A DNA stretch of 64,000 nt from Macrostomum lignano (lineage: Eukaryota). The notes beneath the pieces are model-generated. The model was given only the letters and a program-made list of their open reading frames with translations. It searched no databases and was not told the DNA's origin. How positions within the stretch are numbered: the stretch's first letter is position 1; each line of letters starts with the position of its first letter. The DNA is taken from assembly GCA_002269645.1 (NCBI GenBank), contig NIVC01003306.1, positions 40,868 through 104,867 on the forward strand. Direction: 5' to 3'. The position numbers and the translations under genes were made by a program. Below, one piece after another: positions 1-64,000 of the stretch.

Positions 1-1492
1 TTGAGTCTCTACACCGCGGGTTGAATATAGTTCCATCAGCTCCCGTGAGGGACAGTGGGGCAGTGGAGGCCTCTCAAGATTTTGGCTCTTACACTACTCT
101 TCTGCAATGGCATCTTGCTGGACACTGCAAGCTAAGATAAACTTCGAATAAAACGTGTCTGTCTTGGCAATCATGGAAGCCAATTCAAACCTACATGGGT
201 AGTGTTGCAGGCCAGCATTGAAGAGGACGGAAGATAAACATAATTTACAGGCTAGAAATGTGTGCACTCAGGATAAACAGATCAAACTGGTGTTTATAAA
301 GTTTTTTCACCTTTCCAAACTGTCAAAAAGTTTGCACAGGCTGGGCCAGACACTGTAAGCGATGCGGGCATTGCGGAAATTACATGTACAGCGGCTTTTG
401 CCTGCTGACTTACGGACTCCTGTGAAGTGTACGTGTGAGAGCGTGTGCATGCATTTATACCCATTTCCAATATTAAATGCAAAATATCAGAGTCGCGTTA
501 AAGTCATGATTTGATGTTCTTCTTAAACGGGAGTGGAAAGCCAGGGGCTTGGCGCGGATCAGCCCGAAAGGGGGCTCTACCGCAGAGATCTGACTGGGCC
601 ATACTGCCAGGGGCATGTAGCCCGAGAGGCCACGATTGGGACCAGAGCTCAGGACTCTGGTGAGAGCATGTGTATTGGTGCTACTAACCCAAACCTACGG
701 TACAAGACACCGCCAACCCAATATTAGTGGAATCAGGGACGGTACAAGGACCGAGTCCACCCAGGCCACCACCCAGCAGACAAGTCCTCGGGAGTGCGCA
801 GAAAAAATTGGAAAAAGCGAAAAAAGCTTGGGTTACTACTGAAAGCGGTTCGAGAGCGGGGAAACCCCGAAGTCTACGGAAATGGCTTAACTATTGGAGC
901 GAGTCTGGAAGGCTTGTGTCCGAGGGCGAGTCTCCAGGCAGGAAGACCGTCTACCGGCTACAAACCCAAGGGTATCGCCTATCCAGCTCTATATTGGAGG
1001 CCAGGCCAAGGGGGCGGGAAGGGGCACAAGGAGCAAGAGGACCCGGACTCAGCCGCGGTATTCCCGATTCGGGACGAACTCATTCCCCAGGACACCAATT
1101 GATGTTACGACAGTAAACACGAAAAGGAAGTTAATGAATAAACACACAGATACTAAATACACTTGATAGTTCACTTAGGCCATCAAAACTACTTTCTGTT
1201 CAACGGTGCATGTATGAACGTATAAAGCAACATTTATTTATTCAACTAACTCCACTAGTGTATTTTGATTCACTGCCCAGCCCAGTCTGACCATAGCTAC
1301 AGTCGATAAAATATTTGGAAGCAGCAAAGTTGCACGCGCGCTTGACCGTCATTTTCTCCTAATATTTTTTCTATAATCAAGACACAAAATAAAGCAAATA
1401 TATGTCACTGGGGCAGAGAATATAGCAATTGCCAAGTTGGCACATAAACATAATAGCCATCAAGGGTATTTAGTATCTGTGATAGCGTAGTA

Positions 1493-2212
1493 CAGGGTGG
1501 TCCAGAAAGGTCTTCCGGATTACAAACAGAGTTTTCTCTGCACTGGATTGATGGATTGGGCTGAAACTTGACCTGCTTAAACTTTATTCTGAGTATATAT
1601 ATTTTTTAAAATCTTAGCAATTGCTAAAAAAATCATAAAGTTACAGCAGTTTTTCTAAAAAAACACCATTTTCACTTACTGATGTGCACATTTCATTCCA
1701 GCTTTATGACTTACATGCTAGTTGAAAGATTTAAAATGGCATCCTGGCTGGATGAATTGAAGAGTCCACTGTTGTTCCAGCGGCGATGGTATCGTGAGTG
1801 TCTGGGGATGGGTGAAAGACAATGTCTACCGACAGCCAGTGGACAGCCTGGATGAGCTTAAGGCACGGATAACGCAGGTAATGCCGGATATACCAGTGGA
1901 CTTTGCTGTCAACAGCCTTATAATAGCTTTTATGAAGCGCCTGCAGACTTGTATTGACAACAAAGGTCATAATGTGGAGCACTGACTAACAGCTGCATAT
2001 CAGATTGTGCTAAAACCCAACTGATTTAACAAAAAAACGGTGTTTTTTAGAAAAACTGCTGTAACTTCATGATTTTTTTAGCAATTGCTAAGATTTTTAG
2101 ACAAAAAAACTATTTAGAATAAAGTTTAAGCAGGTCAAGTTTCAGCCCAATCCATCAATCCAGTGCAGAGAAACTCTGTTTGTAATCCGGGAGACCTTTC
2201 TGGACCACCCTG
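1493..2212 (+). mobile_element. Non-autonomous Tc1/mariner deletion derivative with ~175-bp TIRs
   Basis: TA|CAGGGTGGTCCAGAAAGG at 1491 and CCTTTCTGGACCACCCTG|TA ending 2214. The inverted repeats span about 1493-1667 and 2039-2212. Internal ORF 1794-1985 (VWGWVKDNVY...LDELKARI...RLQTCIDNKGHNVEH) matches the C-terminal tail of Tc1/mariner transposases; the catalytic core is missing. Confidence 0.9.
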
Positions 2213-4423
2213 TATATTTCATTCCGAATGTATCACAGTGTATCTGCTGTGGGTTGAGCACAGCAAACTTAAAAGTACCTAATTGATCTGATGCATGACC
2301 CGTGCTAGCAGACACTACTCTGACTTGGACTACTGTGTTATTTGCAATTAACATTTTCATGTGCTTCGCTAGGGCCTGCAAGTGCAAAGTTGCAGGTGGG
2401 GTCTGCGATTTATCTGTCCAGCTCTCCAACCAACGCATGCAGTTCACACTGAGAAACTATAAGCGAAAGCGAAAACTTGAATAGTTAATTTACATGTAGT
2501 TCGCATATGCATTCAGCAGGTTCATCGGCACCTTGCGCTTTTATGACACAGTTCGGCTCTGGCAGTCCCCAGATATCGCATGGACACATTTTGCTGGCAA
2601 TTCGCATGGGCCAGCTTGATATTCTGTTTTGGCATGGGTCGAGGGTCGCTGGGTCAGATAAGACCTGCTACATGTACATGTACATGTATATTATTATTAT
2701 AACCCGTTTGCTCTGTGACGCACAACCATTTCGCTATAAACATGTACGCGCACTGGGCAAGCTCTTCAGAATGCCCTAACCGTTGAAGATCAATATGGAG
2801 TAAGCAAATGTTTTATGTCTTACATGTTCTGTAGAAGAGTTAATTGCTTCACATTTTGCAGCCTCGATGGGAAGCTAACCGAATCTACATGGCTGGTGCA
2901 GAATGCTGGTTTTTTGTTATTCTTTCCAATACAGAATTTATATCAATGTGGTAACATTTAAACACCAAGATCGAATGTATTCTATAGACATCTCATCGCA
3001 GCGAGTCACATTTAACCTTCAACTGCTTCAATACAATATGGCTGACTAGGTGTAGCTTCACTTATGCATAACTTTTCATGGCTTTCCATGGAAAGAGTCG
3101 ACGTACAGTACACAGATCTGTGTAAGCTTTGTATATCAGTGCTGTGATTTGATAGCGGTGCTATGCAAGCTGCACCATCATGTACTTTATAATCTGGCAC
3201 TCAATTGATAGATACGGGTCCACAGGCATAAAAATCCCCCAGGTCAGGAGGCTTATGTACGAGTCACCCGGGACACTCGGCAGAGGGTTTTGTATGGCGC
3301 CAGGTGACCCCAGCCGAAGCGTCTGTGTTGTGTTGCCGCCACTGAAGGTGTTCAACCGGACGCGATCCAAGTCTGCCATTCAGCAGTCAGCAGTCCAGGC
3401 GCTTCTATGACATGTGCACCTACACCGACAACCTCAAGGTCGACCTGTTGCTGTGCTTTGCTAATGTTTTGAACTGTTTTGATTGATTCAGTGTGCAGTG
3501 TGACCAGCTCTAGGCCAGCCGGCCTCAATGCACAATTAGGACAATAACGAAGCTGAGGTTTGAGGGCCGAGCCAGCAACCTGCTGTAAACGTGTGCCACA
3601 TAAAAGCCTCGCCCAGCAAATGCTTTGGGGGTGGCCCGGGAGTTGAAGGTTGCCTAAATGTAACTAAACGGCAAAAGAGAGAAACTGCTCAAGCGCTAAC
3701 CCTACCGCTAAAACCATATAGGTATTAATTAATTGCTTTGCATTGTACCTATGCGTTCTCGTTAACTACATGTACATGATCTTTGAGTTTACGTCCTACC
3801 CTGTTACTACAGTGGTCCTTGACTCGTATATGCATGTACACGCGGAAAAGAGCGCCGATTATGATCATGTGATGAGATTGCTTGTACTAATTTTATAATA
3901 CTGTACATATGTTGTAATTAAAGCATTACTCTCTCGTCCATCAAGTGAAGAGAAAGAATTGCAAGAAACAAAAAAACACAAAAAGAAAAGAAGAAAACGA
4001 AAAAGGTAGTACGAGGGTAGCAGGTAAGGTAGGAGAGAACTAAGCCGCTCGGCAGGTGTAAATGGAAGAGCTTGCGCCAGGGACTACTCAGTATTCGGGA
4101 CGGGAAACTAAAAAAGTTGGAGGCCGATATATTAATAATTTAGTCTCGAAAAGCATTACTTATACGACACGAGCTAGATAGGTTTTAGCAATTGTAGTCA
4201 GTGAGTTTGCGTCTGTGGTAAAAACCTATCCATGAAATCCAAGAAATCCAAGACTAAGTTATTAATTAAATACATCAGCCTCCAACTTCGTAATTTCCCG
4301 TCCTATTTATTGAGTATTCCCAGCTGGATTGCGCATGTTTGAGAGCGTGTGTGTAATGGGTGGCATGCCCGCGTCGATCCGTGCGCTCGTACACTCAACA
4401 ACATGACAAAACTTCAACCCGAA

Positions 4424-4768
4424 GGGGGCCGTGGCCCAGCGGTAGCGCAGCTGCTCTGGTGTGCCAGCGACCCAGGCTCGATTCCAAGTGCAGTCACATT
4501 AATCTCGGCTTGGCTCTGCTCGTGCAATTAACGGCCTTGAGAGCCAACCCCCCAAGGCGCAGTGAAGTGTACATGCCTAACGATAATATAAAGTTAGGGC
4601 CGCTGTACACTCCTGTGTGAGTGTGTGCCTGCGTACGTATCCGCGCGCTTGTGTGCCTGCTCAGGGGAGTCGGCGGAATGGGCAGTAATGCCTCTCGCCG
4701 GTTGTGTGCCTATGTTGCTTAAAGTGCGCCAGGGTGCACACAACCCCCTGCCTTTAATAAAAAAAATA
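4424..4768 (+). mobile_element. tRNA-derived SINE, copy 1
   Basis: tRNA-like head (GGGGGCCGTGGCCCAGCGG A-box; GGCTCGATTCC B-box-like) and A-rich tail. Flanking direct repeat CTTCAACCCGAA at 4412-4423 and 4773-4784. A second copy lies at 13914-14273. Confidence 0.85.
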
Positions 4769-6271
4769 AAAGCTTCAACCCGAAATCCAATGATATTAAA
4801 GCCCCTAAGTGATGAATTCATATATCGCGCTTCGGTTCTCGTCTCAACTGTGAGTGGTGCAATTCGCATCACAAGGCCCTAAAACATGTACATGTAGCTC
4901 AGGCTGGTGAGGAGAAAGTGGAGAGTTTATGGCTAGAGCTGGATAATGCCGCACTTACATGTACATGTATAATTGTCAATCACAGGTTTCTGGGTGGAAA
5001 CTTTAACATGTTGCTGAGTGCATGTGCTAAGGAGTCAGCCTAATAGCCATTGGCCGAGTCTTACCGCCCCTACGGGCACCTTACCGGCGAGGACAAGCGG
5101 GCATGGCACTTGGCTTTTCGTCGACCGGCGGTGATGCCGGCGGTGTTACGTTCGCGCCCAGACCCTGAAACACGCCCTGTGATCGACGTACGTTGTACTT
5201 GCCTCTCTTGACTGGCTGACAGCGTATTTTGTTGTTGCCTTACGCTGGTCATCGGATGTCGCCAAAGGCGTTGCGGTAGGCTGCCCCTCAAACCCTCTTG
5301 CAAATATAATTTTAAGTTTTGATTTTTATGGGTAGAGATAGATAATACATTTGCATTTCGTTGCTGTACCGGAAGCGTGTAAGCAACTTTTGATTTATAT
5401 CGAGTTTTTACGGGAGTGTTGCTTCAGAGTTTAATCCAATTTTCTTTCGTCTATAGATTGAATGGCGTGTGACTGAATGTTTTGACAACGAATCAAAGTA
5501 CTAAATAGCAATGGTTTAATCTATTAAATAATCAAACTGGATTATTGAAGGCCGGTGCAGTATATTGAAGGTACTTGGCTTTGGTGCAGATCAGACAGAA
5601 AATAGCAGCTAGGGGTTGAGCATGTACATGATCAATAACATGCCTACAGTCACAGCAATTGAAAATAATTGGTTATTAGTTGTTTTCTTTTCGGCTAAAT
5701 TTCATTGTACCTAAAAGCAGATGCGGCAGGACTCTGGCAGAGCAGCGTCCTGGCTCAACTGTCGGAATAAATATGTTAGAAGTGAGCTGGTATATCAATG
5801 CTGTAATGGAAAACAATTATTGGAAAGTTTGCCATAACCTCCAGCATAGAATAGTCTGCTCATACAGGTACCTTATGAAACCGGTCAGGGGGGAACGTGG
5901 CAATCAGAAGAAATTGATACAGCATAAAATCATGAAAAATCGTCACTCGAGTTTAAGCATGCCGAATCGATGTGAAAATTCCGTAAAAAACAATAAATTG
6001 ACAAAAATCGTTTCGTTTTCAACTTGTGGCACAATAAGAACTGGATTTAAAGTTTCAATATTAAGTACTGTTTGTTACAAAATTCTGAATATATAGTCTG
6101 AACAAAAGGCCATTATAAAACGGTTCAGGATTAGCAAAACGCTACGAATTTATGTTTAACTAAGCAATATCCGAAAAACAGTTGTAATTTCTTCCGAGTT
6201 CTGTTGTACCACTGCTATTGATTAAGAAAGAATCAGCGGAGCTTGAATATAACCATGTCACCAGTTGAGTT

Positions 6272-8860
6272 TCACGGCTGCGACAAGCCGGCGCCGATGG
6301 CGCACTTGCCGTTGGCGGCGCAGGCGAATCCGCGGGGGCAACAGTGGGAGCCGCCGGAACAACAAACGCCCTAAAGGTTGAGAAACAATTATAATACAAT
6401 ATCAGAGAGTTTTGAAACATTAAGATCTATATAAGCTACCAAGGAACTTACGTCAGAATGGCTGCAACACTTGGGACTGCCGGAGTCAGTAATGCAGCAG
6501 GTAGACTTGCTGCCGCAGTTAAGGCCCGCAGCGCAAGCCACCAAGCGCCTCTGTGCACCGAACATAGACAAGTGAGCTGATCCAACAGACTGTGATGGAT
6601 AATCAGCTGAGTGAACAGGCTCAGTAGTGGCCACTTGGTCAACCTCCGACACAGGAGCCATGCACTGGTACGTCTTTGGGTCGCACACAAGGCCGTTCTT
6701 GCAGCACAGCACTGAGCCAGAGAAGAACGTGCAACAGCTGGACAACTTAACACGGCTAGCAATGGAACCCGACTTGGAGCAGGTACCAGCAGACACATCG
6801 CACTTGTATCCGTTGGGGCAGCAGTGGACTCCGTCCCTGCAGCATGTGGCCTTCTCCAATGGACAGCAGCCATACTGACCTGACTGAAGCTTGCAGCACG
6901 TCGATCCGTCTGGGCACTGGCTCTGACCGTCGGGGCACACTACGGCGTCGGTCTTGGTCTTGGTCTTGGTGAGAGCGTGGACAATGCCTCCTTTGGAGCA
7001 GGTACCAGCAGACACATCGCACTTGTATCCGTTGGGGCAGCAGTGGACTCCGTCCCTGCAGCATGTGGCCTTCTCCAATGGACAGCAGCCATACTGACCT
7101 GACTGAAGCTTGCAGCACGTCGATCCGTCTGGGCACTGGCTCTGACCGTCGGGGCACACTACGGCGTCGGTCTTGGTCTTGGTCTTGGTGAGAGCGTGGA
7201 CAATGCCTCCTTTGGAGCAGGTACCAGCAGACACATCGCACTTGTATCCGTTGGGGCAGCAGTGGACTCCGTCCCTGCAGCATGTGGCCTTCTCCAATGG
7301 ACAGCAGCCATACTGACCTGACTGAAGCTTGCAGCACGTCGATCCGTCTGGGCACTGGCTCTGACCGTCGGGGCACACTACGGCGTCGGTCTTGGTCTTG
7401 GTCTTGGTGAGAGCGTGGACAATGCCTCCTTTGGAGCAGGTACCAGCAGACACATCGCACTTGTATCCGTTGGGGCAGCAGTGGACTCCGTCCCTGCAGC
7501 ATGTGGCCTTCTCCAATGGACAGCAGCCATACTGACCTGACTGAAGCTTGCAGCACGTCGATCCGTCTGGGCACTGGCTCTGACCGTCGGGGCACACTAC
7601 GGCGTCGGTCTTGGTCTTGGTCTTGGTGAGAGCGTGGACAATGCCTCCTTTGGAGCAGGTACCAGCAGACACATCGCACTTGTATCCGTTGGGGCAGCAG
7701 TGGACTCCGTCCCTGCAGCATGTGGCCTTCTCCAATGGACAGCAGCCATACTGACCTGACTGAAGCTTGCAGCACGTCGATCCGTCTGGGCACTGGCTCT
7801 GACCGTCGGGGCACACTACGGCGTCGGTCTTGGTCTTGGTCTTGGTGAGAGCGTGGACAATGCCTCCTTTGGAGCAGGTACCAGCAGACACATCGCACTT
7901 GTATCCGTTGGGGCAGCAGTGGACTCCGTCCCTGCAGCATGTGGCCTTCTCCAATGGACAGCAGCCATACTGACCTGACTGAAGCTTGCAGCACGTCGAT
8001 CCGTCTGGGCACTGGCTCTGACCGTCGGGGCACACTACGGCGTCGGTCTTGGTCTTGGTCTTGGTGAGAGCGTGGACAATGCCTCCTTTGGAGCAGGTAC
8101 CAGCAGACACATCGCACTTGTATCCGTTGGGGCAGCAGTGGACTCCGTCCCTGCAGCATGTGGCCTTCTCCAATGGACAGCAGCCATACTGACCTGACTG
8201 AAGCTTGCAGCACGTCGATCCGTCTGGGCACTGGCTCTGACCGTCGGGGCACACTACGGCGTCGGTCTTGGTCTTGGTCTTGGTGAGAGCGTGGACAATG
8301 CCTCCTTTGGAGCAGGTACCAGCAGACACATCGCACTTGTATCCGTTGGGGCAGCAGTGGACTCCGTCCCTGCAGCATGTGGCCTTCTCCAATGGACAGC
8401 AGCCATACTGACCTGACTGAAGCTTGCAGCACGTCGATCCGTCTGGGCACTGGCTCTGACCGTCGGGGCACACTACAGCGTTGACTTCTTTGTCTTGCTT
8501 AACTATGCAAGTTCCATCTTTAATATTGCATTGGTGTCCGAATGGGCAGCAAGTTAACTTATCAACACAGCAGGTTCCATTTTTGTATGGACAACAGCCT
8601 TCTTGCCCGGTGCTTAGAGAACACTTGCTCTCTTCGTTAGAACATCTATTACTGTGTGAAGTCGATGACTTCAGTGTTGGTAGTTGCAATGGTTGAGATC
8701 TTTTGATGGCAGGGATCTTTTTAAAGATCGGGATCGTGTCAGGCAATTCGTCATCAAAAAGAGGTCGTCGAATTGGCTTGTAGAGAAGGTCATGGGAAAG
8801 AACTTCGCTAGTAGCAAGAACACTTGCCAAAAGAAGTGAAAGAAGAAGACGACCGGGCAT
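6272..8860 (-). CDS. GRN: Progranulin (multi-granulin precursor), 2 coding exons, ~835 aa
   Basis: ATG at 8860 followed by a signal peptide (MPGRLLLSLLLASVLA). Exon 1 is 8860-6452; an 81-nt GTAAGT...TTTAG intron spans 6451-6371; exon 2 (6370-6272) reads GVCCSGGSHCCPRGFACAANGKC...* and completes the last 12-Cys granulin domain in phase 0. Content: one 10-Cys domain, eight C-C-CC-CC-CC-CC-C-C granulin domains, a half domain and the terminal domain. The ORF track's longer start (8968) and tail (to 6389) run into UTR or intron. Confidence 0.93.
6760..8480 (-). repeat. Coding tandem array, 8 x 219 bp (73-aa granulin unit)
   Basis: Anchor GACCGTCGGGGCACACTAC recurs at 6925, 7144, 7363, 7582, 7801, 8020, 8239 and 8458 (period 219). 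Confidence 0.95.
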
Positions 8861-11800
8861 GGTAGCCCTTAAAATCGAATTTTCAAAAAAGGGATCAAAT
8901 AAAAATAAAAATACGAGTAGCTTGTGCAGACGACAGGCGACTTCTTTTTTGTGTCTTTTAACGCACAATTACAAATAAGATTTTATCATGTAGATACATC
9001 TTGAATTCAACCTAAACACCCATTTTGAATTAACGCAATTAGAAACTGGGATTATTAACAAAATTTTGTTGTCAGCAACCTAAGTTCATTTTTAGTAAAA
9101 TTTGAAAGTTTTTATGCATGACTTTTTTAGTTTAGAATTTTTTCATCAAAGACAGCACTAGATAAACATGTATTTCTGGCTATGATATTATTGTCGTTAG
9201 CAGCATGATGCCACATAGTGGTTAGGTGGAGGTTTGTATCAATTTCAATTAGGTATTTTAATTCTGCGTCATAAAACTTTATCCATTATAGTTATACTTC
9301 TATACTAATTCTACGTCCTAATAAACGCTAAGAAGTAAGAATCAGTTGAAAAATGAGACAGTAATTTAATGACCTGTACTGTTCTGCAGGATAGGGTCCA
9401 ATGTTCTGACTTATGCCTACTAAAGCCAAACCCAAACCAAAAGCTAAAGCTTAACGCCTTGATTTATGTTTACAAAGTTTTTTGTTTTTTAAATCATTAT
9501 TATTTTGACATGTCATAATTTATAATCAGTAAGATAAAATTCAGAATTTAAGACATTTGTAAATGCAGAGAGGCATTATTTTATTTAAAACAGCTAGCAG
9601 AGCAGAGAGAAGTAACAAATCTAAGGTGGTGGTGGTGGTTTGCTCGTATGATATGGCATATGGTATGGTAGGCCACTAGGCCTATAGAATATAGAATAGA
9701 CACTTATTTGGACTATCAATATATGAATGTGCAGAAATTTCCTTTCAAAAATTCCAGAAAAATTTATCATCATAGCCTATAGGCCTACATATACCTGTAC
9801 TGTAGGCTTAGCTGTAGGCATTCCTTTAATCTAAATATACTAAATCTCTAAGGTTTGTATGCTTGAATGTCCATAACACTCTAGAGCTTGCAATTTAATA
9901 CTAGGTCTATAATAGGCCCTATAGGCCTACTTATCTTGACCTAGGGCCTAGTCATTGAAATTAGTTGGACCTAGGCCCTAAGAATTCTAGGCATAAAATA
10001 TGATAGACCCATAAATCTAAATCATTACATTATTTATCTGGCTAACCAACATGGCCTACCTGCCCTACTCTTAGTCTTATTTTTTAGATCCTATTACTAG
10101 ATTAAATTCATAGCTGACCTTATTAGCTTATAGCTATGGCTTAAGCCCTATGTTGAGGCTGAGCCATAGCAATGATAATAAATAGGCCTAGAGGCCTATG
10201 ACTTGACTCAAGATATATTATATAATAATAATATAAGTAGACCTTTTTACTTATTAGAGTCTAACCAAGATTAGATTTTTGTTTTTGAGCAAGATCAATC
10301 AAATAAAAATTTGAGATAAAAAATCAATCAATCAAGAATTAGGCCTAGAGATCAAGCTACAATTGTGAACTTATATAGTAAGAATAAGTAGGCCTACTTA
10401 CTTAGATAATTCATAAAATTTAGCCTAGGCCTCCCTATAGTATAAATATTAATTTAATGTCTTTGTCATCTTATATTATATTTTAGTCATTACTTGCAGC
10501 CATAGTCTATTGCTCTAGCAATAGTAGCCTTTGGTTCTTAGTGGCTCAAGGTCCTACAAGAAATGTTGGCCTAGCAGGGTGCCAAATGCCAATAGAGTCT
10601 CAACACTGTCAACCATATCTATCTATAGCCACATTGTAGAAAAATGCTTCAAAGCTAGCTAAAAGAGTTGCATCTTTAGTGTTGGCCATTGGCTATCTAG
10701 CCAAGTTGCTGTCCTAGCTCAACTTACTCACAGGCTATGCTCAGACTATTGCAACTTGACTTTCAATGCTAGTAGCCAGTAGGGTCTAGTTTCCTATGCA
10801 TAAATGATAAAAATATGTTTGCAGCTAGTTAGCAGCAACTATTTCAAGGATGTATTGGTTTCCCAACAGACATTCAGAAATCGTTCATTAAATGTTTAAC
10901 AAAATTGTCTATTTATTACGCAAGATATTGTGTATTTATAGAAACTTTTACGCATGTCTCTTCTTTAAAAAGACACCTCAGACACACACAAAGACGCTTT
11001 ACAAGCTGAGATATTCCCTAGCAACTGTTGTTACAACATTTCCCAATGTACCGAATAGTGTATATAGTAGTTTTTTGAGAAGTCACTACATCGCCCCACT
11101 TTGATCTTTCTGCATGAAATTTGCACAGCTGTTTTATGCATGTCTCTGCTTTAAAAAGACACTTCAGACACACACAAAGACACTTCATAAGCTGAGATAT
11201 TCCCTAGCAACTATTGTTACGACGTTTCCCAATAAACCAAAAATGTATATAGTAGTTCAGCCTGGACATTGCTGATCACTGATCAAACCTCGACAGTGGG
11301 CAAACCTCAACTACTAGGTATCCTCAGCTAGTCTCCTAAGCATTTAGTCATCACCCGGAAGCCGTCGGCATCTTCAACAGATGACACCAGGCAACTGTGA
11401 CCACCCTGATGCAAATTTCTCGAGTTTCGCCAATCAAGCCTTGACAGTGAGCAAGCCTTAACTTTTGGACACCCTCAGCTAGTCTCTCGAGCATTCTGTC
11501 ACCACTCCGACACCATTGGCACCTTCAACAGGTGGCATCAGATGACTATGGACATCCTTTTGCAACTATGTCAGGTTTTTCTTATCTTTTTGTGCTTCAA
11601 TAATGCGCAATCTGTAACTCCTGTTTATTCTCAGCTAGAGTCCCAAACAGTCCATAATCACCCGACATAATTATGTAAACATGATGAGGTAATTTGTTAA
11701 TTAAACTAAATTGAACAGAATATTCACAAAAAGAAAGCACTAAAAATTACCAAATTTTCTGTGTGGAATGAAGATAAAGTCACAATATAGAAAATATCCA

Positions 11801-12735
11801 AGCCTTCTGTCTTAAAAGTTACTATTTGTTTAAAAAAATCATACTTCTGGGTGTCTATGGTCATGGTTTTGTCTCTATGAAGGTGCCGATGACGGCAGAA
11901 TGATGACAGAATTCTTGAGAAACTATAGTTAAGGATGCCTAGCAGTTGAGGTTTGCCAATTATTGAAGCTAGATAAAAAATCTAGCATATTTGCATCAGA
12001 CTGTCCATAGTCAGCTGGTGTAATCTGTTGAAGGTAGTGTCCGGGTGATGAATGAATGCTCAAGAGACTATAGCTGAGGATGTCCAGCAGTTGAGGCTTG
12101 CCCACTCTGTCAAGGCTTGATCAGCAAAACTAGCTGAGAAATTTTAACAGCGTGTCCATATACATGTAGACACCTGTTGCAACTTGTTGAATGTCTAGAA
12201 GCTTTGTCTGGGTAAAGGCTAGTGACCAACAAAGTCAAATAAATCTGATGCAGACACATGTGCTGACAAAATTTGGAGACTTGGCAAGGCTGCACTGAGG
12301 TGCAGTGCTTATTGGCGCACAGGGTGTAATACACTAGCACTTATGGGAAAAATCCAACCATCTGCAGGCAGAATCATCGAATATCTCAACAGTCCAGAAG
12401 GCTGGCGACAACTTGATTCTTGTTCGAGGTGCATAGCAAAAAGTAAGCCCATGTTCTTGAATTTTGTGCGCCTGCGTTGCTCCATGTTGGCGCATAAAAA
12501 ATTATGTCAGGGGTGGGGGATTCCCTGTTCTACTGTTAATAATAGAACAGTAATATTATTATATAGTAATAAAAGGAATACAGTAATACGATCGTAATAA
12601 TCTTATTATCATTATTAATAGTAATAATTTCAATAATAGTATTAATAATATTGTAAAAATAATACATTCGGTATTTTTAGAAAATGTCGTAACAACATTT
12701 GCTAGGGAATATCTCAGCTTGTAAAGTGTCTTTGT

Positions 12736-15663
12736 CCCAGTGAAAAATGATTCATGGATTCCACGTGGGTTCCACGTGGCCATGTGGAATTTAAATGTTT
12801 CTTTAATTTTTGCAAATTAATGACTTAAAGATGACATAATGGTATGCAAAGTATTTTTTATGCACTATTTTTTAATTTTTACTGTCCTAATGTTGATGTG
12901 GATTTTACAAGGAATTCATGAGAAATAAGCGTATATTGATTCAACATGGAATCCACTTCGATAAAAAAACTGTGATACACCACATTCAGACGTTTTTATG
13001 AAATTACTATAATTAATTATTATATTTATATGCTTTTAAGTAAAAATGAATATCTTAAAGCTAAATTATAATCAGAAAATAAGATACTGTTTGTTAAAAT
13101 AGACAAAATAGAAGTGAACAATAAAAAACGTTTCGTGCTTTTTAAAATTAAATTTATTTTATTTTATATTCGTCAATGTCTTGGTTCAAGGCCTTGAAAG
13201 ATAAATTGCCTTGTTTATGGCTATTTAAGCACCTTAAAAATTTTAGTAGACATAGCCTATAGGCAATAACTTATAAGGCCATGGCCTCCATGGGATTAGA
13301 AATTAGATAAATCAGTATTTCATCATAGATAGGCCTAATACTTTTGGTAAAATCCATCCATGATAAATTTATTTAGGCTTATCCAATTTCTAGGAATCCC
13401 ATGGCCATGTCCATAGATTGGCTACTCATTTTTTAAACTTAAATAGTCCTTTAGAAGTTCATAATTTCCTCTTAGTCCTACCTATTAGTCTTATCTATTT
13501 ATGTATGCTTATTAGGCCTATTTTAAGCTAGGCCTAGGCCTATAACTATCAATTTAGGTCCTTCTATTTTAATTAAGGTTAAGACTAGCTTGACTTTGTG
13601 AATTGTGACTAGTCAATCTAGTTAATCTGTTAAAAATCTATTCATTTATGATTTTCTTCAAAAAAGCCTGTTAGCATCTTTTAGACTTGTTGCATTTTTA
13701 AAAACAATATTATTAGGCCCCCTAATCATTATAAATAATTCTTTGCAATTACACTTGCAACCTGTTTTTGGCATAGCTAGCCTAGCAGATCCCTAAGGTT
13801 GCTATTATAAATAAATAATGATTATTGTAAATTTGATCTGATTTAGGCCAAGTCTAGAATTTAATAGCTATAGGGCATAGCTTTTAAGATTAGGCCTAAT
13901 GTTTAATCATACTATTTTTTTATTAGAGGCAGGGGGTTGTGTGCACCCTGGCACACATTAAGCGACATAGGCATACAACTGGCGAGAGGCATTGCTGCCC
14001 ATTCCACTAACTCCCTTGAGCAGGCACACAAGCGTGGGGATACGTATGCAAGCACATTTACACAGGAGTGTACAGTGGCCCTAACTTTATTTATTGTTAG
14101 GCATGTATACTTCACTGTGCCTTGGGGGTTGGCTCTCAAGGCCATTAATTGCACAAGCAGAGAGCCAAGCCAAGATTCCAATTCAGCCCCAAATTAATAT
14201 GACTGCACTTAGAATCGAGCCTAGGTCGCTGGCACACCAGAGCAGCTGTGCTACCGCTTGGCTACAGCCCCCCTTTTAATCATAATAGGCCCGCAAATAT
14301 AAAAAAAACATGCATTGCTTTGCCTAAATACTTTATAGTCTAAAATCAATTTTAAAATAAAAACTTAAATTTATAGAAACATATATTAATTTTTGTACTT
14401 ATTATTTTAATTTTATTAATTTAATTTTATTGATTGACTTGGGTAGGGTTTTCTTTTTTGCTAGAGACAAGGTGCAAAATCATACCCTATGCTCACTTTT
14501 AGGGTTTTATGATTTTAAGGCTTAAAATGCAGTTTCTCTTTTTTCTTATATAAAGGCAGTGCAAAAAAGGCTTCAACAGAAAAATAGGTAATGAGATCAC
14601 ACCTAAACTGTATCATCAACTTTTTAATTTCAATTTTCAAGGTGCAATTTTTAAATTTGGGGTGCATATGCACACTTTGCGCTTAAAAAATAAACCTAGG
14701 ACTTAGGCCTAGTTAATTTTAAAATAAACTTTATTTTATTTTATAAGTATTCATCATTAAATTAGTTTTATGAATTATATCAATATTATTTATCAATCTT
14801 AATTGGCAACAATTATTTTTCTATTTCATGCATGCCTAACATTACATGACCCATCCCCAAACTTGGATGTCACCTTGGTCTTGCATTTGAAGAAGCTTGC
14901 AAAGCTACTTGGAATTTGAATTTAATATCTCAAATGCTACCTTTTGTGAAGCAATGGTAAGTTTTAGTTATAAACTTATTTTTTTCTGTCATCAAAATCT
15001 ATCAAAATCTATTACAAAATCTGTCATCAATCTGTTATAAAATTCTGTAATTTAACCCCTTTCTTTTCTAAGGTTGCTCACCTGACCTGAAGAAGCAGCA
15101 TTCTGGCAATTGGCAGCAGCATGTTTCTGACTGTTCTAATTCTGATGCATTATATTATTGTTAATTAATGCTATTGACAATGTCAATTTCAAATTATATA
15201 TTATATCATATGCGCAGTGCAACTCTAAAGATATCAATATTTACATCAGTGTGTTTATTCTTTGTGTGCCAGTGACTCACTACTGTACATAAATACACCT
15301 TACATCGTTTTTGAATATTGAATTTTGAATTTTGAATTTTTGTGCAGAAATATTTTTGGCTATAGCTAGTGTTTTATCTGTGTTTCAGTTTCTTTTATAT
15401 GGTATTGAGATCTGGGGTTCGTATGAAATTTTGAGATCTGGTATTATTTTGAGATTTAGGATGCAACAATTTATTATGGCAACCAGTATAATGGCTGCTT
15501 ATTCAATGACAATGTGGATTCTATGTGAAATACATAATTACTTCCATATGGATCTTCCATGTGGAATCCATATCTTGATTCCACATGGATGGACGGAGAC
15601 AAATGCACATATGGATTTCATATAAAAAATCCACATGGAATCCATATCATTTTTTTCACTGGG
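12736..15663. mobile_element. Non-autonomous CMC/EnSpm-like element (CCC termini, 2-bp TSD)
   Basis: CCCAGTGAAAAATGAT at 12736 and ATCATTTTTTTCACTGGG ending 15663, with subterminal TCCACATGGA-type repeats. GT is duplicated on both sides; removing the element restores CTTTGTGTGTGTCTG of the 186-bp arm unit. Confidence 0.75.
13914..14273 (-). mobile_element. tRNA-derived SINE, copy 2 (nested in the CMC-like element)
   Basis: Reverse-complement homolog of 4424-4768. TSD TTTAATCATA at 13902-13911 and 14275-14284. Confidence 0.85.
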
Positions 15664-18600
15664 GTGTGTGTCTGAGGTGTCTTTTTAAAGCAGAGACATG
15701 CGTAAAACAGCTGTGCAAATTTCATGCAGAAAGACCAAAGTGGGACAATGTAGCGGCTTCTCAAAAAACTACTATATACAATATTCGGTACATTGGGAAA
15801 CGTCGTAACAACATTTGCTAGGGAATATCTCAGCTTGTGAAGCGTCTTTGTGTGTGTCTGAAGTGTCTTTTTAAAGCAGAGACATGCGTAAAACAGCTGT
15901 GCAAATTTTATGCAGAAAGACCAAAGTGGGACGATGTAGCGGCTTCTCAAAAAACTACTATATACACTATTCGGTACATTGGGAAATGTTGTAACAACAG
16001 TTGCTAGGGAATATCTCAGCTTGTGAAGTGTCTTTGTGTGTGTCTGGGGTGTCTTTTTAAAGAAGAGACATGCGTAAAAGTTTCTATAAATACACAGTAT
16101 CTTGCGCAATAAATAGAAAATTTTGTTTAACATTTACTTAACGATTTCTGAATGTCTGTCTACGTGTATAACATTTACCGACCGATATTCCGATCGATAT
16201 TCCTATCGATATTCCGACCGATATTTTTATATGAAACACATGTAAAAAAACAAAATAGTTTCGATTTTCCTCACAATGTGCATTGAATATCATGCAGCGA
16301 TTTCTTCTTTTGTGTAGGCCAATATGAAATGCTCATTTTTATGCTGCAATCTTACTTAAATCGTCTTTTTATTATCACTACTTTTTGGTAGACCTCAAGA
16401 GATTCATTATTAAGGCTAGTGTAGGCCTAGCATTAATAAAATTATTTTTATCGCTATTTAGCTAATAAAGTTGCCTTTGACATTTGTTTACTAATTAACT
16501 AGCTTAATATTTTAAGCAAAAAATATGTGCAGCAGTTATTTTCTCTTCTTTATGCAGATGCTTTACATTGTTTGCTTGGCAATTCTAATTCTCTATTATA
16601 CTCTATTATACTCTCTAGTATACTCTATGACTATAGTATTCTAGTCCTGACTTATATATAGGCCCCTGTGCTCTAGCAAGTTTGTTGCATAGCATATAGT
16701 ATATCTAGTCTAGTTGACTTACCTATTCCATTTTAGGCCCACCAGGCTAAAGGCCTATATAAAAAAAGATACATAGGCCTAGTTTTTTTCTTTTTTTCAA
16801 TTATCTAACTAGTAACTTAGTTTTTTTAGATAAAAACTAGCTATAAGCATAGCTATCTAATGTAGTTAACAAAAAGTAAATATGTGTATAATATAAACAC
16901 ATAATATATGTGCATATAATATAAAATTCAATAAAAAGTAATATTAGGATGACAAAGTTTTTGTTTTTATCTTAGAAAATTAGGTAGAAAAATATAGATC
17001 ATATATAAATTTAATACATGGTGTTATATATGTTTTGTATCAACAAAAAAAATTTTCAAGTCAAATTGTGTCCCAGGGCTCTCAATTATTCTTTTGCTAG
17101 CCGTACTAGCTGCCACCAAAGTTGTAATAGAGCTATTTCTCCTTAACAATTCTACTGATTATTAATTGTCTTGCTACTAGTAGCGCATATATTTCTATTG
17201 GTAGCATATGTACTTTTATTGGTAGCATCTATACCTCTATTGTACTTTCTGGCCTGAGTGGTCTTTTAGGCATTGTCTATCCTATTCCTATACTCTAAAG
17301 ATATTATTCTTAGTCCTAGGCATTCCCGGGATCAGAGGGTTACAGCGCACTTTGCTGGGTATTCTGCCCTGAGGTGGGTTTCTCAGACTCTAAGCCTGGA
17401 TTTCTCTACCCTGTGGTAGGATCTCTGCCTCCTAAAGGCGGGTTACTAGACTCCTAAGTTTAGGATTTCTCGTTCTCTGAAAACAGACTGGACTCCTAAT
17501 CTTGGGGCAACTCCTAAACTACTATCCACTACTCGAAATAAGTAACACGAGCAAATATGAGCCCAAGGCTGATTTCTTCTCAAATGAGAGTATTAAAGTT
17601 GTTCAGGAACAGAAGTTACTTTGCCAGGCTCCCAAGTGGCCTCTATTTATAGTAAAAACTTCTTATTGTTTCAAACAAAATATTATACAAAAAATATAGA
17701 AAATATGCAAAATATATGAAATATTCGCGTAGTATAACAATAGCGTTTGAATTTATATGTCTCTAAGAAATGTAAAACTACTTACTAAAATCAAAGCCTA
17801 TTACAATTGTAATTACCTTTAAAGAAAAAATTTATGGATAGAAAGAATAAGCAATTCTAACTTGATAGAAAATTGTATATTATAGCAAAAAGAAAATAAT
17901 TCTAGTAAAAAGAAAACATTTATACATAGTTTAAAAATATCTTATTCTAAAAAGAAAGTATCATAATATAAAACAAAATGGTATAGCCTTAAAAGTAAGA
18001 TTAAATAGAAAATTGTTTTGGCTAAATAGAAAAGTAATTTTGGCAAAATAGAAAAGTAAAGTAAACTAAAAAGAAATTAATCTAACTAAAAAGTTCTTTA
18101 CAAAGTTTGCAAAAACCTTTAGGCAAAAACAATAAAAGATATAGAATTCTATTGTCTATTTGTAAGCTATGGCATAAGCAGTTAATTGCTAAAAGAATTT
18201 TAATGCAAGGTAAATATATAAGATAATCTCCAACTATAAAAATCAAAACTCTGTGTGTCTGTCTGTGTACAAATTACTTCGCTGTATAGACTCCCAAACC
18301 GCTCAACCAAATTACACCAAATTTTGCACCCACCCTAAATTCACTACCTTATAGACTACCTTAAAATTTCCTAAATTTGAGTCTTCCCACCTTAAAGTGC
18401 AAAAAACTGCTCAAAATGCGCAATTTTTTCACTAAATCCTCTATAGCACCACTCTACTTCCACCGATTCTCTTCAAATTGGACACACTCAATCTTCAACT
18501 ATTTTGACACAATTGTGTAAAATTTTGAGTCTTAAAGTTAATCCTAAACGGCGCTGTGCACTTTTAAAGTTAGGCTGTTTTTTTCAGTGTAGCAACCACC

Positions 18601-19429
18601 CCAACCTCCGCCCACCTGCCTCTCTTTCCCGATCCTGATCTGGGCCCAGATGTGTAAAAGGGGTTTCAAAATTGACTAACTTTTGGCTGCCATAAGTTTG
18701 CTCCACATGAAGCAATTGACTTCAAATTTGACACAATTCTTTATTGACTCATTCTCTGTCTAATTGTAAAGTCTCAACTCTGTATCTCAATCAGAACAGA
18801 AACTGTAGGCATGTGAAGTCTGTCTGCTTTTTCTGTTGTTTGTTCCACTCACTCACTCATTCCCCCAGCCCAGACAAAGGGTCAGGCGATAGGGCTCAAT
18901 GTACATAGCAAATGTACAGTGTTTTGGAATAACTTTTTAATAGCCTTCTCTGTACCCCCGCGTGTGGAGAGGCTACGTTTAGCCATGACAGTTTAGTGAG
19001 AAATTCTAACCACTGTCCTATGTATTGGCAAACTCTGCAGCAGTTTAACAGTGGATGGCAAATCAAGGGAATCCAGCATGGTTTGTATAAGCGAAAGATT
19101 TATGAAAAGGCAATGCAATGCAATACAACCCTATTAAATTAGTCACACCATGGAAATTTTAGGTTTCTCCTCAAAGTACTTTAAATTTTAAATGTCCTAA
19201 AAATGCATATTTCCTTGGTTGTTAGACTGATGCAGACTGCAATGGAGCTGAAAATACACAATTCTTTTCAGGACTGCAAATTGGCAAGAAAGATGACATG
19301 ATCAAAGTATGAGAACAGCCATGAGAGTACTACGTCTCACAAACTGGCTTTCCAAGCAGGAATGGCGAATGGGCAGACTTTTACTTCAAAAGCCAGATAA
19401 AGAATCCAGTATCCAGCTTATGTGCAGGC

Positions 19430-20090
19430 CAGATAAGAGTGGAAAGGAGAAGGAATAGACGGAATAGAAGGAATAGAAGAGATGAAAGGCAAGAGGGGGA
19501 TATGAGAAAACATTGAATATAAGAGGAGAGACAAGTGGGGAGGAGAGAGCAGAGAAGAAGGGAGGAGGAGGGGAGAAAGGAGGGAGAGGAAAGAGTAAAG
19601 GTAAGAAGAGGGGAGAGATGAGACAGAGGATCGATGAGAGGAGAGTAGAGAAGAGTGAGAAGAGAGTAGAGATGAGAAAGCAGAAAGAAGATAACAGAGG
19701 AAAGAGAGGAGTCAGAACAGGTGAAAGAGAAGAATACAGAGGAGATAAGTGAGTGAACGTATAAGAGAGTAAAGATGACAGATAAGAAAGCAGATGAACA
19801 GACAAGAGATGGGAGAGTACAGAGAACAAAGGAGAGATAAGAGAGAAGAGATTACAGAGACTAGAGGAGAGAGGAGAGACAGGAAGAGAGAAGAGGAAAT
19901 AGGAGAATGAAGAGGGGAGTGAGTAGAGAGGAGAAGAGAGATTGGAGAGGAGAGAGAGAGGGAGAGAGAGAGAGAGAGAAAGTGCAGAGCAGATAGAAAC
20001 GAGAAGAGATAAGAGAGAAAAAATAAAAGAAAAAAAAGAAGAGATGAAAGAGCAGACGAGAGAGAAGAGAAGAATTAGTGAAGAAAAATA
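19430..20090. repeat. GA-rich (purine) low-complexity tract
   Basis: Near-continuous GAGA/GGAG/AAGA sequence. The overlapping ORFs are compositional artefacts. Confidence 0.85.
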
Positions 20091-21593
20091 TTCTAGCCTA
20101 GAATAAAAAGCACTTCCAGCCTTAAAGTAAAACTTTTATAGACTGAAGGTTAAGCCAATGTAGCCACGGTGGAAATTAATAAGAAAAAGAACACATGAAT
20201 AGATTTTCTTCTGACTTGAATCATTCAATCAAATTTTTGCAATATAGTATTATTATTGACATCTTTCAAAGGGATTGCTCCATTTTATAAAGAAAAAACA
20301 TAAAAGCTAGATTATTCACCTATTATACCAGAGGCCAAACAAGGTTGCTAACTAGAAGAATTCTAGAAAACTAGCAGTGAGTTGCATAGTGCTTCTCTAA
20401 CTTAAATAGATCTTTTTAGCTTATGAATTTAATCTTATACTTGAAATTGTATTAAATGGAAATGCTAGCCAGTAATTCTATAGAGATGGAAAAGTCTGCA
20501 CTTCAAATATATGCAAACTTCTAAAAAGCTCTGAAAACACTATCTCTCTTTCTCTTGGAAAGGCATATACAGTGATTTTAATACAAAAATGAGTTAGTTG
20601 TATTGTATTGCACAGTCTAATTAACTATGGTATATGTGGGTAAACCTAACTTTATCTAATTGAAAACCATAAGTGGGATTTTTAACAACTTAAAACCATT
20701 GAAAACTAGACCTAGGATCATTGTAAAGCAGACTTGGAATTATTATTATACTGGATTCTACTATTCTACTGGATTCGTATCCTGCATCTGATGAGCCATC
20801 TAAATCAGGACTCTCATCTTCCATGCCAAATCATCTAGCAAGTGGAATTATTCTTGAGCTATTGGTGAATACGTTGTGAATTGTATCATACTGTATTCAC
20901 CTCACTTTTACTTCTAGGCATTCAAGAATCATGACTTGTGTAGTACTGTGTATGCTCACTACAGTGTATTAAGACAATTTACAAATTGTCTCACAGGCCG
21001 CCACTAGAGGGCATAGTGATTAGCTGTTAAAACAATCTGCACAGACTATGTAAAAAAACTAGCTGGCGAGGCATTTAGCCTTAAAAATAAGGTGATAGTT
21101 ACTCCTGCTGTTTACCTAAAAGTACGTTTATTTTCTTAGCTTTCTTTCATGGGTACGTCGCATTTTTTGATAGAAAACTAAGTCACACGGCCAGTGTAAT
21201 TTCAGAGGTTGCGCATGTATGTCAGCAATCCCCCCATAAGCCTGACATCTCAGCAATCCCCTTAATGGAGCTTAATGAGGATTCCCTGCAATTCCCTGCA
21301 GCTTAAGGCAATACCCAAATATTCGAGAATCAAACAAATTATTATTTTAAGACGAAGGATTAGCCATTATGGATGAAGTAGGCATTTAAGAAAGATAATT
21401 GTATCTACCTGAATAGAGGGTAATGGGGCTGCCAAATCTTTTTAAACAACCCTACGACACTGCCAAGGTAATCACACAAGTGATAACTAAATTCTAAGGA
21501 GACTAAAATCTTCCTGAGCAGGTTTTAGTGTCATTTTACATTCAGGTTTAAATTTTTTAAAGTATTATTTAATGAACTTAATCGTCGGTATCT

Positions 21594-23246
21594 TTGCCTA
21601 GACGATATCATATTACGAATTTTACTATGAAAGCCCTTTTTCAGGATCAAGAAGTCACAATCGCAATTACTGCTGCCGTATTTTCTACATATTTTTGTAA
21701 AGAAACTGGTCAACTCGATCGCAGATGGCTTCACGAAGTCGTATTTCCTCAGTTGCGAGAAATAAATGAATTCGGAATATTTCATGTTAACAAAGAGATC
21801 ATTCGAACAAGTCTTCGTAGGAAGGGCAGCAACAGTTATTTATTACGACTAGTTTGCGCTGAATCAGCAGGCTGCAAGACAGTTATTACGTTGTCGATGG
21901 CAGATTTGCCTCTGATTGACAGTGTTAACTTAAGGTTGCAAAAGAAAAACGAGCACAGCGGCCACAGAGTGATTCTTCCAAACGACAATGTCCGCCATCT
22001 GTGGGAGCATGGTTCACAAGAGTGTCGAGAATTTGTCGCGAGTAAGGCGGCATGCAAAGACGCAAGACCGACTGAAATTTACGAGGGAAGCCTGCAGCAT
22101 TTTAAGTCAGGTAAAATATGTTCCTTAGCGTCAGTGCGACAAGCATGTAGTCGTATTCAGAATGCTTCTAGAAGAAGCCAAAACGAGCACGAAGATTTGC
22201 GCAAGCAAATGTTAGATTGGAAAATATCGCTAGTATCGGAAGACGCTGTATCTGGATTTATTCAGCGTATCAGTACGGCTCCATTTGGAGTCGTTATTTA
22301 TTGCGCGGAACAACAATTTCTTTTGCGCCAATTACTTGCCAGGAATCCCTACGCTCCAGTCCACATCGACGCAACTGGTGGGCTCGTACGAAAATCGGAA
22401 CTTATACCTGAAAATGTGCTGCTCTGCAGCGCAGTTGTTAGTTCTGAATCTGAATCTGTTGTGGCAACGCCAATAGCAGAGGCGGTATTGGAGTCCACGA
22501 AGACCGAAGATATATCCGCGTGGATTGAATCCTTTCTGCTCAATTTTGCCCGGTTTCAAGACCGAGGTGTTTGGGAAGTGTCAAAGGTTGGCCCGCGTAT
22601 TTATGTTATCGACTTCAGCTGGGTCTTTCTCCATGGCGTTCTTCGTGCTGCTGCCATAATGGATCTAGGAACGTATTTAAGAAAGCAATTCAAGCGACTA
22701 ACCTCATGGGACGTTAAACCTCCATCGTACCCACTTGTATTCATTTGCAGTTCGCATCTAATGCATCGTGTTGCAATGACGATCGCTATCAAAAACAGAG
22801 AAACGAAAAAAAACTTTCTTATCTTTTTTGCCAATCTTATTACTGCTGATAGTTTAGAAACAGCGAAGTCGGTCTGGGAGACCATGCTTCGTCTATTTTG
22901 CAGCCAGTATGTAACGTCCGTTGTGCAAGACGCTTTCGAAGTGCTTCATCAGTACAATGCTTCCTTGCCATCTAGCTGTCATGAATTTGTGAATGAAATG
23001 CCGGATCCTGAAGAGGAAAATCAATCAGGAATTTCAGTTGATCCTCCAGATTCGGAAGCTGCTACAACACTACGATCAAGTTCACCCTTTTCAGGAATTT
23101 TCGGTGTTCCTGAGCCAATCAATACCGAGGCAAAAGAGTTGAATCCTAACTTTTCTCTAGAGGCTATGCAAAAAGTCTTTAAACTTTATCTACGTACCGC
23201 TTCTGCCGATTTGGAGCGTGTGTGTTTTCAAAGGAACGCCTATTAG
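21594..23246 (+). CDS. MULE/NOF-type DDE transposase, N-terminal frame
   Basis: 550-aa ORF with a C-x5-C...H-x2-H finger, HIDATG (first D), IDFSW (second D) and the CxxH motif ICSSH. The conserved continuation YVPLLPIWS...TNAPVESWF is in the +1 frame from about 23190. Confidence 0.8.
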   Translation: MPRRYHITNFTMKALFQDQEVTIAITAAVFSTYFCKETGQLDRRWLHEVVFPQLREINEFGIFHVNKEIIRTSLRRKGSNSYLLRLVCAESAGCKTVITLSMADLPLIDSVNLRLQKKNEHSGHRVILPNDNVRHLWEHGSQECREFVASKAACKDARPTEIYEGSLQHFKSGKICSLASVRQACSRIQNASRRSQNEHEDLRKQMLDWKISLVSEDAVSGFIQRISTAPFGVVIYCAEQQFLLRQLLARNPYAPVHIDATGGLVRKSELIPENVLLCSAVVSSESESVVATPIAEAVLESTKTEDISAWIESFLLNFARFQDRGVWEVSKVGPRIYVIDFSWVFLHGVLRAAAIMDLGTYLRKQFKRLTSWDVKPPSYPLVFICSSHLMHRVAMTIAIKNRETKKNFLIFFANLITADSLETAKSVWETMLRLFCSQYVTSVVQDAFEVLHQYNASLPSSCHEFVNEMPDPEEENQSGISVDPPDSEAATTLRSSSPFSGIFGVPEPINTEAKELNPNFSLEAMQKVFKLYLRTASADLERVCFQRNAY

Positions 23247-25374
23247 CACGCACCTAACGAACGCACCTGTTGAATCCTGGTTTCGTTGGGTAAAAGCTAG
23301 AGTGCGTCGTAAAAGTGGCACGCGTTTGTTGATTGGAAACTTTCTACGGGCACAACTCGAATGTGTACTAGAGCGCATTAGTCGAGTCAAAAAGAATCAG
23401 CAGACTGTTCTTCCACCTCGGCGACCAAGACGTCGCAAGGTAAATGAAGAGGCACCTCACGTTCCCAAAGGGGACCCTTGGGCCTCCAGAGTTTCAAAAC
23501 CCTCTTACTTAGGCGGGAAAATTGCCTCAAAGCTACCGTTTAAGTGCAGCCAACTGCGTCCTGCAAGAAAATCAGAGCACCGATTTGCTCCGAAATCTGA
23601 AACTCCAACGTGTGCACTAAGTCCGCCTGCCACTCTTTCCAAGAATACTTTTATTACTGTTAAGGCAGATAACTGCGGCGAAGAGATCAAATCCGTCTAC
23701 AGAGGTTGCGTTTTCATACGCCGAGACTGCGCCAAAACTGAGATTGGCCGAGAGTGCGCAGCCACAACTGAGATTGGCCAAGAGTGCGCAGCCACAACTG
23801 AGATTGGCCGAGAGTGCGCAGCCACAACTGAGATTGGCCGAGAGTGCGCAGCCACAACTGAGATTGGCCGAGAGTGCGCAGCCACAACTGAGATTGGCCG
23901 AGAGTGCGCAGCCACAACTGAGATTGGCAAAGAGTGCGCAGCCATAACTGAGATTGGCCAAGAGTGCACAGCCACAACTGAGATTGGCCAAGAGTGCGCA
24001 GCCATAACTGAGATTGGCCAAGAGTGCGCAGCCACAACTGAGATTGGCCAAGAGTGCACAGCCACAACTGAGATTGGCCAAGAGTGCGCAGCCATAACTG
24101 AGATTGGCCAAGAGTGCGCAGCCACAACTGAGATTGGCCAAGAGTGCGCAGCCATAACTGAGATTGGCCAAGAGTGCGCAGCCACAACTGAGATTGGCCA
24201 AGAGTGCACAGCCACAACTGAGATTGGCCGAGAGTGCGCAGCCACAACTGAGATTGGCCGAGAGTGCGCAGCCACAACTGAGAATGGCCGAGAGTGCGCA
24301 GCCACAACTGAGAATGGCCGAGAGTGCCCAATCAAACTGAAGCTGGCCGAGGGTGCGCAGTCGAAACGGATGATGGCCGAGAGTTCGAAGCCAAAACGAA
24401 TGATCGCTGAGAGTCCGCAGTCAAAGCGGAGGATGGCTGAGAGTGCGCAGCCGAAGCGGAGGATGGCTGAGAGTCCGCAGCCGAAGCGGAGGATGGCTGA
24501 GAGTGCGCAGCCGAAGCGGAGGATGGCTGAGAGTCCGCAGCCGAAGCGGAGGATGGCTGAGAGTGCGCAGCCGAAGCGGAGGATGGCTGAGAGTCCGCAG
24601 CCGAAGCGGAGGATGGCTGAGAGTGCGCAGCCGAAGCGGAGGATGGCTGAGAGTCCGCAGCCGAAGCGGAGGATGGCTGAGAGTGCGCAGCCGAAGCGGA
24701 GGATGGCTGAGAGTCCGCAGCCGAAGCGGAGGATGGCTGAGAGTGCGCAGCCGAAGCGGAGGATGGCTGAGAGTCCGCAGCCGAAGCGGAGGATGGCTGA
24801 GAGTGCGCAGTCGAAGCGGAGGATGGCTGAGAGTGCACAGCCGAAGCGGAGGATGGCTGAGAGTGCGCAGTCGAAGCGGAGGATGGCTGAGAGTGCGCAG
24901 TCGAAGCGGAGGATGGCTGAGAGTGCACAGCCGAAGCGGAGGATGGCTGAGAGCGCGCAATTCAATCCAAGGACGACAGAGAGCACGCAGCTAAAAACGA
25001 GAGTGGGCAAGAGGGCGCAACCTAAACGTAGGATGGCCAACAGTGCACAGGTCAATCGCAGACAGACTTCTGTCGAGTTAAAGAGCACTAAAAACCCTTT
25101 AGTTTCGACGAGCATCAATCAACTTTTTCATTTTATGGACAAAAAAGAAAATTCTAAGTGTCCCGCTACGTCAAGAAAATTCATCACCAGTGACTCAAAA
25201 CGCCTCAAAATTCTTCCTACTGCCAGTGCAAAATCCAAAAAAAACAGAAATGAAAATTTTACTAAGGAAGAGCTCGTGCCTTGTTTCTCAACCCAAGAAA
25301 AGTATGGAAAATTCTGTATCAGGCGCTTCGATCGCGATTCTCTTCTTAGCGAGCGCAGTTGGATCAGTGTCACG
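23218..25374 (+). CDS. Transposase C-terminus (catalytic E) + two 10-aa repeat tracts + start of Ulp1 domain
   Basis: TNAPVESWFRWVK; about 20 x ECAATTEIG(R/Q); about 20 x AESAQPKRRM; ends LLSERSWISVT at the GTAAGT donor at 25375. Confidence 0.75.
23720..25055 (+). repeat. Two adjacent 30-bp coding minisatellites
   Basis: GAGTGCGCAGCCACAACTGAGATTGGCCGA (~23720-24330) and GAGTGCGCAGCCGAAGCGGAGGATGGCTGA (~24340-25055). Confidence 0.95.
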
Positions 25375-25465
25375 GTAAGTTGGTGTTGGTCTTGTGTCCT
25401 TTAAAGTCTTTTAATTACAGCTCAATTCTTAAATCCTTTTGATATGCTCAATTGACAATCAGTTC

Positions 25466-27115
25466 TGTGAATTATTTCAAAGAAAGTAAGCTTTATTTTG
25501 TAGACCGTGTTTACTGCAGAAGTAAGATTGAGGCTCCGGAAGAGCCAGTCGCTTCTATATATTTAGCGAGCACCGTACGCAAGCAACAAAGACCCTCGAG
25601 GGTCTCTCATACATGTACGCAAACCAAAAGGGGAAAAGGAAAGGAAGGAAGGAACAGCAAGCAAGCAATGGGTGACGCATCGCGATAATGAACATTCCTA
25701 CCCCACTTCCCCCAACCCCCTCTCACACCACACTACACTGTACGTCATCACACCCCTTCCCACTAAGATCTTGATCACGGAAGGTGTCATCAAAAAAAGC
25801 AAAACAAGCGATCATCAGTTGCAATCAGTCAATTGTAGGTCAGCCTCTCCGGCTTGAATCGCAGCCTGGCCGATCTCCGCGGCACCGTCCACTCCTCGGT
25901 AGCTGCTTCAGGACCAGCATCAGCAACGCCCGTCTCTGCTGCCGGGGTCTCAGGCAACTCTGCTGTTGCGAGAGGTCGATAGTTGCCTCCTTCGGGCAGC
26001 GGCAGGATGGCGGCAGACTCGCAGGCTGCGGAGACATCAAGGGGGGCCGCCGGCACAATGGACGCCGCAGGCTTGCGTACCTTCTGTTGGTCATTGGTCC
26101 ACACCCATTCGGATTCTTTCTTCATGATTCTTTCTCTCAAGGACTTGTCAGTACCGAAAAATTCACTATGAATCTTGACAAGTAATTTGCACTACCAATA
26201 AACCGTTGGAGCTGCGCTTGCTTTTCAGCACGCTGTTCGAAACGGGAGCACGAGAAATGCCCGCAGACAGATTGCCCGCCGAGATTTGCCCGCGGGGGAT
26301 TTGCCCGTGGAGATTTGCCCGCCGAGCTTTTCCCGCGGGGATTTGCCCGCAGTGCATTTTGCCCGCGAGCGAGTTGCCCGCCGAGTTTTTTCCCGCCGAG
26401 GTTTGCCCGCAATGCTTTTTTCCTGCAGCGCATTTAGCGACGCGGCAGATTTTGTCTGCATTGCCTTCCCAATGCTTAGTACGTGTTAATCTTAATAAAG
26501 AGATTTACACGATCAAAACGTTTTGATAGTAACTGCATATTAAATGCATATTTTTTTGGGGGGGGCAATACAGACAGAATCTAGCTGCCAAATGCGCTGC
26601 AGGAAAAAAGCATTGCGGGCAAACCTCGGCGGGAAAAAACTCGGCGGGCAACTCGCTCGCGGGCAAATTAAGGGCAACTCGCTCGCTCGCTGGTGGGCAC
26701 TGCGGGCAAATCTCGGCGGGCAATTTTCGGCGGGCAAATCTCCACGGGCAATTCGCTCACGGGCAAAATGCACTGCGGGCAAATCTCCGCGGGAAAAGCT
26801 CGGCGGGCAAATCTCCACGGGCAAATCTCCTGCGGGCAAATCTCGGCGGGCGGTTGGTCTGCGGGCGGTTCTCATGGACCCGTTCGAAACTGTTTGGGTG
26901 CGGCATTTCTTTGATGCTGTTTACTTTTTGTGGATCTACTTTCACACCTTTGTCAGTTAGTATGTGTCCAAGAAATCGAAGCTCAGTTTTGCCAATGCTC
27001 GTCTTTTGCCTGTTCAGAGTCAGGTTCTTTTTTCTGCATTGCTCCAAAAGATTTCGGACTGCTTGGTCGTGCTCTTCCCGAGTCTTTCCCCATACTATGA
27101 TGTCATCAATATGTA
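25466..27115 (-). mobile_element. Truncated, internally deleted Gypsy remnant within intron 1 of the transposase gene
   Basis: RT fragments IDDIIVWG...FLGHIL...VDPQKV and LQRFIGSANYLSRFI...WVWT are fused to an integrase-type tail RRSARLRFKPERL*. A polypurine tract lies at ~25695-25715, followed by a probable ~230-bp LTR (TGTT...TATA-like...AATAAA...CA) at 25694-25466. The LTR boundary is inferred. Confidence 0.75.
26244..26881. mobile_element. Mutator-like foldback MITE, 638 bp, 9-bp TSD
   Basis: TSD GTTCGAAAC at 26235-26243 and 26882-26890. GGG...CCC termini share GCCCGCAGAC. The arms are inverted GCCCGC-rich repeats. Removing the element restores the RT frame PNSFEQRAEK. Confidence 0.85.
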
Positions 27116-27810
27116 GTTAGCAGATTTTTCTACCTGACTTGTCACTTCTGCAAAGAGATTCTATAGTCGATGCATTTCATACACTATGGACATCGTCAGG
27201 TCTCAATTATTTATTAATTGAAAACAGAAGAAAAGAACTTGTTAAAAAACAGTTGACAAGGAAAAGAAAATTATTACAGTTGACGAAGGAGTCAAAGTTT
27301 AGTACTCGTATACAAAACTGGGTGCACAAGTTAGGGTGGAAAGGCATGGTGCGCATCAGATCAATCCAGTCCGGTTTTTGCGTACAATGCCTTTCCACTG
27401 AGTCTTATTGCAGTTTTCTATTTAACTTGATTGATAATGGTTCGAAACGCGTTGCATAAAGACTCATCGAATGCTGATCCTTGTGTTTCTTTTCTATATG
27501 TTCTCTTCTGAAACAGTACGCTACCATGTAATCCATGCATCCTTCCCACAGATTATTAATGCACTTCTTGCTGCCGTGGCTTCTCAGCATGACGGTGCGG
27601 CTTTTCTACTGCACTATGAAGTCGACATACTCTTTCGTGGAGTGGAAGATCAATTCACAGCTGAATTGATCGATAAGCTGCACAATGTTAGCATTATGAT
27701 TGATGTGCAGACATTACCGTAGTTTATCGATTATGGCATCGTGTCTTATTGACTAAATATTGAAACTATTGACTTTCCCATGTTTTAGGCAAAGAAAGCG
27801 ATAATTGGTA

Positions 27811-28933
27811 TGAAGTACAGGTGTCTTGCCTGTGGTTGTCTAGAGGCCTTCAATAGGAACGCTGCCCCGGTGAAGTACAGTTGCTTGAGCTCCTCTGGGA
27901 AGTCTCCGGGTTGATCTAGCGTTGGTAGTGCTGCCACCAGCTTCGCAGAGTCGCAGCCTTCGGTGAGGTGCTGAGCTCGTAGAAGCAAATAACTAAGACG
28001 AGAGAAAGAGACTCGCACTTCGTGCAGATTTAGCAGTTCTCGCGCAGAGGTGCCCACCGTCAGCAGTCCCTGCCGGGCTGGTGCGGGGTGAGAGCGAAAG
28101 TGCTAGCTTCGGGCGATCCGAGCTGGCCTGCTAATTGATAGCAGGAACAATCAGAGGCAGTCACGCGCAAAGTCGGGAGTTTGGAGTTCACTTTAAGCGT
28201 CAACTTGGCACACAACTTAGAGTTCGCTAGAAACGAAACGGAAGGAACGCTAGGAAAGCTTGGAAAGCTAGGAACGCGAGGAACGGTAGGAACGCTGAAA
28301 ACGCAGAAACGAGAGGCTGAAACGGAAGGGCCGGTTAACGGAAGGAAAGAAAGGCTTGTCTGAGCCAAGCCAGGAGAAGGGCTGCATTTATAGGGAGGAT
28401 CGATTGCACCATAGCACGAAAGGCCCCCGCTGAGAGTCATAAGTGACTCTGTTGCTATTTTTAGCAACAAACAAGCGGGCCCTGCCTCAGAGGAGGCAAG
28501 GGGGGGTCCGGGCGCACGTGATCTCCCCATAAACACGAGCCCAGCGTACAATGATGAAATCATTGCACTTTGGACTAAAGAAGGAAGAGGGCCTTGTCAT
28601 GTGACTGACTCACATGACAAGGGGAAAAGGCCCACAAGTGAAGGCACTCGTGACCGTGGGACCGGAAAACAGGAAGGCACTCCAAATTTGGAGATGCCTG
28701 ACAGAGAACGAAACAGAGGCAGGCCAGACCAAGCTGTCTGGGCACTGCAAAAAGGGAAAGCGAGACAAAAGGGGCAAACGAGGACAAACAGACAGACAGA
28801 CAAACGGGCAGAGGACAGGCCAGGGACAGGCGGGAGGGACAGGCAACTGCCCAGCGGCAGACAGAAACCTGGGGAGAAGGCGAGGGCAACAGCTGACTAG
28901 TGCGGCGCCTAACTAAACTAGCGACTCACTACA
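27811..28933 (-). repeat. 3' LTR
   Basis: Direct repeat of 36037-37158, preceded on the minus strand by PPT GGGGAGAG (28934-28941). Confidence 0.95.
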
Positions 28934-29604
28934 CTCTCCCCGTTCAAATAAAGAGGCGGAGTGAAGCGGCGCGCGCTTTATTTAAAACAAAGTAAACGTG
29001 AATTTACTGACAAAAGAAAACACACAAAATTTCAAATGCGCTCGTGAAATTGCGCGACTGGCCAGGTCGTAAAGATAGTGGCCTGATACCGCGGGGGCGC
29101 CAACCCGCTAATAGCCTGCGCCTAACTATTCCTCGTGCTCCAGCCCGCAAAATTAGTGCTCGAATTTGGTGTGGGGGCGCCGGCCCACCCTAGAAATGGC
29201 GCCTAAATATTGCGCGGGCGATACCTGAATACACAAGCCAACCGGCTTAAAATTCCTGCATAAGGGCGCTTAACTAGCGCGGCAAACGGGGCAACTTCAT
29301 TGTCAACAGGGCGTACATCAGCGTACGGCCGCCAATCAGTCAAAATAGCACAGACGCGGAGTCATCAAGAGCATCGGCAGGTCTTCTTCCCCGCCGCCCA
29401 TGAATCGGGCAACGCGGACGGCCGCCAGGTGGAGAGCGTACGGCCGGTTCGGCCGCTCCAGGTCGGGGCCGGCCAGGCCGACCGCCTCCGCGAATAACCG
29501 GCTCCTCTCCTCGGCCGTGGTTTGACGGAGCTCCGCCCAGATCGGGCCACCGAGGTCAACGATTTCTCCGCCTTGCCGAGCCGCTCTGACGAGTACAGCG
29601 CTTA

Positions 29605-32232
29605 TCAGGTTGGCGCCGGCAGCGATGACGGTAGCTCGGTATTCCGGTATTGGCGACTCCGTTTGAGTGCCGGTATCGAGCGTTTCCGCCGGACGTTCGG
29701 GCGATGGTGGCGGGGCCCTGGGCAGGGTGCGGCGCAGCGACGCGGCCAGGTCGGTCCAAACAGCTGAGGAGCATGCGGCCGCTCCCTGAGTGTCATCGGT
29801 CCAAGACATCGGAGACGGGGCCGCGTCGGGATGCCTGGCGTCGTCGAGATCCCCTCCGCGTTCATCTGTTCCGCCGGGCCTGCCGTGGTGCTCCGACCCG
29901 ACTCGCTCACGGGCCGCCGGCCGAGCCCCGTCGATGTCTGGTTCGCTGGTGTCGTGGCCGGTCCACCTCCTGGCTGCACATCCGGGATCGCCAACGGCCG
30001 GAAGCGCCACCGGAAGGCCGGCCATGCGTCATCGTCATCGTCATCATCATCGGGATCTTCCTCCGGGATCGGTGTCAGGGTCGCGGGTCCTGCACCGTCC
30101 GGGGCATCTGTCGACCTGCGGCGTTTCTTGGCCTGGTCGACTTCTGGATCCGAAGTCAGCTGGTAGTCGGCATCAGGGACGAGTAGCAGATTCCGGCGAT
30201 GGACTACTAGCTCGTCGCGCCTGGCCCGCGGGTTTGGCACTCTACGGCGAATCTTGTAGACGACCTCGCCCTTGGGTTCGACTACCTCGTACAGCGCTTT
30301 GCGAGGTCGATGGAACTTCGCCGCTTCATCCGGTTCGAGCACCGGGTTGTTGAGGAAAACCAGGTCACCAGGTTGGAGCTTCTTGGCGGCGGGCAGGTTC
30401 GAATAGTGCTCGTCGCGCAGTTGCTGATGCAGATGCAGGCGTTCTTTAGCTAGCTCAGTTGCTTCGTCTAATCGGCGCTGGAAGTCCTTGACATAGTCAG
30501 GCAGATCGGCATACTCCGGCAGCTTCTTGATCGCGTTGTCGATTGGAAGTCGGAAGTCTCGACCAAACACCAGGTAGTGAGGCGTGAAACCTGTCACCGG
30601 GTGTACACTAGAGCGGAGCGCCATCAAGCAGGCTGGGAGGAAGGTGTCCCAGTCGTTATGGTTGCGCTCGAGGAGGCAGGTGAGGACACTCTTCAGCTGC
30701 TTGTTGAGGTTCTCGACTTGCCCATTAGAAGCTGGGTTGTACGGTGTTGTCGTCGTATGCCGGATGCCAAACAGGTCACAGAACTTCTTGAACGCTGAGC
30801 CAGTGAAATTGGTTCCTTGATCAGTGTGTATCCAGCATGGTACACCAAAGTCAGGGATCAAGCGCTCCTGCAGAATCTTGATGACCGTCTTGGCTTTCTG
30901 GTTCCTCATCGGATAGGCGAACGGGTACTTCGACGTCGCGTCGCATAGCGTCAAGATGTAGCGGTTCCCGCTCTTGCTCTTCTGGGCAATTGGGCCTACT
31001 ACGTCGCAGTGTACTCTTCCCAGAACTTCGCACACAGGGAAGCTCTGTACAGGTACTCGGTCTCGTCTTCGGGATTTACTTTCAAGACAGGCGCGGCACT
31101 TACTGATAAAGTTCTCGGTGACACGGGCTAATCCGGGCCTCCAGAATCGTTCACGTAGCCGCTTCAACGTCTTCGTCTGGCCGAGGTGTCCACACAGTGG
31201 CGAACTGTGGAGCTCCTGGAGCACCTGGGCATCAAGAGACTCAGGCAGGACAACCTTCGGGGACTGCTGGCCGTCGGTCAGGTCGATCATCAGCAGGCCG
31301 TTGTCCTCTAGCAGATTATCATAATATCCGAGCAGGTTCCGCTGCTCCTTCGTCAGTCGCAACCGGGTGTCGAACTCAGGCTTCAGGGCTTTGTTCTCGA
31401 CCAAGTTGAGCACATAGCCAATTGCTCGGTCGGCGCGCTGCGCGTCGACAAACTGTTGCCGCGTCATCGGCAACCTCATAAAATCGGTGAGCACGGCGCG
31501 GCATGGCTGAGGGTTCATGACTCCCGCAGTCTCCGCTTCTGTGGCTCGCAGTTGATCACACGACTCCGTCTTGTCGGCGTCAGGATTAGGTCGCTCCGAG
31601 GGACTTTGTTTCACAACGTCGGCGTACGATCGCTGATCTCGTTTCGAAGTTCTCATCGTCGCTCTCTTGACAGGAATTTCCGCAGCTGGAGCAGTGCACT
31701 TGCCTCCACTGCACAGCCCAGGCGACTCTTGGCTGTAGGGCGAGACGCAACACGTGAAGCACGCCTCGTCACAAGCAGCCGTAGCCGTCGGCTCGATCAT
31801 CGTCGTCATTGGGTGAGTCTTCTCCAGCACTGGGCGGTGTCGCAAAGGGGGACTCGACTGTCCGCACAGGCGATGAGCAGCTGTCTGTCGGCTCGGGGGA
31901 CAGAGCGTTGACCTTGCAGCCGTCGCGAGAGTATGGCCTCTGTCAACACGGCGAGAACTCTCAGCGCAAAACTCCGGGGAGTTGAACTTACATTGCTGGT
32001 CTGGATTCGCGTTGTGGGCTGTCATCAGAAGGGCTGCTTGTTCAGTGGCCTCTGAGTCGTGGTCCATGGGCGTCTCCAGATTCCGAGACCCGCAGTCTTG
32101 GACATCATCAAGGAGGTCTACGTCAGCAGTGGCCTCCGAGGTTTTGTCCGGGCGAATCTCCAAGTAACGGCAGTCGGCGTGGGCGTCGCTGCGGAGGGCT
32201 GAGGTGTCAGTGGCCTCCGGGTTGGTGTCCAA
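29605..32232 (-). CDS. Gypsy integrase with long N-terminal linker (pol, second frame)
   Basis: HSSPLCGHLG...CRAC HHCC finger; HCDVVGP, TDQGTNF and VENLNK (D-D-E); GPY/F-like C-terminal module. Out of frame with RT/RH; the frames overlap at about 32415-32207. Confidence 0.9.
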   Translation of the reverse strand: MDTNPEATDTSALRSDAHADCRYLEIRPDKTSEATADVDLLDDVQDCGSRNLETPMDHDSEATEQAALLMTAHNANPDQQCKFNSPEFCAESSRRVDRGHTLATAARSTLCPPSRQTAAHRLCGQSSPPLRHRPVLEKTHPMTTMIEPTATAACDEACFTCCVSPYSQESPGLCSGGKCTAPAAEIPVKRATMRTSKRDQRSYADVVKQSPSERPNPDADKTESCDQLRATEAETAGVMNPQPCRAVLTDFMRLPMTRQQFVDAQRADRAIGYVLNLVENKALKPEFDTRLRLTKEQRNLLGYYDNLLEDNGLLMIDLTDGQQSPKVVLPESLDAQVLQELHSSPLCGHLGQTKTLKRLRERFWRPGLARVTENFISKCRACLESKSRRRDRVPVQSFPVCEVLGRVHCDVVGPIAQKSKSGNRYILTLCDATSKYPFAYPMRNQKAKTVIKILQERLIPDFGVPCWIHTDQGTNFTGSAFKKFCDLFGIRHTTTTPYNPASNGQVENLNKQLKSVLTCLLERNHNDWDTFLPACLMALRSSVHPVTGFTPHYLVFGRDFRLPIDNAIKKLPEYADLPDYVKDFQRRLDEATELAKERLHLHQQLRDEHYSNLPAAKKLQPGDLVFLNNPVLEPDEAAKFHRPRKALYEVVEPKGEVVYKIRRRVPNPRARRDELVVHRRNLLLVPDADYQLTSDPEVDQAKKRRRSTDAPDGAGPATLTPIPEEDPDDDDDDDDAWPAFRWRFRPLAIPDVQPGGGPATTPANQTSTGLGRRPVSESGRSTTAGPAEQMNAEGISTTPGIPTRPRLRCLGPMTLRERPHAPQLFGPTWPRRCAAPCPGPRHHRPNVRRKRSIPALKRSRQYRNTELPSSLPAPT

Positions 32233-34732
32233 ACCGGTCTCCAGGCGTTGACTGCAGCGATGGTTGTCGTGCTGAAGGACTGCTGGCGCAGTGGCCTCCA
32301 GGTCTTCGGCCAGGGCAGTTTCGGCCTCCTTGTTGCGAGTGTGGACCTTCTTCGAAAGGGCTGGTCTTGCAGTGGCCTTCCGGTGGTGTCCAGGTCCGGC
32401 TCCAAGCTGGTGTCATCATCGTGTCGGGCTGCAGAATCGGGATGCTCAGCAGTCGGCCGTGCTCGAAGTCAACCGGTGGTGTCTCCGGGCGTCTTGACAG
32501 GGCGTCAGCGTTGGCGTGGTCCTTGCCTTTGCGATGGTGAAGCTGGAAGCGGAACTCGCTTAATCGCTCAATCCAACGGCCCAAGATGCCTGTGACCTGC
32601 GTCTGGTTCAGCAGCCACAGCAAGGCCCGATGGTCAGAACGAACTTCAAACTTCTTGCCGATTAAATAATGACGGAAATGTCGCATCGCGTCCACGATTG
32701 CAAGCAGCTCTTTCTTCGTGACCGTGTAGCGCTTCTCAGGATCACGAAGCTTCCGGCTAAAGAATGCAATTGGGCGCTCGACGCCGTCGGATTGCCGTTG
32801 TCCAAGACAAGCGCCTATGCGAATGTCTGAGGCATCCGTGTCTAGGACAAACTTCACATTAGGATCTGAGTTAAACTCAGGCAGAGCGAGAACTTCAGTC
32901 GAACACAACTTCTTCTTCAACGTGTCGAACGCTACCTGGTGCTCATCAGTCCAATGCTGCCGCAGGCTGCCGATGTCCTTTCGAGTCAGGGCATGTAGCG
33001 GCGCAGCAAATCCAGCGTAGCCGTTGACAAACTTGTGGTAGTAATTGGCGAGGCCTAGGAATTGTCTCAGTTGAGTAACGGACTGTGGCACGGGCCAATC
33101 ACGGATCTGCGCAATCTTGTCCTCACAGGTCTTCAGGCCGTCGGGAGTCACGACGTGGCCTAGATAATGCAGCTCCTTGAGGAACAAATGGCACTTCTTC
33201 GGCTTGACCTTGAGGTTGGCTGCGATAATCCGCTGGAGTACAGTCCGCAGGTTGTCCAGCTGCTCCTCGAAGGTCACAGAGTGCACCACGATGTCATCCA
33301 TGTAGCCAAGCGCAGTCTTTGGCGTCAGGCCGTCCAGGAGCTTATTGATGCAACGCTGAAAGCTGCCTGGACTATCGTGGAGACCCATCGGTAGAACATT
33401 GAAACAGAATTGTCCGCGGTCAATCACAGAGAACGCCGTCAGGTGCTGATCGCAGTCGCGCAGCGGGATCTGCCAGAATCCTTGAGCGAGATCCAAGCTA
33501 GAGTACCACTGGGCACCACGCAGCTTCGCGAAGGTCTCCTGAATGTGCGGCAGCGGGTACGGGTGGTACACACACTTGTCGTTGAGAGCTCTGAAGTCAT
33601 GCACCAGCCTGATGTTGCCGTCCTTCTTGGGCACTATCAGCATTGGCGAGTTGTAGCTAGAATAAGCCGGGCGAATGATGTGCTTCGCCAGCATCTCGTC
33701 TAGCAGGGCGTCTAGCTTGTCCTTCAGATGAGGCGGGATCCTGCGCGGTGGTAGCGCAACTGGTGTCCGATCCTTCAGGATGATCTCGTGGGTCACCAGG
33801 TGTGTCAGGCCAGCGTCTAGCAGATGCTTCGAGAAGGCTGCTTGACACTCAACTAGTAGATCTCGCACTCTCTGTCGTTGATCTTCGGACAGCTCGCTGT
33901 TGATCTCGACTTCCTCTAGCCAAGCTGTGCTGGACTCTTCAGGGCTCCTTGGCAAATGTCGCACTTCAGGTTCCGGCGTCTCTTCCAGGTACATCAGGTC
34001 GGCAGTTCTAAGTGGTGTCGCAACACCAACGCGGATGCCCGACTGCAGGAACACCTCACAGTCAGCAGTGTTGACGACCTCGATGTAGCCTCGACCTTCA
34101 GGCATAGTCATCAGAGCTGGAGCTGCTTCCAGAGTGTTGCAGCTGGGGTGCAGTCTCGACTTCACCAGCTCGACGATTGATGGCGATCCTCGGTTCTCGG
34201 GGTGGCCGACATCCAACTGGACGGCCAACAGCGCTGAACTTCTCGGCGGCAGAGTGCACTTCTCGGAGGTGTACACCCGGCATGATTGAAGCTCACGGCG
34301 CGAATAGCGAACGGGAATGCACGCGCCATTGTTGAACTTTAACATTCCTTGCGCAAAGTCCAAGTTTTGGCAGTGTTCACGCATGAAATTAATACCAAGC
34401 AAATTTTCACAATCGGTGACCGTGACCAGGAATTCGGTGTCCGCGACGACATCACCAAACTCCACCGGGATGATCACCTTACACGCAAGGGGTAGCTGCG
34501 TACCGTCGTACATGGTCACGCAATCCGGGATAGCATGCGATATGATACAACGAGGCATCCGACGTCTAACATTGGCCCAGGTCGACGCTCCAAGAAAGTT
34601 TTTCCGACTGCCGCTGTCTAGTAGGAAAGGGACTTCTCGGCCCGCCAATCGGCCGGTGACGTACGGATCAGCCTCACGCGCATGGATTTTTTGATCATCG
34701 GAGGTGTCCACGAAACCTCCGCTCAGCCTCAC
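32207..34732 (-). CDS. Gypsy pol: aspartic protease, reverse transcriptase, RNase H
   Basis: LLDSGS protease, YMDDIVV RT, and TDASD...ELLAI...SDHRAL...ADALSR RNase H motifs. Confidence 0.95.
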   Translation of the reverse strand: MRLSGGFVDTSDDQKIHAREADPYVTGRLAGREVPFLLDSGSRKNFLGASTWANVRRRMPRCIISHAIPDCVTMYDGTQLPLACKVIIPVEFGDVVADTEFLVTVTDCENLLGINFMREHCQNLDFAQGMLKFNNGACIPVRYSRRELQSCRVYTSEKCTLPPRSSALLAVQLDVGHPENRGSPSIVELVKSRLHPSCNTLEAAPALMTMPEGRGYIEVVNTADCEVFLQSGIRVGVATPLRTADLMYLEETPEPEVRHLPRSPEESSTAWLEEVEINSELSEDQRQRVRDLLVECQAAFSKHLLDAGLTHLVTHEIILKDRTPVALPPRRIPPHLKDKLDALLDEMLAKHIIRPAYSSYNSPMLIVPKKDGNIRLVHDFRALNDKCVYHPYPLPHIQETFAKLRGAQWYSSLDLAQGFWQIPLRDCDQHLTAFSVIDRGQFCFNVLPMGLHDSPGSFQRCINKLLDGLTPKTALGYMDDIVVHSVTFEEQLDNLRTVLQRIIAANLKVKPKKCHLFLKELHYLGHVVTPDGLKTCEDKIAQIRDWPVPQSVTQLRQFLGLANYYHKFVNGYAGFAAPLHALTRKDIGSLRQHWTDEHQVAFDTLKKKLCSTEVLALPEFNSDPNVKFVLDTDASDIRIGACLGQRQSDGVERPIAFFSRKLRDPEKRYTVTKKELLAIVDAMRHFRHYLIGKKFEVRSDHRALLWLLNQTQVTGILGRWIERLSEFRFQLHHRKGKDHANADALSRRPETPPVDFEHGRLLSIPILQPDTMMTPAWSRTWTPPEGHCKTSPFEEGPHSQQGGRNCPGRRPGGHCASSPSARQPSLQSTPGDRFGHQPGGH

Positions 34733-35902
34733 TTACTGATGAGAGATTGTCGGACTGGGCATTGGCGCCTGCGCAGCCGACATCCTCTTCTTCTGGTGAG
34801 CGTTCGGAGTCTGCCAAGTAGCCGGGGCTTGGGCTCTGCGGAGGGCGTTGCCGTGGGCGCTCTCCGTCTCGCCGTTTCCCTGGTTCTGGCGTAACGGGCA
34901 CTGTGCATTGCGATGACCAGGCTGACCGCAGCCATAGCAGATCATGGCTTTCGAAGGCGGACTCGTCTTCTGCTGCTGGTCACGCTGCACCAGGTTGTCT
35001 AGCAGTCGCTGCTGTTTCTCTAGCAGATCAGTCAGAGCCAGGAGAGCTTGAGCGGTGGCGTCGGGCGTCGGGTCACCGTCGCGCTCCCCGTTCAGCATGC
35101 GAACCGGGGGTTGAGCAGAGCGCTGCGCCAGTTCCTTGGCGCCTTCCAGACGATGGAGTTCTCGAATAGCGGCCAGCAGATTGTTCGGGCGGACCCAATA
35201 GAGCCGCTCGCGCAGATCTGGTGTCGTCCTGATGCCAGCTAGGAACTGATCAGCCAGCTCCCGCTCTCGATCCTCAGGGTGCATTCGAGGGTACGCTCGC
35301 TCTCCCAAGGTGCGCAGGGCATCAGCGTACTCTTCTGCTGACTCATTCTTGCCTTGCTGACGGCGCCTCAGCAGCTCTCGATATTCATCCGCGCCACCGT
35401 GGCGGGCGAATCTCTCGATCAGTCGCTGCCTGACCTCCTCGTAGCCAGCATAGCGTGGGAGGTGCATACTGAGCAGAGCCGGGTAAGCGGTTGCCAGATC
35501 TAGACTCGCAACGAGGTGCTGCTTCATCTCGATCGGGTCTTCGATACGCTCCATCTCGCAGCGCTGCTCGAACGCGGCGAGCCAGACGTGGATGTCCTGG
35601 CTGGGCGTGTACTTTACAATCTTAACAGATTTGCTTACCGGCCGCTCCATCTGCTGCTGCAGAGCTGCCATCATCGTTCTCACATCCTGGGGCCTGATGT
35701 TCTGGCCGAGGTCGTCCAAACCTGGCAGAAGCTCGTCTGGCGGGTCTTCGGACACTTCGCTTCTCGCACTTCGCCGCGGCATCTGCTGACCAAGGTCGTT
35801 GACCGCTGCTGCTGCGGCAGCCGATGCTGCTGCAGGTCTCGAACTGCTGATGTGCTGATCCAGCCGGCTGCTGCACCGGCTCTCTTCTCTCTCGTTAAAC
35901 AT
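34733..35902 (-). CDS. Gypsy gag
   Basis: 389 aa with a capsid-like region (QGKNESAEEYADALR) and the CCHC knuckle CYGCGQPGHRNAQC. Confidence 0.92.
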   Translation of the reverse strand: MFNEREESRCSSRLDQHISSSRPAAASAAAAAAVNDLGQQMPRRSARSEVSEDPPDELLPGLDDLGQNIRPQDVRTMMAALQQQMERPVSKSVKIVKYTPSQDIHVWLAAFEQRCEMERIEDPIEMKQHLVASLDLATAYPALLSMHLPRYAGYEEVRQRLIERFARHGGADEYRELLRRRQQGKNESAEEYADALRTLGERAYPRMHPEDRERELADQFLAGIRTTPDLRERLYWVRPNNLLAAIRELHRLEGAKELAQRSAQPPVRMLNGERDGDPTPDATAQALLALTDLLEKQQRLLDNLVQRDQQQKTSPPSKAMICYGCGQPGHRNAQCPLRQNQGNGETESAHGNALRRAQAPATWQTPNAHQKKRMSAAQAPMPSPTISHQ

Positions 35903-36012
35903 TTCAAACTAGTAGAATAGCCGAATTCTTACTCGAAAGAGCGGTTGTCTTGGGTGTAGTAGTAGTCGAATCTTGACTTGTCGGATCCCAGATAGTCGTG
36001 TCGTTGACTCGT

Positions 36013-36036
36013 CGAATCCCACCGCTGAGTCACCAA
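36013..36036 (-). other. Primer-binding site
   Basis: TGGTGACTCAGCGGTGGGATTCGA immediately follows the 5' LTR. It resembles the complement of a tRNA-Leu 3' end with a 2-nt bulge; the tRNA assignment is inference. Confidence 0.75.
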
Positions 36037-37158
36037 TGAAGTACAGGTGTCTTGCCTGTGGTTGTCTAGAGGCCTTCAATAGGAACGCTGCCCCGGTGAA
36101 GTACAGTTGCTTGAGCTCCTCTGGGAAGTCTCCGGGTTGATCTAGCGTTGGTAGTGCTGCCACCAGCTTCGCAGAGTCGCAGCCTTCGGTGAGGTGCTGA
36201 GCTCGTAGAAGCAAATAACTAAGACGAGAGAAAGAGACTCGCACTTCGTGCAGATTTAGCAGTTCTCGCGCAGAGGTGCCCACCGTCAGCAGTCCCTGCC
36301 GGGCTGGTGCGGGGTGAGAGCGAAAGTGCTAGCTTCGGGCGATCCGAGCTGGCCTGCTAATTGATAGCAGGAACAATCAGAGGCAGTCACGCGCAAAGTC
36401 GGGAGTTTGGAGTTCACTTTAAGCGTCAACTTGGCACACAACTTAGAGTTCGCTAGAAACGAAACGGAAGGAACGCTAGGAAAGCTTGGAAAGCTAGGAA
36501 CGCGAGGAACGGTAGGAACGCTGAAAACGCAGAAACGAGAGGCTGAAACGGAAGGGCCGGTTAACGGAAGGAAAGAAAGGCTTGTCTGAGCCAAGCCAGG
36601 AGAGGGCTGCATTTATAGGGAGGATCGATTGCACCATAGCACGAAAGGCCCCCGCTGAGAGTCATAAGTGACTCTGTTGCTATTTTTAGCAACAAACAAG
36701 CGGGCCCTGCCTCAGAGGAGGCAAGGGGGGGTCCGGGCGCACGTGATCTCCCCATAAACACGAGCCCAGCGTACAATGATGAAATCATTGCACTTTGGAC
36801 TAAAGAAGGAAGAGGGCCTTGTCATGTGACTGACTCACATGACAAGGGGAAAAGGCCCACAAGTGAAGGCACTCGTGACCGTGGGACCGGAAAACAGGAA
36901 GGCACTCCAAATTTGGAGATGCCTGACAGAGAACGAAACAGAGGCAGGCCAGACCAAGCTGTCTGGGCACTGCAAAAAGGGAAAGCGAGACAAAAGGGGC
37001 AAACGAGGACAAACAGACAGACAGACAAACGGGCAGAGGACAGGCCAGGGACAGGCGGGAGGGACAGGCAACTGCCCAGCGGCAGACAGAAACCTGGGGA
37101 GAAGGCGAGGGCAACAGCTGACTAGTGCGGCGCCTAACTAAACTAGCGACTCACTACA
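36037..37158 (-). repeat. 5' LTR
   Basis: 1122-bp direct repeat of 27811-28933. Confidence 0.95.
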
Positions 37159-40100
37159 GGTACAATATATCGCAACCAACACTTTATGCTTTTGTTCGTG
37201 GACCTGGAGCGGCACAATGTAGCAGTTTTGGATCCTCTTTTGTCATCCGAGCAACTTAACATTTCAATATGTGCTAACTTAAAGTAAGTTGGTGCTCAAA
37301 GTATTTAAATTGTCTCAATGCAAGTATTTGAAAGTATTCTAAACTGTCGTTTGTGTCTCACTCCCCATCTTTTGTTGATTGTCGGTAATTTATCGTTAAT
37401 CGTTAATTATCGGTAATTTATTTAATTATTCATCAAGACGTCAACACAGAAGTTCTTTGGTAAAAAAATTAGCAAAAAATGGATGCGGGGTTAAAAATTG
37501 GAAAAATGAGCACCAGTGAAGCGCCAGGCACACGACCAGTTTTAATAAAGCTCTACAGGGGGGAGCAAGCAGGTAAGCATGCATACGAGTACACCCATCT
37601 CGACCCACACCCACCCCAGCACAGAACACTGGTTTGTACTGCCTGTACGAAACTATGACGCTTAAGAAAAATTGTAGGCAATTTTAGGGTTGGCCAGTCC
37701 ACCACAATGACCGCCAGTCAGTCGCGATCAAGTACCCGAGTCATGACGCTCATGACCTTGCCTTATGATATTGTGTCAAGGATCTTACCTTTTTAGCTAC
37801 TATTCGCGACACTGGTTGAATTGCCAGATTGCCTAAGATACTCGTATCTAGGGCGGATCACTGGCGCCGAATGTCTATTTAATATATTTTATCAATACCA
37901 AACGACCTGCGCGACCCAACAGTCACCTCTTATCACGAGTACTAATTACTTATATTAGTACTCTATTTTTTACTAAACTGATTGCTGATTAGACAGGAAA
38001 CTAACGCATTCCATTATGTTTGTTGTTCTATTACTGCTCGTGTTTTATTCTGCCCTCAGCTCCGTTCGACACTGCTTTGGCTGGCATGAAATGCAGCCTA
38101 TTACTATAAAGCACTCGATTCAGCAGGACGGGAATAGCTGCGGAGTGCTAGTGTGTAAATTCGCTGATTTGCTACTATCCGATAGCTCACTAAATATCAA
38201 TTCGGCACCAAGAGAGATGGCTCTGAGCCGTTTGGAATTGTGGAAAACTTTGCTCCTCAGGGCGGTTGACCAAGAAAATTTATGCTGGATGTGTGGAGAG
38301 AAAGAGGCGGCTTCACATGATGGTGCCTACGATAATTGGGTGAGTAGTATGCATTGGTTTGTAAGTTTTAGCGAAGATTATACCTTATGCGTACGAGTAC
38401 GAAGCGTTATTACGATGTCGTAAATTTCGGAAATGTATCAAAAAGAGATTTCATAAAGGTATTGCTGAGCAGTGTCTTGGCAGTAAACTCCAATTTAGAT
38501 TTTTCCTTCTCCTTTCAGATACAGTGCGAAAAATGTTTCATCTGGTTCCACGAAGCGTGCATTCGACAATCATGCATTTCAACTTGTGTCTTCTGTGACA
38601 GGATTTGACTTGCACTTTTGTGCAACTTTGTTACGAGGTGTATCCAAAATGAAAGAGTCTATCGATAATAATGGTTATGTGATTCATTTAACTTTAATTT
38701 ATGTGGATATCAGAACGACAAATGCTTTTTTATGTTTCTTTCGGGCAGCATTTTTTGCATTAAGTATCCTCCGCCAAGACGTTTGCAATTCGGTATTCAA
38801 CCCCCCATCCTCCTAGGATTGCAGATCTGGTGACGGTTTTATTAGCACGTTCCTAATTAGCATGTATACAAGCAGAATACCAGATTCGGAGACTCATTTT
38901 TATCCTCTAGAAAAGTATCTGCTGGTGGTAAATTCGATATCAATTCGGCCCTAAATTGGGTGATCAATTTGATTACGGGCACTGTTGTCGGAATATTACC
39001 CACTGCCGATGGCATCCTTTACCTGATTCGTTATGGTTCGTACCTGCTTTACCTTTGTAAGTCACGTGCTTCGTTTTTTTATTTTTGACACAGCCTTATT
39101 TTTTAACTATGATGAAAGCCTACAGTGCATTTATGGCAAGATAATAGCTGTATCCATACTGGTACTACCGGTAGTGTACCATAGAGTTTAAACAATCATA
39201 CTGAAGCAGTGCAACTAAAGACAAAATGTGATAGCACATATCATTACTAGACATGACTGCAATATCTGCGTATGGTATGCGCCCATTTGTGACCATACAG
39301 ACGTAGACGTTTATTATGTAAGCAAGACTTTGTGGTCAAGAGCCGTTCCTGAATTCACTAGTGCCCGCTCTTGGCTATAGAATAAACAATCTTTAAAGTC
39401 GGTAAATACCATGGTAGCTAGTAACGCTTTCTTCACAGACTTTATCATGCTATATTTTTCCGTTGTTTAATTGAAATTTTGTTTTCAACGTAAGCTGTAA
39501 ATTTGAACTCGAAATAAATTTCGAAGTTTTTACCGATTGACATACGTGGCAATTAAAAATGTGTTGTTTGTGCATTTTAAGCAGCTAATTAATATTTCAT
39601 AATTTAGTTATTTGGGCCTAAAGGGCTTTCTATTGTAGTACAACAACACCAACACGTAAAGCAATTTTTTCTCTAGCGTACAATTTCTACAGTTTTTTAT
39701 TCTGCACTTAAGGAGTTAAGCGCTTCCAAACCATGTTTTTTCTCTATGTATCCAAATATTTATTTTGCATTTGAACTTTCTTGTTTTTTTGCTACAATTT
39801 GCTACAATTGCTACACTTGCTACAATTATGGACAAGCATTTTTTTATTGCAATATTTTTGCTATTAAGTAAATTATTAAACATGCATCGTTAGATTTTTT
39901 CGGGCAAGTCCTGCCCTGTCTTTCCTTTAAAAAAATCGACTTTCTCTCAGTTTCCGTTCGTTTTATTTGCAACGAATAATGGATCACCAACGCAAAAATA
40001 ATTAAAACATCATTTTTTCACACACAAGAATTTACCAAAAGCAAAGCTAACTACAGGCAAGTTCAGCGCTTACAGACGCTGCCAGTCATAAGAATATAGA

Positions 40101-40654
40101 CATCAAACTTTAGACAGGTTTATTTGTAACTCGGAATTTGTAGCGAGTGAATTAGAACGCAGTGGAATGAAATAATCTTGAAATGATCTATGGCCAAATC
40201 TCCACTGTTTTACACATGGACATCGTGCAGGAATGACACTCTCCGTTCCTGCACGCAAACAATTTATTTAAAATTGTACGCAAATGTATGGGGAGGAGAG
40301 AGAATGTATACAGAGTGTGGAGGTAGGAAAGAGAGAGGGGGTTAAAAATAAATCGATTTTTGTGATTTTTTATTTCACGCCGACATATAAAATTAATTCA
40401 GTGAAGGGGGAGAAAAACTCTAATAAGAATGAAATTCATGAACGCTTACTCGTGCGTCTATGGCCAAAGCACAAGTGCACTGGTCTGTCTCTGGTGTTTC
40501 TCTAGTCTGTCTCTGGCCTGTCTCCGCACACTTGTGCTTTTCCCATTGACGCACTCGTAAGCGTTCAAGAATTATACATTCCTGCACGACTGCCTTCATT
40601 CCCACGCGCTGGCTCAAATAAGAATTATTATAGTGGAAACGAGATTAGAAAGGT

Positions 40655-41620
40655 TGTAACTCTCGGCTCGGCTCGGCTAGCCTCGGCTTTATTTGATTGA
40701 GACAGTAACGACAAATAGAGTATTGTCTATCTATGGTCAAGAGGGTTGTAGTGATGGGTTTCGACCTTCGGGCTCCTTGTTAGGGAAGCCTTCGGGCCTC
40801 AGGCTCAGAAATAAATCACTTAGAGACCTGGCCCCCCCACTCCTGTCAGATGGTCAGCCCCATGGTAGCTTGATCGTGTGGCGAGCAGTCTAGGTCCTAT
40901 AGCTAAGAGAGGGACAGCGAGGGACGAGCAGGGAGAATTTGAAGGTATAAATCACTTAATCCGCAGATTAGCTAACTCGCTGCCACCATCCCGTACGCCC
41001 TGGCTCACCACACCGGGGCTCTCGAAATCGGGCTTCCGACTAGAAGGGGCTTTGCACTTACCTTCCCTAGTGTCTTTTTGTTGTCAATCTCGAAGTCATA
41101 GCCGATGATAAGGGACACTGCTGGGACTGGATCGCATTGGCCATGCAGGTACAGAGGGGACTTGAGCAGCGGATTCTTGCAGTGGCGAGTCTATGGGGTA
41201 GCTACATGTACTATTACATTGCTAAATACGAAGATATGTACTTTTGGCCTTCAACGCGCCAACTAGCCTCTCCTAGCGCTGATAATAGGCTAACTCGAAC
41301 TTCAGAGACCTCGCATGATTCATTACCCGAGCCGCTTGGCGAACCTAAAGTGCACAGAGTACATCTCTGGCGCCGATTCTGCACTTCTGGCAGTTTTGCT
41401 CACTGATTTGATAGATAGACTGAGAACTGCCTTGCCATTTGTCCACTGTGACCGGCGCCTACTAGCTTAGCTACTCATCTGAGCCATCGGCAAACAAAGA
41501 AATAAAACCGATTAAAATAACTGTTAGATTTAACCTTCTTAAATCACTTCACACTTCACATTGAATTAGAGTTTCAGACTACTAGCAGTATTATTGAATG
41601 ACTTCTGCCTCAGCAACAGC
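40655..41620 (-). mobile_element. Probable solo LTR or LTR fragment
   Basis: On the minus strand it ends AATAAA...GAGAGTTACA and is GC-richer than its flanks. No TSD or second copy was found, so the right boundary is a guess. Confidence 0.3.
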
Positions 41621-44600
41621 ACTACTAAACAAAATGAGCAAAAGTGTGCGCCTAATTCAGCTACTGAACCAGTTGACAGATAAGGGGTCACCCATGCTTC
41701 GTCCCGACAGTTAATGCTTCGTCCCGACAGTAAAATTTGGCCATATCCCGACAGTTAATGCTTTTTCCCGACAGTTATATTCGGCCATATCCCGACAGTC
41801 ATTGCTTCGTGCCGACAGTTAATGCTTCGTCCTGACAGTTAAATTCGGCCATATCCCGACAGTTAATGTTTCGTCCCGACAGTAAAATTCGGCCATATCC
41901 CGACAGTTAATGCTTCGTCCCGACAGTAAAATTCGGCCATATCCCGACAGTTAATGCTTTGTCCCGACAGTTATATTCGGCCATATCCCGACAGTTAATG
42001 CTTCGTCCCGAAAGTTAATGCTTTGTCCCGACAGTTAATGCTTCGTCCCGACAGTTAATGCTTTGTCCCGACAGTTAATGCTTGATCCCGACAGTTAAAT
42101 TCGGCCATATCCCGACAGTTAATGCTTCGTCCCGACAGTTAAATTCGGCCATATCCCGACAGTCATTGCTTCGTGCCGACAGTTAATGCTTCGTCCTGAC
42201 AGTTAAATTCGGCCATATCCCGACAGTTAATGCTTCGTCCCGACAGTAAAATTCGGCCATATCCCGACAGTTAATGCTTCGTCCCGACAGTAAAATTCGG
42301 CCATATCCCGACAGTTAATGCTTTGTCCCGACAGTTATATTCGGCCATATCCCGACAGTTAATGCTTCGTCCCGACAGTTAATGCTTTGTCCCGACAGTT
42401 AATGCTTCGTCCCGACAGTTAATGCTTTGTCCCGACAGTTAATGCTTGATCCCGACAGTTAAATTCGGCCATATCCCGACAGTTAATGCTTCGTCCCGAC
42501 AGTTAATGCTTCGTCCCGACAGTTAAATTCGGCCATATCCCTACAGTTAATGCTTCGTCCCGACAGTTAATGCTTTGTCCCGACAGTTAATGCTTCGTCC
42601 CGACAGTTAATGCTTTGTCCCGACAGTTAATGCTTGATCCCGACAGTTAAATTCGGCCATATCCCGACAGTTAATGCTTCGTCCCGACAGTTAAATTCGG
42701 CCATATCCCGACAGTTAATGCTTCGTCCCGACAGTTAATGCTTCGTCCCGACAGTTAAATTCGGCCATATCCCTACAGTTAATGCTTCGTCCCGACAGTT
42801 AATGCTTTGTCCCGACAGTTAATGCTTCGTCCCGACAGTTAATGCTTTGTCCCGACAGTTAATGCTTGATCCCGACAGTTAAATTCGGCCATATCCCGAC
42901 AGTTAATGCTTCGTCCCGACAGTTAAATTCGGCCATATCCCGACAGTTAATGCTTCGTCCCGACAGTTAATGCTTCGTCCCGACAGTTAAATTCGGCCAT
43001 ATCCCTACAGTTAATGCTTCGTCCCGACAGTTAATGCTTTGTCCCGACAGTTAATGCTTCGTCCCGACAGTTAATGCTTCGTCCCGACAGTTAATGCTTC
43101 GTCCCGACAGTTAATGCTTTGTTCCGACAGTTAATGCTTCATCCCGACAGTTAAATTCGGCCATATCCCGACAGTTAATGCTTCGTTCCGACAGTTTATG
43201 CTTTGTCCCGACAGTTAATGCTTCATCCCGACAGTTAAATTCGGCCATATCCCGACAGTTAATGCTTCGTCCCGACAGTTTATGCTTTGTCCCGACAGTT
43301 AATGCTTCGTCCCGACAGTTAAATTCGGCCATATCCGACAGTTAATGCTTCGTCCCGACAGTTAATGCTTCGTCCCGACAGTAAAATTCGGCCATATCCC
43401 GACAGTTAATGCTTCGTCCCGACAGTTTATGCTTCGTCCTGACAGTTAAATTCGGCCATATCCCGACAGTTAATGCTTCGTCCCGACAGTTAATGCTTCG
43501 TCCCGACAGTTAAATTCGGCCATATCCCTACAGTTAATGCTTCGTCCCGACAGTTAATGCTTTGTCCCGACAGTTAATGCTTCGTCCCGACAGTTAATGC
43601 TTTGTCCCGACAGTTAATGCTTGATCCCGACAGTTAAATTCGGCCATATCCCGACAGTTAATGCTTCGTCCCGACAGTTAATGCTTCGTCCCGACAGTTA
43701 AATTCGGCCATATCCCTACAGTTAATGCTTCGTCCCGACAGTTAATGCTTCGTCCCGACAGTTAAATTCGGCCATATCCCGACAGTTAATGCTTTGTCCC
43801 GACAGTTAATGCTTCGTCCCGACAGTTAAATTCGGCCATATCCCGACAGTTAATGCTTCGTCCCGACAGTTAATGCTTCGTCCCGACAGTTAATGCTTCG
43901 TCCCGACAGTAAAATTCGGCCATATCCCGACAGTTAATGCTTCGTCCCGACAGTTAATGCTTCGTCCCGACAGTTAAATTCGGCCATATCCCGACAGTTA
44001 ATGCTTCGTCCCGACAGTTAATGCTTCATCCCGACAGTTAAATTCGGCCATATCCCGACAGTTAATGCTTCGTCCCGACAGTTTATGCTTTGTCCCGACA
44101 GTTAATGCTTCGTCCCGACAGTTAAATTCGGCCATATCCCGACAGTTAATGCTTCGTCCGACAGTTAATGCTTCGTCCCGACAGTTAATGCTTCGTCCCG
44201 ACAGTAAAATTCGGCCATATCCCGACAGTTAATGCTTCGTCCCGACAGTTAATGCTTCGTCCTGACAGTTAAATTAGGCCATATCCCGACAGTTAATGCT
44301 TCGTCCCGACAGTTAATGCTTCGTCCCGACAGTAAAATTCGGCCATATCCCGACAGTTAATGCTTTGTCCCGACAGTTATATTCGGCCATATCCCGACAG
44401 TTAATGCTTCGTCCCGACAGTTAATGCTTCGTCCTGACAGTTAAATTCGGCCATATCCCGACAGTTAATGCTTCGTCCCGACAGTTAATGCTTTGTCCCG
44501 ACAGTTAATGCTTCATCCCGACAGTTAAATACGGCCATATCCCGACAGTTAATGCTTCGTCCCGACAGTTAATGCTTTGTCCCGACAGTTAATGCTTCGT

Positions 44601-45134
44601 CCCGACAGTTAAATTCGGCCATATCCCGACAGTTAATGCTTCGTCCCGACAGTTAATGCTTCGTCCCGACAGTAAAATTCGGCCATATCCCGACAGTTAA
44701 TGCTTCGTCCCGACAGTTAATGCTTCGTCCCGACAGTTTATGCTTTGTCCCGACAGTTAATGCTTCGTCCCGACAGTTAAATTCGGCCATATCCCGACAG
44801 TTAATGCTTCGTCCCGACAGTTAATGCTTCGTCCCGACAGTTAATGCTTCGTCCCGACAGTAAAATTCGGCCATATCCCGACAGTTAATGCTTCGTCCCG
44901 ACAGTTATATTCGGCCATATCCCGACAGTCATTGCTTCGTCCCGACAGTTAATGCTTCGTCCTGACAGTTAAATTCGGCCATATCCCGACAGTTAATGCT
45001 TCGTCCCGACAGTTAATGCTTCGTCCCGACAGTAAAATTCGGCCATATCCCGACAGTTAATGCTTTGTCCCGACAGTTATATTCGGCCATATCCCGACAG
45101 TTAATGATTCGTCCCGACAGTTAATGCTTCGTCC

Positions 45135-45637
45135 TCCAGAGGCGCTGTCCCTCAGCCCTCTCACCAGCTCCGGAAGCTCCTCTTGCGCCTCTCGCGCAGA
45201 GACATCCGGGCTGCCACCATGACCCTCTCTGGTCACGGCTGCTTCTCCAGGCACCAGTACCTGCAGGGCAACGCCACCAACGCCACCTGTAGTTTCTGCA
45301 ACTCAGGTGACGAAACCGCTGAGCATTTCGTCAGCATCTGTCCCGCCTTCACGCGGGCCAGACTCACTTACCTCGGGCCACACACATCTATTACTGAAGC
45401 GTGCAAACCCGAAAACTTTAATCAGCTCATGCGCTACCTTCGGGCCACCCGCAGGGCTGAACTCTCCTTTCCAGAGAGCACCATAGCTGCTGGCGACACT
45501 GGGGGACCTCCCTGGGCGGCGCCAACCCTCCGTCCATAGCGACGCGTCGGCCGTTCAGGGACTAGCGGAATGGGCGCCCGCGCCTTCCCGCTGTGTCCCC
45601 TCCGGGACAGCCCTGCAGCTAAGTCAAGTAAGTCAAG
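45135..45637 (+). mobile_element. 5'-truncated LINE 3' end, copy 1
   Basis: ORF2 C-terminal motif SGHG...CSFC...ETAEHFVSICP (CCHC), (TAAGTCAAG)n tail, and TSD TAATGCTTCGTCC taken from the satellite unit. Confidence 0.88.
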
Positions 45638-48183
45638 TAATGCTTCGTCCCGACAGTTAATGCTTGATCCCGACAGTTAAATTCGGCCATATCCCGACAG
45701 TTAATGCTTCGTCCCGACAGTTAAATTCGGCCATATCCCGACAGTTAATGCTTCGTCCCGACAGTTAATGCTTCGTCCCGACAGTTAATGCTTCGTCCCG
45801 ACAGTTAAATTCGGCCATATCCCTACAGTTAATGCTTCGTCCCGACAGTTAATGCTTTGTCCCGACAGTTAATGCTTCGTCCCGACAGTTAATGCTTTGT
45901 CCCGACAGTTAATGCTTGATCCCGACAGTTAAATTCGGCCATATCCCGACAGTTAATGCTTCGTCCCGACAGTTAAATTCGGCCATATCCCGACAGTTAA
46001 TGCTTCGTCCCGACAGTTAATGCTTCGTCCCGACAGTTAAATTCGGCCATATCCCTACAGTTAATGCTTCGTCCGACAGTTAATGCTTTGTCCCGACAGT
46101 TAATGCTTCGTCCCGACAGTTAATGCTTCGTCCCGACAGTTAATGCTTCGTCCCGACAGTTAATGCTTTGTTCCGACAGTTAATGCTTCATCCCGACAGT
46201 TAAATTCGGCCATATCCCGACAGTTAATGCTTCGTTCCGACAGTTTATGCTTTGTCCCGACAGTTAATGCTTCATCCCGACAGTTAAATTCGGCCATATC
46301 CCGACAGTTAATGCTTCGTCCCGACAGTTTATGCTTTGTCCCGACAGTTAATGCTTCGTCCCGACAGTTAAATTCGGCCATATCCCGACAGTTAATGCTT
46401 CGTCCCGACAGTTAATGCTTCGTCCCGACAGTAAAATTCGGCCATATCCCGACAGTTAATGCTTCGTCCCGACAGTTTATGCTTCGTCCTGACAGTTAAA
46501 TTCGGCCATATCCCGACAGTTAATGCTTCGTCCCGACAGTTAATGCTTCGTCCCGACAGTTAAATTCGGCCATATCCCTACAGTTAATGCTTCGTCCCGA
46601 CAGTTAATGCTTTGTCCCGACAGTTAATGCTTCGTCCCGACAGTTAATGCTTTGTCCCGACAGTTAATGCTTGATCCCGACAGTTAAATTCGGCCATATC
46701 CCGACAGTTAATGCTTCGTCCCGACAGTTAATGCTTCGTCCGACAGTTAAATTCGGCCATATCCCTACAGTTAATGCTTCGTCCCGACAGTTAATGCTTC
46801 GTCCCGACAGTTAAATTCGGCCATATCCCGACAGTTAATGCTTTGTCCCGACAGTTAATGCTTCGTCCCGACAGTTAAATTCGGCCATATCCCGACAGTT
46901 AATGCTTCGTCCGACAGTTAATGCTTCGTCCCGACAGTTAATGCTTCGTCCCGACAGTAAAATTCGGCCATATCCCGACAGTTAATGCTTCGTCCCGACA
47001 GTTAATGCTTCGTCCCGACAGTTAAATTCGGCCATATCCCGACAGTTAATGCTTCGTCCCGACAGTTAATGCTTCATCCCGACAGTTAAATTCGGCCATA
47101 TCCCGACAGTTAATGCTTCGTCCCGACAGTTTATGCTTTGTCCCGACAGTTAATGCTTCGTCCCGACAGTTAAATTCGGCCATATCCCGACAGTTAATGC
47201 TTCGTCCCGACAGTTAATGCTTCGTCCCGACAGTTAATGCTTCGTCCCGACAGTAAAATTCGGCCATATCCCGACAGTTAATGCTTCGTCCCGACAGTTA
47301 ATGCTTCGTCCTGACAGTTAAATTAGGCCATATCCCGACAGTTAATGCTTCGTCCCGACAGTTAATGCTTCGTCCCGACAGTAAAATTCGGCCATATCCC
47401 GACAGTTAATGCTTTGTCCCGACAGTTATATTCGGCCATATCCCGACAGTTAATGCTTCGTCCCGACAGTTAATGCTTCGTCCTGACAGTTAAATTCGGC
47501 CATATCCCGACAGTTAATGCTTCGTCCCGACAGTTAATGCTTTGTCCCGACAGTTAATGCTTCATCCCGACAGTTAAATACGGCCATATCCCGACAGTTA
47601 ATGCTTCGTCCCGACAGTTAATGCTTTGTCCCGACAGTTAATGCTTCGTCCCGACAGTTAAATTCGGCCATATCCCGACAGTTAATGCTTCGTCCCGACA
47701 GTTAATGCTTCGTCCCGACAGTAAAATTCGGCCATATCCCGACAGTTAATGCTTCGTCCCGACAGTTAATGCTTCGTCCCGACAGTTTATGCTTTGTCCC
47801 GACAGTTAATGCTTCGTCCCGACAGTTAAATTCGGCCATATCCCGACAGTTAATGCTTCGTCCCGACAGTTAATGCTTCGTCCCGACAGTTAATGCTTCG
47901 TCCCGACAGTAAAATTCGGCCATATCCCGACAGTTAATGCTTCGTCCCGACAGTTATATTCGGCCATATCCCGACAGTCATTGCTTCGTCCCGACAGTTA
48001 ATGCTTCGTCCTGACAGTTAAATTCGGCCATATCCCGACAGTTAATGCTTCGTCCCGACAGTTAATGCTTCGTCCCGACAGTAAAATTCGGCCATATCCC
48101 GACAGTTAATGCTTTGTCCCGACAGTTATATTCGGCCATATCCCGACAGTTAATGATTCGTCCCGACAGTTAATGCTTCGTCC

Positions 48184-48686
48184 TCCAGAGGCGCTGTCCC
48201 TCAGCCCTCTCACCAGCTCCGGAAGCTCCTCTTGCGCCTCTCGCGCAGAGACATCCGGGCTGCCACCATGACCCTCTCTGGTCACGGCTGCTTCTCCAGG
48301 CACCAGTACCTGCAGGGCAACGCCACCAACGCCACCTGTAGTTTCTGCAACTCAGGTGACGAAACCGCTGAGCATTTCGTCAGCATCTGTCCCGCCTTCA
48401 CGCGGGCCAGACTCACTTACCTCGGGCCACACACATCTATTACTGAAGCGTGCAAACCCGAAAACTTTAATCAGCTCATGCGCTACCTTCGGGCCACCCG
48501 CAGGGCTGAACTCTCCTTTCCAGAGAGCACCATAGCTGCTGGCGACACTGGGGGACCTCCCTGGGCGGCGCCAACCCTCCGTCCATAGCGACGCGTCGGC
48601 CGTTCAGGGACTAGCGGAATGGGCGCCCGCGCCTTCCCGCTGTGTCCCCTCCGGGACAGCCCTGCAGCTAAGTCAAGTAAGTCAAG
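48184..48686 (+). mobile_element. 5'-truncated LINE 3' end, copy 2 (duplicated with the satellite block)
   Basis: Appears identical to 45135-45637, with the same truncation point and TSD, offset by 3049 bp. Confidence 0.88.
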
Positions 48687-51600
48687 TAATGCTTCGTCCC
48701 GACAGTTAATGCTTTGTCCCGACAGTTAATGCTTTGTCCCGACAGTTAATGCTTCGTCCCGACAGTTAATGCTTTGTCCCGACAGTTAATGCTTCGTCCC
48801 GACAGTTAAATTCGGCCATATCCCGACAGTTAATGCTTCGTCCCGACAGTTAATGCTTTGTCCCGACAGTTAATGCTTCATCCCGACAGTTAAATTCGGC
48901 CATATCCCGACAGTTAATGCTTCGTCCCGACAGTTAATGCTTCGTCCCGACAGTTAATGCTTCGTCCCGACAGTTAATGCTTCATCCCGGCAGTTAAATT
49001 CGGCCATATCCCGACAGTTAATGCTTCGTCCCGACAGTTAATACTTTGTCCCGACAGTTAATGCTTTGTCCCGACAGTTAATGCTTCATCCCGGCAGTTA
49101 AATTCGGCCATATCCCGACAGTTAATGCTTCGTCCCGACAGTTTATGCTTTGTCCCGACAGTTAATGCTTCGTCCCGACAGTTAAATTCGGCCATATCCC
49201 GACAGTTAATGCTTCGTCCCGACAGTTTATGCTTTGTCCCGACAGTTAATGCTTCATCCCGACAGTTAAATTCGGCCATATCCCGACAGTTAATGCTTCG
49301 TCCCGACAGTTTATGCTTTGTCCCGACAGTTAATGCTTCGTCCCGACAGTTAAATTCGGCCATATCCCGACAGTTAATGCTTCGTCCCGACAGTTAATGC
49401 TTCGTCCCGACAGTTAAATTCGGCCATATCCCTACAGTTAATGCTTCGTCCCGACAGTTAATGCTTTGTCCCGACAGTTAATGCTTCGTCCCGACAGTTA
49501 AATTCGGCCATATCCCGACAGTTAATGCTTCGTCCCGACAGTTAATGCTTTGTCCCGACAGTAAAATTCGGCCATATCCCTACAGTTAATGCTTCGTCCC
49601 GACAGTTAATGCTTTGTCCCGACAGTTAATGCTTCGTCCCGACAGTTAATGCTTCGTCCCGACAGTTAATGCTTCGTCCCGACAGTTAATGCTTTGTCCC
49701 GACAGTTAATGCTTCATCCCGACAGTTAAATTCGGCCATATCCCGACAGTTAATGCTTCGTCCCGACAGTTTATGCTTTGTCCCGACAGTTAATGCTTCG
49801 TCCCGACAGTTAAATTCGGCCATATCCCGACAGTTAATGCTTCGTCCCGACAGTAAAATTCGGCCATATCCCGACAGTTAATGCTTCGTCCCGACAGTTA
49901 ATGCTTCGTCCCGACAGTTAAATTCGGCCATATCCCTACAGTTAATGCTTCGTCCCGACAGTTAATGCTTTGTCCCGACAGTTAATGCTTCGTCCCGACA
50001 GTTAATGCTTCGTCCCGACAGTTAATGCTTCGTCCCGACAGTTTATGCTTTGTCCCGACAGTTAATGCTTCGTCCCGACAGTAAAATTCGGCCATATCCC
50101 GACAGTTAATGCTTTGTCCCGACAGTTATATTCGGCCATATCCCGACAGTTAATGATTCGTCCCGACAGTTAATGCTTCGTCCTGACAGTTAAATTCGGC
50201 CATATCCCGACAGTTAATGCTTCGTCCCGACAGTTAATGCTTTGTCCCGACAGTTAATGCTTCATCCCGACAGTTAAATACGGCCATATCCCGACAGTTA
50301 ATGCTTCGTCCCGACAGTTAATGCTTTGTCCCGACAGTTAATGCTTCATCCCGACAGTTAAATACGGCCATATCCCGACAGTTAATGCTTCGTCCCGACA
50401 GTTAATGCTTTGTCCCGACAGTTAATGCTTCATCCCGACAGTTAAATTCGGCCATATCCCGACAGTTAATGCTTCGTCCCGACAGTTAATGCTTTGTCCC
50501 GACAGTTAATGCTTCATCCCGACAGTTAAATTCGGCCATATCCCGACAGTTAATGCTTCGTCCCGACAGTTAATGCTTTGTCCCGACAGTTAATGCTTCA
50601 TCCCGACAGTTAAATTCGGCCATATCCCGACAGTTAATGCTTCGTCCCGACAGTTTATGCTTTGTCCCGACAGTTAATGCTTCGTCCCGACAGTAGTTGA
50701 ATTCGGCCTTCTTGCAGCTAATATCTCGTACTGTTAAAACATTTTATTATGTTGCGTTTTATGTTTAACAAGAACTGTTAAAGCTTTATATTTTTCATGC
50801 ACTCTTCTAGACTTCAGCAGTTAATTTGAAGGTGGAGTCATTGAAAAATGTTTTTTTATGGTATATTAGTGTTGAAATTAAAGTCCTCATCAACGATAAG
50901 CTGCATTTTATGATACGTAAATGTGTTCTGAAATAATTGTTTTTTATGAATACGAAATAATAAAAAACAAAACTAATTTGTTTGTAATAGTAATTTTTAG
51001 CAAAAAAATGGAAAATCTAGTTGCTGTAAACTTTGTTTTAGTACACTAAAATATCGGTCGGAATATCGATAGGAATATCGATCGGAATATCGGTCGGTAA
51101 ATGTTATACACGTTGTCTGTCTGAATGTCTGTTGGGAAACCAATACATATTTCAAGGCTACATTTAGTTCAGGCATATGCAAAGCCAAAGCCTCTTGCCT
51201 AGAGCTCAAAGGTATCATCTATTCTATAATAGATGATATTTCTATTAGCTTCGTCTATTAGCTTATAATATAATTATATAGGTCTATTTTATTATTATAC
51301 TTATAATTTATTTTAACTTTAAGTTTAGGTTAGGTTTTTATTTGCTAATATTAATAGTCTTAAGTGTATAATACTAGCTTAAGCTATTTAAATAATATCT
51401 TAGCCCAAGTGTGCCTCATTAGTCAATATATTTTGGGTTCAATATAGTTAGGCTTTATAGTTCATTGCTACTAAGATTTGACTAAATAAGCTGATATGAG
51501 TATGGCCATAGGGCTTAACATAGGGCTTAATATCTATTTGTAATTGTTCTAAGCAATGTTAGGTGCTTTATTTATTATTTGTTACTATAGTGGTAATAAT

Positions 51601-52344
51601 CATTACTTTTGAATTACTTTTTCTATGTCCTATTACCATTACTTATAACTTTTACCCCTAGACTATCATTTCTAATAATGAAATCAAATAAAATACACAG
51701 TACGCAAACATATGTTAAATTAAATAAAAGAATTTTGATATTGAAAAATGCTTGAAAAAACAATAAAAGTGAGGCTTCAATCCATCCTATCTTTGCCCTC
51801 CACTTTTTCCAATCCCTCCTCACCCAACCCAACTCTGCATTGCGTGGTGCAAGTTGCGTCACTCAAAAGTCAATACTGAGCTAGAATTTCTTGCACTCCC
51901 TTAAAGATGGCAACTTTTTAATGTTGTTGAGTATACATCATTTTATTTTAAATGATTAAAGTTTCTAACAGTCATGCAATAGCATGCATAGGTCTTTGAA
52001 TCTATCATAGTCATATGCTCATAGTAGTAGTAGTGTAGTAGTAATAGTAGTAGTATAATCATAAAGATAGAATCTTTTGATGTTATTTTGGTTTTGGTTT
52101 TTGTTTTATATAGACTTGTGGTTGGCCAGGTGATAGATGCTGGTTGAAAGACACTGCTCGCTGGGGCAAAGGGTGGCCACTTTTTAATGTTGCTGAGTAT
52201 AGTTTAACACCAATGTTTTGGATTACTTGATTTTTTAGGTTATCATGAAATTCACAAACATGCAGGCAGACCCTTAAGGTACAGAGAATGTTCATGCAAT
52301 TAGAATCTCAGAGCTGTTATACAACCTATGTGACTGTGTATTGA

Positions 52345-54613
52345 ATGAGTATGAGCCTGCATCATATATCCATGCTTGCATGTGCTCAGGGGTCAGTGCA
52401 ATTGGCGCTTACCCACCCCAGTTCCAAGTCCCACTCCATTTCGCCTTGCCAGCCGGGCCTCACTCCGATCCAGCTGGACCATCGGCGGCCGGCGCAGCCC
52501 TGCCTGTACACCGGCGGTCTGTCGGCCCGGCAGCTGGGCGACCTGGACGACCTGGCCAACTCGATGGTGGTTGACGCCTACCTGGACATCGACAGTCACA
52601 AAATGTCCGACAGATTCCGCAGCTCCCGCCATCTGAGGCGCTACTGGCGCAAAGTGATCGAGCGGTTCTGCTGCGACACCGACTATGACGCCGCCTACCA
52701 CAGCCTGGTGTTCGGGGATCCCATCAGCGGCCAGAAATGCTGCCTGGACGAGGCTGCTCAGCGGGATCCCAACCTCCGGCTGCACCTGTTCCGCTATTTG
52801 CACCTGTTTGACCCCCGTTCCGGGGTGCAGATCCAGCGGTGCGACCGGTGAGTCTAATAAGAGTTGGCCTCAGAATTTGGGATAAAAATCGCAGATTTCC
52901 CATTGGGTATTGATATGGCAGCGGTGTCCAATTGGAAGAACAGAGTGATAGAAAATTTCTAATTATGGGATCATAATGACAGAAATTTCCCAATTTAGGG
53001 GATCAAAGTGACAGAAATCTCCCAAATTTAGGGGACCAAAGTGACAGAAATCTCCCAATTTAGGGGATCAAAGTGACAGAAATCTCCCAAATTTAGGGGA
53101 TCAAAGTGACAGAAATCTCCCAATTTAGGGGATCAAAGTGACAGAAATCTCCCAAATTTAGGGGACCAAAGTGACAGAAATCTCCCAATTTAGGGGATCA
53201 AAGTGACAGAAATCTCCCAAATTTAGGGGATCAAAGTGACAGAAATCTCCCAATTTAGGGGATCAAAGTGACAGAAATCTCCCAAATTTAGGGGACCAAA
53301 GTGACAGAAATCTCCCAATTTAGGGGATCAAAGTGACAGAAATCTCCCAATTTAGGGGATCAAAGTGACAAATTTCAAAATTTAGGGGATCAAAGTGACA
53401 GAAATTTCCCAATTTAGGGGATCAAAGTGACAGAAATCTCCCAAATTTAGGGGATCAAAGTGACAGAAATCTCCCAATTTAGGGGACCAAAGTGACAGAA
53501 ATCTCCCAAATATAAATCTCCCCGCCAGCTACCGCCATGAGCAGGGCATGGGCGCTCGCATCGTGTCCACCCGAGACTGGCAGGCGGGCGAGTCCGTCTC
53601 CATGCTGATTGGCTGCGCGGCCGAGCTCACGCCTGACGAGGAGCTGCACTACCTGCGCCCGGGCGTTAACGATTTCTCAGTGATCTACTCAAGCAGGAGG
53701 CAGCGCTCGCAGCTGTGGCTGGGCCCTGCCGCCTACATCAACCACGACTGCGAGCCCAACGTGGAGCTGGCGCTGCAGCCTGCGACTGGCAGCGGCGCCG
53801 CGTTGCACTTCTACAGAACCATCCGGCCGATCAAGCGGGGCCAGGAGGTGCTGCTATACTATGGACCCGACTTCTTCGGCCCCGGCAACTGTCAGGTGAA
53901 CGAATGGCTGTCCGTGGGATCCAGAGAGATACTGAATTCCCGAAGGAGCTTGACCCATTTTTGAAGGATCTGGAGTGCAGCTTGACCCTCCCCTGAAAGA
54001 TCTGGAGTGCAGCTTGACCCTCCCCTGAAGGATCTGGAGAGCAGCTTGACCCTCCCCTGAAGGATCTGGAGTGCAGCTTGACCCTCCCCTGAAGGATCTG
54101 GAGTGCAGCTTGGCTTGAGAAGTCTCACCCGCTTCCCCCGCCTCCCTGCAGTGCGAGTGCGAAACCTGCGAGCTGCGGGGCAGCGGCGCCTTCGCCCGAA
54201 CAGCCGCGGCTGCCAGCAAGCCGGCACCCCCGTCTGCCTCGCCGCCCCTGGCGCCGACTTGTTCGCCCGCTGCGGTGCTGCCCGTGCCGCCGGCGTCGCT
54301 GCCGCAGTCGGCAGCTCCGGTAGCGAGTCACCAACAGTGCTTAAACGGCAGCGCCACAACCGCTGCTGAAGCGCCGCGCCGGCGCCCGTCCTACTCGCTG
54401 AGGGACACGGCCGTCCGTCTGAGCAGTCGGCGCCGGTTCAATGGCTCCGCCACCCTTGGCGCCGACGATCCGCAGGCGCTGCGAAAGCCGAAGCTGGCCG
54501 CTTCGTCGGCATCCGCAAAAGCGGCTTCGACAGAAAAAGCGGCGTCGTTGGCGGCAGCGGCGCGACACCGGCGGCACCAGGCTCGCGCAATGAAGAACTC
54601 CGGCAGACTTTAA
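52345..54613 (+). CDS. Suv4-20: Histone H4K20 methyltransferase Suv4-20/KMT5B-C family, 3 coding exons, ~443 aa
   Basis: Exons 52345-52847, 53529-53895 and 54152-54613 are GT-AG and in phase (1332 nt). Motifs [19 protein letters not shown]|[36 protein letters not shown] and post-[17 protein letters not shown] follow the Suv4-20 pattern. The start codon is the least certain part. Confidence 0.92.
52975..53515. repeat. Intronic minisatellite, 32-33 bp, ~16 copies
   Basis: AATTTAGGGGATCAAAGTGACAGAAATCTCCC, in Suv4-20 intron 1. Confidence 0.95.
53963..54112. repeat. Intronic minisatellite, 32 bp, ~4.5 copies
   Basis: GAAGGATCTGGAGTGCAGCTTGACCCTCCCCT, in Suv4-20 intron 2. Confidence 0.9.
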
Positions 54614-54729
54614 AATCACAGCAACGGATTGTTTGCATGAAACTCGATGCAGTTATTTGTAATAGGCAGCATAGCAACTGGATTTATTAGGGAATTATTT
54701 CAGTATAAACAAATTTAGAATAGCAAAAA

Positions 54730-55595
54730 TTTAAGCTTTGTTGTCGCATAGCTAGATTTGGCTTAGCAACAGCATAGCAACAAGCTAGATTTGGCTTAGC
54801 AACAGCATAGCAACAAGCTAGATTTGGCTTAGCAACAGTATAGCAAGAAGCTAGATTTGGCTTAGCAACAGTCATAGCAACAAGCTAGATTTGGCTTAGC
54901 AACAGTCATAGCAAGAAGCTAGATTTGGCTTAGCAACAGTCATAGCAAGAAGCTAGATTTTGGCTTAGCAACAGCATAGCAACAAGCTAGATTTGGCTTA
55001 GCAACAGTATAGCAACAAGCTAGATTTGGCTTAGCAACAGCATAGCAACAAGCTAGATTTGGCTTAGCAACAGTCATAGCAAGAAGCTAGATTTTGGCTT
55101 AGCAACAGCATAGCAACAAGCTAGATTTGGCTTAGCAACAGTATAGCAACAAGCTAGATTTGGCTTAGCAACAGTATAGCAACAAGCTAGATTTGGCTTA
55201 GCAACAGCATAGCAACAATGTAGATTTAGCTTAGCAACAGTCATAGCAACAAGCTAGATTTGGCTTAGCAACAGCATAGCAACAAGCTAGATTTGGCTTA
55301 GCAACAGCATAGCAACAAGCTAGATTTGGCTTAGCAACAGTCATAGCAAGAAGCTAGATTTTGGCTTAGCAACAGCATAGCAACAAGCTAGATTTGGCTT
55401 AGCAACAGTATAGCAACAAGCTAGATTTGGCTTAGCAACAGTATAGCAACAAGCTAGATTTGGCTTAGCAACAGCATAGCAACAAGGTAGATTTAGCTTA
55501 GCAACAGTCATAGCAACAAGCTAGATTTGGCTTAGCAACAGCATAGCAACAAGCTAGATTTGGCTTAGCAACAGCTTAGTAACAATCTATATTTT
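54730..55595. repeat. Minisatellite, 33-35 bp, ~25 copies
   Basis: AGCAACAGCATAGCAACAAGCTAGATTTGGCTT, downstream of the Suv4-20 stop codon. Confidence 0.95.
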
Positions 55596-56344
55596 GGCTT
55601 AGCAACTGCCGACAGTTTCAGGGCATCAGTGATCAAATTTTATTTCTTTATTCATATTTGATGGATAAAGTTATGTACCAGTTCTTGTTTGCCAGTAGTG
55701 CGTTCTTTTTACTATGTAGTTTTGACAGTTTACGGTCAGGAACTGAATACCGTAGCTGATTAGCAAATATTTTATTTTATAGCCTTTCTATGGCCAGTCA
55801 GCCTGTCTATATCAATTTAAATTAACAGATCCAGGCCAGTTGAAGTCCTTGGCTAAGAAAGTACTCCTTGTTGGTGCCAAGTCGCGCGCTGTCCGTGTCA
55901 ATGGATTGAAGACCCCCAGAGCTGGCATACTTTTCTGCTGTAGATTTCAGGTGAACATGCCGAGTTATACGCTCTCACATGCTACTTACAGTAATGCTTA
56001 TTATTGCAAACTCTGATTATACAATATTAGTAAACACTGCGATATTCGCGTCTGTACCATAATAATGCAGCTTAGAAATATACAAAAGATTTTCTCTGAG
56101 ACGATCGCAAGAGTGAATTTATTTGTTGAAAGCGCCAGAATGAGTGAATCAGTTTTAACAGAGGGAAAATATTATGCAAATCTATTGGGATACTAAATTT
56201 AGCACTGTCTCTCCAGGCTACACTGCATATCGATAAAAAATCGATAATTTTACCTGTCAAAAAGCGCATCAGATTTCAGTCCCGGCCAACTGGAGCTACA
56301 GGAGTTGAAATTGAAAAAAATATCGAGAAGTTGCTTTAAAAGAT

Positions 56345-56598
56345 ATTAAATAATGATAATAACTGATTACACCTGCCCTAATAGTGCAATCTGAAGGCTG
56401 CGTACGGCTGTTCACTCCAACGACTGGGGGGTCGCCACACACCTTCAATTACCTGTGCTAATTCCTGCATTATACAGCTGCGTGAACAAGCAATGCAGAG
56501 TTATTAGTGTCTTGCTCATGGACACAAATTGTTCCATTGGGATCGGGAATCGAACCCCCGACCTTCAAGTCCTGAGTACGACGCTCTGACCACTGGGT
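56345..56598 (-). mobile_element. Second tRNA-derived SINE family (CORE-like box)
   Basis: Minus strand reads AGTGGTCAGAGC (A-box region), GGTTCGATTCC B-box (56556-56546), then TGTGTCCATGAGCAAGACACT resembling the start of the CORE domain, and an AT-rich tail. No TSD was identified. Confidence 0.55.
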
Positions 56599-56735
56599 TT
56601 GTGTTCACAGCTGGAACTGGAATCCAATGCGTTTTTTGACAGAAATCTTAGTCTAAAAATGATCTTAAAGCTCAGAAGTCCAACTATCGACGAGATTGCA
56701 GTGCGAGCGTATTTAAAGTATAATACTGGCAAATT

Positions 56736-59700
56736 CTAGCCGGTCTGGATTCTCACAGCATCCTCTCCTCCATCATCATCGGTCCATTCTTCCTCGCCGT
56801 CGAGCAGCCGCTGCTGCTCCTCAGCCGCAGTTGCCGAGGCCCAGGGCTGCACCTGGGCGGAGCCGAAAGCCAGGTAGCCGAGGCAGCCGGCCAGCACGAT
56901 GCCGGCGCTCAGGTAGAACACCTTCAGCCAGTTGGAGCGCACACTGGCGTGGTTGGTGAAGCCGCCGACGATCACGGGGGCCACCATGCCCGGCACGGTT
57001 GCCAGGGTGTTGCTAAGGCCGTGCAGGGTGCCGGCGAAGCGCGGCGCCAGGTCCAGCTGGTTCGGCCCGAAGCCGCTGACGATGAAGCCGGACAGGCCGA
57101 CCGCGGCCGTCAGCACGGCGATGGCCGGGCCGCGGCGGCAGCCCAGGTGGCCGACCAGGGCGATGCCGGCCGCGCCGCCGACCGCGCCCAGCGCGATGCT
57201 CAGCTTGCGAATGGCCGTCACCCCCAGCCAGCCGCGGCTGCGGGCGGCGTCGGCCAGGAGAGCCGTCAGGTTGGAGGTCGCCCACAGGACGAGGTAGGGC
57301 AGGGCGGAGACCAGGCCGTCCTGCGGGGCGCGGATGCCGACGATGTGGAGGGTCGCTGTGCTGGGCGTGTGCATTTTTGGCGCCCTTTATTTCACTGGTT
57401 TTTAAGCCCCCCTCGCCTGTTTTAATGCGCTCACACCTGTTTTGGCACCCTCACACCTGTTTTGGCACCCTCACACCTGTTTTGGCACCCTCACACCTGT
57501 TTTGGCACCCTCACACCTGTTTTGGCACCCACCCTCACACCTGTTTTGGCACCCTCACACCTGTTTTGGCACCCTCACACCTGTTTTGGCACCCTCACAC
57601 CTGTTTTGGCACCCTCACACCTGTTTTGGCACCCTCACACCTGTTTTGGCACCCCTTACACCTGTTTTGGCACTCTCACACCTGTTTTGGTTGGCACCCC
57701 TTACACCTGTTTTGGTACCCTCACCTGTTGTGGCACACCTTACACCTGTTTTGGACCCCTCACACCTGTTTTGGCACCCCTTACACCTGTTTTGGTACCC
57801 TCACACCTGTTTTGGCACCCTCACACCTGTTTTGGTACCCTCAAACCTGTTTTGGCACCCCTTACACCTGTTTTGGTACCCTCACACTTGTTTTGGCACA
57901 CCTTACACCTGTTTTGGCACCCCTTACACCTGTTTTGGACCCCTCACACCTGTTTTGGCACCCCTTACACCTGTTTTGGTTGACACACCTCACACCTGTT
58001 TTGGTTGGCAACCCTTACACCTGTTTTGGCACCCTCACACCTGTTTTGGTTGGCACCCCTTACACCTGTTTTGGTACCCTCACACCTGTTGTGGCACACC
58101 TTAAACCTGTTTTGGCACCCTCACACCTGTTTTGGACCCCTAACACCTGTTTTGGCACCCTCACACCTGTTTTGGCACACCTTACACCTGTTTTGGCACA
58201 CCTTACACCTGTTTTGGACCCCTAACACCTGTTTTGGCACACCTTACACTTGTTTTGGACCCCTAACACCTGTTTTGGCACACCTTACACTTGTTTTGGA
58301 CCCCTAACACCTGTTTTGGCACACCTTACACCTGTTTTGGACCCCTAACACCTGTTTTGGCACACCTTACACCTGTTTTGGACCCCTAACACCTGTTTTG
58401 GCACACCTTACACTTGTTTTGGACCCCTAACACCTGTTTTGACACCCCTCACGCCCTCACGAATTGACAATATGACCTGTCTTTAAGCTTTCCGTGTAGA
58501 ACTCCTGTTTGCTCCGGTTTTCTGTCACTGCCTCTTGCTTGCTTTCCGGTAAATGGCAGACACTGACTACAAACGTTCGGTGCATTCGTGACTCACCTCG
58601 GTCAGCGGTATGCTCAGAACATCGGCAAAGAAGGTGGGCAGGCAGGTCAGCAGGGTGTAGAACTGCCAGTTGTAGGCCATGTGCATGCCGATCATGCTCA
58701 GCACCGGTCCAGAGGTCAGCATCGCCTTCAGCGGCACCGCGGCAAATCCGCGCTAGGAATGGCAATGATTTTCAAAGATTGTCTACTTGATAGTAAGAGT
58801 TAAGCTCATACATTTAGGCATAAAATAAAACTTGATTCTAATCATTTAGTAAATTTAGTTTAATTTTTGGCCTCACTCAGGCCAGGTAATTAGCGACATC
58901 CGCACTGCCCTGAAACTAGCAGTCACTTACGAGCGTATCTCTTATCTGTCACTTATCTGTCACTCATATCTTATCTGTTACTCTTATCTGTCACGTATCT
59001 CTTTTCTGTCACGTATCTCTTATCTGTCACTTATATCTGTCACTCATCTCTATCTGTCACTCTCCTATCTGTCACTCTCCTATCTGTCACTTGTCTCTTA
59101 TCTGTCACTTCTTCCATGTGTCACTTATCTCTTATCTGTCACGACATCTGTCACCCGTCTTTTATCTGTCACTCGTCTCTTATCTGTCACTCGTCTCTAA
59201 TCTGTCGCTTACTTTTATCTGCCAATTATACAATTTACAATTATTAAAACTCGCCATCTTAGTTTTCTCCCATATCTGTCACTTATCTCTTATTTGTCGC
59301 CTACTAAAATTCACCATGTTAATTTCAAGGACTACTCGAATACAATAAAAGGACGGGATTCGGGAAACGTTTATAAAAAAACTGGAGGCAGTTTTACCGA
59401 CAACGGGGACTTTTTCCCTTTATTCTGCACAAAAATTGGTTAATTAAGGAAGGCCCGGTGTTCATCTATCGATAGAGCACTCTGGGGTCCGCCTCCTATC
59501 AAAAGCAATAACAATTTTTGTGCTTTTCTCGGTAAAACCGGCCTCCTTAAAGTTTCCAAGAATCAATAGTTTACCGTGCTACTTGAGTAGTCCTTGGTTA
59601 TTTTTATCCCATATCTGCCGCGTATTTCTATCTGTCGCTCATGCAATTATTTAAACCATGTTAGCTGTCAGCCAAGCCAAGCAGATGAAGAAACGGATTA

Positions 59701-62278
59701 CCCTGTCAGCAGGCTGGCCGCCCCCGCGCACCAACACCTGGTGCTTGAGGCTCTCTTGAATGTAGGTCAGCTCCTCCCGGCTGATCCAGGGATTGGCGGC
59801 TGGCGAGCTGTGCGCCAGAATGCTCCAGGCGATGAACCATGCGATGCCGGATGCACCTGGAGTATGATAATCGTTTGCGAGCGTTGCTATGCGTGATTGC
59901 TGCTATTGGAACTGTTGCTATGCCGATGGCCCTGGGAACTCACCAAACGTGTAGAACACTGCTGGCCAGCCGCCAAGGAAATCGGTGGAGCACAGGTAGC
60001 CGCTGAGCGGCAGGCCAATCACCGTGCCCATGTGGCTGCCTGCTCGAGTAGGAATCATTTGGCGATTGGTTTCCTGTTAGTTGCTATGCGGATGATTGCT
60101 ACGCAACTGCGTAGTAACTGGGTTTTTACTAGTAGATGACTGCTACAGGGTATGCAGATGTTTGCTACGCGGATGATTGCTTTGCTGAGGGTTGCTATGC
60201 GGATTGCGGATGGTTGCTTTGCTAAGGGTTGCTATGCGGATGGTTACTTTGCTAAGGGTTGCTATGCGGATGGTTCCTTTGCTAACGGTTGTTATGCCTA
60301 TGCGGATGTTTGCTGTTGGTGGGGAATGGTGGTTGCTATGCGCATAGTAGCTACGCGGATAGTTGCTATATGGATAGTTGCTATGCGAATGGTTGCTATG
60401 CCGATGGTTGCTATGTTGATGGTTGCTATGCGGATGTTGCTATGCAAATGGTTGCTATGTTGATAGCTGCTACGAGGATGGTTGCTGTGCAGATGGTAGC
60501 TATGCGGATGGTTGCTATGAGGATGATTGCTATGTGGATGATAGCTATGCTGACGGTTGCTATGCGGGTGCTTAAGATAACTTTTAAACTTTCGCGTACC
60601 TGAAATGATGAAGACGGCCATGGTGGTTCTCTCGACCGGCGGCGCCCACTGGCTCAGCATGGCATTCAAGGAGGGAAACGTAACGCCCTGTCGAGATCGG
60701 GATGAACTTAGAGTTATGAGTACGGATTTTTGAAAAAAAATGCAGAAGTTCAGAGCCCTCGCTGACCTCGCCGACGCCCTCCAGCACGCGCAGGCAGATT
60801 AGGGCGGCCACGCCCCAGTGCGCAGCCAGGGGGGTCAGCAGCGTCAGGGCCGCGGTCCACAGAATGCCGATGCCGAGCACCCACTTGGCGCCGAAGCGCT
60901 CGGCCAGCAGGCCGCCGGGGATCTGCGTGACGATGTAGCCCCAGAAGAATGAGCCCAGAATCAGGCCCTGGGTCTGCTCGTCCCAGCTGAACTGCCCGGC
61001 CTGCGGGGCCAACGTCGGATCAGGGATGCACCGGTAGGGGGCAAAATGCATGGGGGGCAAAATGCATGGGAGGGGCAAAATGCACCGGTAGGGGGCAAAA
61101 TGCATGGGGGGGCAAAATGCATGGGGGGCAAAATGCATGGGGGGCAAAATGCATGGGGGAAATGCATGGGGGGGGCAAAATGCATGGGGGGGGCAAAATG
61201 CATGGGGGGGCAAAATGCATGGGGGGAAATGCATGGGGGGCAAAATGCATGGGGGGTAAAATGCATGGGGGGGCAAAATGCATGGGGTAAAATGCATGGG
61301 GGGCAAAATGCATGGGGGGGGGGTAAAATGCATGGGGGAAAATGCATGGGGGGTAAAATACATGGGGGAAAATGCATGGGGGGGGGGTAAAATGCATGGG
61401 GGAAAATGCATGGGGGGAAATGCATGGGGGGGGTAAAATGCATGGGGGAAAATGCATGGGGGGGGCAAAATGCATGGGGGGGCAAAATGCATGGGGGAAA
61501 ATGCATGGGGGGGTAAAATGCATGGGGGGAATGCATGGGGGGAATGCATGGGGGAAAATGCATGGGGGGAGGGTAAAATGCATGGGGTGGGGCAAAATGC
61601 ATGGGGGAAATGCATGGGGGGCAAAATGCATGGGGGGCAAAATGCATGGGGGGCAAAATGCATGGGGGGCAAAATGCATGGGGGGCAAAATGCATGGGGG
61701 CAAAATGCATGGGGGGCAAAATGCATGGGGGGGGCAAAATGCATGGGGGGCATAATGCATGGGGGGCAAAATGCATGGGGGCAAAATGCATGGGGGGGGC
61801 AAAATGCATGGGGGGCAAAATGCATGGGGGGGGGCAAAATGCATGGGGGGCAAAATGCATGGGGGCAAAATGCATGGGGGGCAAAATGCATGGGGGGCAA
61901 AATGCATGGGGGGCAAAATGCATGGGGCAAAATGCATGAGGGGCAAATGCATGGGGGGATGTATCGGGGGAGGTCAGAATGCATCAGTTGAGCAAAATAT
62001 GATGAACTCGAATAGCTTAGAAGCAACAAAAGAAATCGAGCCAAATCCCTCGGCTTACCCTCGCAGCCGATGTGTCATTTGAAGCAGAGTCAGGCGGGCA
62101 GACCTCGTCATCGCTGGGCGCTGGGCGATCGCTGATTCAAACTCGCAGGCGATATCCTCCCCGTTGCGTTTACCATGGCAACCAGAGCTACGCTGAGGTT
62201 CACGCGCAGCATGTACACGATGGCGAAGCCCATGAAGCTGAGCACGCATAGCAGAGCGCGCTGGCTGACCGCCATCAT
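56736..62278 (-). CDS. SLC17-family MFS anion transporter (sialin/VGLUT-like), 7 coding exons, ~510 aa; 1-nt excess in exon 1
   Basis: Exons: 62278-62059, 61000-60767, 60687-60600, 60039-59944, 59856-59702, 58752-58597 and 57320-56736. Motifs [39 protein letters not shown]|[41 protein letters not shown]. Exons 2-7 join in phase; exon 1 needs a 1-nt deletion near 62110-62140. The subfamily was not resolved. Confidence 0.88.
57425..58450. repeat. Intronic minisatellite, ~20-25 bp
   Basis: CACACCTGTTTTGGCACCCT and variants, in the last SLC17 intron. Confidence 0.95.
58940..59290. repeat. Degenerate TATCTGTCAC intronic repeat
   Basis: Many TTATCTGTCAC motifs with variable spacing. Confidence 0.8.
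60075..60570. repeat. Degenerate 15-bp intronic repeat
   Basis: GTTGCTATGCGGATG-type units. Confidence 0.85.
61030..61960. repeat. G-rich 15-17 bp intronic minisatellite
   Basis: GGGGG(G)CAAAATGCAT units with variable G-run length, in SLC17 intron 1. Confidence 0.95.
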
Positions 62279-63949
62279 TCGCTGTGTTGTGCTATCAGTG
62301 CTGTGCAGCTGAGCGAAGTACTCTGTGCACTAACATTAGTTTGCCTGACCTATTATTGCACTATTTTATAATGCTAAACTGAGTGTCTAATACTCGTACT
62401 TACTAAGCACAAGGCAAAGGTAAATAAATGCTATAAAATTGTTTCGAAAAGTCAAAGTGGTTTAGTGTTCTGTAACTGACTCCTGACCTGGCTCTGAACT
62501 GGTTTTGGTTAATAGGACGCACACACGCAACAACACTATCTATACACGCGAACCTCTCTCGTCTAGTCTAACCCAAAGAGCTGGGGGAGGGCCGACTCGT
62601 GTTTAATTGTGGCGGGCGGAGTTTCTTACCCGACCCCTCTGTTCCGCGACAACACCCCCCAATGTACATACTTCCCAAGTGTACATACAGTAATGAATGT
62701 ACACTATAGAGAAGTGTACAATTCTCTCTTGGTCGACGTTCTCCAATGCCCGCAGTGCTATGGCCAGATATTTTTTTATCAAATTAAAAGCTTAAAGTAC
62801 TGATTTTTTTTATCAGTTTTTAAACCTTAAGAAAAATACTTCAAACATATAATTTCGATTTTTTGCTGCTCCTGAAAGCAAAACAGAGTCTACTTTGGTC
62901 GCCCTCGAAAAATATTGTAATTGTAATTGTTCAATTAAAACAGCACCCTCAAAAGTTCAATCCTAACCTTAGCAATAGCATTCACTCGTATCAAGAACCA
63001 CGGCTAGTACATTCACATTCTGGGCTTCTAAAATTAAAGTAGTGCTTGTGCTTATTATATTAATGCTAATTATTCTTATACCTTTTGAGCTCGAGAAGAT
63101 TGATAAGAAACCCCCTCTCCAGTTCACAGTTGTATTTTTTCAAAGGACAATTCTTTCAATGAACTTTTGAACGCACCTCCAAGCAAACGCATGCAAGTCC
63201 CTGAAAATGAGTCCAGCAATAAAAACCATACTATTCTACTTGCAAACAGTAGCGTATCTAGAATTTAATTAGAAAGGAGAACATGCAGAAAAATCTGATA
63301 TGAATTTTCGCGTAAGCGGTCCCTAAATCAGCAATCAGATTGCACTTTATCCTGCCGACCGGAGCTGCATTTAAGAGACCAATTGAGATGCCAGAAATGC
63401 AAAGAAAGTCCGCAGTTAGCTTGAAATTAAGTTGCTCAACTCAATTTTTATTTTTTTATATTTTTTTGCGAAAGCGTCTGTGCTACAAGCTAAAACAACA
63501 TTAATTCGATTTTTTGTTTATTGATGAGGCAGCTTTGAGCTGCTGTCGGGAAACTGTACGAGTTAGCTCGTACTTTTTGTTGGCCTGCTGCAGGTTGCTG
63601 CAGTTTTAATGCTGGGAATTGGATCGATCGCTGCGATTTAGCGGCCGAAAGCGCTGCAGAAGACGAGTGAGAAAAGCTTTCTTTGCAGATGTCAGCAGCA
63701 GTTCCTGCATGATTCATGCGCGAAATTCAGGGCAGAACGTAATTGCCAAATGCTGGGCTGCAGCCACCGCAGGTCTTTGATGCCACTCTGCTCCCGCACC
63801 AGCGGGCTCATTGTTGACCAGAACCGTCTGGGAGCGAAGAGCAGATAAATTTTTTGTTCTGGGATTTGAAAGTGCAGACAGGAGTGACTAATGGGCTTTA
63901 TAGACAGCTTTAACATTTTATACAACTGTTGAATTCTCGGTTTCTGCTG

Positions 63950-63966
63950 TCCGTCTGTCTGTCTAT

Positions 63967-64000
<34 letters not shown>
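63950..64000. repeat. (TCTA)n microsatellite
   Basis: GTCT and ATCT tetranucleotide run continuing to the window edge. Confidence 0.9.

What the first reader, a model, noticed from the sequence alone, without database searches (positions are those of the whole stretch)
10841..51157. A single 40.3-kb transposon defined by a perfect 29-bp TIR and exact 9-bp TSD
Seen: ATTTCAAGG|ATGTATTGGTTTCCCAACAGACATTCAGA at 10841-10878 and TCTGAATGTCTGTTGGGAAACCAATACAT|ATTTCAAGG at 51120-51157. A 9-mer matching in exact register by chance is about 1 in 4^9. A MULE-type transposase gene lies between the ends. Established: Mutator-superfamily elements make ~9-bp TSDs, and the Foldback/NOF and Rehavkus branches have repeat-rich arms. 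Inference: about 63% of this window is one element, far larger than typical MULEs, which was inserted as a unit between the progranulin and Suv4-20 genes and then grew through nested insertions and satellite expansion. A giant element of this type in this lineage may be undescribed.
Basis: partly seen in the sequence, partly recalled or inferred. Interest (0 to 1): 0.92.

Follow-up and report, generated by a model that had tools for sequence, protein, structure and literature searches.

The report
Three nested transposons, not one giant
The 40-kb block in this Macrostomum lignano flatworm sequence is an ordinary pile-up: a 5.3-kb non-coding transposon was hit by a large Rehavkus-type DNA transposon, which was then hit by a Gypsy retrotransposon.

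Summary
A perfect 29-bp inverted repeat (10850-10878 / 51120-51148) is flanked by the direct 9-mer ATTTCAAGG. It does not delimit a single 40.3-kb transposon.

The left arm pairs over about 408 bp (93%) with 15767-16158, only 5.3 kb away. The last 17-29 bp of that right arm lie 35 kb further on. The intervening block (16162-51113) is a separate mobile element with perfect 66-bp TIRs and its own 9-bp TSD (TGTCTGTCT). Other M. lignano contigs carry the same element, with the same ends, in unrelated flanks.

The transposase belongs to this inner element. It has no Pfam match. A profile built from its homologues hits all six Repbase Rehavkus DDE domains (E 7e-82 to 2e-25) and no canonical Mutator domain. 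The element also has the Rehavkus hallmark of a satellite (9 kb, 20-bp unit) just before the 3' TIR.

A young Ty3/Gypsy retrotransposon (27811-37158, TSD GGTA) sits inside it and is absent from five other copies. The window's transposase is also frameshifted by a 4-bp insertion.

Verdict: a nest of known kinds of elements. The only modest novelty is a large, recently active Rehavkus family in a flatworm.

The parts
10841..10849 (.). Left copy of the outer element's 9-bp TSD, ATTTCAAGG
   Evidence: identical to 51149-51157.
10850..11257 (+). Left TIR of the outer element (~408 bp): ~96 bp of unique tip plus about two 186-bp subterminal tandem units
   Evidence: 93.4% identical to the rebuilt right arm; direct repeat 10946-11072 / 11132-11257 at 89%.
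11258..15766 (.). AT-rich interior of the outer element with no recognisable coding capacity; contains a dispersed ~360-bp repeat at 13915-14272
   Evidence: No ORF longer than 171 aa; no significant Pfam hit; no hit to the Rehavkus profile. The 360-bp repeat is also at window 4424-4765 (85%) and L006 4862-5228 (87%).
15767..16161 (-). Inner part of the outer element's right TIR, cut off after TCTGAATGTCTG(TCT)
   Evidence: 393 bp, 93.9% complementary to 10866-11257; sequence.
16153..16161 (.). Left copy of the inner (Rehavkus) element's 9-bp TSD, TGTCTGTCT
   Evidence: identical to 51114-51122. The element tip is fixed at ACGTG by L002, L003 and L004.
16162..51113 (+). Inner element: a Rehavkus-type DNA transposon, 34,952 bp (about 25.6 kb without the nested retrotransposon)
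   Evidence: Perfect 66-bp TIRs (I6). The same ends occur in unrelated flanks in L002, L003 and L004. Transposase classified.
16162..16227 (+). Left TIR of the inner element (66 bp, 100% complementary to 51048-51113); carries four CGATATT(C/T)(C/T) motifs spaced 12 bp apart
21582..25401 (+). Rehavkus transposase gene, read as two overlapping frames (21582-23243 and 23161-25401) because of a 4-bp insertion (TACG) at 23191-23194 that five other copies lack
   Evidence: 98% identical to M. lignano PAA89924.1. Profile hits 3.9e-108 and 2e-23. Frameshift shown. D..D..CxxH..E residues are invariant in 61 homologues.
23731..24959 (+). 30-bp minisatellite (41 copies) inside the C-terminal part of the transposase reading frame
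   Evidence: translation.
26236..27116 (.). Foldback of 14-bp GC-rich repeats (26236-26410 / 26716-26888) and a reverse-transcriptase fragment (26760-27116, minus strand); part of the family sequence
   Evidence: RVT_1, 5e-09; present in L001-L005.
27811..37158 (-). Nested Ty3/Gypsy LTR retrotransposon (9,348 bp). LTRs at 27811-28933 and 36037-37158; TG..CA ends; TSD GGTA at 27807-27810 and 37159-37162; gag 34736-35908; pol 29608-34732
   Evidence: LTRs differ at one position. Pfam zf-CCHC, RVT_1, RNase H, integrase. Empty site GATAATTGGTACAATAT in L001-L005.
37989..38608 (+). 3' exons of the element's gene: a Ulp1/C48-like segment, then a C4HC3 PHD-like finger spliced across a GT..AG intron (38343-38518)
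   Evidence: Peptidase_C48 E 0.027. PHD E 0.0015 and 19 bits, below Pfam's cut-off. Intron. The L005 gene model ending here carries a faint C48 hit.
41694..50694 (+). 9-kb satellite (20-bp unit ATGCTTCGTCCCGACAGTTA, about 430 copies, one orientation) ending 354 bp before the 3' TIR; includes a ~3-kb higher-order duplication
   Evidence: A shorter array sits at the same place in L002.
51048..51113 (-). Right TIR of the inner element
51114..51122 (.). Right copy of the inner element's TSD, TGTCTGTCT
51120..51148 (-). Its first 12 bp repeat 16147-16158.
51149..51157 (.). Right copy of the outer element's TSD, ATTTCAAGG

Best explanation
The block 10841-51157 is a three-level nest of transposable elements in the Macrostomum lignano genome. 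(1) A ~5.3-kb non-autonomous DNA transposon inserted between the granulin and Suv4-20 genes and duplicated ATTTCAAGG. It has ~408-bp TIRs built from 186-bp subterminal repeats. Its 9-bp TSD is of the Mutator/Rehavkus type. (2) A Rehavkus-family cut-and-paste transposon then inserted into that element's right TIR, 26 bp from the tip as the sequence now stands, and duplicated TGTCTGTCT. This pushed the tip 35 kb away. The Rehavkus element encodes a DDE transposase with D..D..CxxH..E residues, followed by a Ulp1-like and PHD-like tail. It carries a satellite array ahead of its 3' TIR, as Rehavkus elements do. (3) A Ty3/Gypsy retrotransposon then integrated into the Rehavkus gene (TSD GGTA). The nesting order, the element boundaries, the TSDs and the family assignments are shown by the data. 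Three steps are inferred: the transposase makes 9-bp staggered target cuts and binds the CGATATTCC repeats in its TIR; the window copy is now dead (frameshift plus retrotransposon) but could still be moved in trans by intact copies; and the outer element is immobilised or badly impaired because its right TIR is split.
For: Outer element: the left arm pairs with 15767-16158 at 94%. The rebuilt arm aligns end to end, 385/412. The 9-bp TSD is exact. Inner element is independent: L003 and L004 align to the window starting exactly at 16162, with unrelated upstream flanks. L002 holds a complete 18.4-kb copy with both 66-bp ends. No outer-element sequence occurs in those loci. Outer and inner tips show no similarity beyond shuffled controls. 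Rehavkus assignment: the profile of 61 homologues hits six Repbase Rehavkus DDE domains at 95-282 bits. hhalign gives probability 100%, E 1.3e-49, over 299 columns. Five canonical Mutator domains score 6 bits or less. The published Rehavkus description is 9-bp TSD, TIR 26-412 bp, PHD finger, minisatellite before the 3' TIR, and length up to 18.5 kb (PMC6446971). A second M. lignano Rehavkus family has similar tips and 9- and 8-bp TSDs. LTR retrotransposon: Pfam domains, near-identical LTRs, and an empty site in five copies.
Against: No second copy and no empty site of the outer element could be reached, so its mobility rests on its TIRs and TSD alone. If the inner TSD is the 9-mer TGTCTGTCT, the outer right TIR must have carried a 12-bp tandem duplication (TCTGAATGTCTG x2) before the hit. 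The left TIR has no such duplication, and this is unexplained. The complete copy in L002 has no clean TSD. The PHD and Ulp1 matches are below Pfam's cut-offs. The data cannot formally exclude that the outer-plus-inner composite moved here as a unit after the nesting happened elsewhere.
Confidence: 0.9

Rival explanations
1. One reading: one 40.3-kb Mutator-like element, bounded by the 29-bp TIR, inserted here as a unit. This includes the variant in which the outer-plus-inner composite formed elsewhere and then transposed here using the outer tips.
For: The outer tips are perfect and the 9-bp TSD brackets the whole block. A transposase that needs only the terminal ~26-29 bp could in principle move the composite.
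Against: The outer element is complete without the 35-kb block: its arms align over 412 columns once the block is removed. The block has its own perfect TIRs and TSD and lives independently at three or more other loci without any outer-element sequence. The only transposase present is tied to the inner TIRs, which are unlike the outer tips.
Confidence: 0.05
2. Assembly artefact: the junctions at 16161/16162 or 51113/51114 are chimeric joins between repeats, so the two outer ends are not really linked.
For: M. lignano assemblies break in this element: L001, L003, L004 and L005 all start or end at a contig end inside it. The satellite is hard to assemble.
Against: All three nesting levels close cleanly with matching TSDs (9, 9 and 4 bp), and the outer arm resumes in register after the insert. 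A chimeric join would not produce this.
Confidence: 0.03
3. The 35-kb block entered by a non-transposase route, such as repair-mediated capture or an inverted duplication. On this view the 12-bp repeat TCTGAATGTCTG is the real junction duplication.
For: The 12-13-bp overlap between 16147-16159 and 51120-51132 is longer than a 9-bp TSD.
Against: The block's ends coincide to the base with the ends of other copies (ACGTG...CACGT). They are directly flanked by an exact 9-mer, the size expected for Rehavkus (PMC6446971).
Confidence: 0.02

Closest known systems
Rehavkus DNA transposons (Repbase Rehavkus-1_TC and Rehavkus-3_TC of Tribolium castaneum, Rehavkus-1_HR of Helobdella robusta); the sister or outgroup branch of Mutator within the MULE superfamily
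   Same: Homologous DDE domain over its full length; 9-bp TSD; TIRs within the published 26-412 bp range; a tandem-repeat array before the 3' TIR; PHD-like finger; large size (Rehavkus-3_TC is 18,501 bp). Tandem repeats in Tribolium Rehavkus arms are reported to expand, in one case to 80 kb (10.1101/2024.12.02.626372).
   Different: The host is a flatworm; the 2019 survey listed only insects and an annelid. The TIRs are short (66 bp) and the satellite sits on one side only, rather than in both arms. There is a Ulp1-like segment ahead of the PHD finger and a 30-bp minisatellite inside the reading frame. Identity to the Repbase DDE domains is about 22-23%.
Canonical Mutator-like elements (MuDR, Jittery, and others)
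   Same: DDE transposase with a CxxH motif and an N..ES.. motif around the glutamate; 8-11-bp TSD; often long TIRs; many non-autonomous derivatives, which the outer 5.3-kb element resembles.
   Different: No match to the Pfam MULE, SWIM or Transposase_mut models. The family profile does not recognise five canonical DDE domains. The D-to-E spacing is about 219 residues. From my own knowledge, not tested here, the spacing in Mutator is about 110-120.
Foldback-like elements with satellite-bearing arms (Tetris, FB/NOF)
   Same: Repeat-rich inverted arms: the outer element's 186-bp units, and the ~2.4-kb arms of the second M. lignano family in L006/L007.
   Different: This is a resemblance of architecture only; no sequence comparison was made.
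Ty3/Gypsy (Ty3/Mdg4) LTR retrotransposons of M. lignano
   Same: gag (CCHC), protease, RT, RNase H and integrase in that order; TG..CA LTRs; 4-bp TSD. These are abundant in this species and transcriptionally activated by heat (PMC12801592).
   Different: Nothing notable; the clade was not determined.

Membership tests
Rehavkus (inner element, 16162-51113) | Transposase DDE domain homologous to the Repbase Rehavkus transposases | tested here: met
   hmmsearch of profile A1 against six Rehavkus DDE domains: E 7e-82 to 2e-25. hhalign probability 100%, E 1.3e-49. BLASTP of P0001 against Rehavkus-3_TC: 23% over all 306 residues.
Rehavkus (inner element, 16162-51113) | 9-bp target site duplication | tested here: met
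   TGTCTGTCT on both sides in the window. The related family shows 9 bp in L006 and 8 bp in L007. The complete copy in L002 shows no clean TSD.
Rehavkus (inner element, 16162-51113) | Terminal inverted repeats (26-412 bp in described members) | tested here: met
   66 bp, 100% complementary; the same tips in L002-L004.
Rehavkus (inner element, 16162-51113) | Minisatellite or tandem array just before the 3' TIR | tested here: met
   The 20-bp-unit array at 41694-50694 ends 354 bp before the TIR. An array is also present in L002, L001 and L005.
Rehavkus (inner element, 16162-51113) | PHD finger in the transposase protein | tested here: inconclusive
   A C4HC3 pattern appears after splicing 38342 to 38519. 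Pfam PHD E 0.0015, 19 bits against a cut-off of 24. Whether it is on the same polypeptide as the DDE domain was not established. Homologues P0145 and P0160 have PHD hits; only P0160's (25.4 bits) passes Pfam's 24-bit cut-off.
Canonical Mutator/MULE (inner element) | Match to the MULE transposase domain (Pfam PF10551 and related models, or canonical DDE sequences) | tested here: not met
   No Pfam family for the window ORFs or nine homologues. The profile scores 6 bits or less on MuDR-6_SBi, MuDR-5_OS, Jittery, MUMET1 and MUJITOS2.
Non-autonomous MULE/Rehavkus-like element (outer element, 10850-16161 plus 51123-51148) | Long TIRs and a 9-bp TSD | tested here: met
   ~408-bp arms, 93.4% identical; ATTTCAAGG on both sides.
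Non-autonomous MULE/Rehavkus-like element (outer element, 10850-16161 plus 51123-51148) | Other copies with different TSDs, and an autonomous partner sharing the TIR | not testable with these tools
   No copy in L001-L007. Exact-protein look-ups failed. The metagenome scan was empty. No eukaryotic genome search was available.
Ty3/Gypsy LTR retrotransposon (27811-37158) | Paired LTRs with TG..CA ends, a short TSD, and gag with pol in the order RT-RNase H-integrase | tested here: met
Single giant transposon spanning 10850-51148 | TIRs, TSD and transposase all belonging to one mobile unit | tested here: not met
   The transposase sits between a second, independent TIR/TSD pair. That unit occurs elsewhere without the outer ends.

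The most novel reading that the evidence does not exclude
The inner element may represent an undescribed, recently active Rehavkus family in Platyhelminthes, and one of the largest known in this group: 18-26 kb before nested insertions, with copies 99-99.75% identical. It would carry a Ulp1-like and PHD tail and a satellite that varies from about 4 to 9 kb between copies. That would make it a seed of satellite DNA and a cause of assembly breaks in M. lignano. A much less likely reading is that the 40-kb composite is itself still mobilisable through the intact outer tips.
Probability: 0.4. Interest if true: 0.35.

Novelty: new member of a known kind. Interest (0 to 1): 0.25.

Why it matters
The main value is as a correction. 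A perfect TIR with an exact TSD 40 kb apart looked like a giant transposon, but it is the split arm of a small element. Annotators should test whether each arm has a nearer partner before calling giant elements. A secondary point is that Rehavkus is a poorly sampled branch beside Mutator. A multi-copy family with two intact-looking transposase reading frames, in a transgenesis-capable flatworm model, could help in two ways. It could be used to study how transposon-borne tandem repeats grow into satellites. It could also explain why M. lignano assemblies fragment at these loci.

Tried and rejected
1. Pfam on the transposase ORFs and nine homologues gave nothing. A profile search of PDB sequences gave only noise. 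Classification came from Rehavkus sequences in a paper's supplement instead.

2. A search for an empty site or a paralogous granulin-Suv4-20 locus failed. The granulin search returned only UniRef entries without contigs. The Suv4-20 search, run at 1e-60, returned nothing; my threshold was probably too strict.

3. Exact look-ups of window ORFs from the outer element and of the granulin ORF were not on record.

4. A metagenome scan for the outer tip found no match.

5. I looked for an autonomous partner of the outer element in a second M. lignano Rehavkus family (L006/L007). Its tips are different. Logan contigs L008 and L009, fetched for the same purpose, come from unidentified samples and were not examined.

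6. I considered a 12- or 13-bp TSD for the inner element. I rejected it because other copies fix the tips at ACGTG...CACGT.

7. I considered cross-mobilisation of the outer element by the inner transposase. There is no tip similarity beyond shuffles.

8. Structure prediction was not run, because sequence evidence settled the family.
Full report
**Observation.** The 29-mer ATGTATTGGTTTCCCAACAGACATTCAGA occurs exactly twice in the window, at 10850-10878 (+) and 51120-51148 (-). None was expected in shuffled sequence. ATTTCAAGG lies directly outside both copies.

- A repeat scan shows that the left arm has a much longer partner close by: 10866-11257 is 94% complementary to 15767-16159.
- That partner stops at ...TCTGAATGTCTG (16158), which is 17 bp short of the tip. 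The missing 17 bp (TTGGGAAACCAATACAT) are the last bases before the right-hand ATTTCAAGG.
- Joining 15764-16158 to 51132-51148 gives a right arm that matches the left arm end to end (385 of 412 columns).
- The TIR and TSD therefore belong to an element of about 5.3 kb with ~408-bp arms. Each arm is a ~96-bp tip plus about two 186-bp tandem units.
- Its 4.5-kb interior is AT-rich. It has no ORF above 171 codons, no significant Pfam hit and no similarity to the transposase profile.
- The interior holds a dispersed ~360-bp repeat (13915-14272). That repeat is also seen at 4424-4765 and in another contig.

**The 35-kb interruption is a separate transposon.**
- The block 16162-51113 is bounded by a perfect 66-bp inverted repeat. 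It is directly flanked by the 9-mer TGTCTGTCT on both sides.
- The transposase ORFs (21582-25401) are 98% identical to a Macrostomum lignano protein, which identifies the organism.
- Members of that protein's cluster led to five further loci in assembly GCA_002269645.1.
- L003 and L004 align to the window starting exactly at 16162, and their upstream flanks are unrelated to the window and to each other.
- L002 carries a complete 18.4-kb copy with both ends.
- None of these loci contains any outer-element sequence.

**Family of the inner element.**
- Neither the window ORFs nor nine homologues hit any Pfam family.
- An exhaustive HMMER search found 459 homologues.
- An alignment of 61 of them shows invariant or nearly invariant D242, D323, C368, H371 and E542. 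The motifs are DATGS, DFSWA, CxAH and PLWSG..RxTNAxVExWFxxVK.
- Dupeyron et al. 2019 (PMC6446971) describe Rehavkus as having 9-bp TSDs, TIRs of 26-412 bp, a PHD finger and a minisatellite before the 3' TIR. Lengths run up to 18,501 bp.
- I took the six Rehavkus DDE domains from that paper's supplement. The profile hits all six at 95-282 bits. hhalign gives probability 100% over 299 columns.
- Five canonical Mutator domains from the same file score 6 bits or less. The Rehavkus reference domains themselves have no Pfam hit either.
- The element also matches the architecture. A 9-kb array of a 20-bp unit ends 354 bp before the 3' TIR.
- A spliced C-terminal exon pair gives a C4HC3 PHD-like finger after a weak Ulp1/C48-like segment. 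Both matches are below Pfam's cut-offs.
- A second M. lignano Rehavkus family (40% identical transposase) has similar tips, ~2.4-kb repeat-rich arms, and 9- and 8-bp TSDs.

**Third level.**
- 27811-37158 is a Ty3/Gypsy retrotransposon on the minus strand. It has gag with a zinc knuckle, RT, RNase H and integrase.
- Its LTRs are 1,123 bp and differ at one position. It has TG..CA ends and a GGTA duplication.
- All five other copies of the Rehavkus element show the uninterrupted site GATAATTGGTACAATAT.

**State of the window copy.** Its transposase carries a 4-bp insertion at 23191-23194 that the other five copies lack, and its gene is split by the retrotransposon. L001 and L002 keep uninterrupted frames across the whole catalytic region. 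Copies are up to 99.75% identical. Recent activity of the family is plausible, but it is inferred.

**Mechanism.**
- Shown: the order of events is outer element, then Rehavkus, then Gypsy. Boundaries and duplications are defined at every level.
- Inferred: DDE cut-and-paste with 9-bp staggered target cuts.
- Inferred: the 12-bp-spaced CGATATTCC repeats in the 66-bp TIR are transposase binding sites.
- Inferred: the window copy could be mobilised in trans.
- Inferred: the outer element has lost mobility because most of its right arm is now 35 kb from its tip.

**Open points.**
- With the inner tips fixed by other copies, the 9-bp TSD implies a 12-bp tandem duplication in the outer right arm before the hit. 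This is unexplained.
- L002 lacks a clean TSD.
- No other copy or empty site of the outer element could be reached with the tools available.
- Unit transposition of the composite is therefore unlikely but not formally excluded.

**Comparison and novelty.** Nested transposons are routine. Large Rehavkus elements with expanding tandem repeats are documented in Tribolium. The literature I could search lists Rehavkus only from insects and an annelid, so a flatworm family is a modest extension. I could not check whether Repbase or Dfam already hold it. The score is low.

Noticed in passing
window 6774-8481 (within the granulin ORF, 6392-8968, minus strand): A 219-bp tandem array of 7.8 copies at 99% identity, in frame within the granulin gene. 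It looks like a very recent expansion of granulin modules. The UniRef versions of the gene differ in length (574, 720 and 791 aa).
   Followed up: partly
window 16147-16158 and 51120-51131: The 12-mer TCTGAATGTCTG is present on both sides of the Rehavkus insertion although the TSD is 9 bp. This implies a 12-bp tandem duplication in the outer right TIR before the hit, or an unusual repair event.
   Followed up: partly
L006 5687-18590 and L007 6319-18580 (NIVC01000139.1, NIVC01000741.1): A second M. lignano Rehavkus family, ~12.9 kb, with ~2.4-kb repeat-rich inverted arms. Its tips (ACGTATGAAACATTCGCCGAC) resemble the first family's (ACGTGTATAACATTTACCGAC). TSDs are GTACACTGT and TTATTAAT.
   Followed up: partly
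L001, L003, L004, L005 (contig ends): Four of the five other loci carrying the inner element begin or end at a contig end inside the element. This family, probably through its satellite, seems to break the Mlig_3_7 assembly.
   Followed up: no
window 45124-45639 and 48173-48688: Two ~515-bp non-satellite blocks interrupt the 20-bp satellite. Each carries a 143-codon ORF with a CxxC...ETxxH...CP motif, reminiscent of the C-terminus of a non-LTR retrotransposon ORF2, but with no Pfam hit. They were duplicated as part of a ~3-kb higher-order unit (93% identical).
   Followed up: partly
window 4424-4765, 13915-14272; L006 4862-5228: A dispersed ~360-bp repeat (85-87% identity between copies). One copy lies in the left flank near the granulin gene and one inside the outer element. 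It is unclassified.
   Followed up: no
window 52963-53509, 54750-55606, 57430-58452, 60151-60567, 61037-61958: The right flank, in and around the Suv4-20 gene, is packed with unrelated minisatellites (units of 32, 33, 20, 15/30 and 16 bp).
   Followed up: no
window 26236-27116: A foldback of 14-bp GC-rich repeats and a reverse-transcriptase fragment are fixed in every copy of the Rehavkus element. An old retroelement remnant therefore travels with the family.
   Followed up: partly
L002 6499-7266: The older 18.4-kb Rehavkus copy in L002 contains a gene with mariner-type transposase domains (Transposase_1, DDE_3). It lies in a stretch that has no counterpart in the window copy, so it is probably another nested insertion.
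   Followed up: no

Follow-up and report, generated by a model that had tools for sequence, protein, structure and literature searches.

Positions 16162-51113 of the window (the whole 64,000-nucleotide stretch of Macrostomum lignano DNA that was analysed, from contig NIVC01003306.1 of GCA_002269645.1) very probably represent one copy of a multi-copy DNA transposon of the Rehavkus group, which is about 35 kb from TIR to TIR and carries a single five-exon gene that is crippled or dead in this copy. By family design, the encoded protein in all likelihood starts with a zinc-finger DNA-binding region, which is followed by a DDE transposase that includes a CxxH motif, a basic linker with a coding minisatellite, a Ulp1/SENP-type protease and, at the C-terminus, a PHD finger. 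The original prediction had read transposase, protease and PHD finger as a single polyprotein. All three are indeed parts of the same gene within a single transposon, but a 4-bp frameshift and the insertion of an LTR retrotransposon prevent the window copy from encoding the polyprotein.

Ends of the element

The affinity to Rehavkus-like, MULE-related elements had been recognized in the original prediction and is upheld here, while the ends of the element had been overlooked. These ends, together with a repeat array close to the right one, are as follows:

16153-16161, no strand: left TSD copy, TGTCTGTCT, 9 bp
16162-16227, plus strand: left TIR, 66 bp
41694-50694, plus strand: 9-kb array of the 20-bp unit ATGCTTCGTCCCGACAGTTA
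51048-51113, minus strand: right TIR, 66 bp
51114-51122, no strand: right TSD copy, TGTCTGTCT, 9 bp

The left TIR begins with ACGTGTATAACATTTACCGAC, contains three CGATATTCC motifs and is 100% complementary to the right TIR, which is a perfect inverted match; it occurs nowhere else in the window, and the identical 9-mer lies directly outside both repeats. The terminus of the element is homologous to those of a sister family (L003/L004). Another copy, L006, is bounded by the same TIRs, with no recognisable TSD around it. The 20-bp array, also present in L006, is confined to the 3' end, where it stops about 350 bp short of the right TIR; the left end shows no inverted counterpart. The tail of a non-LTR retrotransposon is embedded in it twice (45183-45539 and 48232-48588).

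Exon structure and lesions of the window copy

The coding parts of the element and the sequences that interrupt them are listed below:

21627-23190, plus strand: transposase ORF, first 521 codons, with an N-terminal Cys/His zinc-finger-like domain, catalytic Asp in HIDATGG and VIDFSW, and CxxH (CSSH)
23191-23194, plus strand: 4-bp insertion TACG (placement ambiguous up to 23197)
23195-23730, plus strand: C-terminal part of the transposase and basic linker, with PLLPIWS and THLTNAPVESWFRWVK, which carries the catalytic Glu
23731-24959, plus strand: coding minisatellite, 41 x 30 bp, of ECAATTEIGQ repeats and, past an 89-nt step, RRMAESAQPK repeats
24960-25374, plus strand: end of exon 1, linker and start of Ulp1 (…SWISVT), followed by the donor gtaagt
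25375-27551, plus strand: intron 1, also present in L002
27552-27686, plus strand: exon 2, N-terminal helices of Ulp1
27789-27810, plus strand: first 22 bases of exon 3, the last four of which (GGTA, 27807-27810) are one TSD copy of the LTR element
27811-37158, minus strand: Ty3/Gypsy-type LTR retrotransposon, 9,348 bp, splitting protease exon 3
37159-37162, no strand: second 4-bp TSD copy, GGTA
37163-37283, plus strand: remainder of exon 3, with catalytic His and Asp (SENP alignment)
38060-38339, plus strand: exon 4, with Gln, catalytic Cys (SENP alignment) and the first Cys pair of the PHD finger (CWMC)
38519-38608, plus strand: exon 5, rest of the PHD finger (CEKC…H..C…C..C) and the stop codon TGA

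Five exons with compatible phases had been proposed, and their borders were confirmed, all of them AG/GT (25374|gtaagt; cacag|27552-27686|gt; tttag|27789; 37283|gtaagt; ctcag|38060-38339|gtgagt; ttcag|38519-38608). When joined from 23218, the CDS comprises a whole number of codons and is free of internal stops, and the spliced 353-residue C-terminal product matches GenBank PAA52069.1, a transcript-derived model for the same locus, with 100% identity. Exon 2 is 100% identical in L002, L005 and L006. Within intron 1 lie an old foldback-like repeat (26241-26884) and, on the minus strand, a reverse-transcriptase fragment (26757-27047).

Two of the proposed exons required revision. Exon 1 had been drawn from 21627 as a single ORF; it is split by the 4-bp insertion, which had been overlooked. 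Because of this insertion, missing from L002, L005 and L006, 21627-23190 is off-frame relative to 23161-25404; by arithmetic, removal of the four bases would bring 21627-23190 into frame with 23195-25374. The first 521 transposase codons are thus out of frame with the protease, and the in-frame remainder is the last part of the transposase, including the catalytic Glu motif. The minisatellite that follows is open in all six frames, and in the window copy it is in frame within the joined CDS. It measures 1,229 bp in the window versus 1,002 bp in L002, lengths whose difference is not divisible by 3.

As for exon 3, drawn as one continuous exon (27789-37283), its ends stand but its continuity does not, the LTR element separating 27789-27810 from 37163-37283. 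This element has LTRs with TG…CA ends at 27811-28933 and 36037-37158, the short GGTA duplication, and ORFs for gag with a zinc knuckle and for pol in the order protease-RT-RNaseH-integrase, with Pfam matches to RVT_1, RT_RNaseH, rve and Integrase_H2C2; it therefore qualifies as a Ty3/Gypsy element. The two LTRs differ by one 1-bp indel, the insertion site is empty in L002, L005 and L006, and the insertion is very young. The 9.3-kb 'intron' of a GenBank 'hypothetical protein' is this young retrotransposon, and our analysis accounts for that protein.

Assignment of the transposase

The transposase has 459 homologues at E<=1e-3. In an alignment of its relatives (A1), D242, D323 and E542 are invariant, while C368 and H371 are nearly so. 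A profile built from A1 was compared with the Rehavkus DDE domains in the supplement of PMC13359780 and matched them end to end, scoring 257 bits for Rehavkus-1_TC, 201 for -1_HR, 150 for -1_DY and 108 for -2_NVi; P0002 as a lone query scored 46.8 bits against Rehavkus-1_TC, and its second Rehavkus score was 38.5 bits. Canonical MULE DDE domains received no score from the A1 family profile (E>8).

A match of the joined peptide to a MULE profile had been anticipated, and it failed to appear; the comparison with the Rehavkus DDE domains was positive instead. The Pfam search of the window ORF and P0002 gave no family match, including MULE (PF10551) and Transposase_mut (PF00872), and among 30 relatives these two families gave a single faint match (E 0.11). 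The window transposase thus differs from canonical Mutator/MULE transposases in that the Pfam families are unmatched and the canonical domains unscored. It differs from Ginger1 transposases in matching no integrase family (H2C2, rve core, GPY/F).

Mutator transposases have an accepted prokaryotic relative in IS256. The AlphaFold model of the transposase core has a pLDDT above 90, and its best and sole significant fold match in the PDB is ISCth4 of the IS256 family (E 1.5e-4, probability 1.0; PDB 6xgx, 6xg8), although sequence identity is about 10% and the TM-scores are low (0.19 / 0.34). Together with the invariant D, D and E and the nearly invariant C and H, the predicted model points to an RNase H fold like that of IS256, including a DDE triad and C/DxxH. 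We are confident that the window transposase belongs to the Rehavkus group, within the IS256-related Mutator/MULE superfamily. ISCth4 differs from the window family in having neither protease nor PHD finger; according to its entry and paper, it transposes by copy-out/paste-in.

The C-terminal protease and PHD finger

The claim that the His-Asp-Gln-Cys set of C48 proteases is intact was borne out. In alignment with SENP1 and SENP2, the catalytic residues are His 37180-82, Asp 37231-33, Gln 38121-23 and Cys 38139-41, which retain the catalytic order and spacing of the SENPs (a His-Asp-Cys triad with an oxyanion Gln). The spliced C-terminal part passes the Peptidase_C48 threshold (PF02902; 26.7 bits versus a gathering score of 20.7). 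Among 9 homologues, H96, Q151 and C157 are invariant, and the catalytic Asp is replaced by Asn in some relatives. The AlphaFold model of the protease, of moderate confidence (pLDDT 67), retrieved SENP1, SENP5, SENP2 and Ulp1 in a Foldseek search (E 5e-7 to 5e-6, TM 0.5-0.65, probability 1.0). Hence, there is little doubt that this is a clan-CE cysteine protease of the Ulp1/SENP type.

An intact PHD finger had also been proposed. All eight zinc ligands (C4HC3) are indeed present, and are invariant among the 9 homologues, but on its own the window protein falls below the Pfam threshold (PF00628; 11.8 bits, gathering score 24). The ligands follow the pattern C-x2-C-x17-C-x2-C-x4-H-x2-C-x8-C-x2-C, in which the last loop is shorter than usual. 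The best sequence matches in the PDB are the PHD fingers of PHF1 and ALFIN-LIKE 3 (E about 0.003).

Other copies and relatives

Four copies were inspected (window, L002, L005 and L006). The search for an uninterrupted copy was successful in part: L002, L005 and L006 are free of the LTR insertion, but none of the four is fully intact. In L002 the frame breaks within the minisatellite, L005 carries a 1-bp deletion, and L006 has an indel in exon 1 and an unmatched exon 5. Some of the indels could be long-read assembly errors. Long open frames do survive: PAA72330.1, from one copy, is a single CDS running from mid-transposase through the PHD stop, and L006 (PAA65919.1) has a 1,073-codon open frame comprising the whole transposase, the minisatellite and the linker.

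The same C-terminal Ulp1-PHD module was found in 9 distant relatives, among them Tribolium castaneum and Ceutorhynchus assimilis proteins, and several of these relatives are single uninterrupted ORFs filling contigs of 4-7 kb. The transposase-Ulp1-PHD fusion is therefore the design of the family. Within the M. lignano genome, the sister family carries a USP/UCH domain (33 bits) after the transposase. It is represented by two insertions at different sites, with TSDs GTACACTGT (9 bp) and TTATTAAT (8 bp), and by TIRs of 1.3-1.9 kb that are 100% identical and contain 11/63-bp arrays. Among 43 long homologues, Pfam detects PHD in 13, C48 in 6, YqaJ in 4, OTU in 2 and UCH in 1.

Relation to known transposons

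The Ulp1 part of plant MULEs is usually viewed as a captured host-gene fragment. Rehavkus has been grouped with MULE (Yuan & Wessler 2011; Dupeyron et al. 2019, PMC6446971). The DDE domains of Rehavkus-1_TC (Tribolium castaneum) and Rehavkus-1_HR (Helobdella robusta) are homologous end to end to that of the window family, which also shares with Rehavkus the 9-bp TSD, TIRs within the reported range (66 bp versus 26-400 bp), a minisatellite before the 3' TIR and a PHD finger; the long TIRs with tandem repeats of the Tribolium Rehavkus are paralleled by the kilobase TIRs of the sister family. Unlike the Rehavkus elements described in the papers, which come from arthropods and annelids only, the window family resides in a flatworm. 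Its gene has introns (four), and the single ORF typical of Rehavkus is absent from the window copy, which is frameshifted and interrupted by the LTR element.

The original prediction had stated that C48 proteases are carried by MULE lineages, Rehavkus-like elements among them. Ulp1, alone or together with PHD, is documented for Mutator and Ginger1 elements but not for Rehavkus: the searchable open literature makes no mention of Ulp1 (C48), USP, OTU or YqaJ for the latter, giving just the PHD finger and the minisatellite. MULEs with Ulp1 (Arabidopsis, melon and rice KI-MULEs; MuDR-type elements of hydra and lancelet) have Peptidase_C48 in common with the window element, although the window transposase lacks a Pfam MULE match and the family profile leaves the canonical MULE DDE unscored. 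The Ginger1 elements of Hydra offer a second parallel, in that Ginger1-9_HM has Ulp1 and PHD while others have OTU (Bao et al. 2010, PMC2836005). As in the window family and its relatives, a DDE transposase is followed by a C-terminal Ulp1 (and, in one Ginger1 family, by PHD), and Ulp1 alternates with another deubiquitinase-type protease inside one transposon group. However, the Ginger1 DDE is Gypsy-integrase-like, with YPYY, H2C2 and GPY/F, whereas the window transposase matches Rehavkus and IS256.

Alternative explanations and possible function

That the Ulp1-PHD part is a host gene lying beside an unrelated transposase by chance or capture, the fusion being an annotation artefact, is highly improbable. 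The protease part does have four spliceosomal introns and its own transcript-based gene model, yet both parts lie within one element bounded by TIRs and TSDs and occur together in at least four copies, one of them at a different site. Moreover, the same C-terminal module is found on homologous transposases in beetles and in metagenomic/SRA contigs, and the lesions are copy-specific, as decaying transposon copies should show. A less extreme division, which we consider unlikely, would place two genes in one transposon, with the transposase ending in the minisatellite and Ulp1-PHD starting from a Met inside the repeat, each expressed from a separate mRNA, for example after a polycistronic precursor has been resolved by spliced-leader trans-splicing. 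Several trans-spliced genes per transcription unit are common in M. lignano. The transposase frame of L002 stops inside the array (4566-7217), protease exon 1 forms a separate ATG-initiated ORF (7445-8146), and GenBank has separate models for transposase and protease at the window, at L002 and at contig 156,981 (g14/g15). However, PAA72330.1 and PAA65919.1 cross the array in one frame, as does the window copy, and the relatives are single ORFs. The GenBank models of the window and L002 both break inside the minisatellite. The split models begin or end precisely within this repeat, the kind of sequence at which assemblers of short reads break, and the break may be an assembly artefact of that kind.

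Fusions of DNA transposases with Ulp1 or OTU have been on record since about 2006-2010, in MULEs, Ginger1 and Helitrons; to our knowledge, the role of the protease in such fusions has never been shown. For the single-gene Rehavkus transposon favoured here, the DDE domain would cut and paste the element and the PHD finger would tether the protein to histone H3 tails. The protease would be an accessory module stripping proteins of SUMO, ubiquitin or NEDD8, its targets being chromatin or repair proteins where the element transposes, or the transposase itself. Histone reading, deSUMOylation or self-processing, and an anti-silencing role, as put forward in the original prediction, are conjectural. 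It appears rather improbable that the protease is self-processing in the manner of adenain or the poxvirus I7 core protease, both of the same clan, and serves to free the transposase from the polyprotein without acting on host SUMO or ubiquitin. Clan CE does include viral processing proteases, poxvirus I7L is among the fold matches and the linker has an LGG|K motif (SYLGGKIA), but the GG motif is unconserved in the alignment of relatives. Deconjugation is favoured over self-cleavage of a polyprotein because relatives have a USP or OTU deubiquitinase replacing Ulp1 at the equivalent position, which fits selected deconjugation better than a specific cis-cleavage site.

Taken together, our results document a Rehavkus family in Platyhelminthes, beyond the reported arthropod and annelid range, and reveal that Rehavkus transposases recurrently bear a PHD finger plus Ulp1, USP or OTU, and sometimes YqaJ. 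We tentatively suggest that their C-terminus could be an exchangeable chromatin cassette, in which a PHD finger is combined with one of three unrelated proteases for ubiquitin-like modifiers (Ulp1, USP or OTU) and in some cases with a YqaJ exonuclease. Removal of SUMO or ubiquitin from chromatin or repair factors might then be under repeated selection as an intrinsic step of transposition or of the evasion of SUMO-dependent silencing. As a transgenesis method exists for M. lignano, and the species hosts both this Ulp1 family and a USP family that has moved recently, the deconjugase/anti-silencing hypothesis is testable in this flatworm.

Gene model and domain content

The original prediction spliced a transposase, an Ulp1-type protease and a PHD finger into one five-exon gene between 21627 and 38608. 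All of its exon borders are canonical (AG/GT) and compatible in phase. When the spliced C-terminal peptide was searched against the protein database, a single match was returned, PAA52069.1 (BOX15_Mlig000140g29) of the flatworm Macrostomum lignano, which covers 353/353 query residues at 100% identity and whose contig, NIVC01003306.1 (GCA_002269645.1), corresponds to window 14370-48608 at 100%. GenBank models of this assembly rest on genome-mapped RNA-seq and de novo transcriptome data, with TransDecoder supplying the ORFs; much near-identical duplicated sequence is known to be present in the assembly (PMC5730564). The main features are as follows.

16162-16227 and 51048-51113: terminal inverted repeat (TIR), 66 bp, perfect, from a window-wide repeat search
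23731-24959, plus strand: coding minisatellite, 41 x 30 bp, in the linker between transposase and protease
27789-27810 and 37163-37283, plus strand: exon 3, two parts separated by an LTR element
27811-37158, minus strand: Ty3/Gypsy-type LTR retrotransposon, 9,348 bp, recognized by its LTRs, target-site duplication (TSD) and ORFs
41694-50694: 9-kb array with a 20-bp unit, just inside the right end only

On the spliced product, Pfam Peptidase_C48 scores 26.7 bits (threshold 20.7), whereas Pfam PHD remains below threshold (11.8 vs 24 bits). Against solved structures, the C-terminal sequence aligns with SENP2 and SENP1 at all four catalytic positions (His, Asp, Gln, Cys), and the PHD finger matches by sequence those of PHF1 and ALFIN-LIKE 3 (E ~0.003). 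His96, Gln151, Cys157 and 8/8 PHD zinc ligands do not vary when this sequence is aligned with eight homologous C-terminal domains; the catalytic residues are intact, as had been proposed. The AlphaFold model of the C-terminal part (pLDDT 67) matched SENP1, SENP5, SENP2 and yeast Ulp1 with a probability of 1.0. Given the C48 match, the SENP alignment, the invariant residues and the SENP/Ulp1 fold match, sequence and model together indicate that the Ulp1-type protease and the PHD finger are real domains.

Lesions of the window copy

For exon 1, the predicted border at the donor stands, while a single reading frame from 21627 does not. The ORF opening at 21627 terminates at 23246, and the ORF reaching the donor opens at 23161 in a different frame. 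Compared with L002, L005 and L006 (other copies of the element), the window carries an extra TACG at 23191-23194; if these four bases were removed, the two ORFs would be one. At 23191-23197 the window reads cTA-CG-TAccg versus cTAccg in the sister copies, a TA duplication around two bases that, speculatively, resembles a Tc1/mariner excision footprint.

The 30-bp minisatellite is read in two frames of one ORF, first as ECAATTEIGQ repeats and, past a step of 89 nt, as RRMAESAQPK repeats. Its copy number and frame vary among copies (window 23731-24959; L002 6699-7701). Since the array lengths, 1,229 bp in the window versus 1,002 bp in L002, differ by a number not divisible by three, the frame is broken within the array in L002, where the transposase ORF ends inside the array and protease exon 1 forms a separate ORF. 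The array was rejected as proof of coding because all six frames are open, and frame continuity across it is therefore weak evidence in any single copy. In intron 1 (25375-27551), GC-rich 14-bp units form a foldback-like repeat with arms at 26241-26389 and 26736-26884, and a reverse-transcriptase fragment lies on the minus strand at 26757-27047; both occur in L002 too and hence predate the LTR insertion.

The element inserted in exon 3 is a young Ty3/Gypsy-type retrotransposon. Its LTRs, 1.12 kb each, differ by a single 1-bp indel; its ends are TG…CA, its TSD is GGTA, and its minus-strand ORFs encode gag with a zinc knuckle, protease-RT-RNaseH and integrase. The site is empty, with exon 3 uninterrupted, in L002, L005 and L006. 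Owing to the TSD and the LTR ends (27807-27812, 37157-37163), the interval 27808-37159 starts with GT and finishes with AG, its borders reading G|GTATGA…ACAG|GTAC, and its excision rebuilds exon 3 exactly. The GenBank model can thus take the retrotransposon as a predicted 9.35-kb intron.

The fusion in other copies and relatives

Further M. lignano copies were found via protein cluster look-ups. PAA72330.1 (from L005) is a single 806-residue CDS that runs from mid-transposase through the catalytic Glu motif, array, linker and Ulp1 domain to the PHD stop; L005 itself lacks 1 bp at the site corresponding to window 22958. L006 holds the complete transposase, array and linker within one 1,073-codon frame, which is shifted by a 1-bp indel close to the end of exon 1, and its transcript model, PAA65919.1, joins exon 2 at the same junction despite this indel. 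Each copy is broken differently, yet every junction is in frame in some copy; some of the indels may stem from errors in the long-read assembly. The search for an uninterrupted copy thus recovered exon 3 without the LTR element, while no fully intact copy was seen among those inspected (window, L002, L005 and L006). Selection analysis of the window versus L002 was dropped, as the two are too alike for any inference on selection (substitutions of only about 0.1-0.2%, exons 2-5 identical).

A word-indexed protein search found M. lignano proteins only and, with a profile, five unnamed matches. Exhaustive HMMER search with P0002, an intact transposase protein, yielded 459 homologues. Nine long ones bear the Ulp1-PHD module at the extreme C-terminus, including Tribolium castaneum XP_015833640.1 and Ceutorhynchus assimilis CAG9764290.1, and several such relatives are single ORFs filling 4-7-kb contigs (e.g. 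1,610 residues on 5,069 nt). From the junctions in frame across copies and the single-ORF relatives, we infer that the transposase-Ulp1-PHD polyprotein is the family design. The one polyprotein originally predicted is therefore upheld for the family (PAA72330.1, the L006 frame, single-ORF relatives), but is not encoded in the window copy, given its frameshift and LTR element.

Element boundaries and affiliation with Rehavkus

A TIR search near the gene only (18.0-21.7 kb vs 38.5-42.5 kb) gave chance matches only; the actual TIRs sit farther out, 5.4 kb upstream of the gene and 12.5 kb downstream. The 66-bp repeat is unique in the window, its terminus is ACGTGTATAACATTTACCGAC, and TGTCTGTCT abuts both outer sides as a 9-bp TSD. 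The 20-bp array of the 3' end does not recur inverted at the left end. Within this array lie two identical 118-codon ORFs (45183-45539 and 48232-48588), both carrying the kind of Cys/His motif seen in tails of non-LTR retrotransposons and spaced 3,049 bp apart; this pair shows that the array grew via higher-order duplication. L006 has the same TIRs at another genomic site, with no TSD recognizable at its TIR borders. In this diverged copy, the 5' region hosts a nested transposase gene of Tc1/mariner type (L006 6499-7266; Pfam Transposase_1).

Another element (10866-16159) adjoins the left TSD of the window's Rehavkus copy; it has 379-nt inverted repeats of 94% identity (10866-11244, 15781-16159) and a 186-bp tandem repeat at 15664-16079. 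Additional arrays lie at 6774-8481, 52963-53509, 54750-55606, 57430-58452, 60151-60567 and 61037-61958, with units of 219 bp (x 7.8, 99% identity) and of 32, 33, 20, 30 and 16 bp; none of them contains the Rehavkus terminus motif. GC skew reaches +0.40 in one 2-kb stretch at 60-62 kb.

Pfam has no family for the transposase ORF or for its C-terminal part, and sequence searches of PDB, whether with P0002 or with the family profile, returned no meaningful match. In A1, the alignment of 30 homologues behind this profile, D242, T244, D323, N538 and E542 are invariant and C368, H371, P520, W522 and K549 nearly so, giving a DDE triad with a CxxH motif. The AlphaFold transposase model (core pLDDT above 90) has as its sole significant PDB match the ISCth4 transposase (E 1.5e-4, probability 1.0), a member of IS256, Mutator's accepted relative in bacteria.

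For the decisive comparison, Rehavkus and canonical MULE DDE domains were taken from the supplement of PMC13359780. End to end, the A1 profile scores 257, 201, 150 and 108 bits against Rehavkus-1_TC, -1_HR, -1_DY and -2_NVi, and P0002 alone 46.8 and 38.5 bits against Rehavkus-1_TC and Rehavkus-1_HR; canonical MULE domains from the same supplement give E>8. The transposase is Rehavkus-like and in this sense MULE-related, in agreement with the original prediction. Moreover, the 9-bp TSD, TIRs, 3' minisatellite and PHD finger of Rehavkus as published are all matched by the window element. By these comparisons, it is best classified as a decayed copy of a Rehavkus-type transposon, with the transposase fused to Ulp1 and PHD.

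A sister family and exchangeable protease modules

P0003, a 39%-identical paralogue, belongs to a sister family with elements at L003 5687-18590 and L004 6319-18580. Its TIRs (1.3-1.9 kb, 100% identical) are packed with tandem repeats (11/63-bp), matching the long repeat-filled TIRs of Tribolium Rehavkus. The insertions occupy two different sites, with TSDs GTACACTGT (9 bp) and TTATTAAT (8 bp), and the termini, ACGTATGAAACATTCGCCGAC, share homology with the ends of the window element. This sister Rehavkus family looks recently mobile. It also carries a minus-strand ORF of 379 codons with a 78-bp repeat (14932-16071).

Downstream of the paralogue, no Ulp1-PHD exons were found by tblastn or a purpose-built HMM; in their place, a USP/UCH domain (PF00443, 33 bits; L003 13574-14086) follows the transposase. 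It is preceded by the family's own 90-bp coding minisatellite (L003 11997-12413), at the same position as the window's 30-bp array and unrelated to it. Among 43 long homologues, Pfam detects PHD in 13, C48 in 6, YqaJ exonuclease in 4, OTU in 2 and UCH in 1. Three relatives (P0059, P0073 and P0143) have a YqaJ/alkaline-exonuclease domain placed after an internal PHD and before the C-terminal Ulp1-PHD, and are five-module proteins of about 1,450-1,600 residues. Mutator elements are known to carry Ulp1 domains, and in Ginger1 Ulp1 alternates with OTU, with PHD in one family (PMC2836005); the Rehavkus relatives show the same Ulp1/OTU alternation.

Proposed function and significance

The anatomy, the homology, the intact catalytic residues and the recurrence of the fusion are demonstrated. 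The DDE domain would perform cut-and-paste transposition. The PHD finger may tether the protein to H3 tails, as its closest solved sequence relatives are PHD fingers of histone-tail readers, and it could just as well serve target-site choice in place of the anti-silencing role originally suggested. The protease would strip a ubiquitin-like modifier off chromatin, repair factors or the transposase. Alternatively, it could be a self-processing enzyme of the polyprotein; however, unrelated deubiquitinases occupy the Ulp1 position in relatives, and the GG in the linker, considered as a cleavage site, was rejected as support because it is not conserved in A1. On both grounds, deconjugation is the preferred role.

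The original finding holds up and was read well, but concerns a decayed copy of a known element type. In the open papers searched, no protease was linked with Rehavkus, and its hosts there are arthropods and annelids only. The novelty, though modest, consists of the host phylum and an exchangeable protease cassette within Rehavkus.
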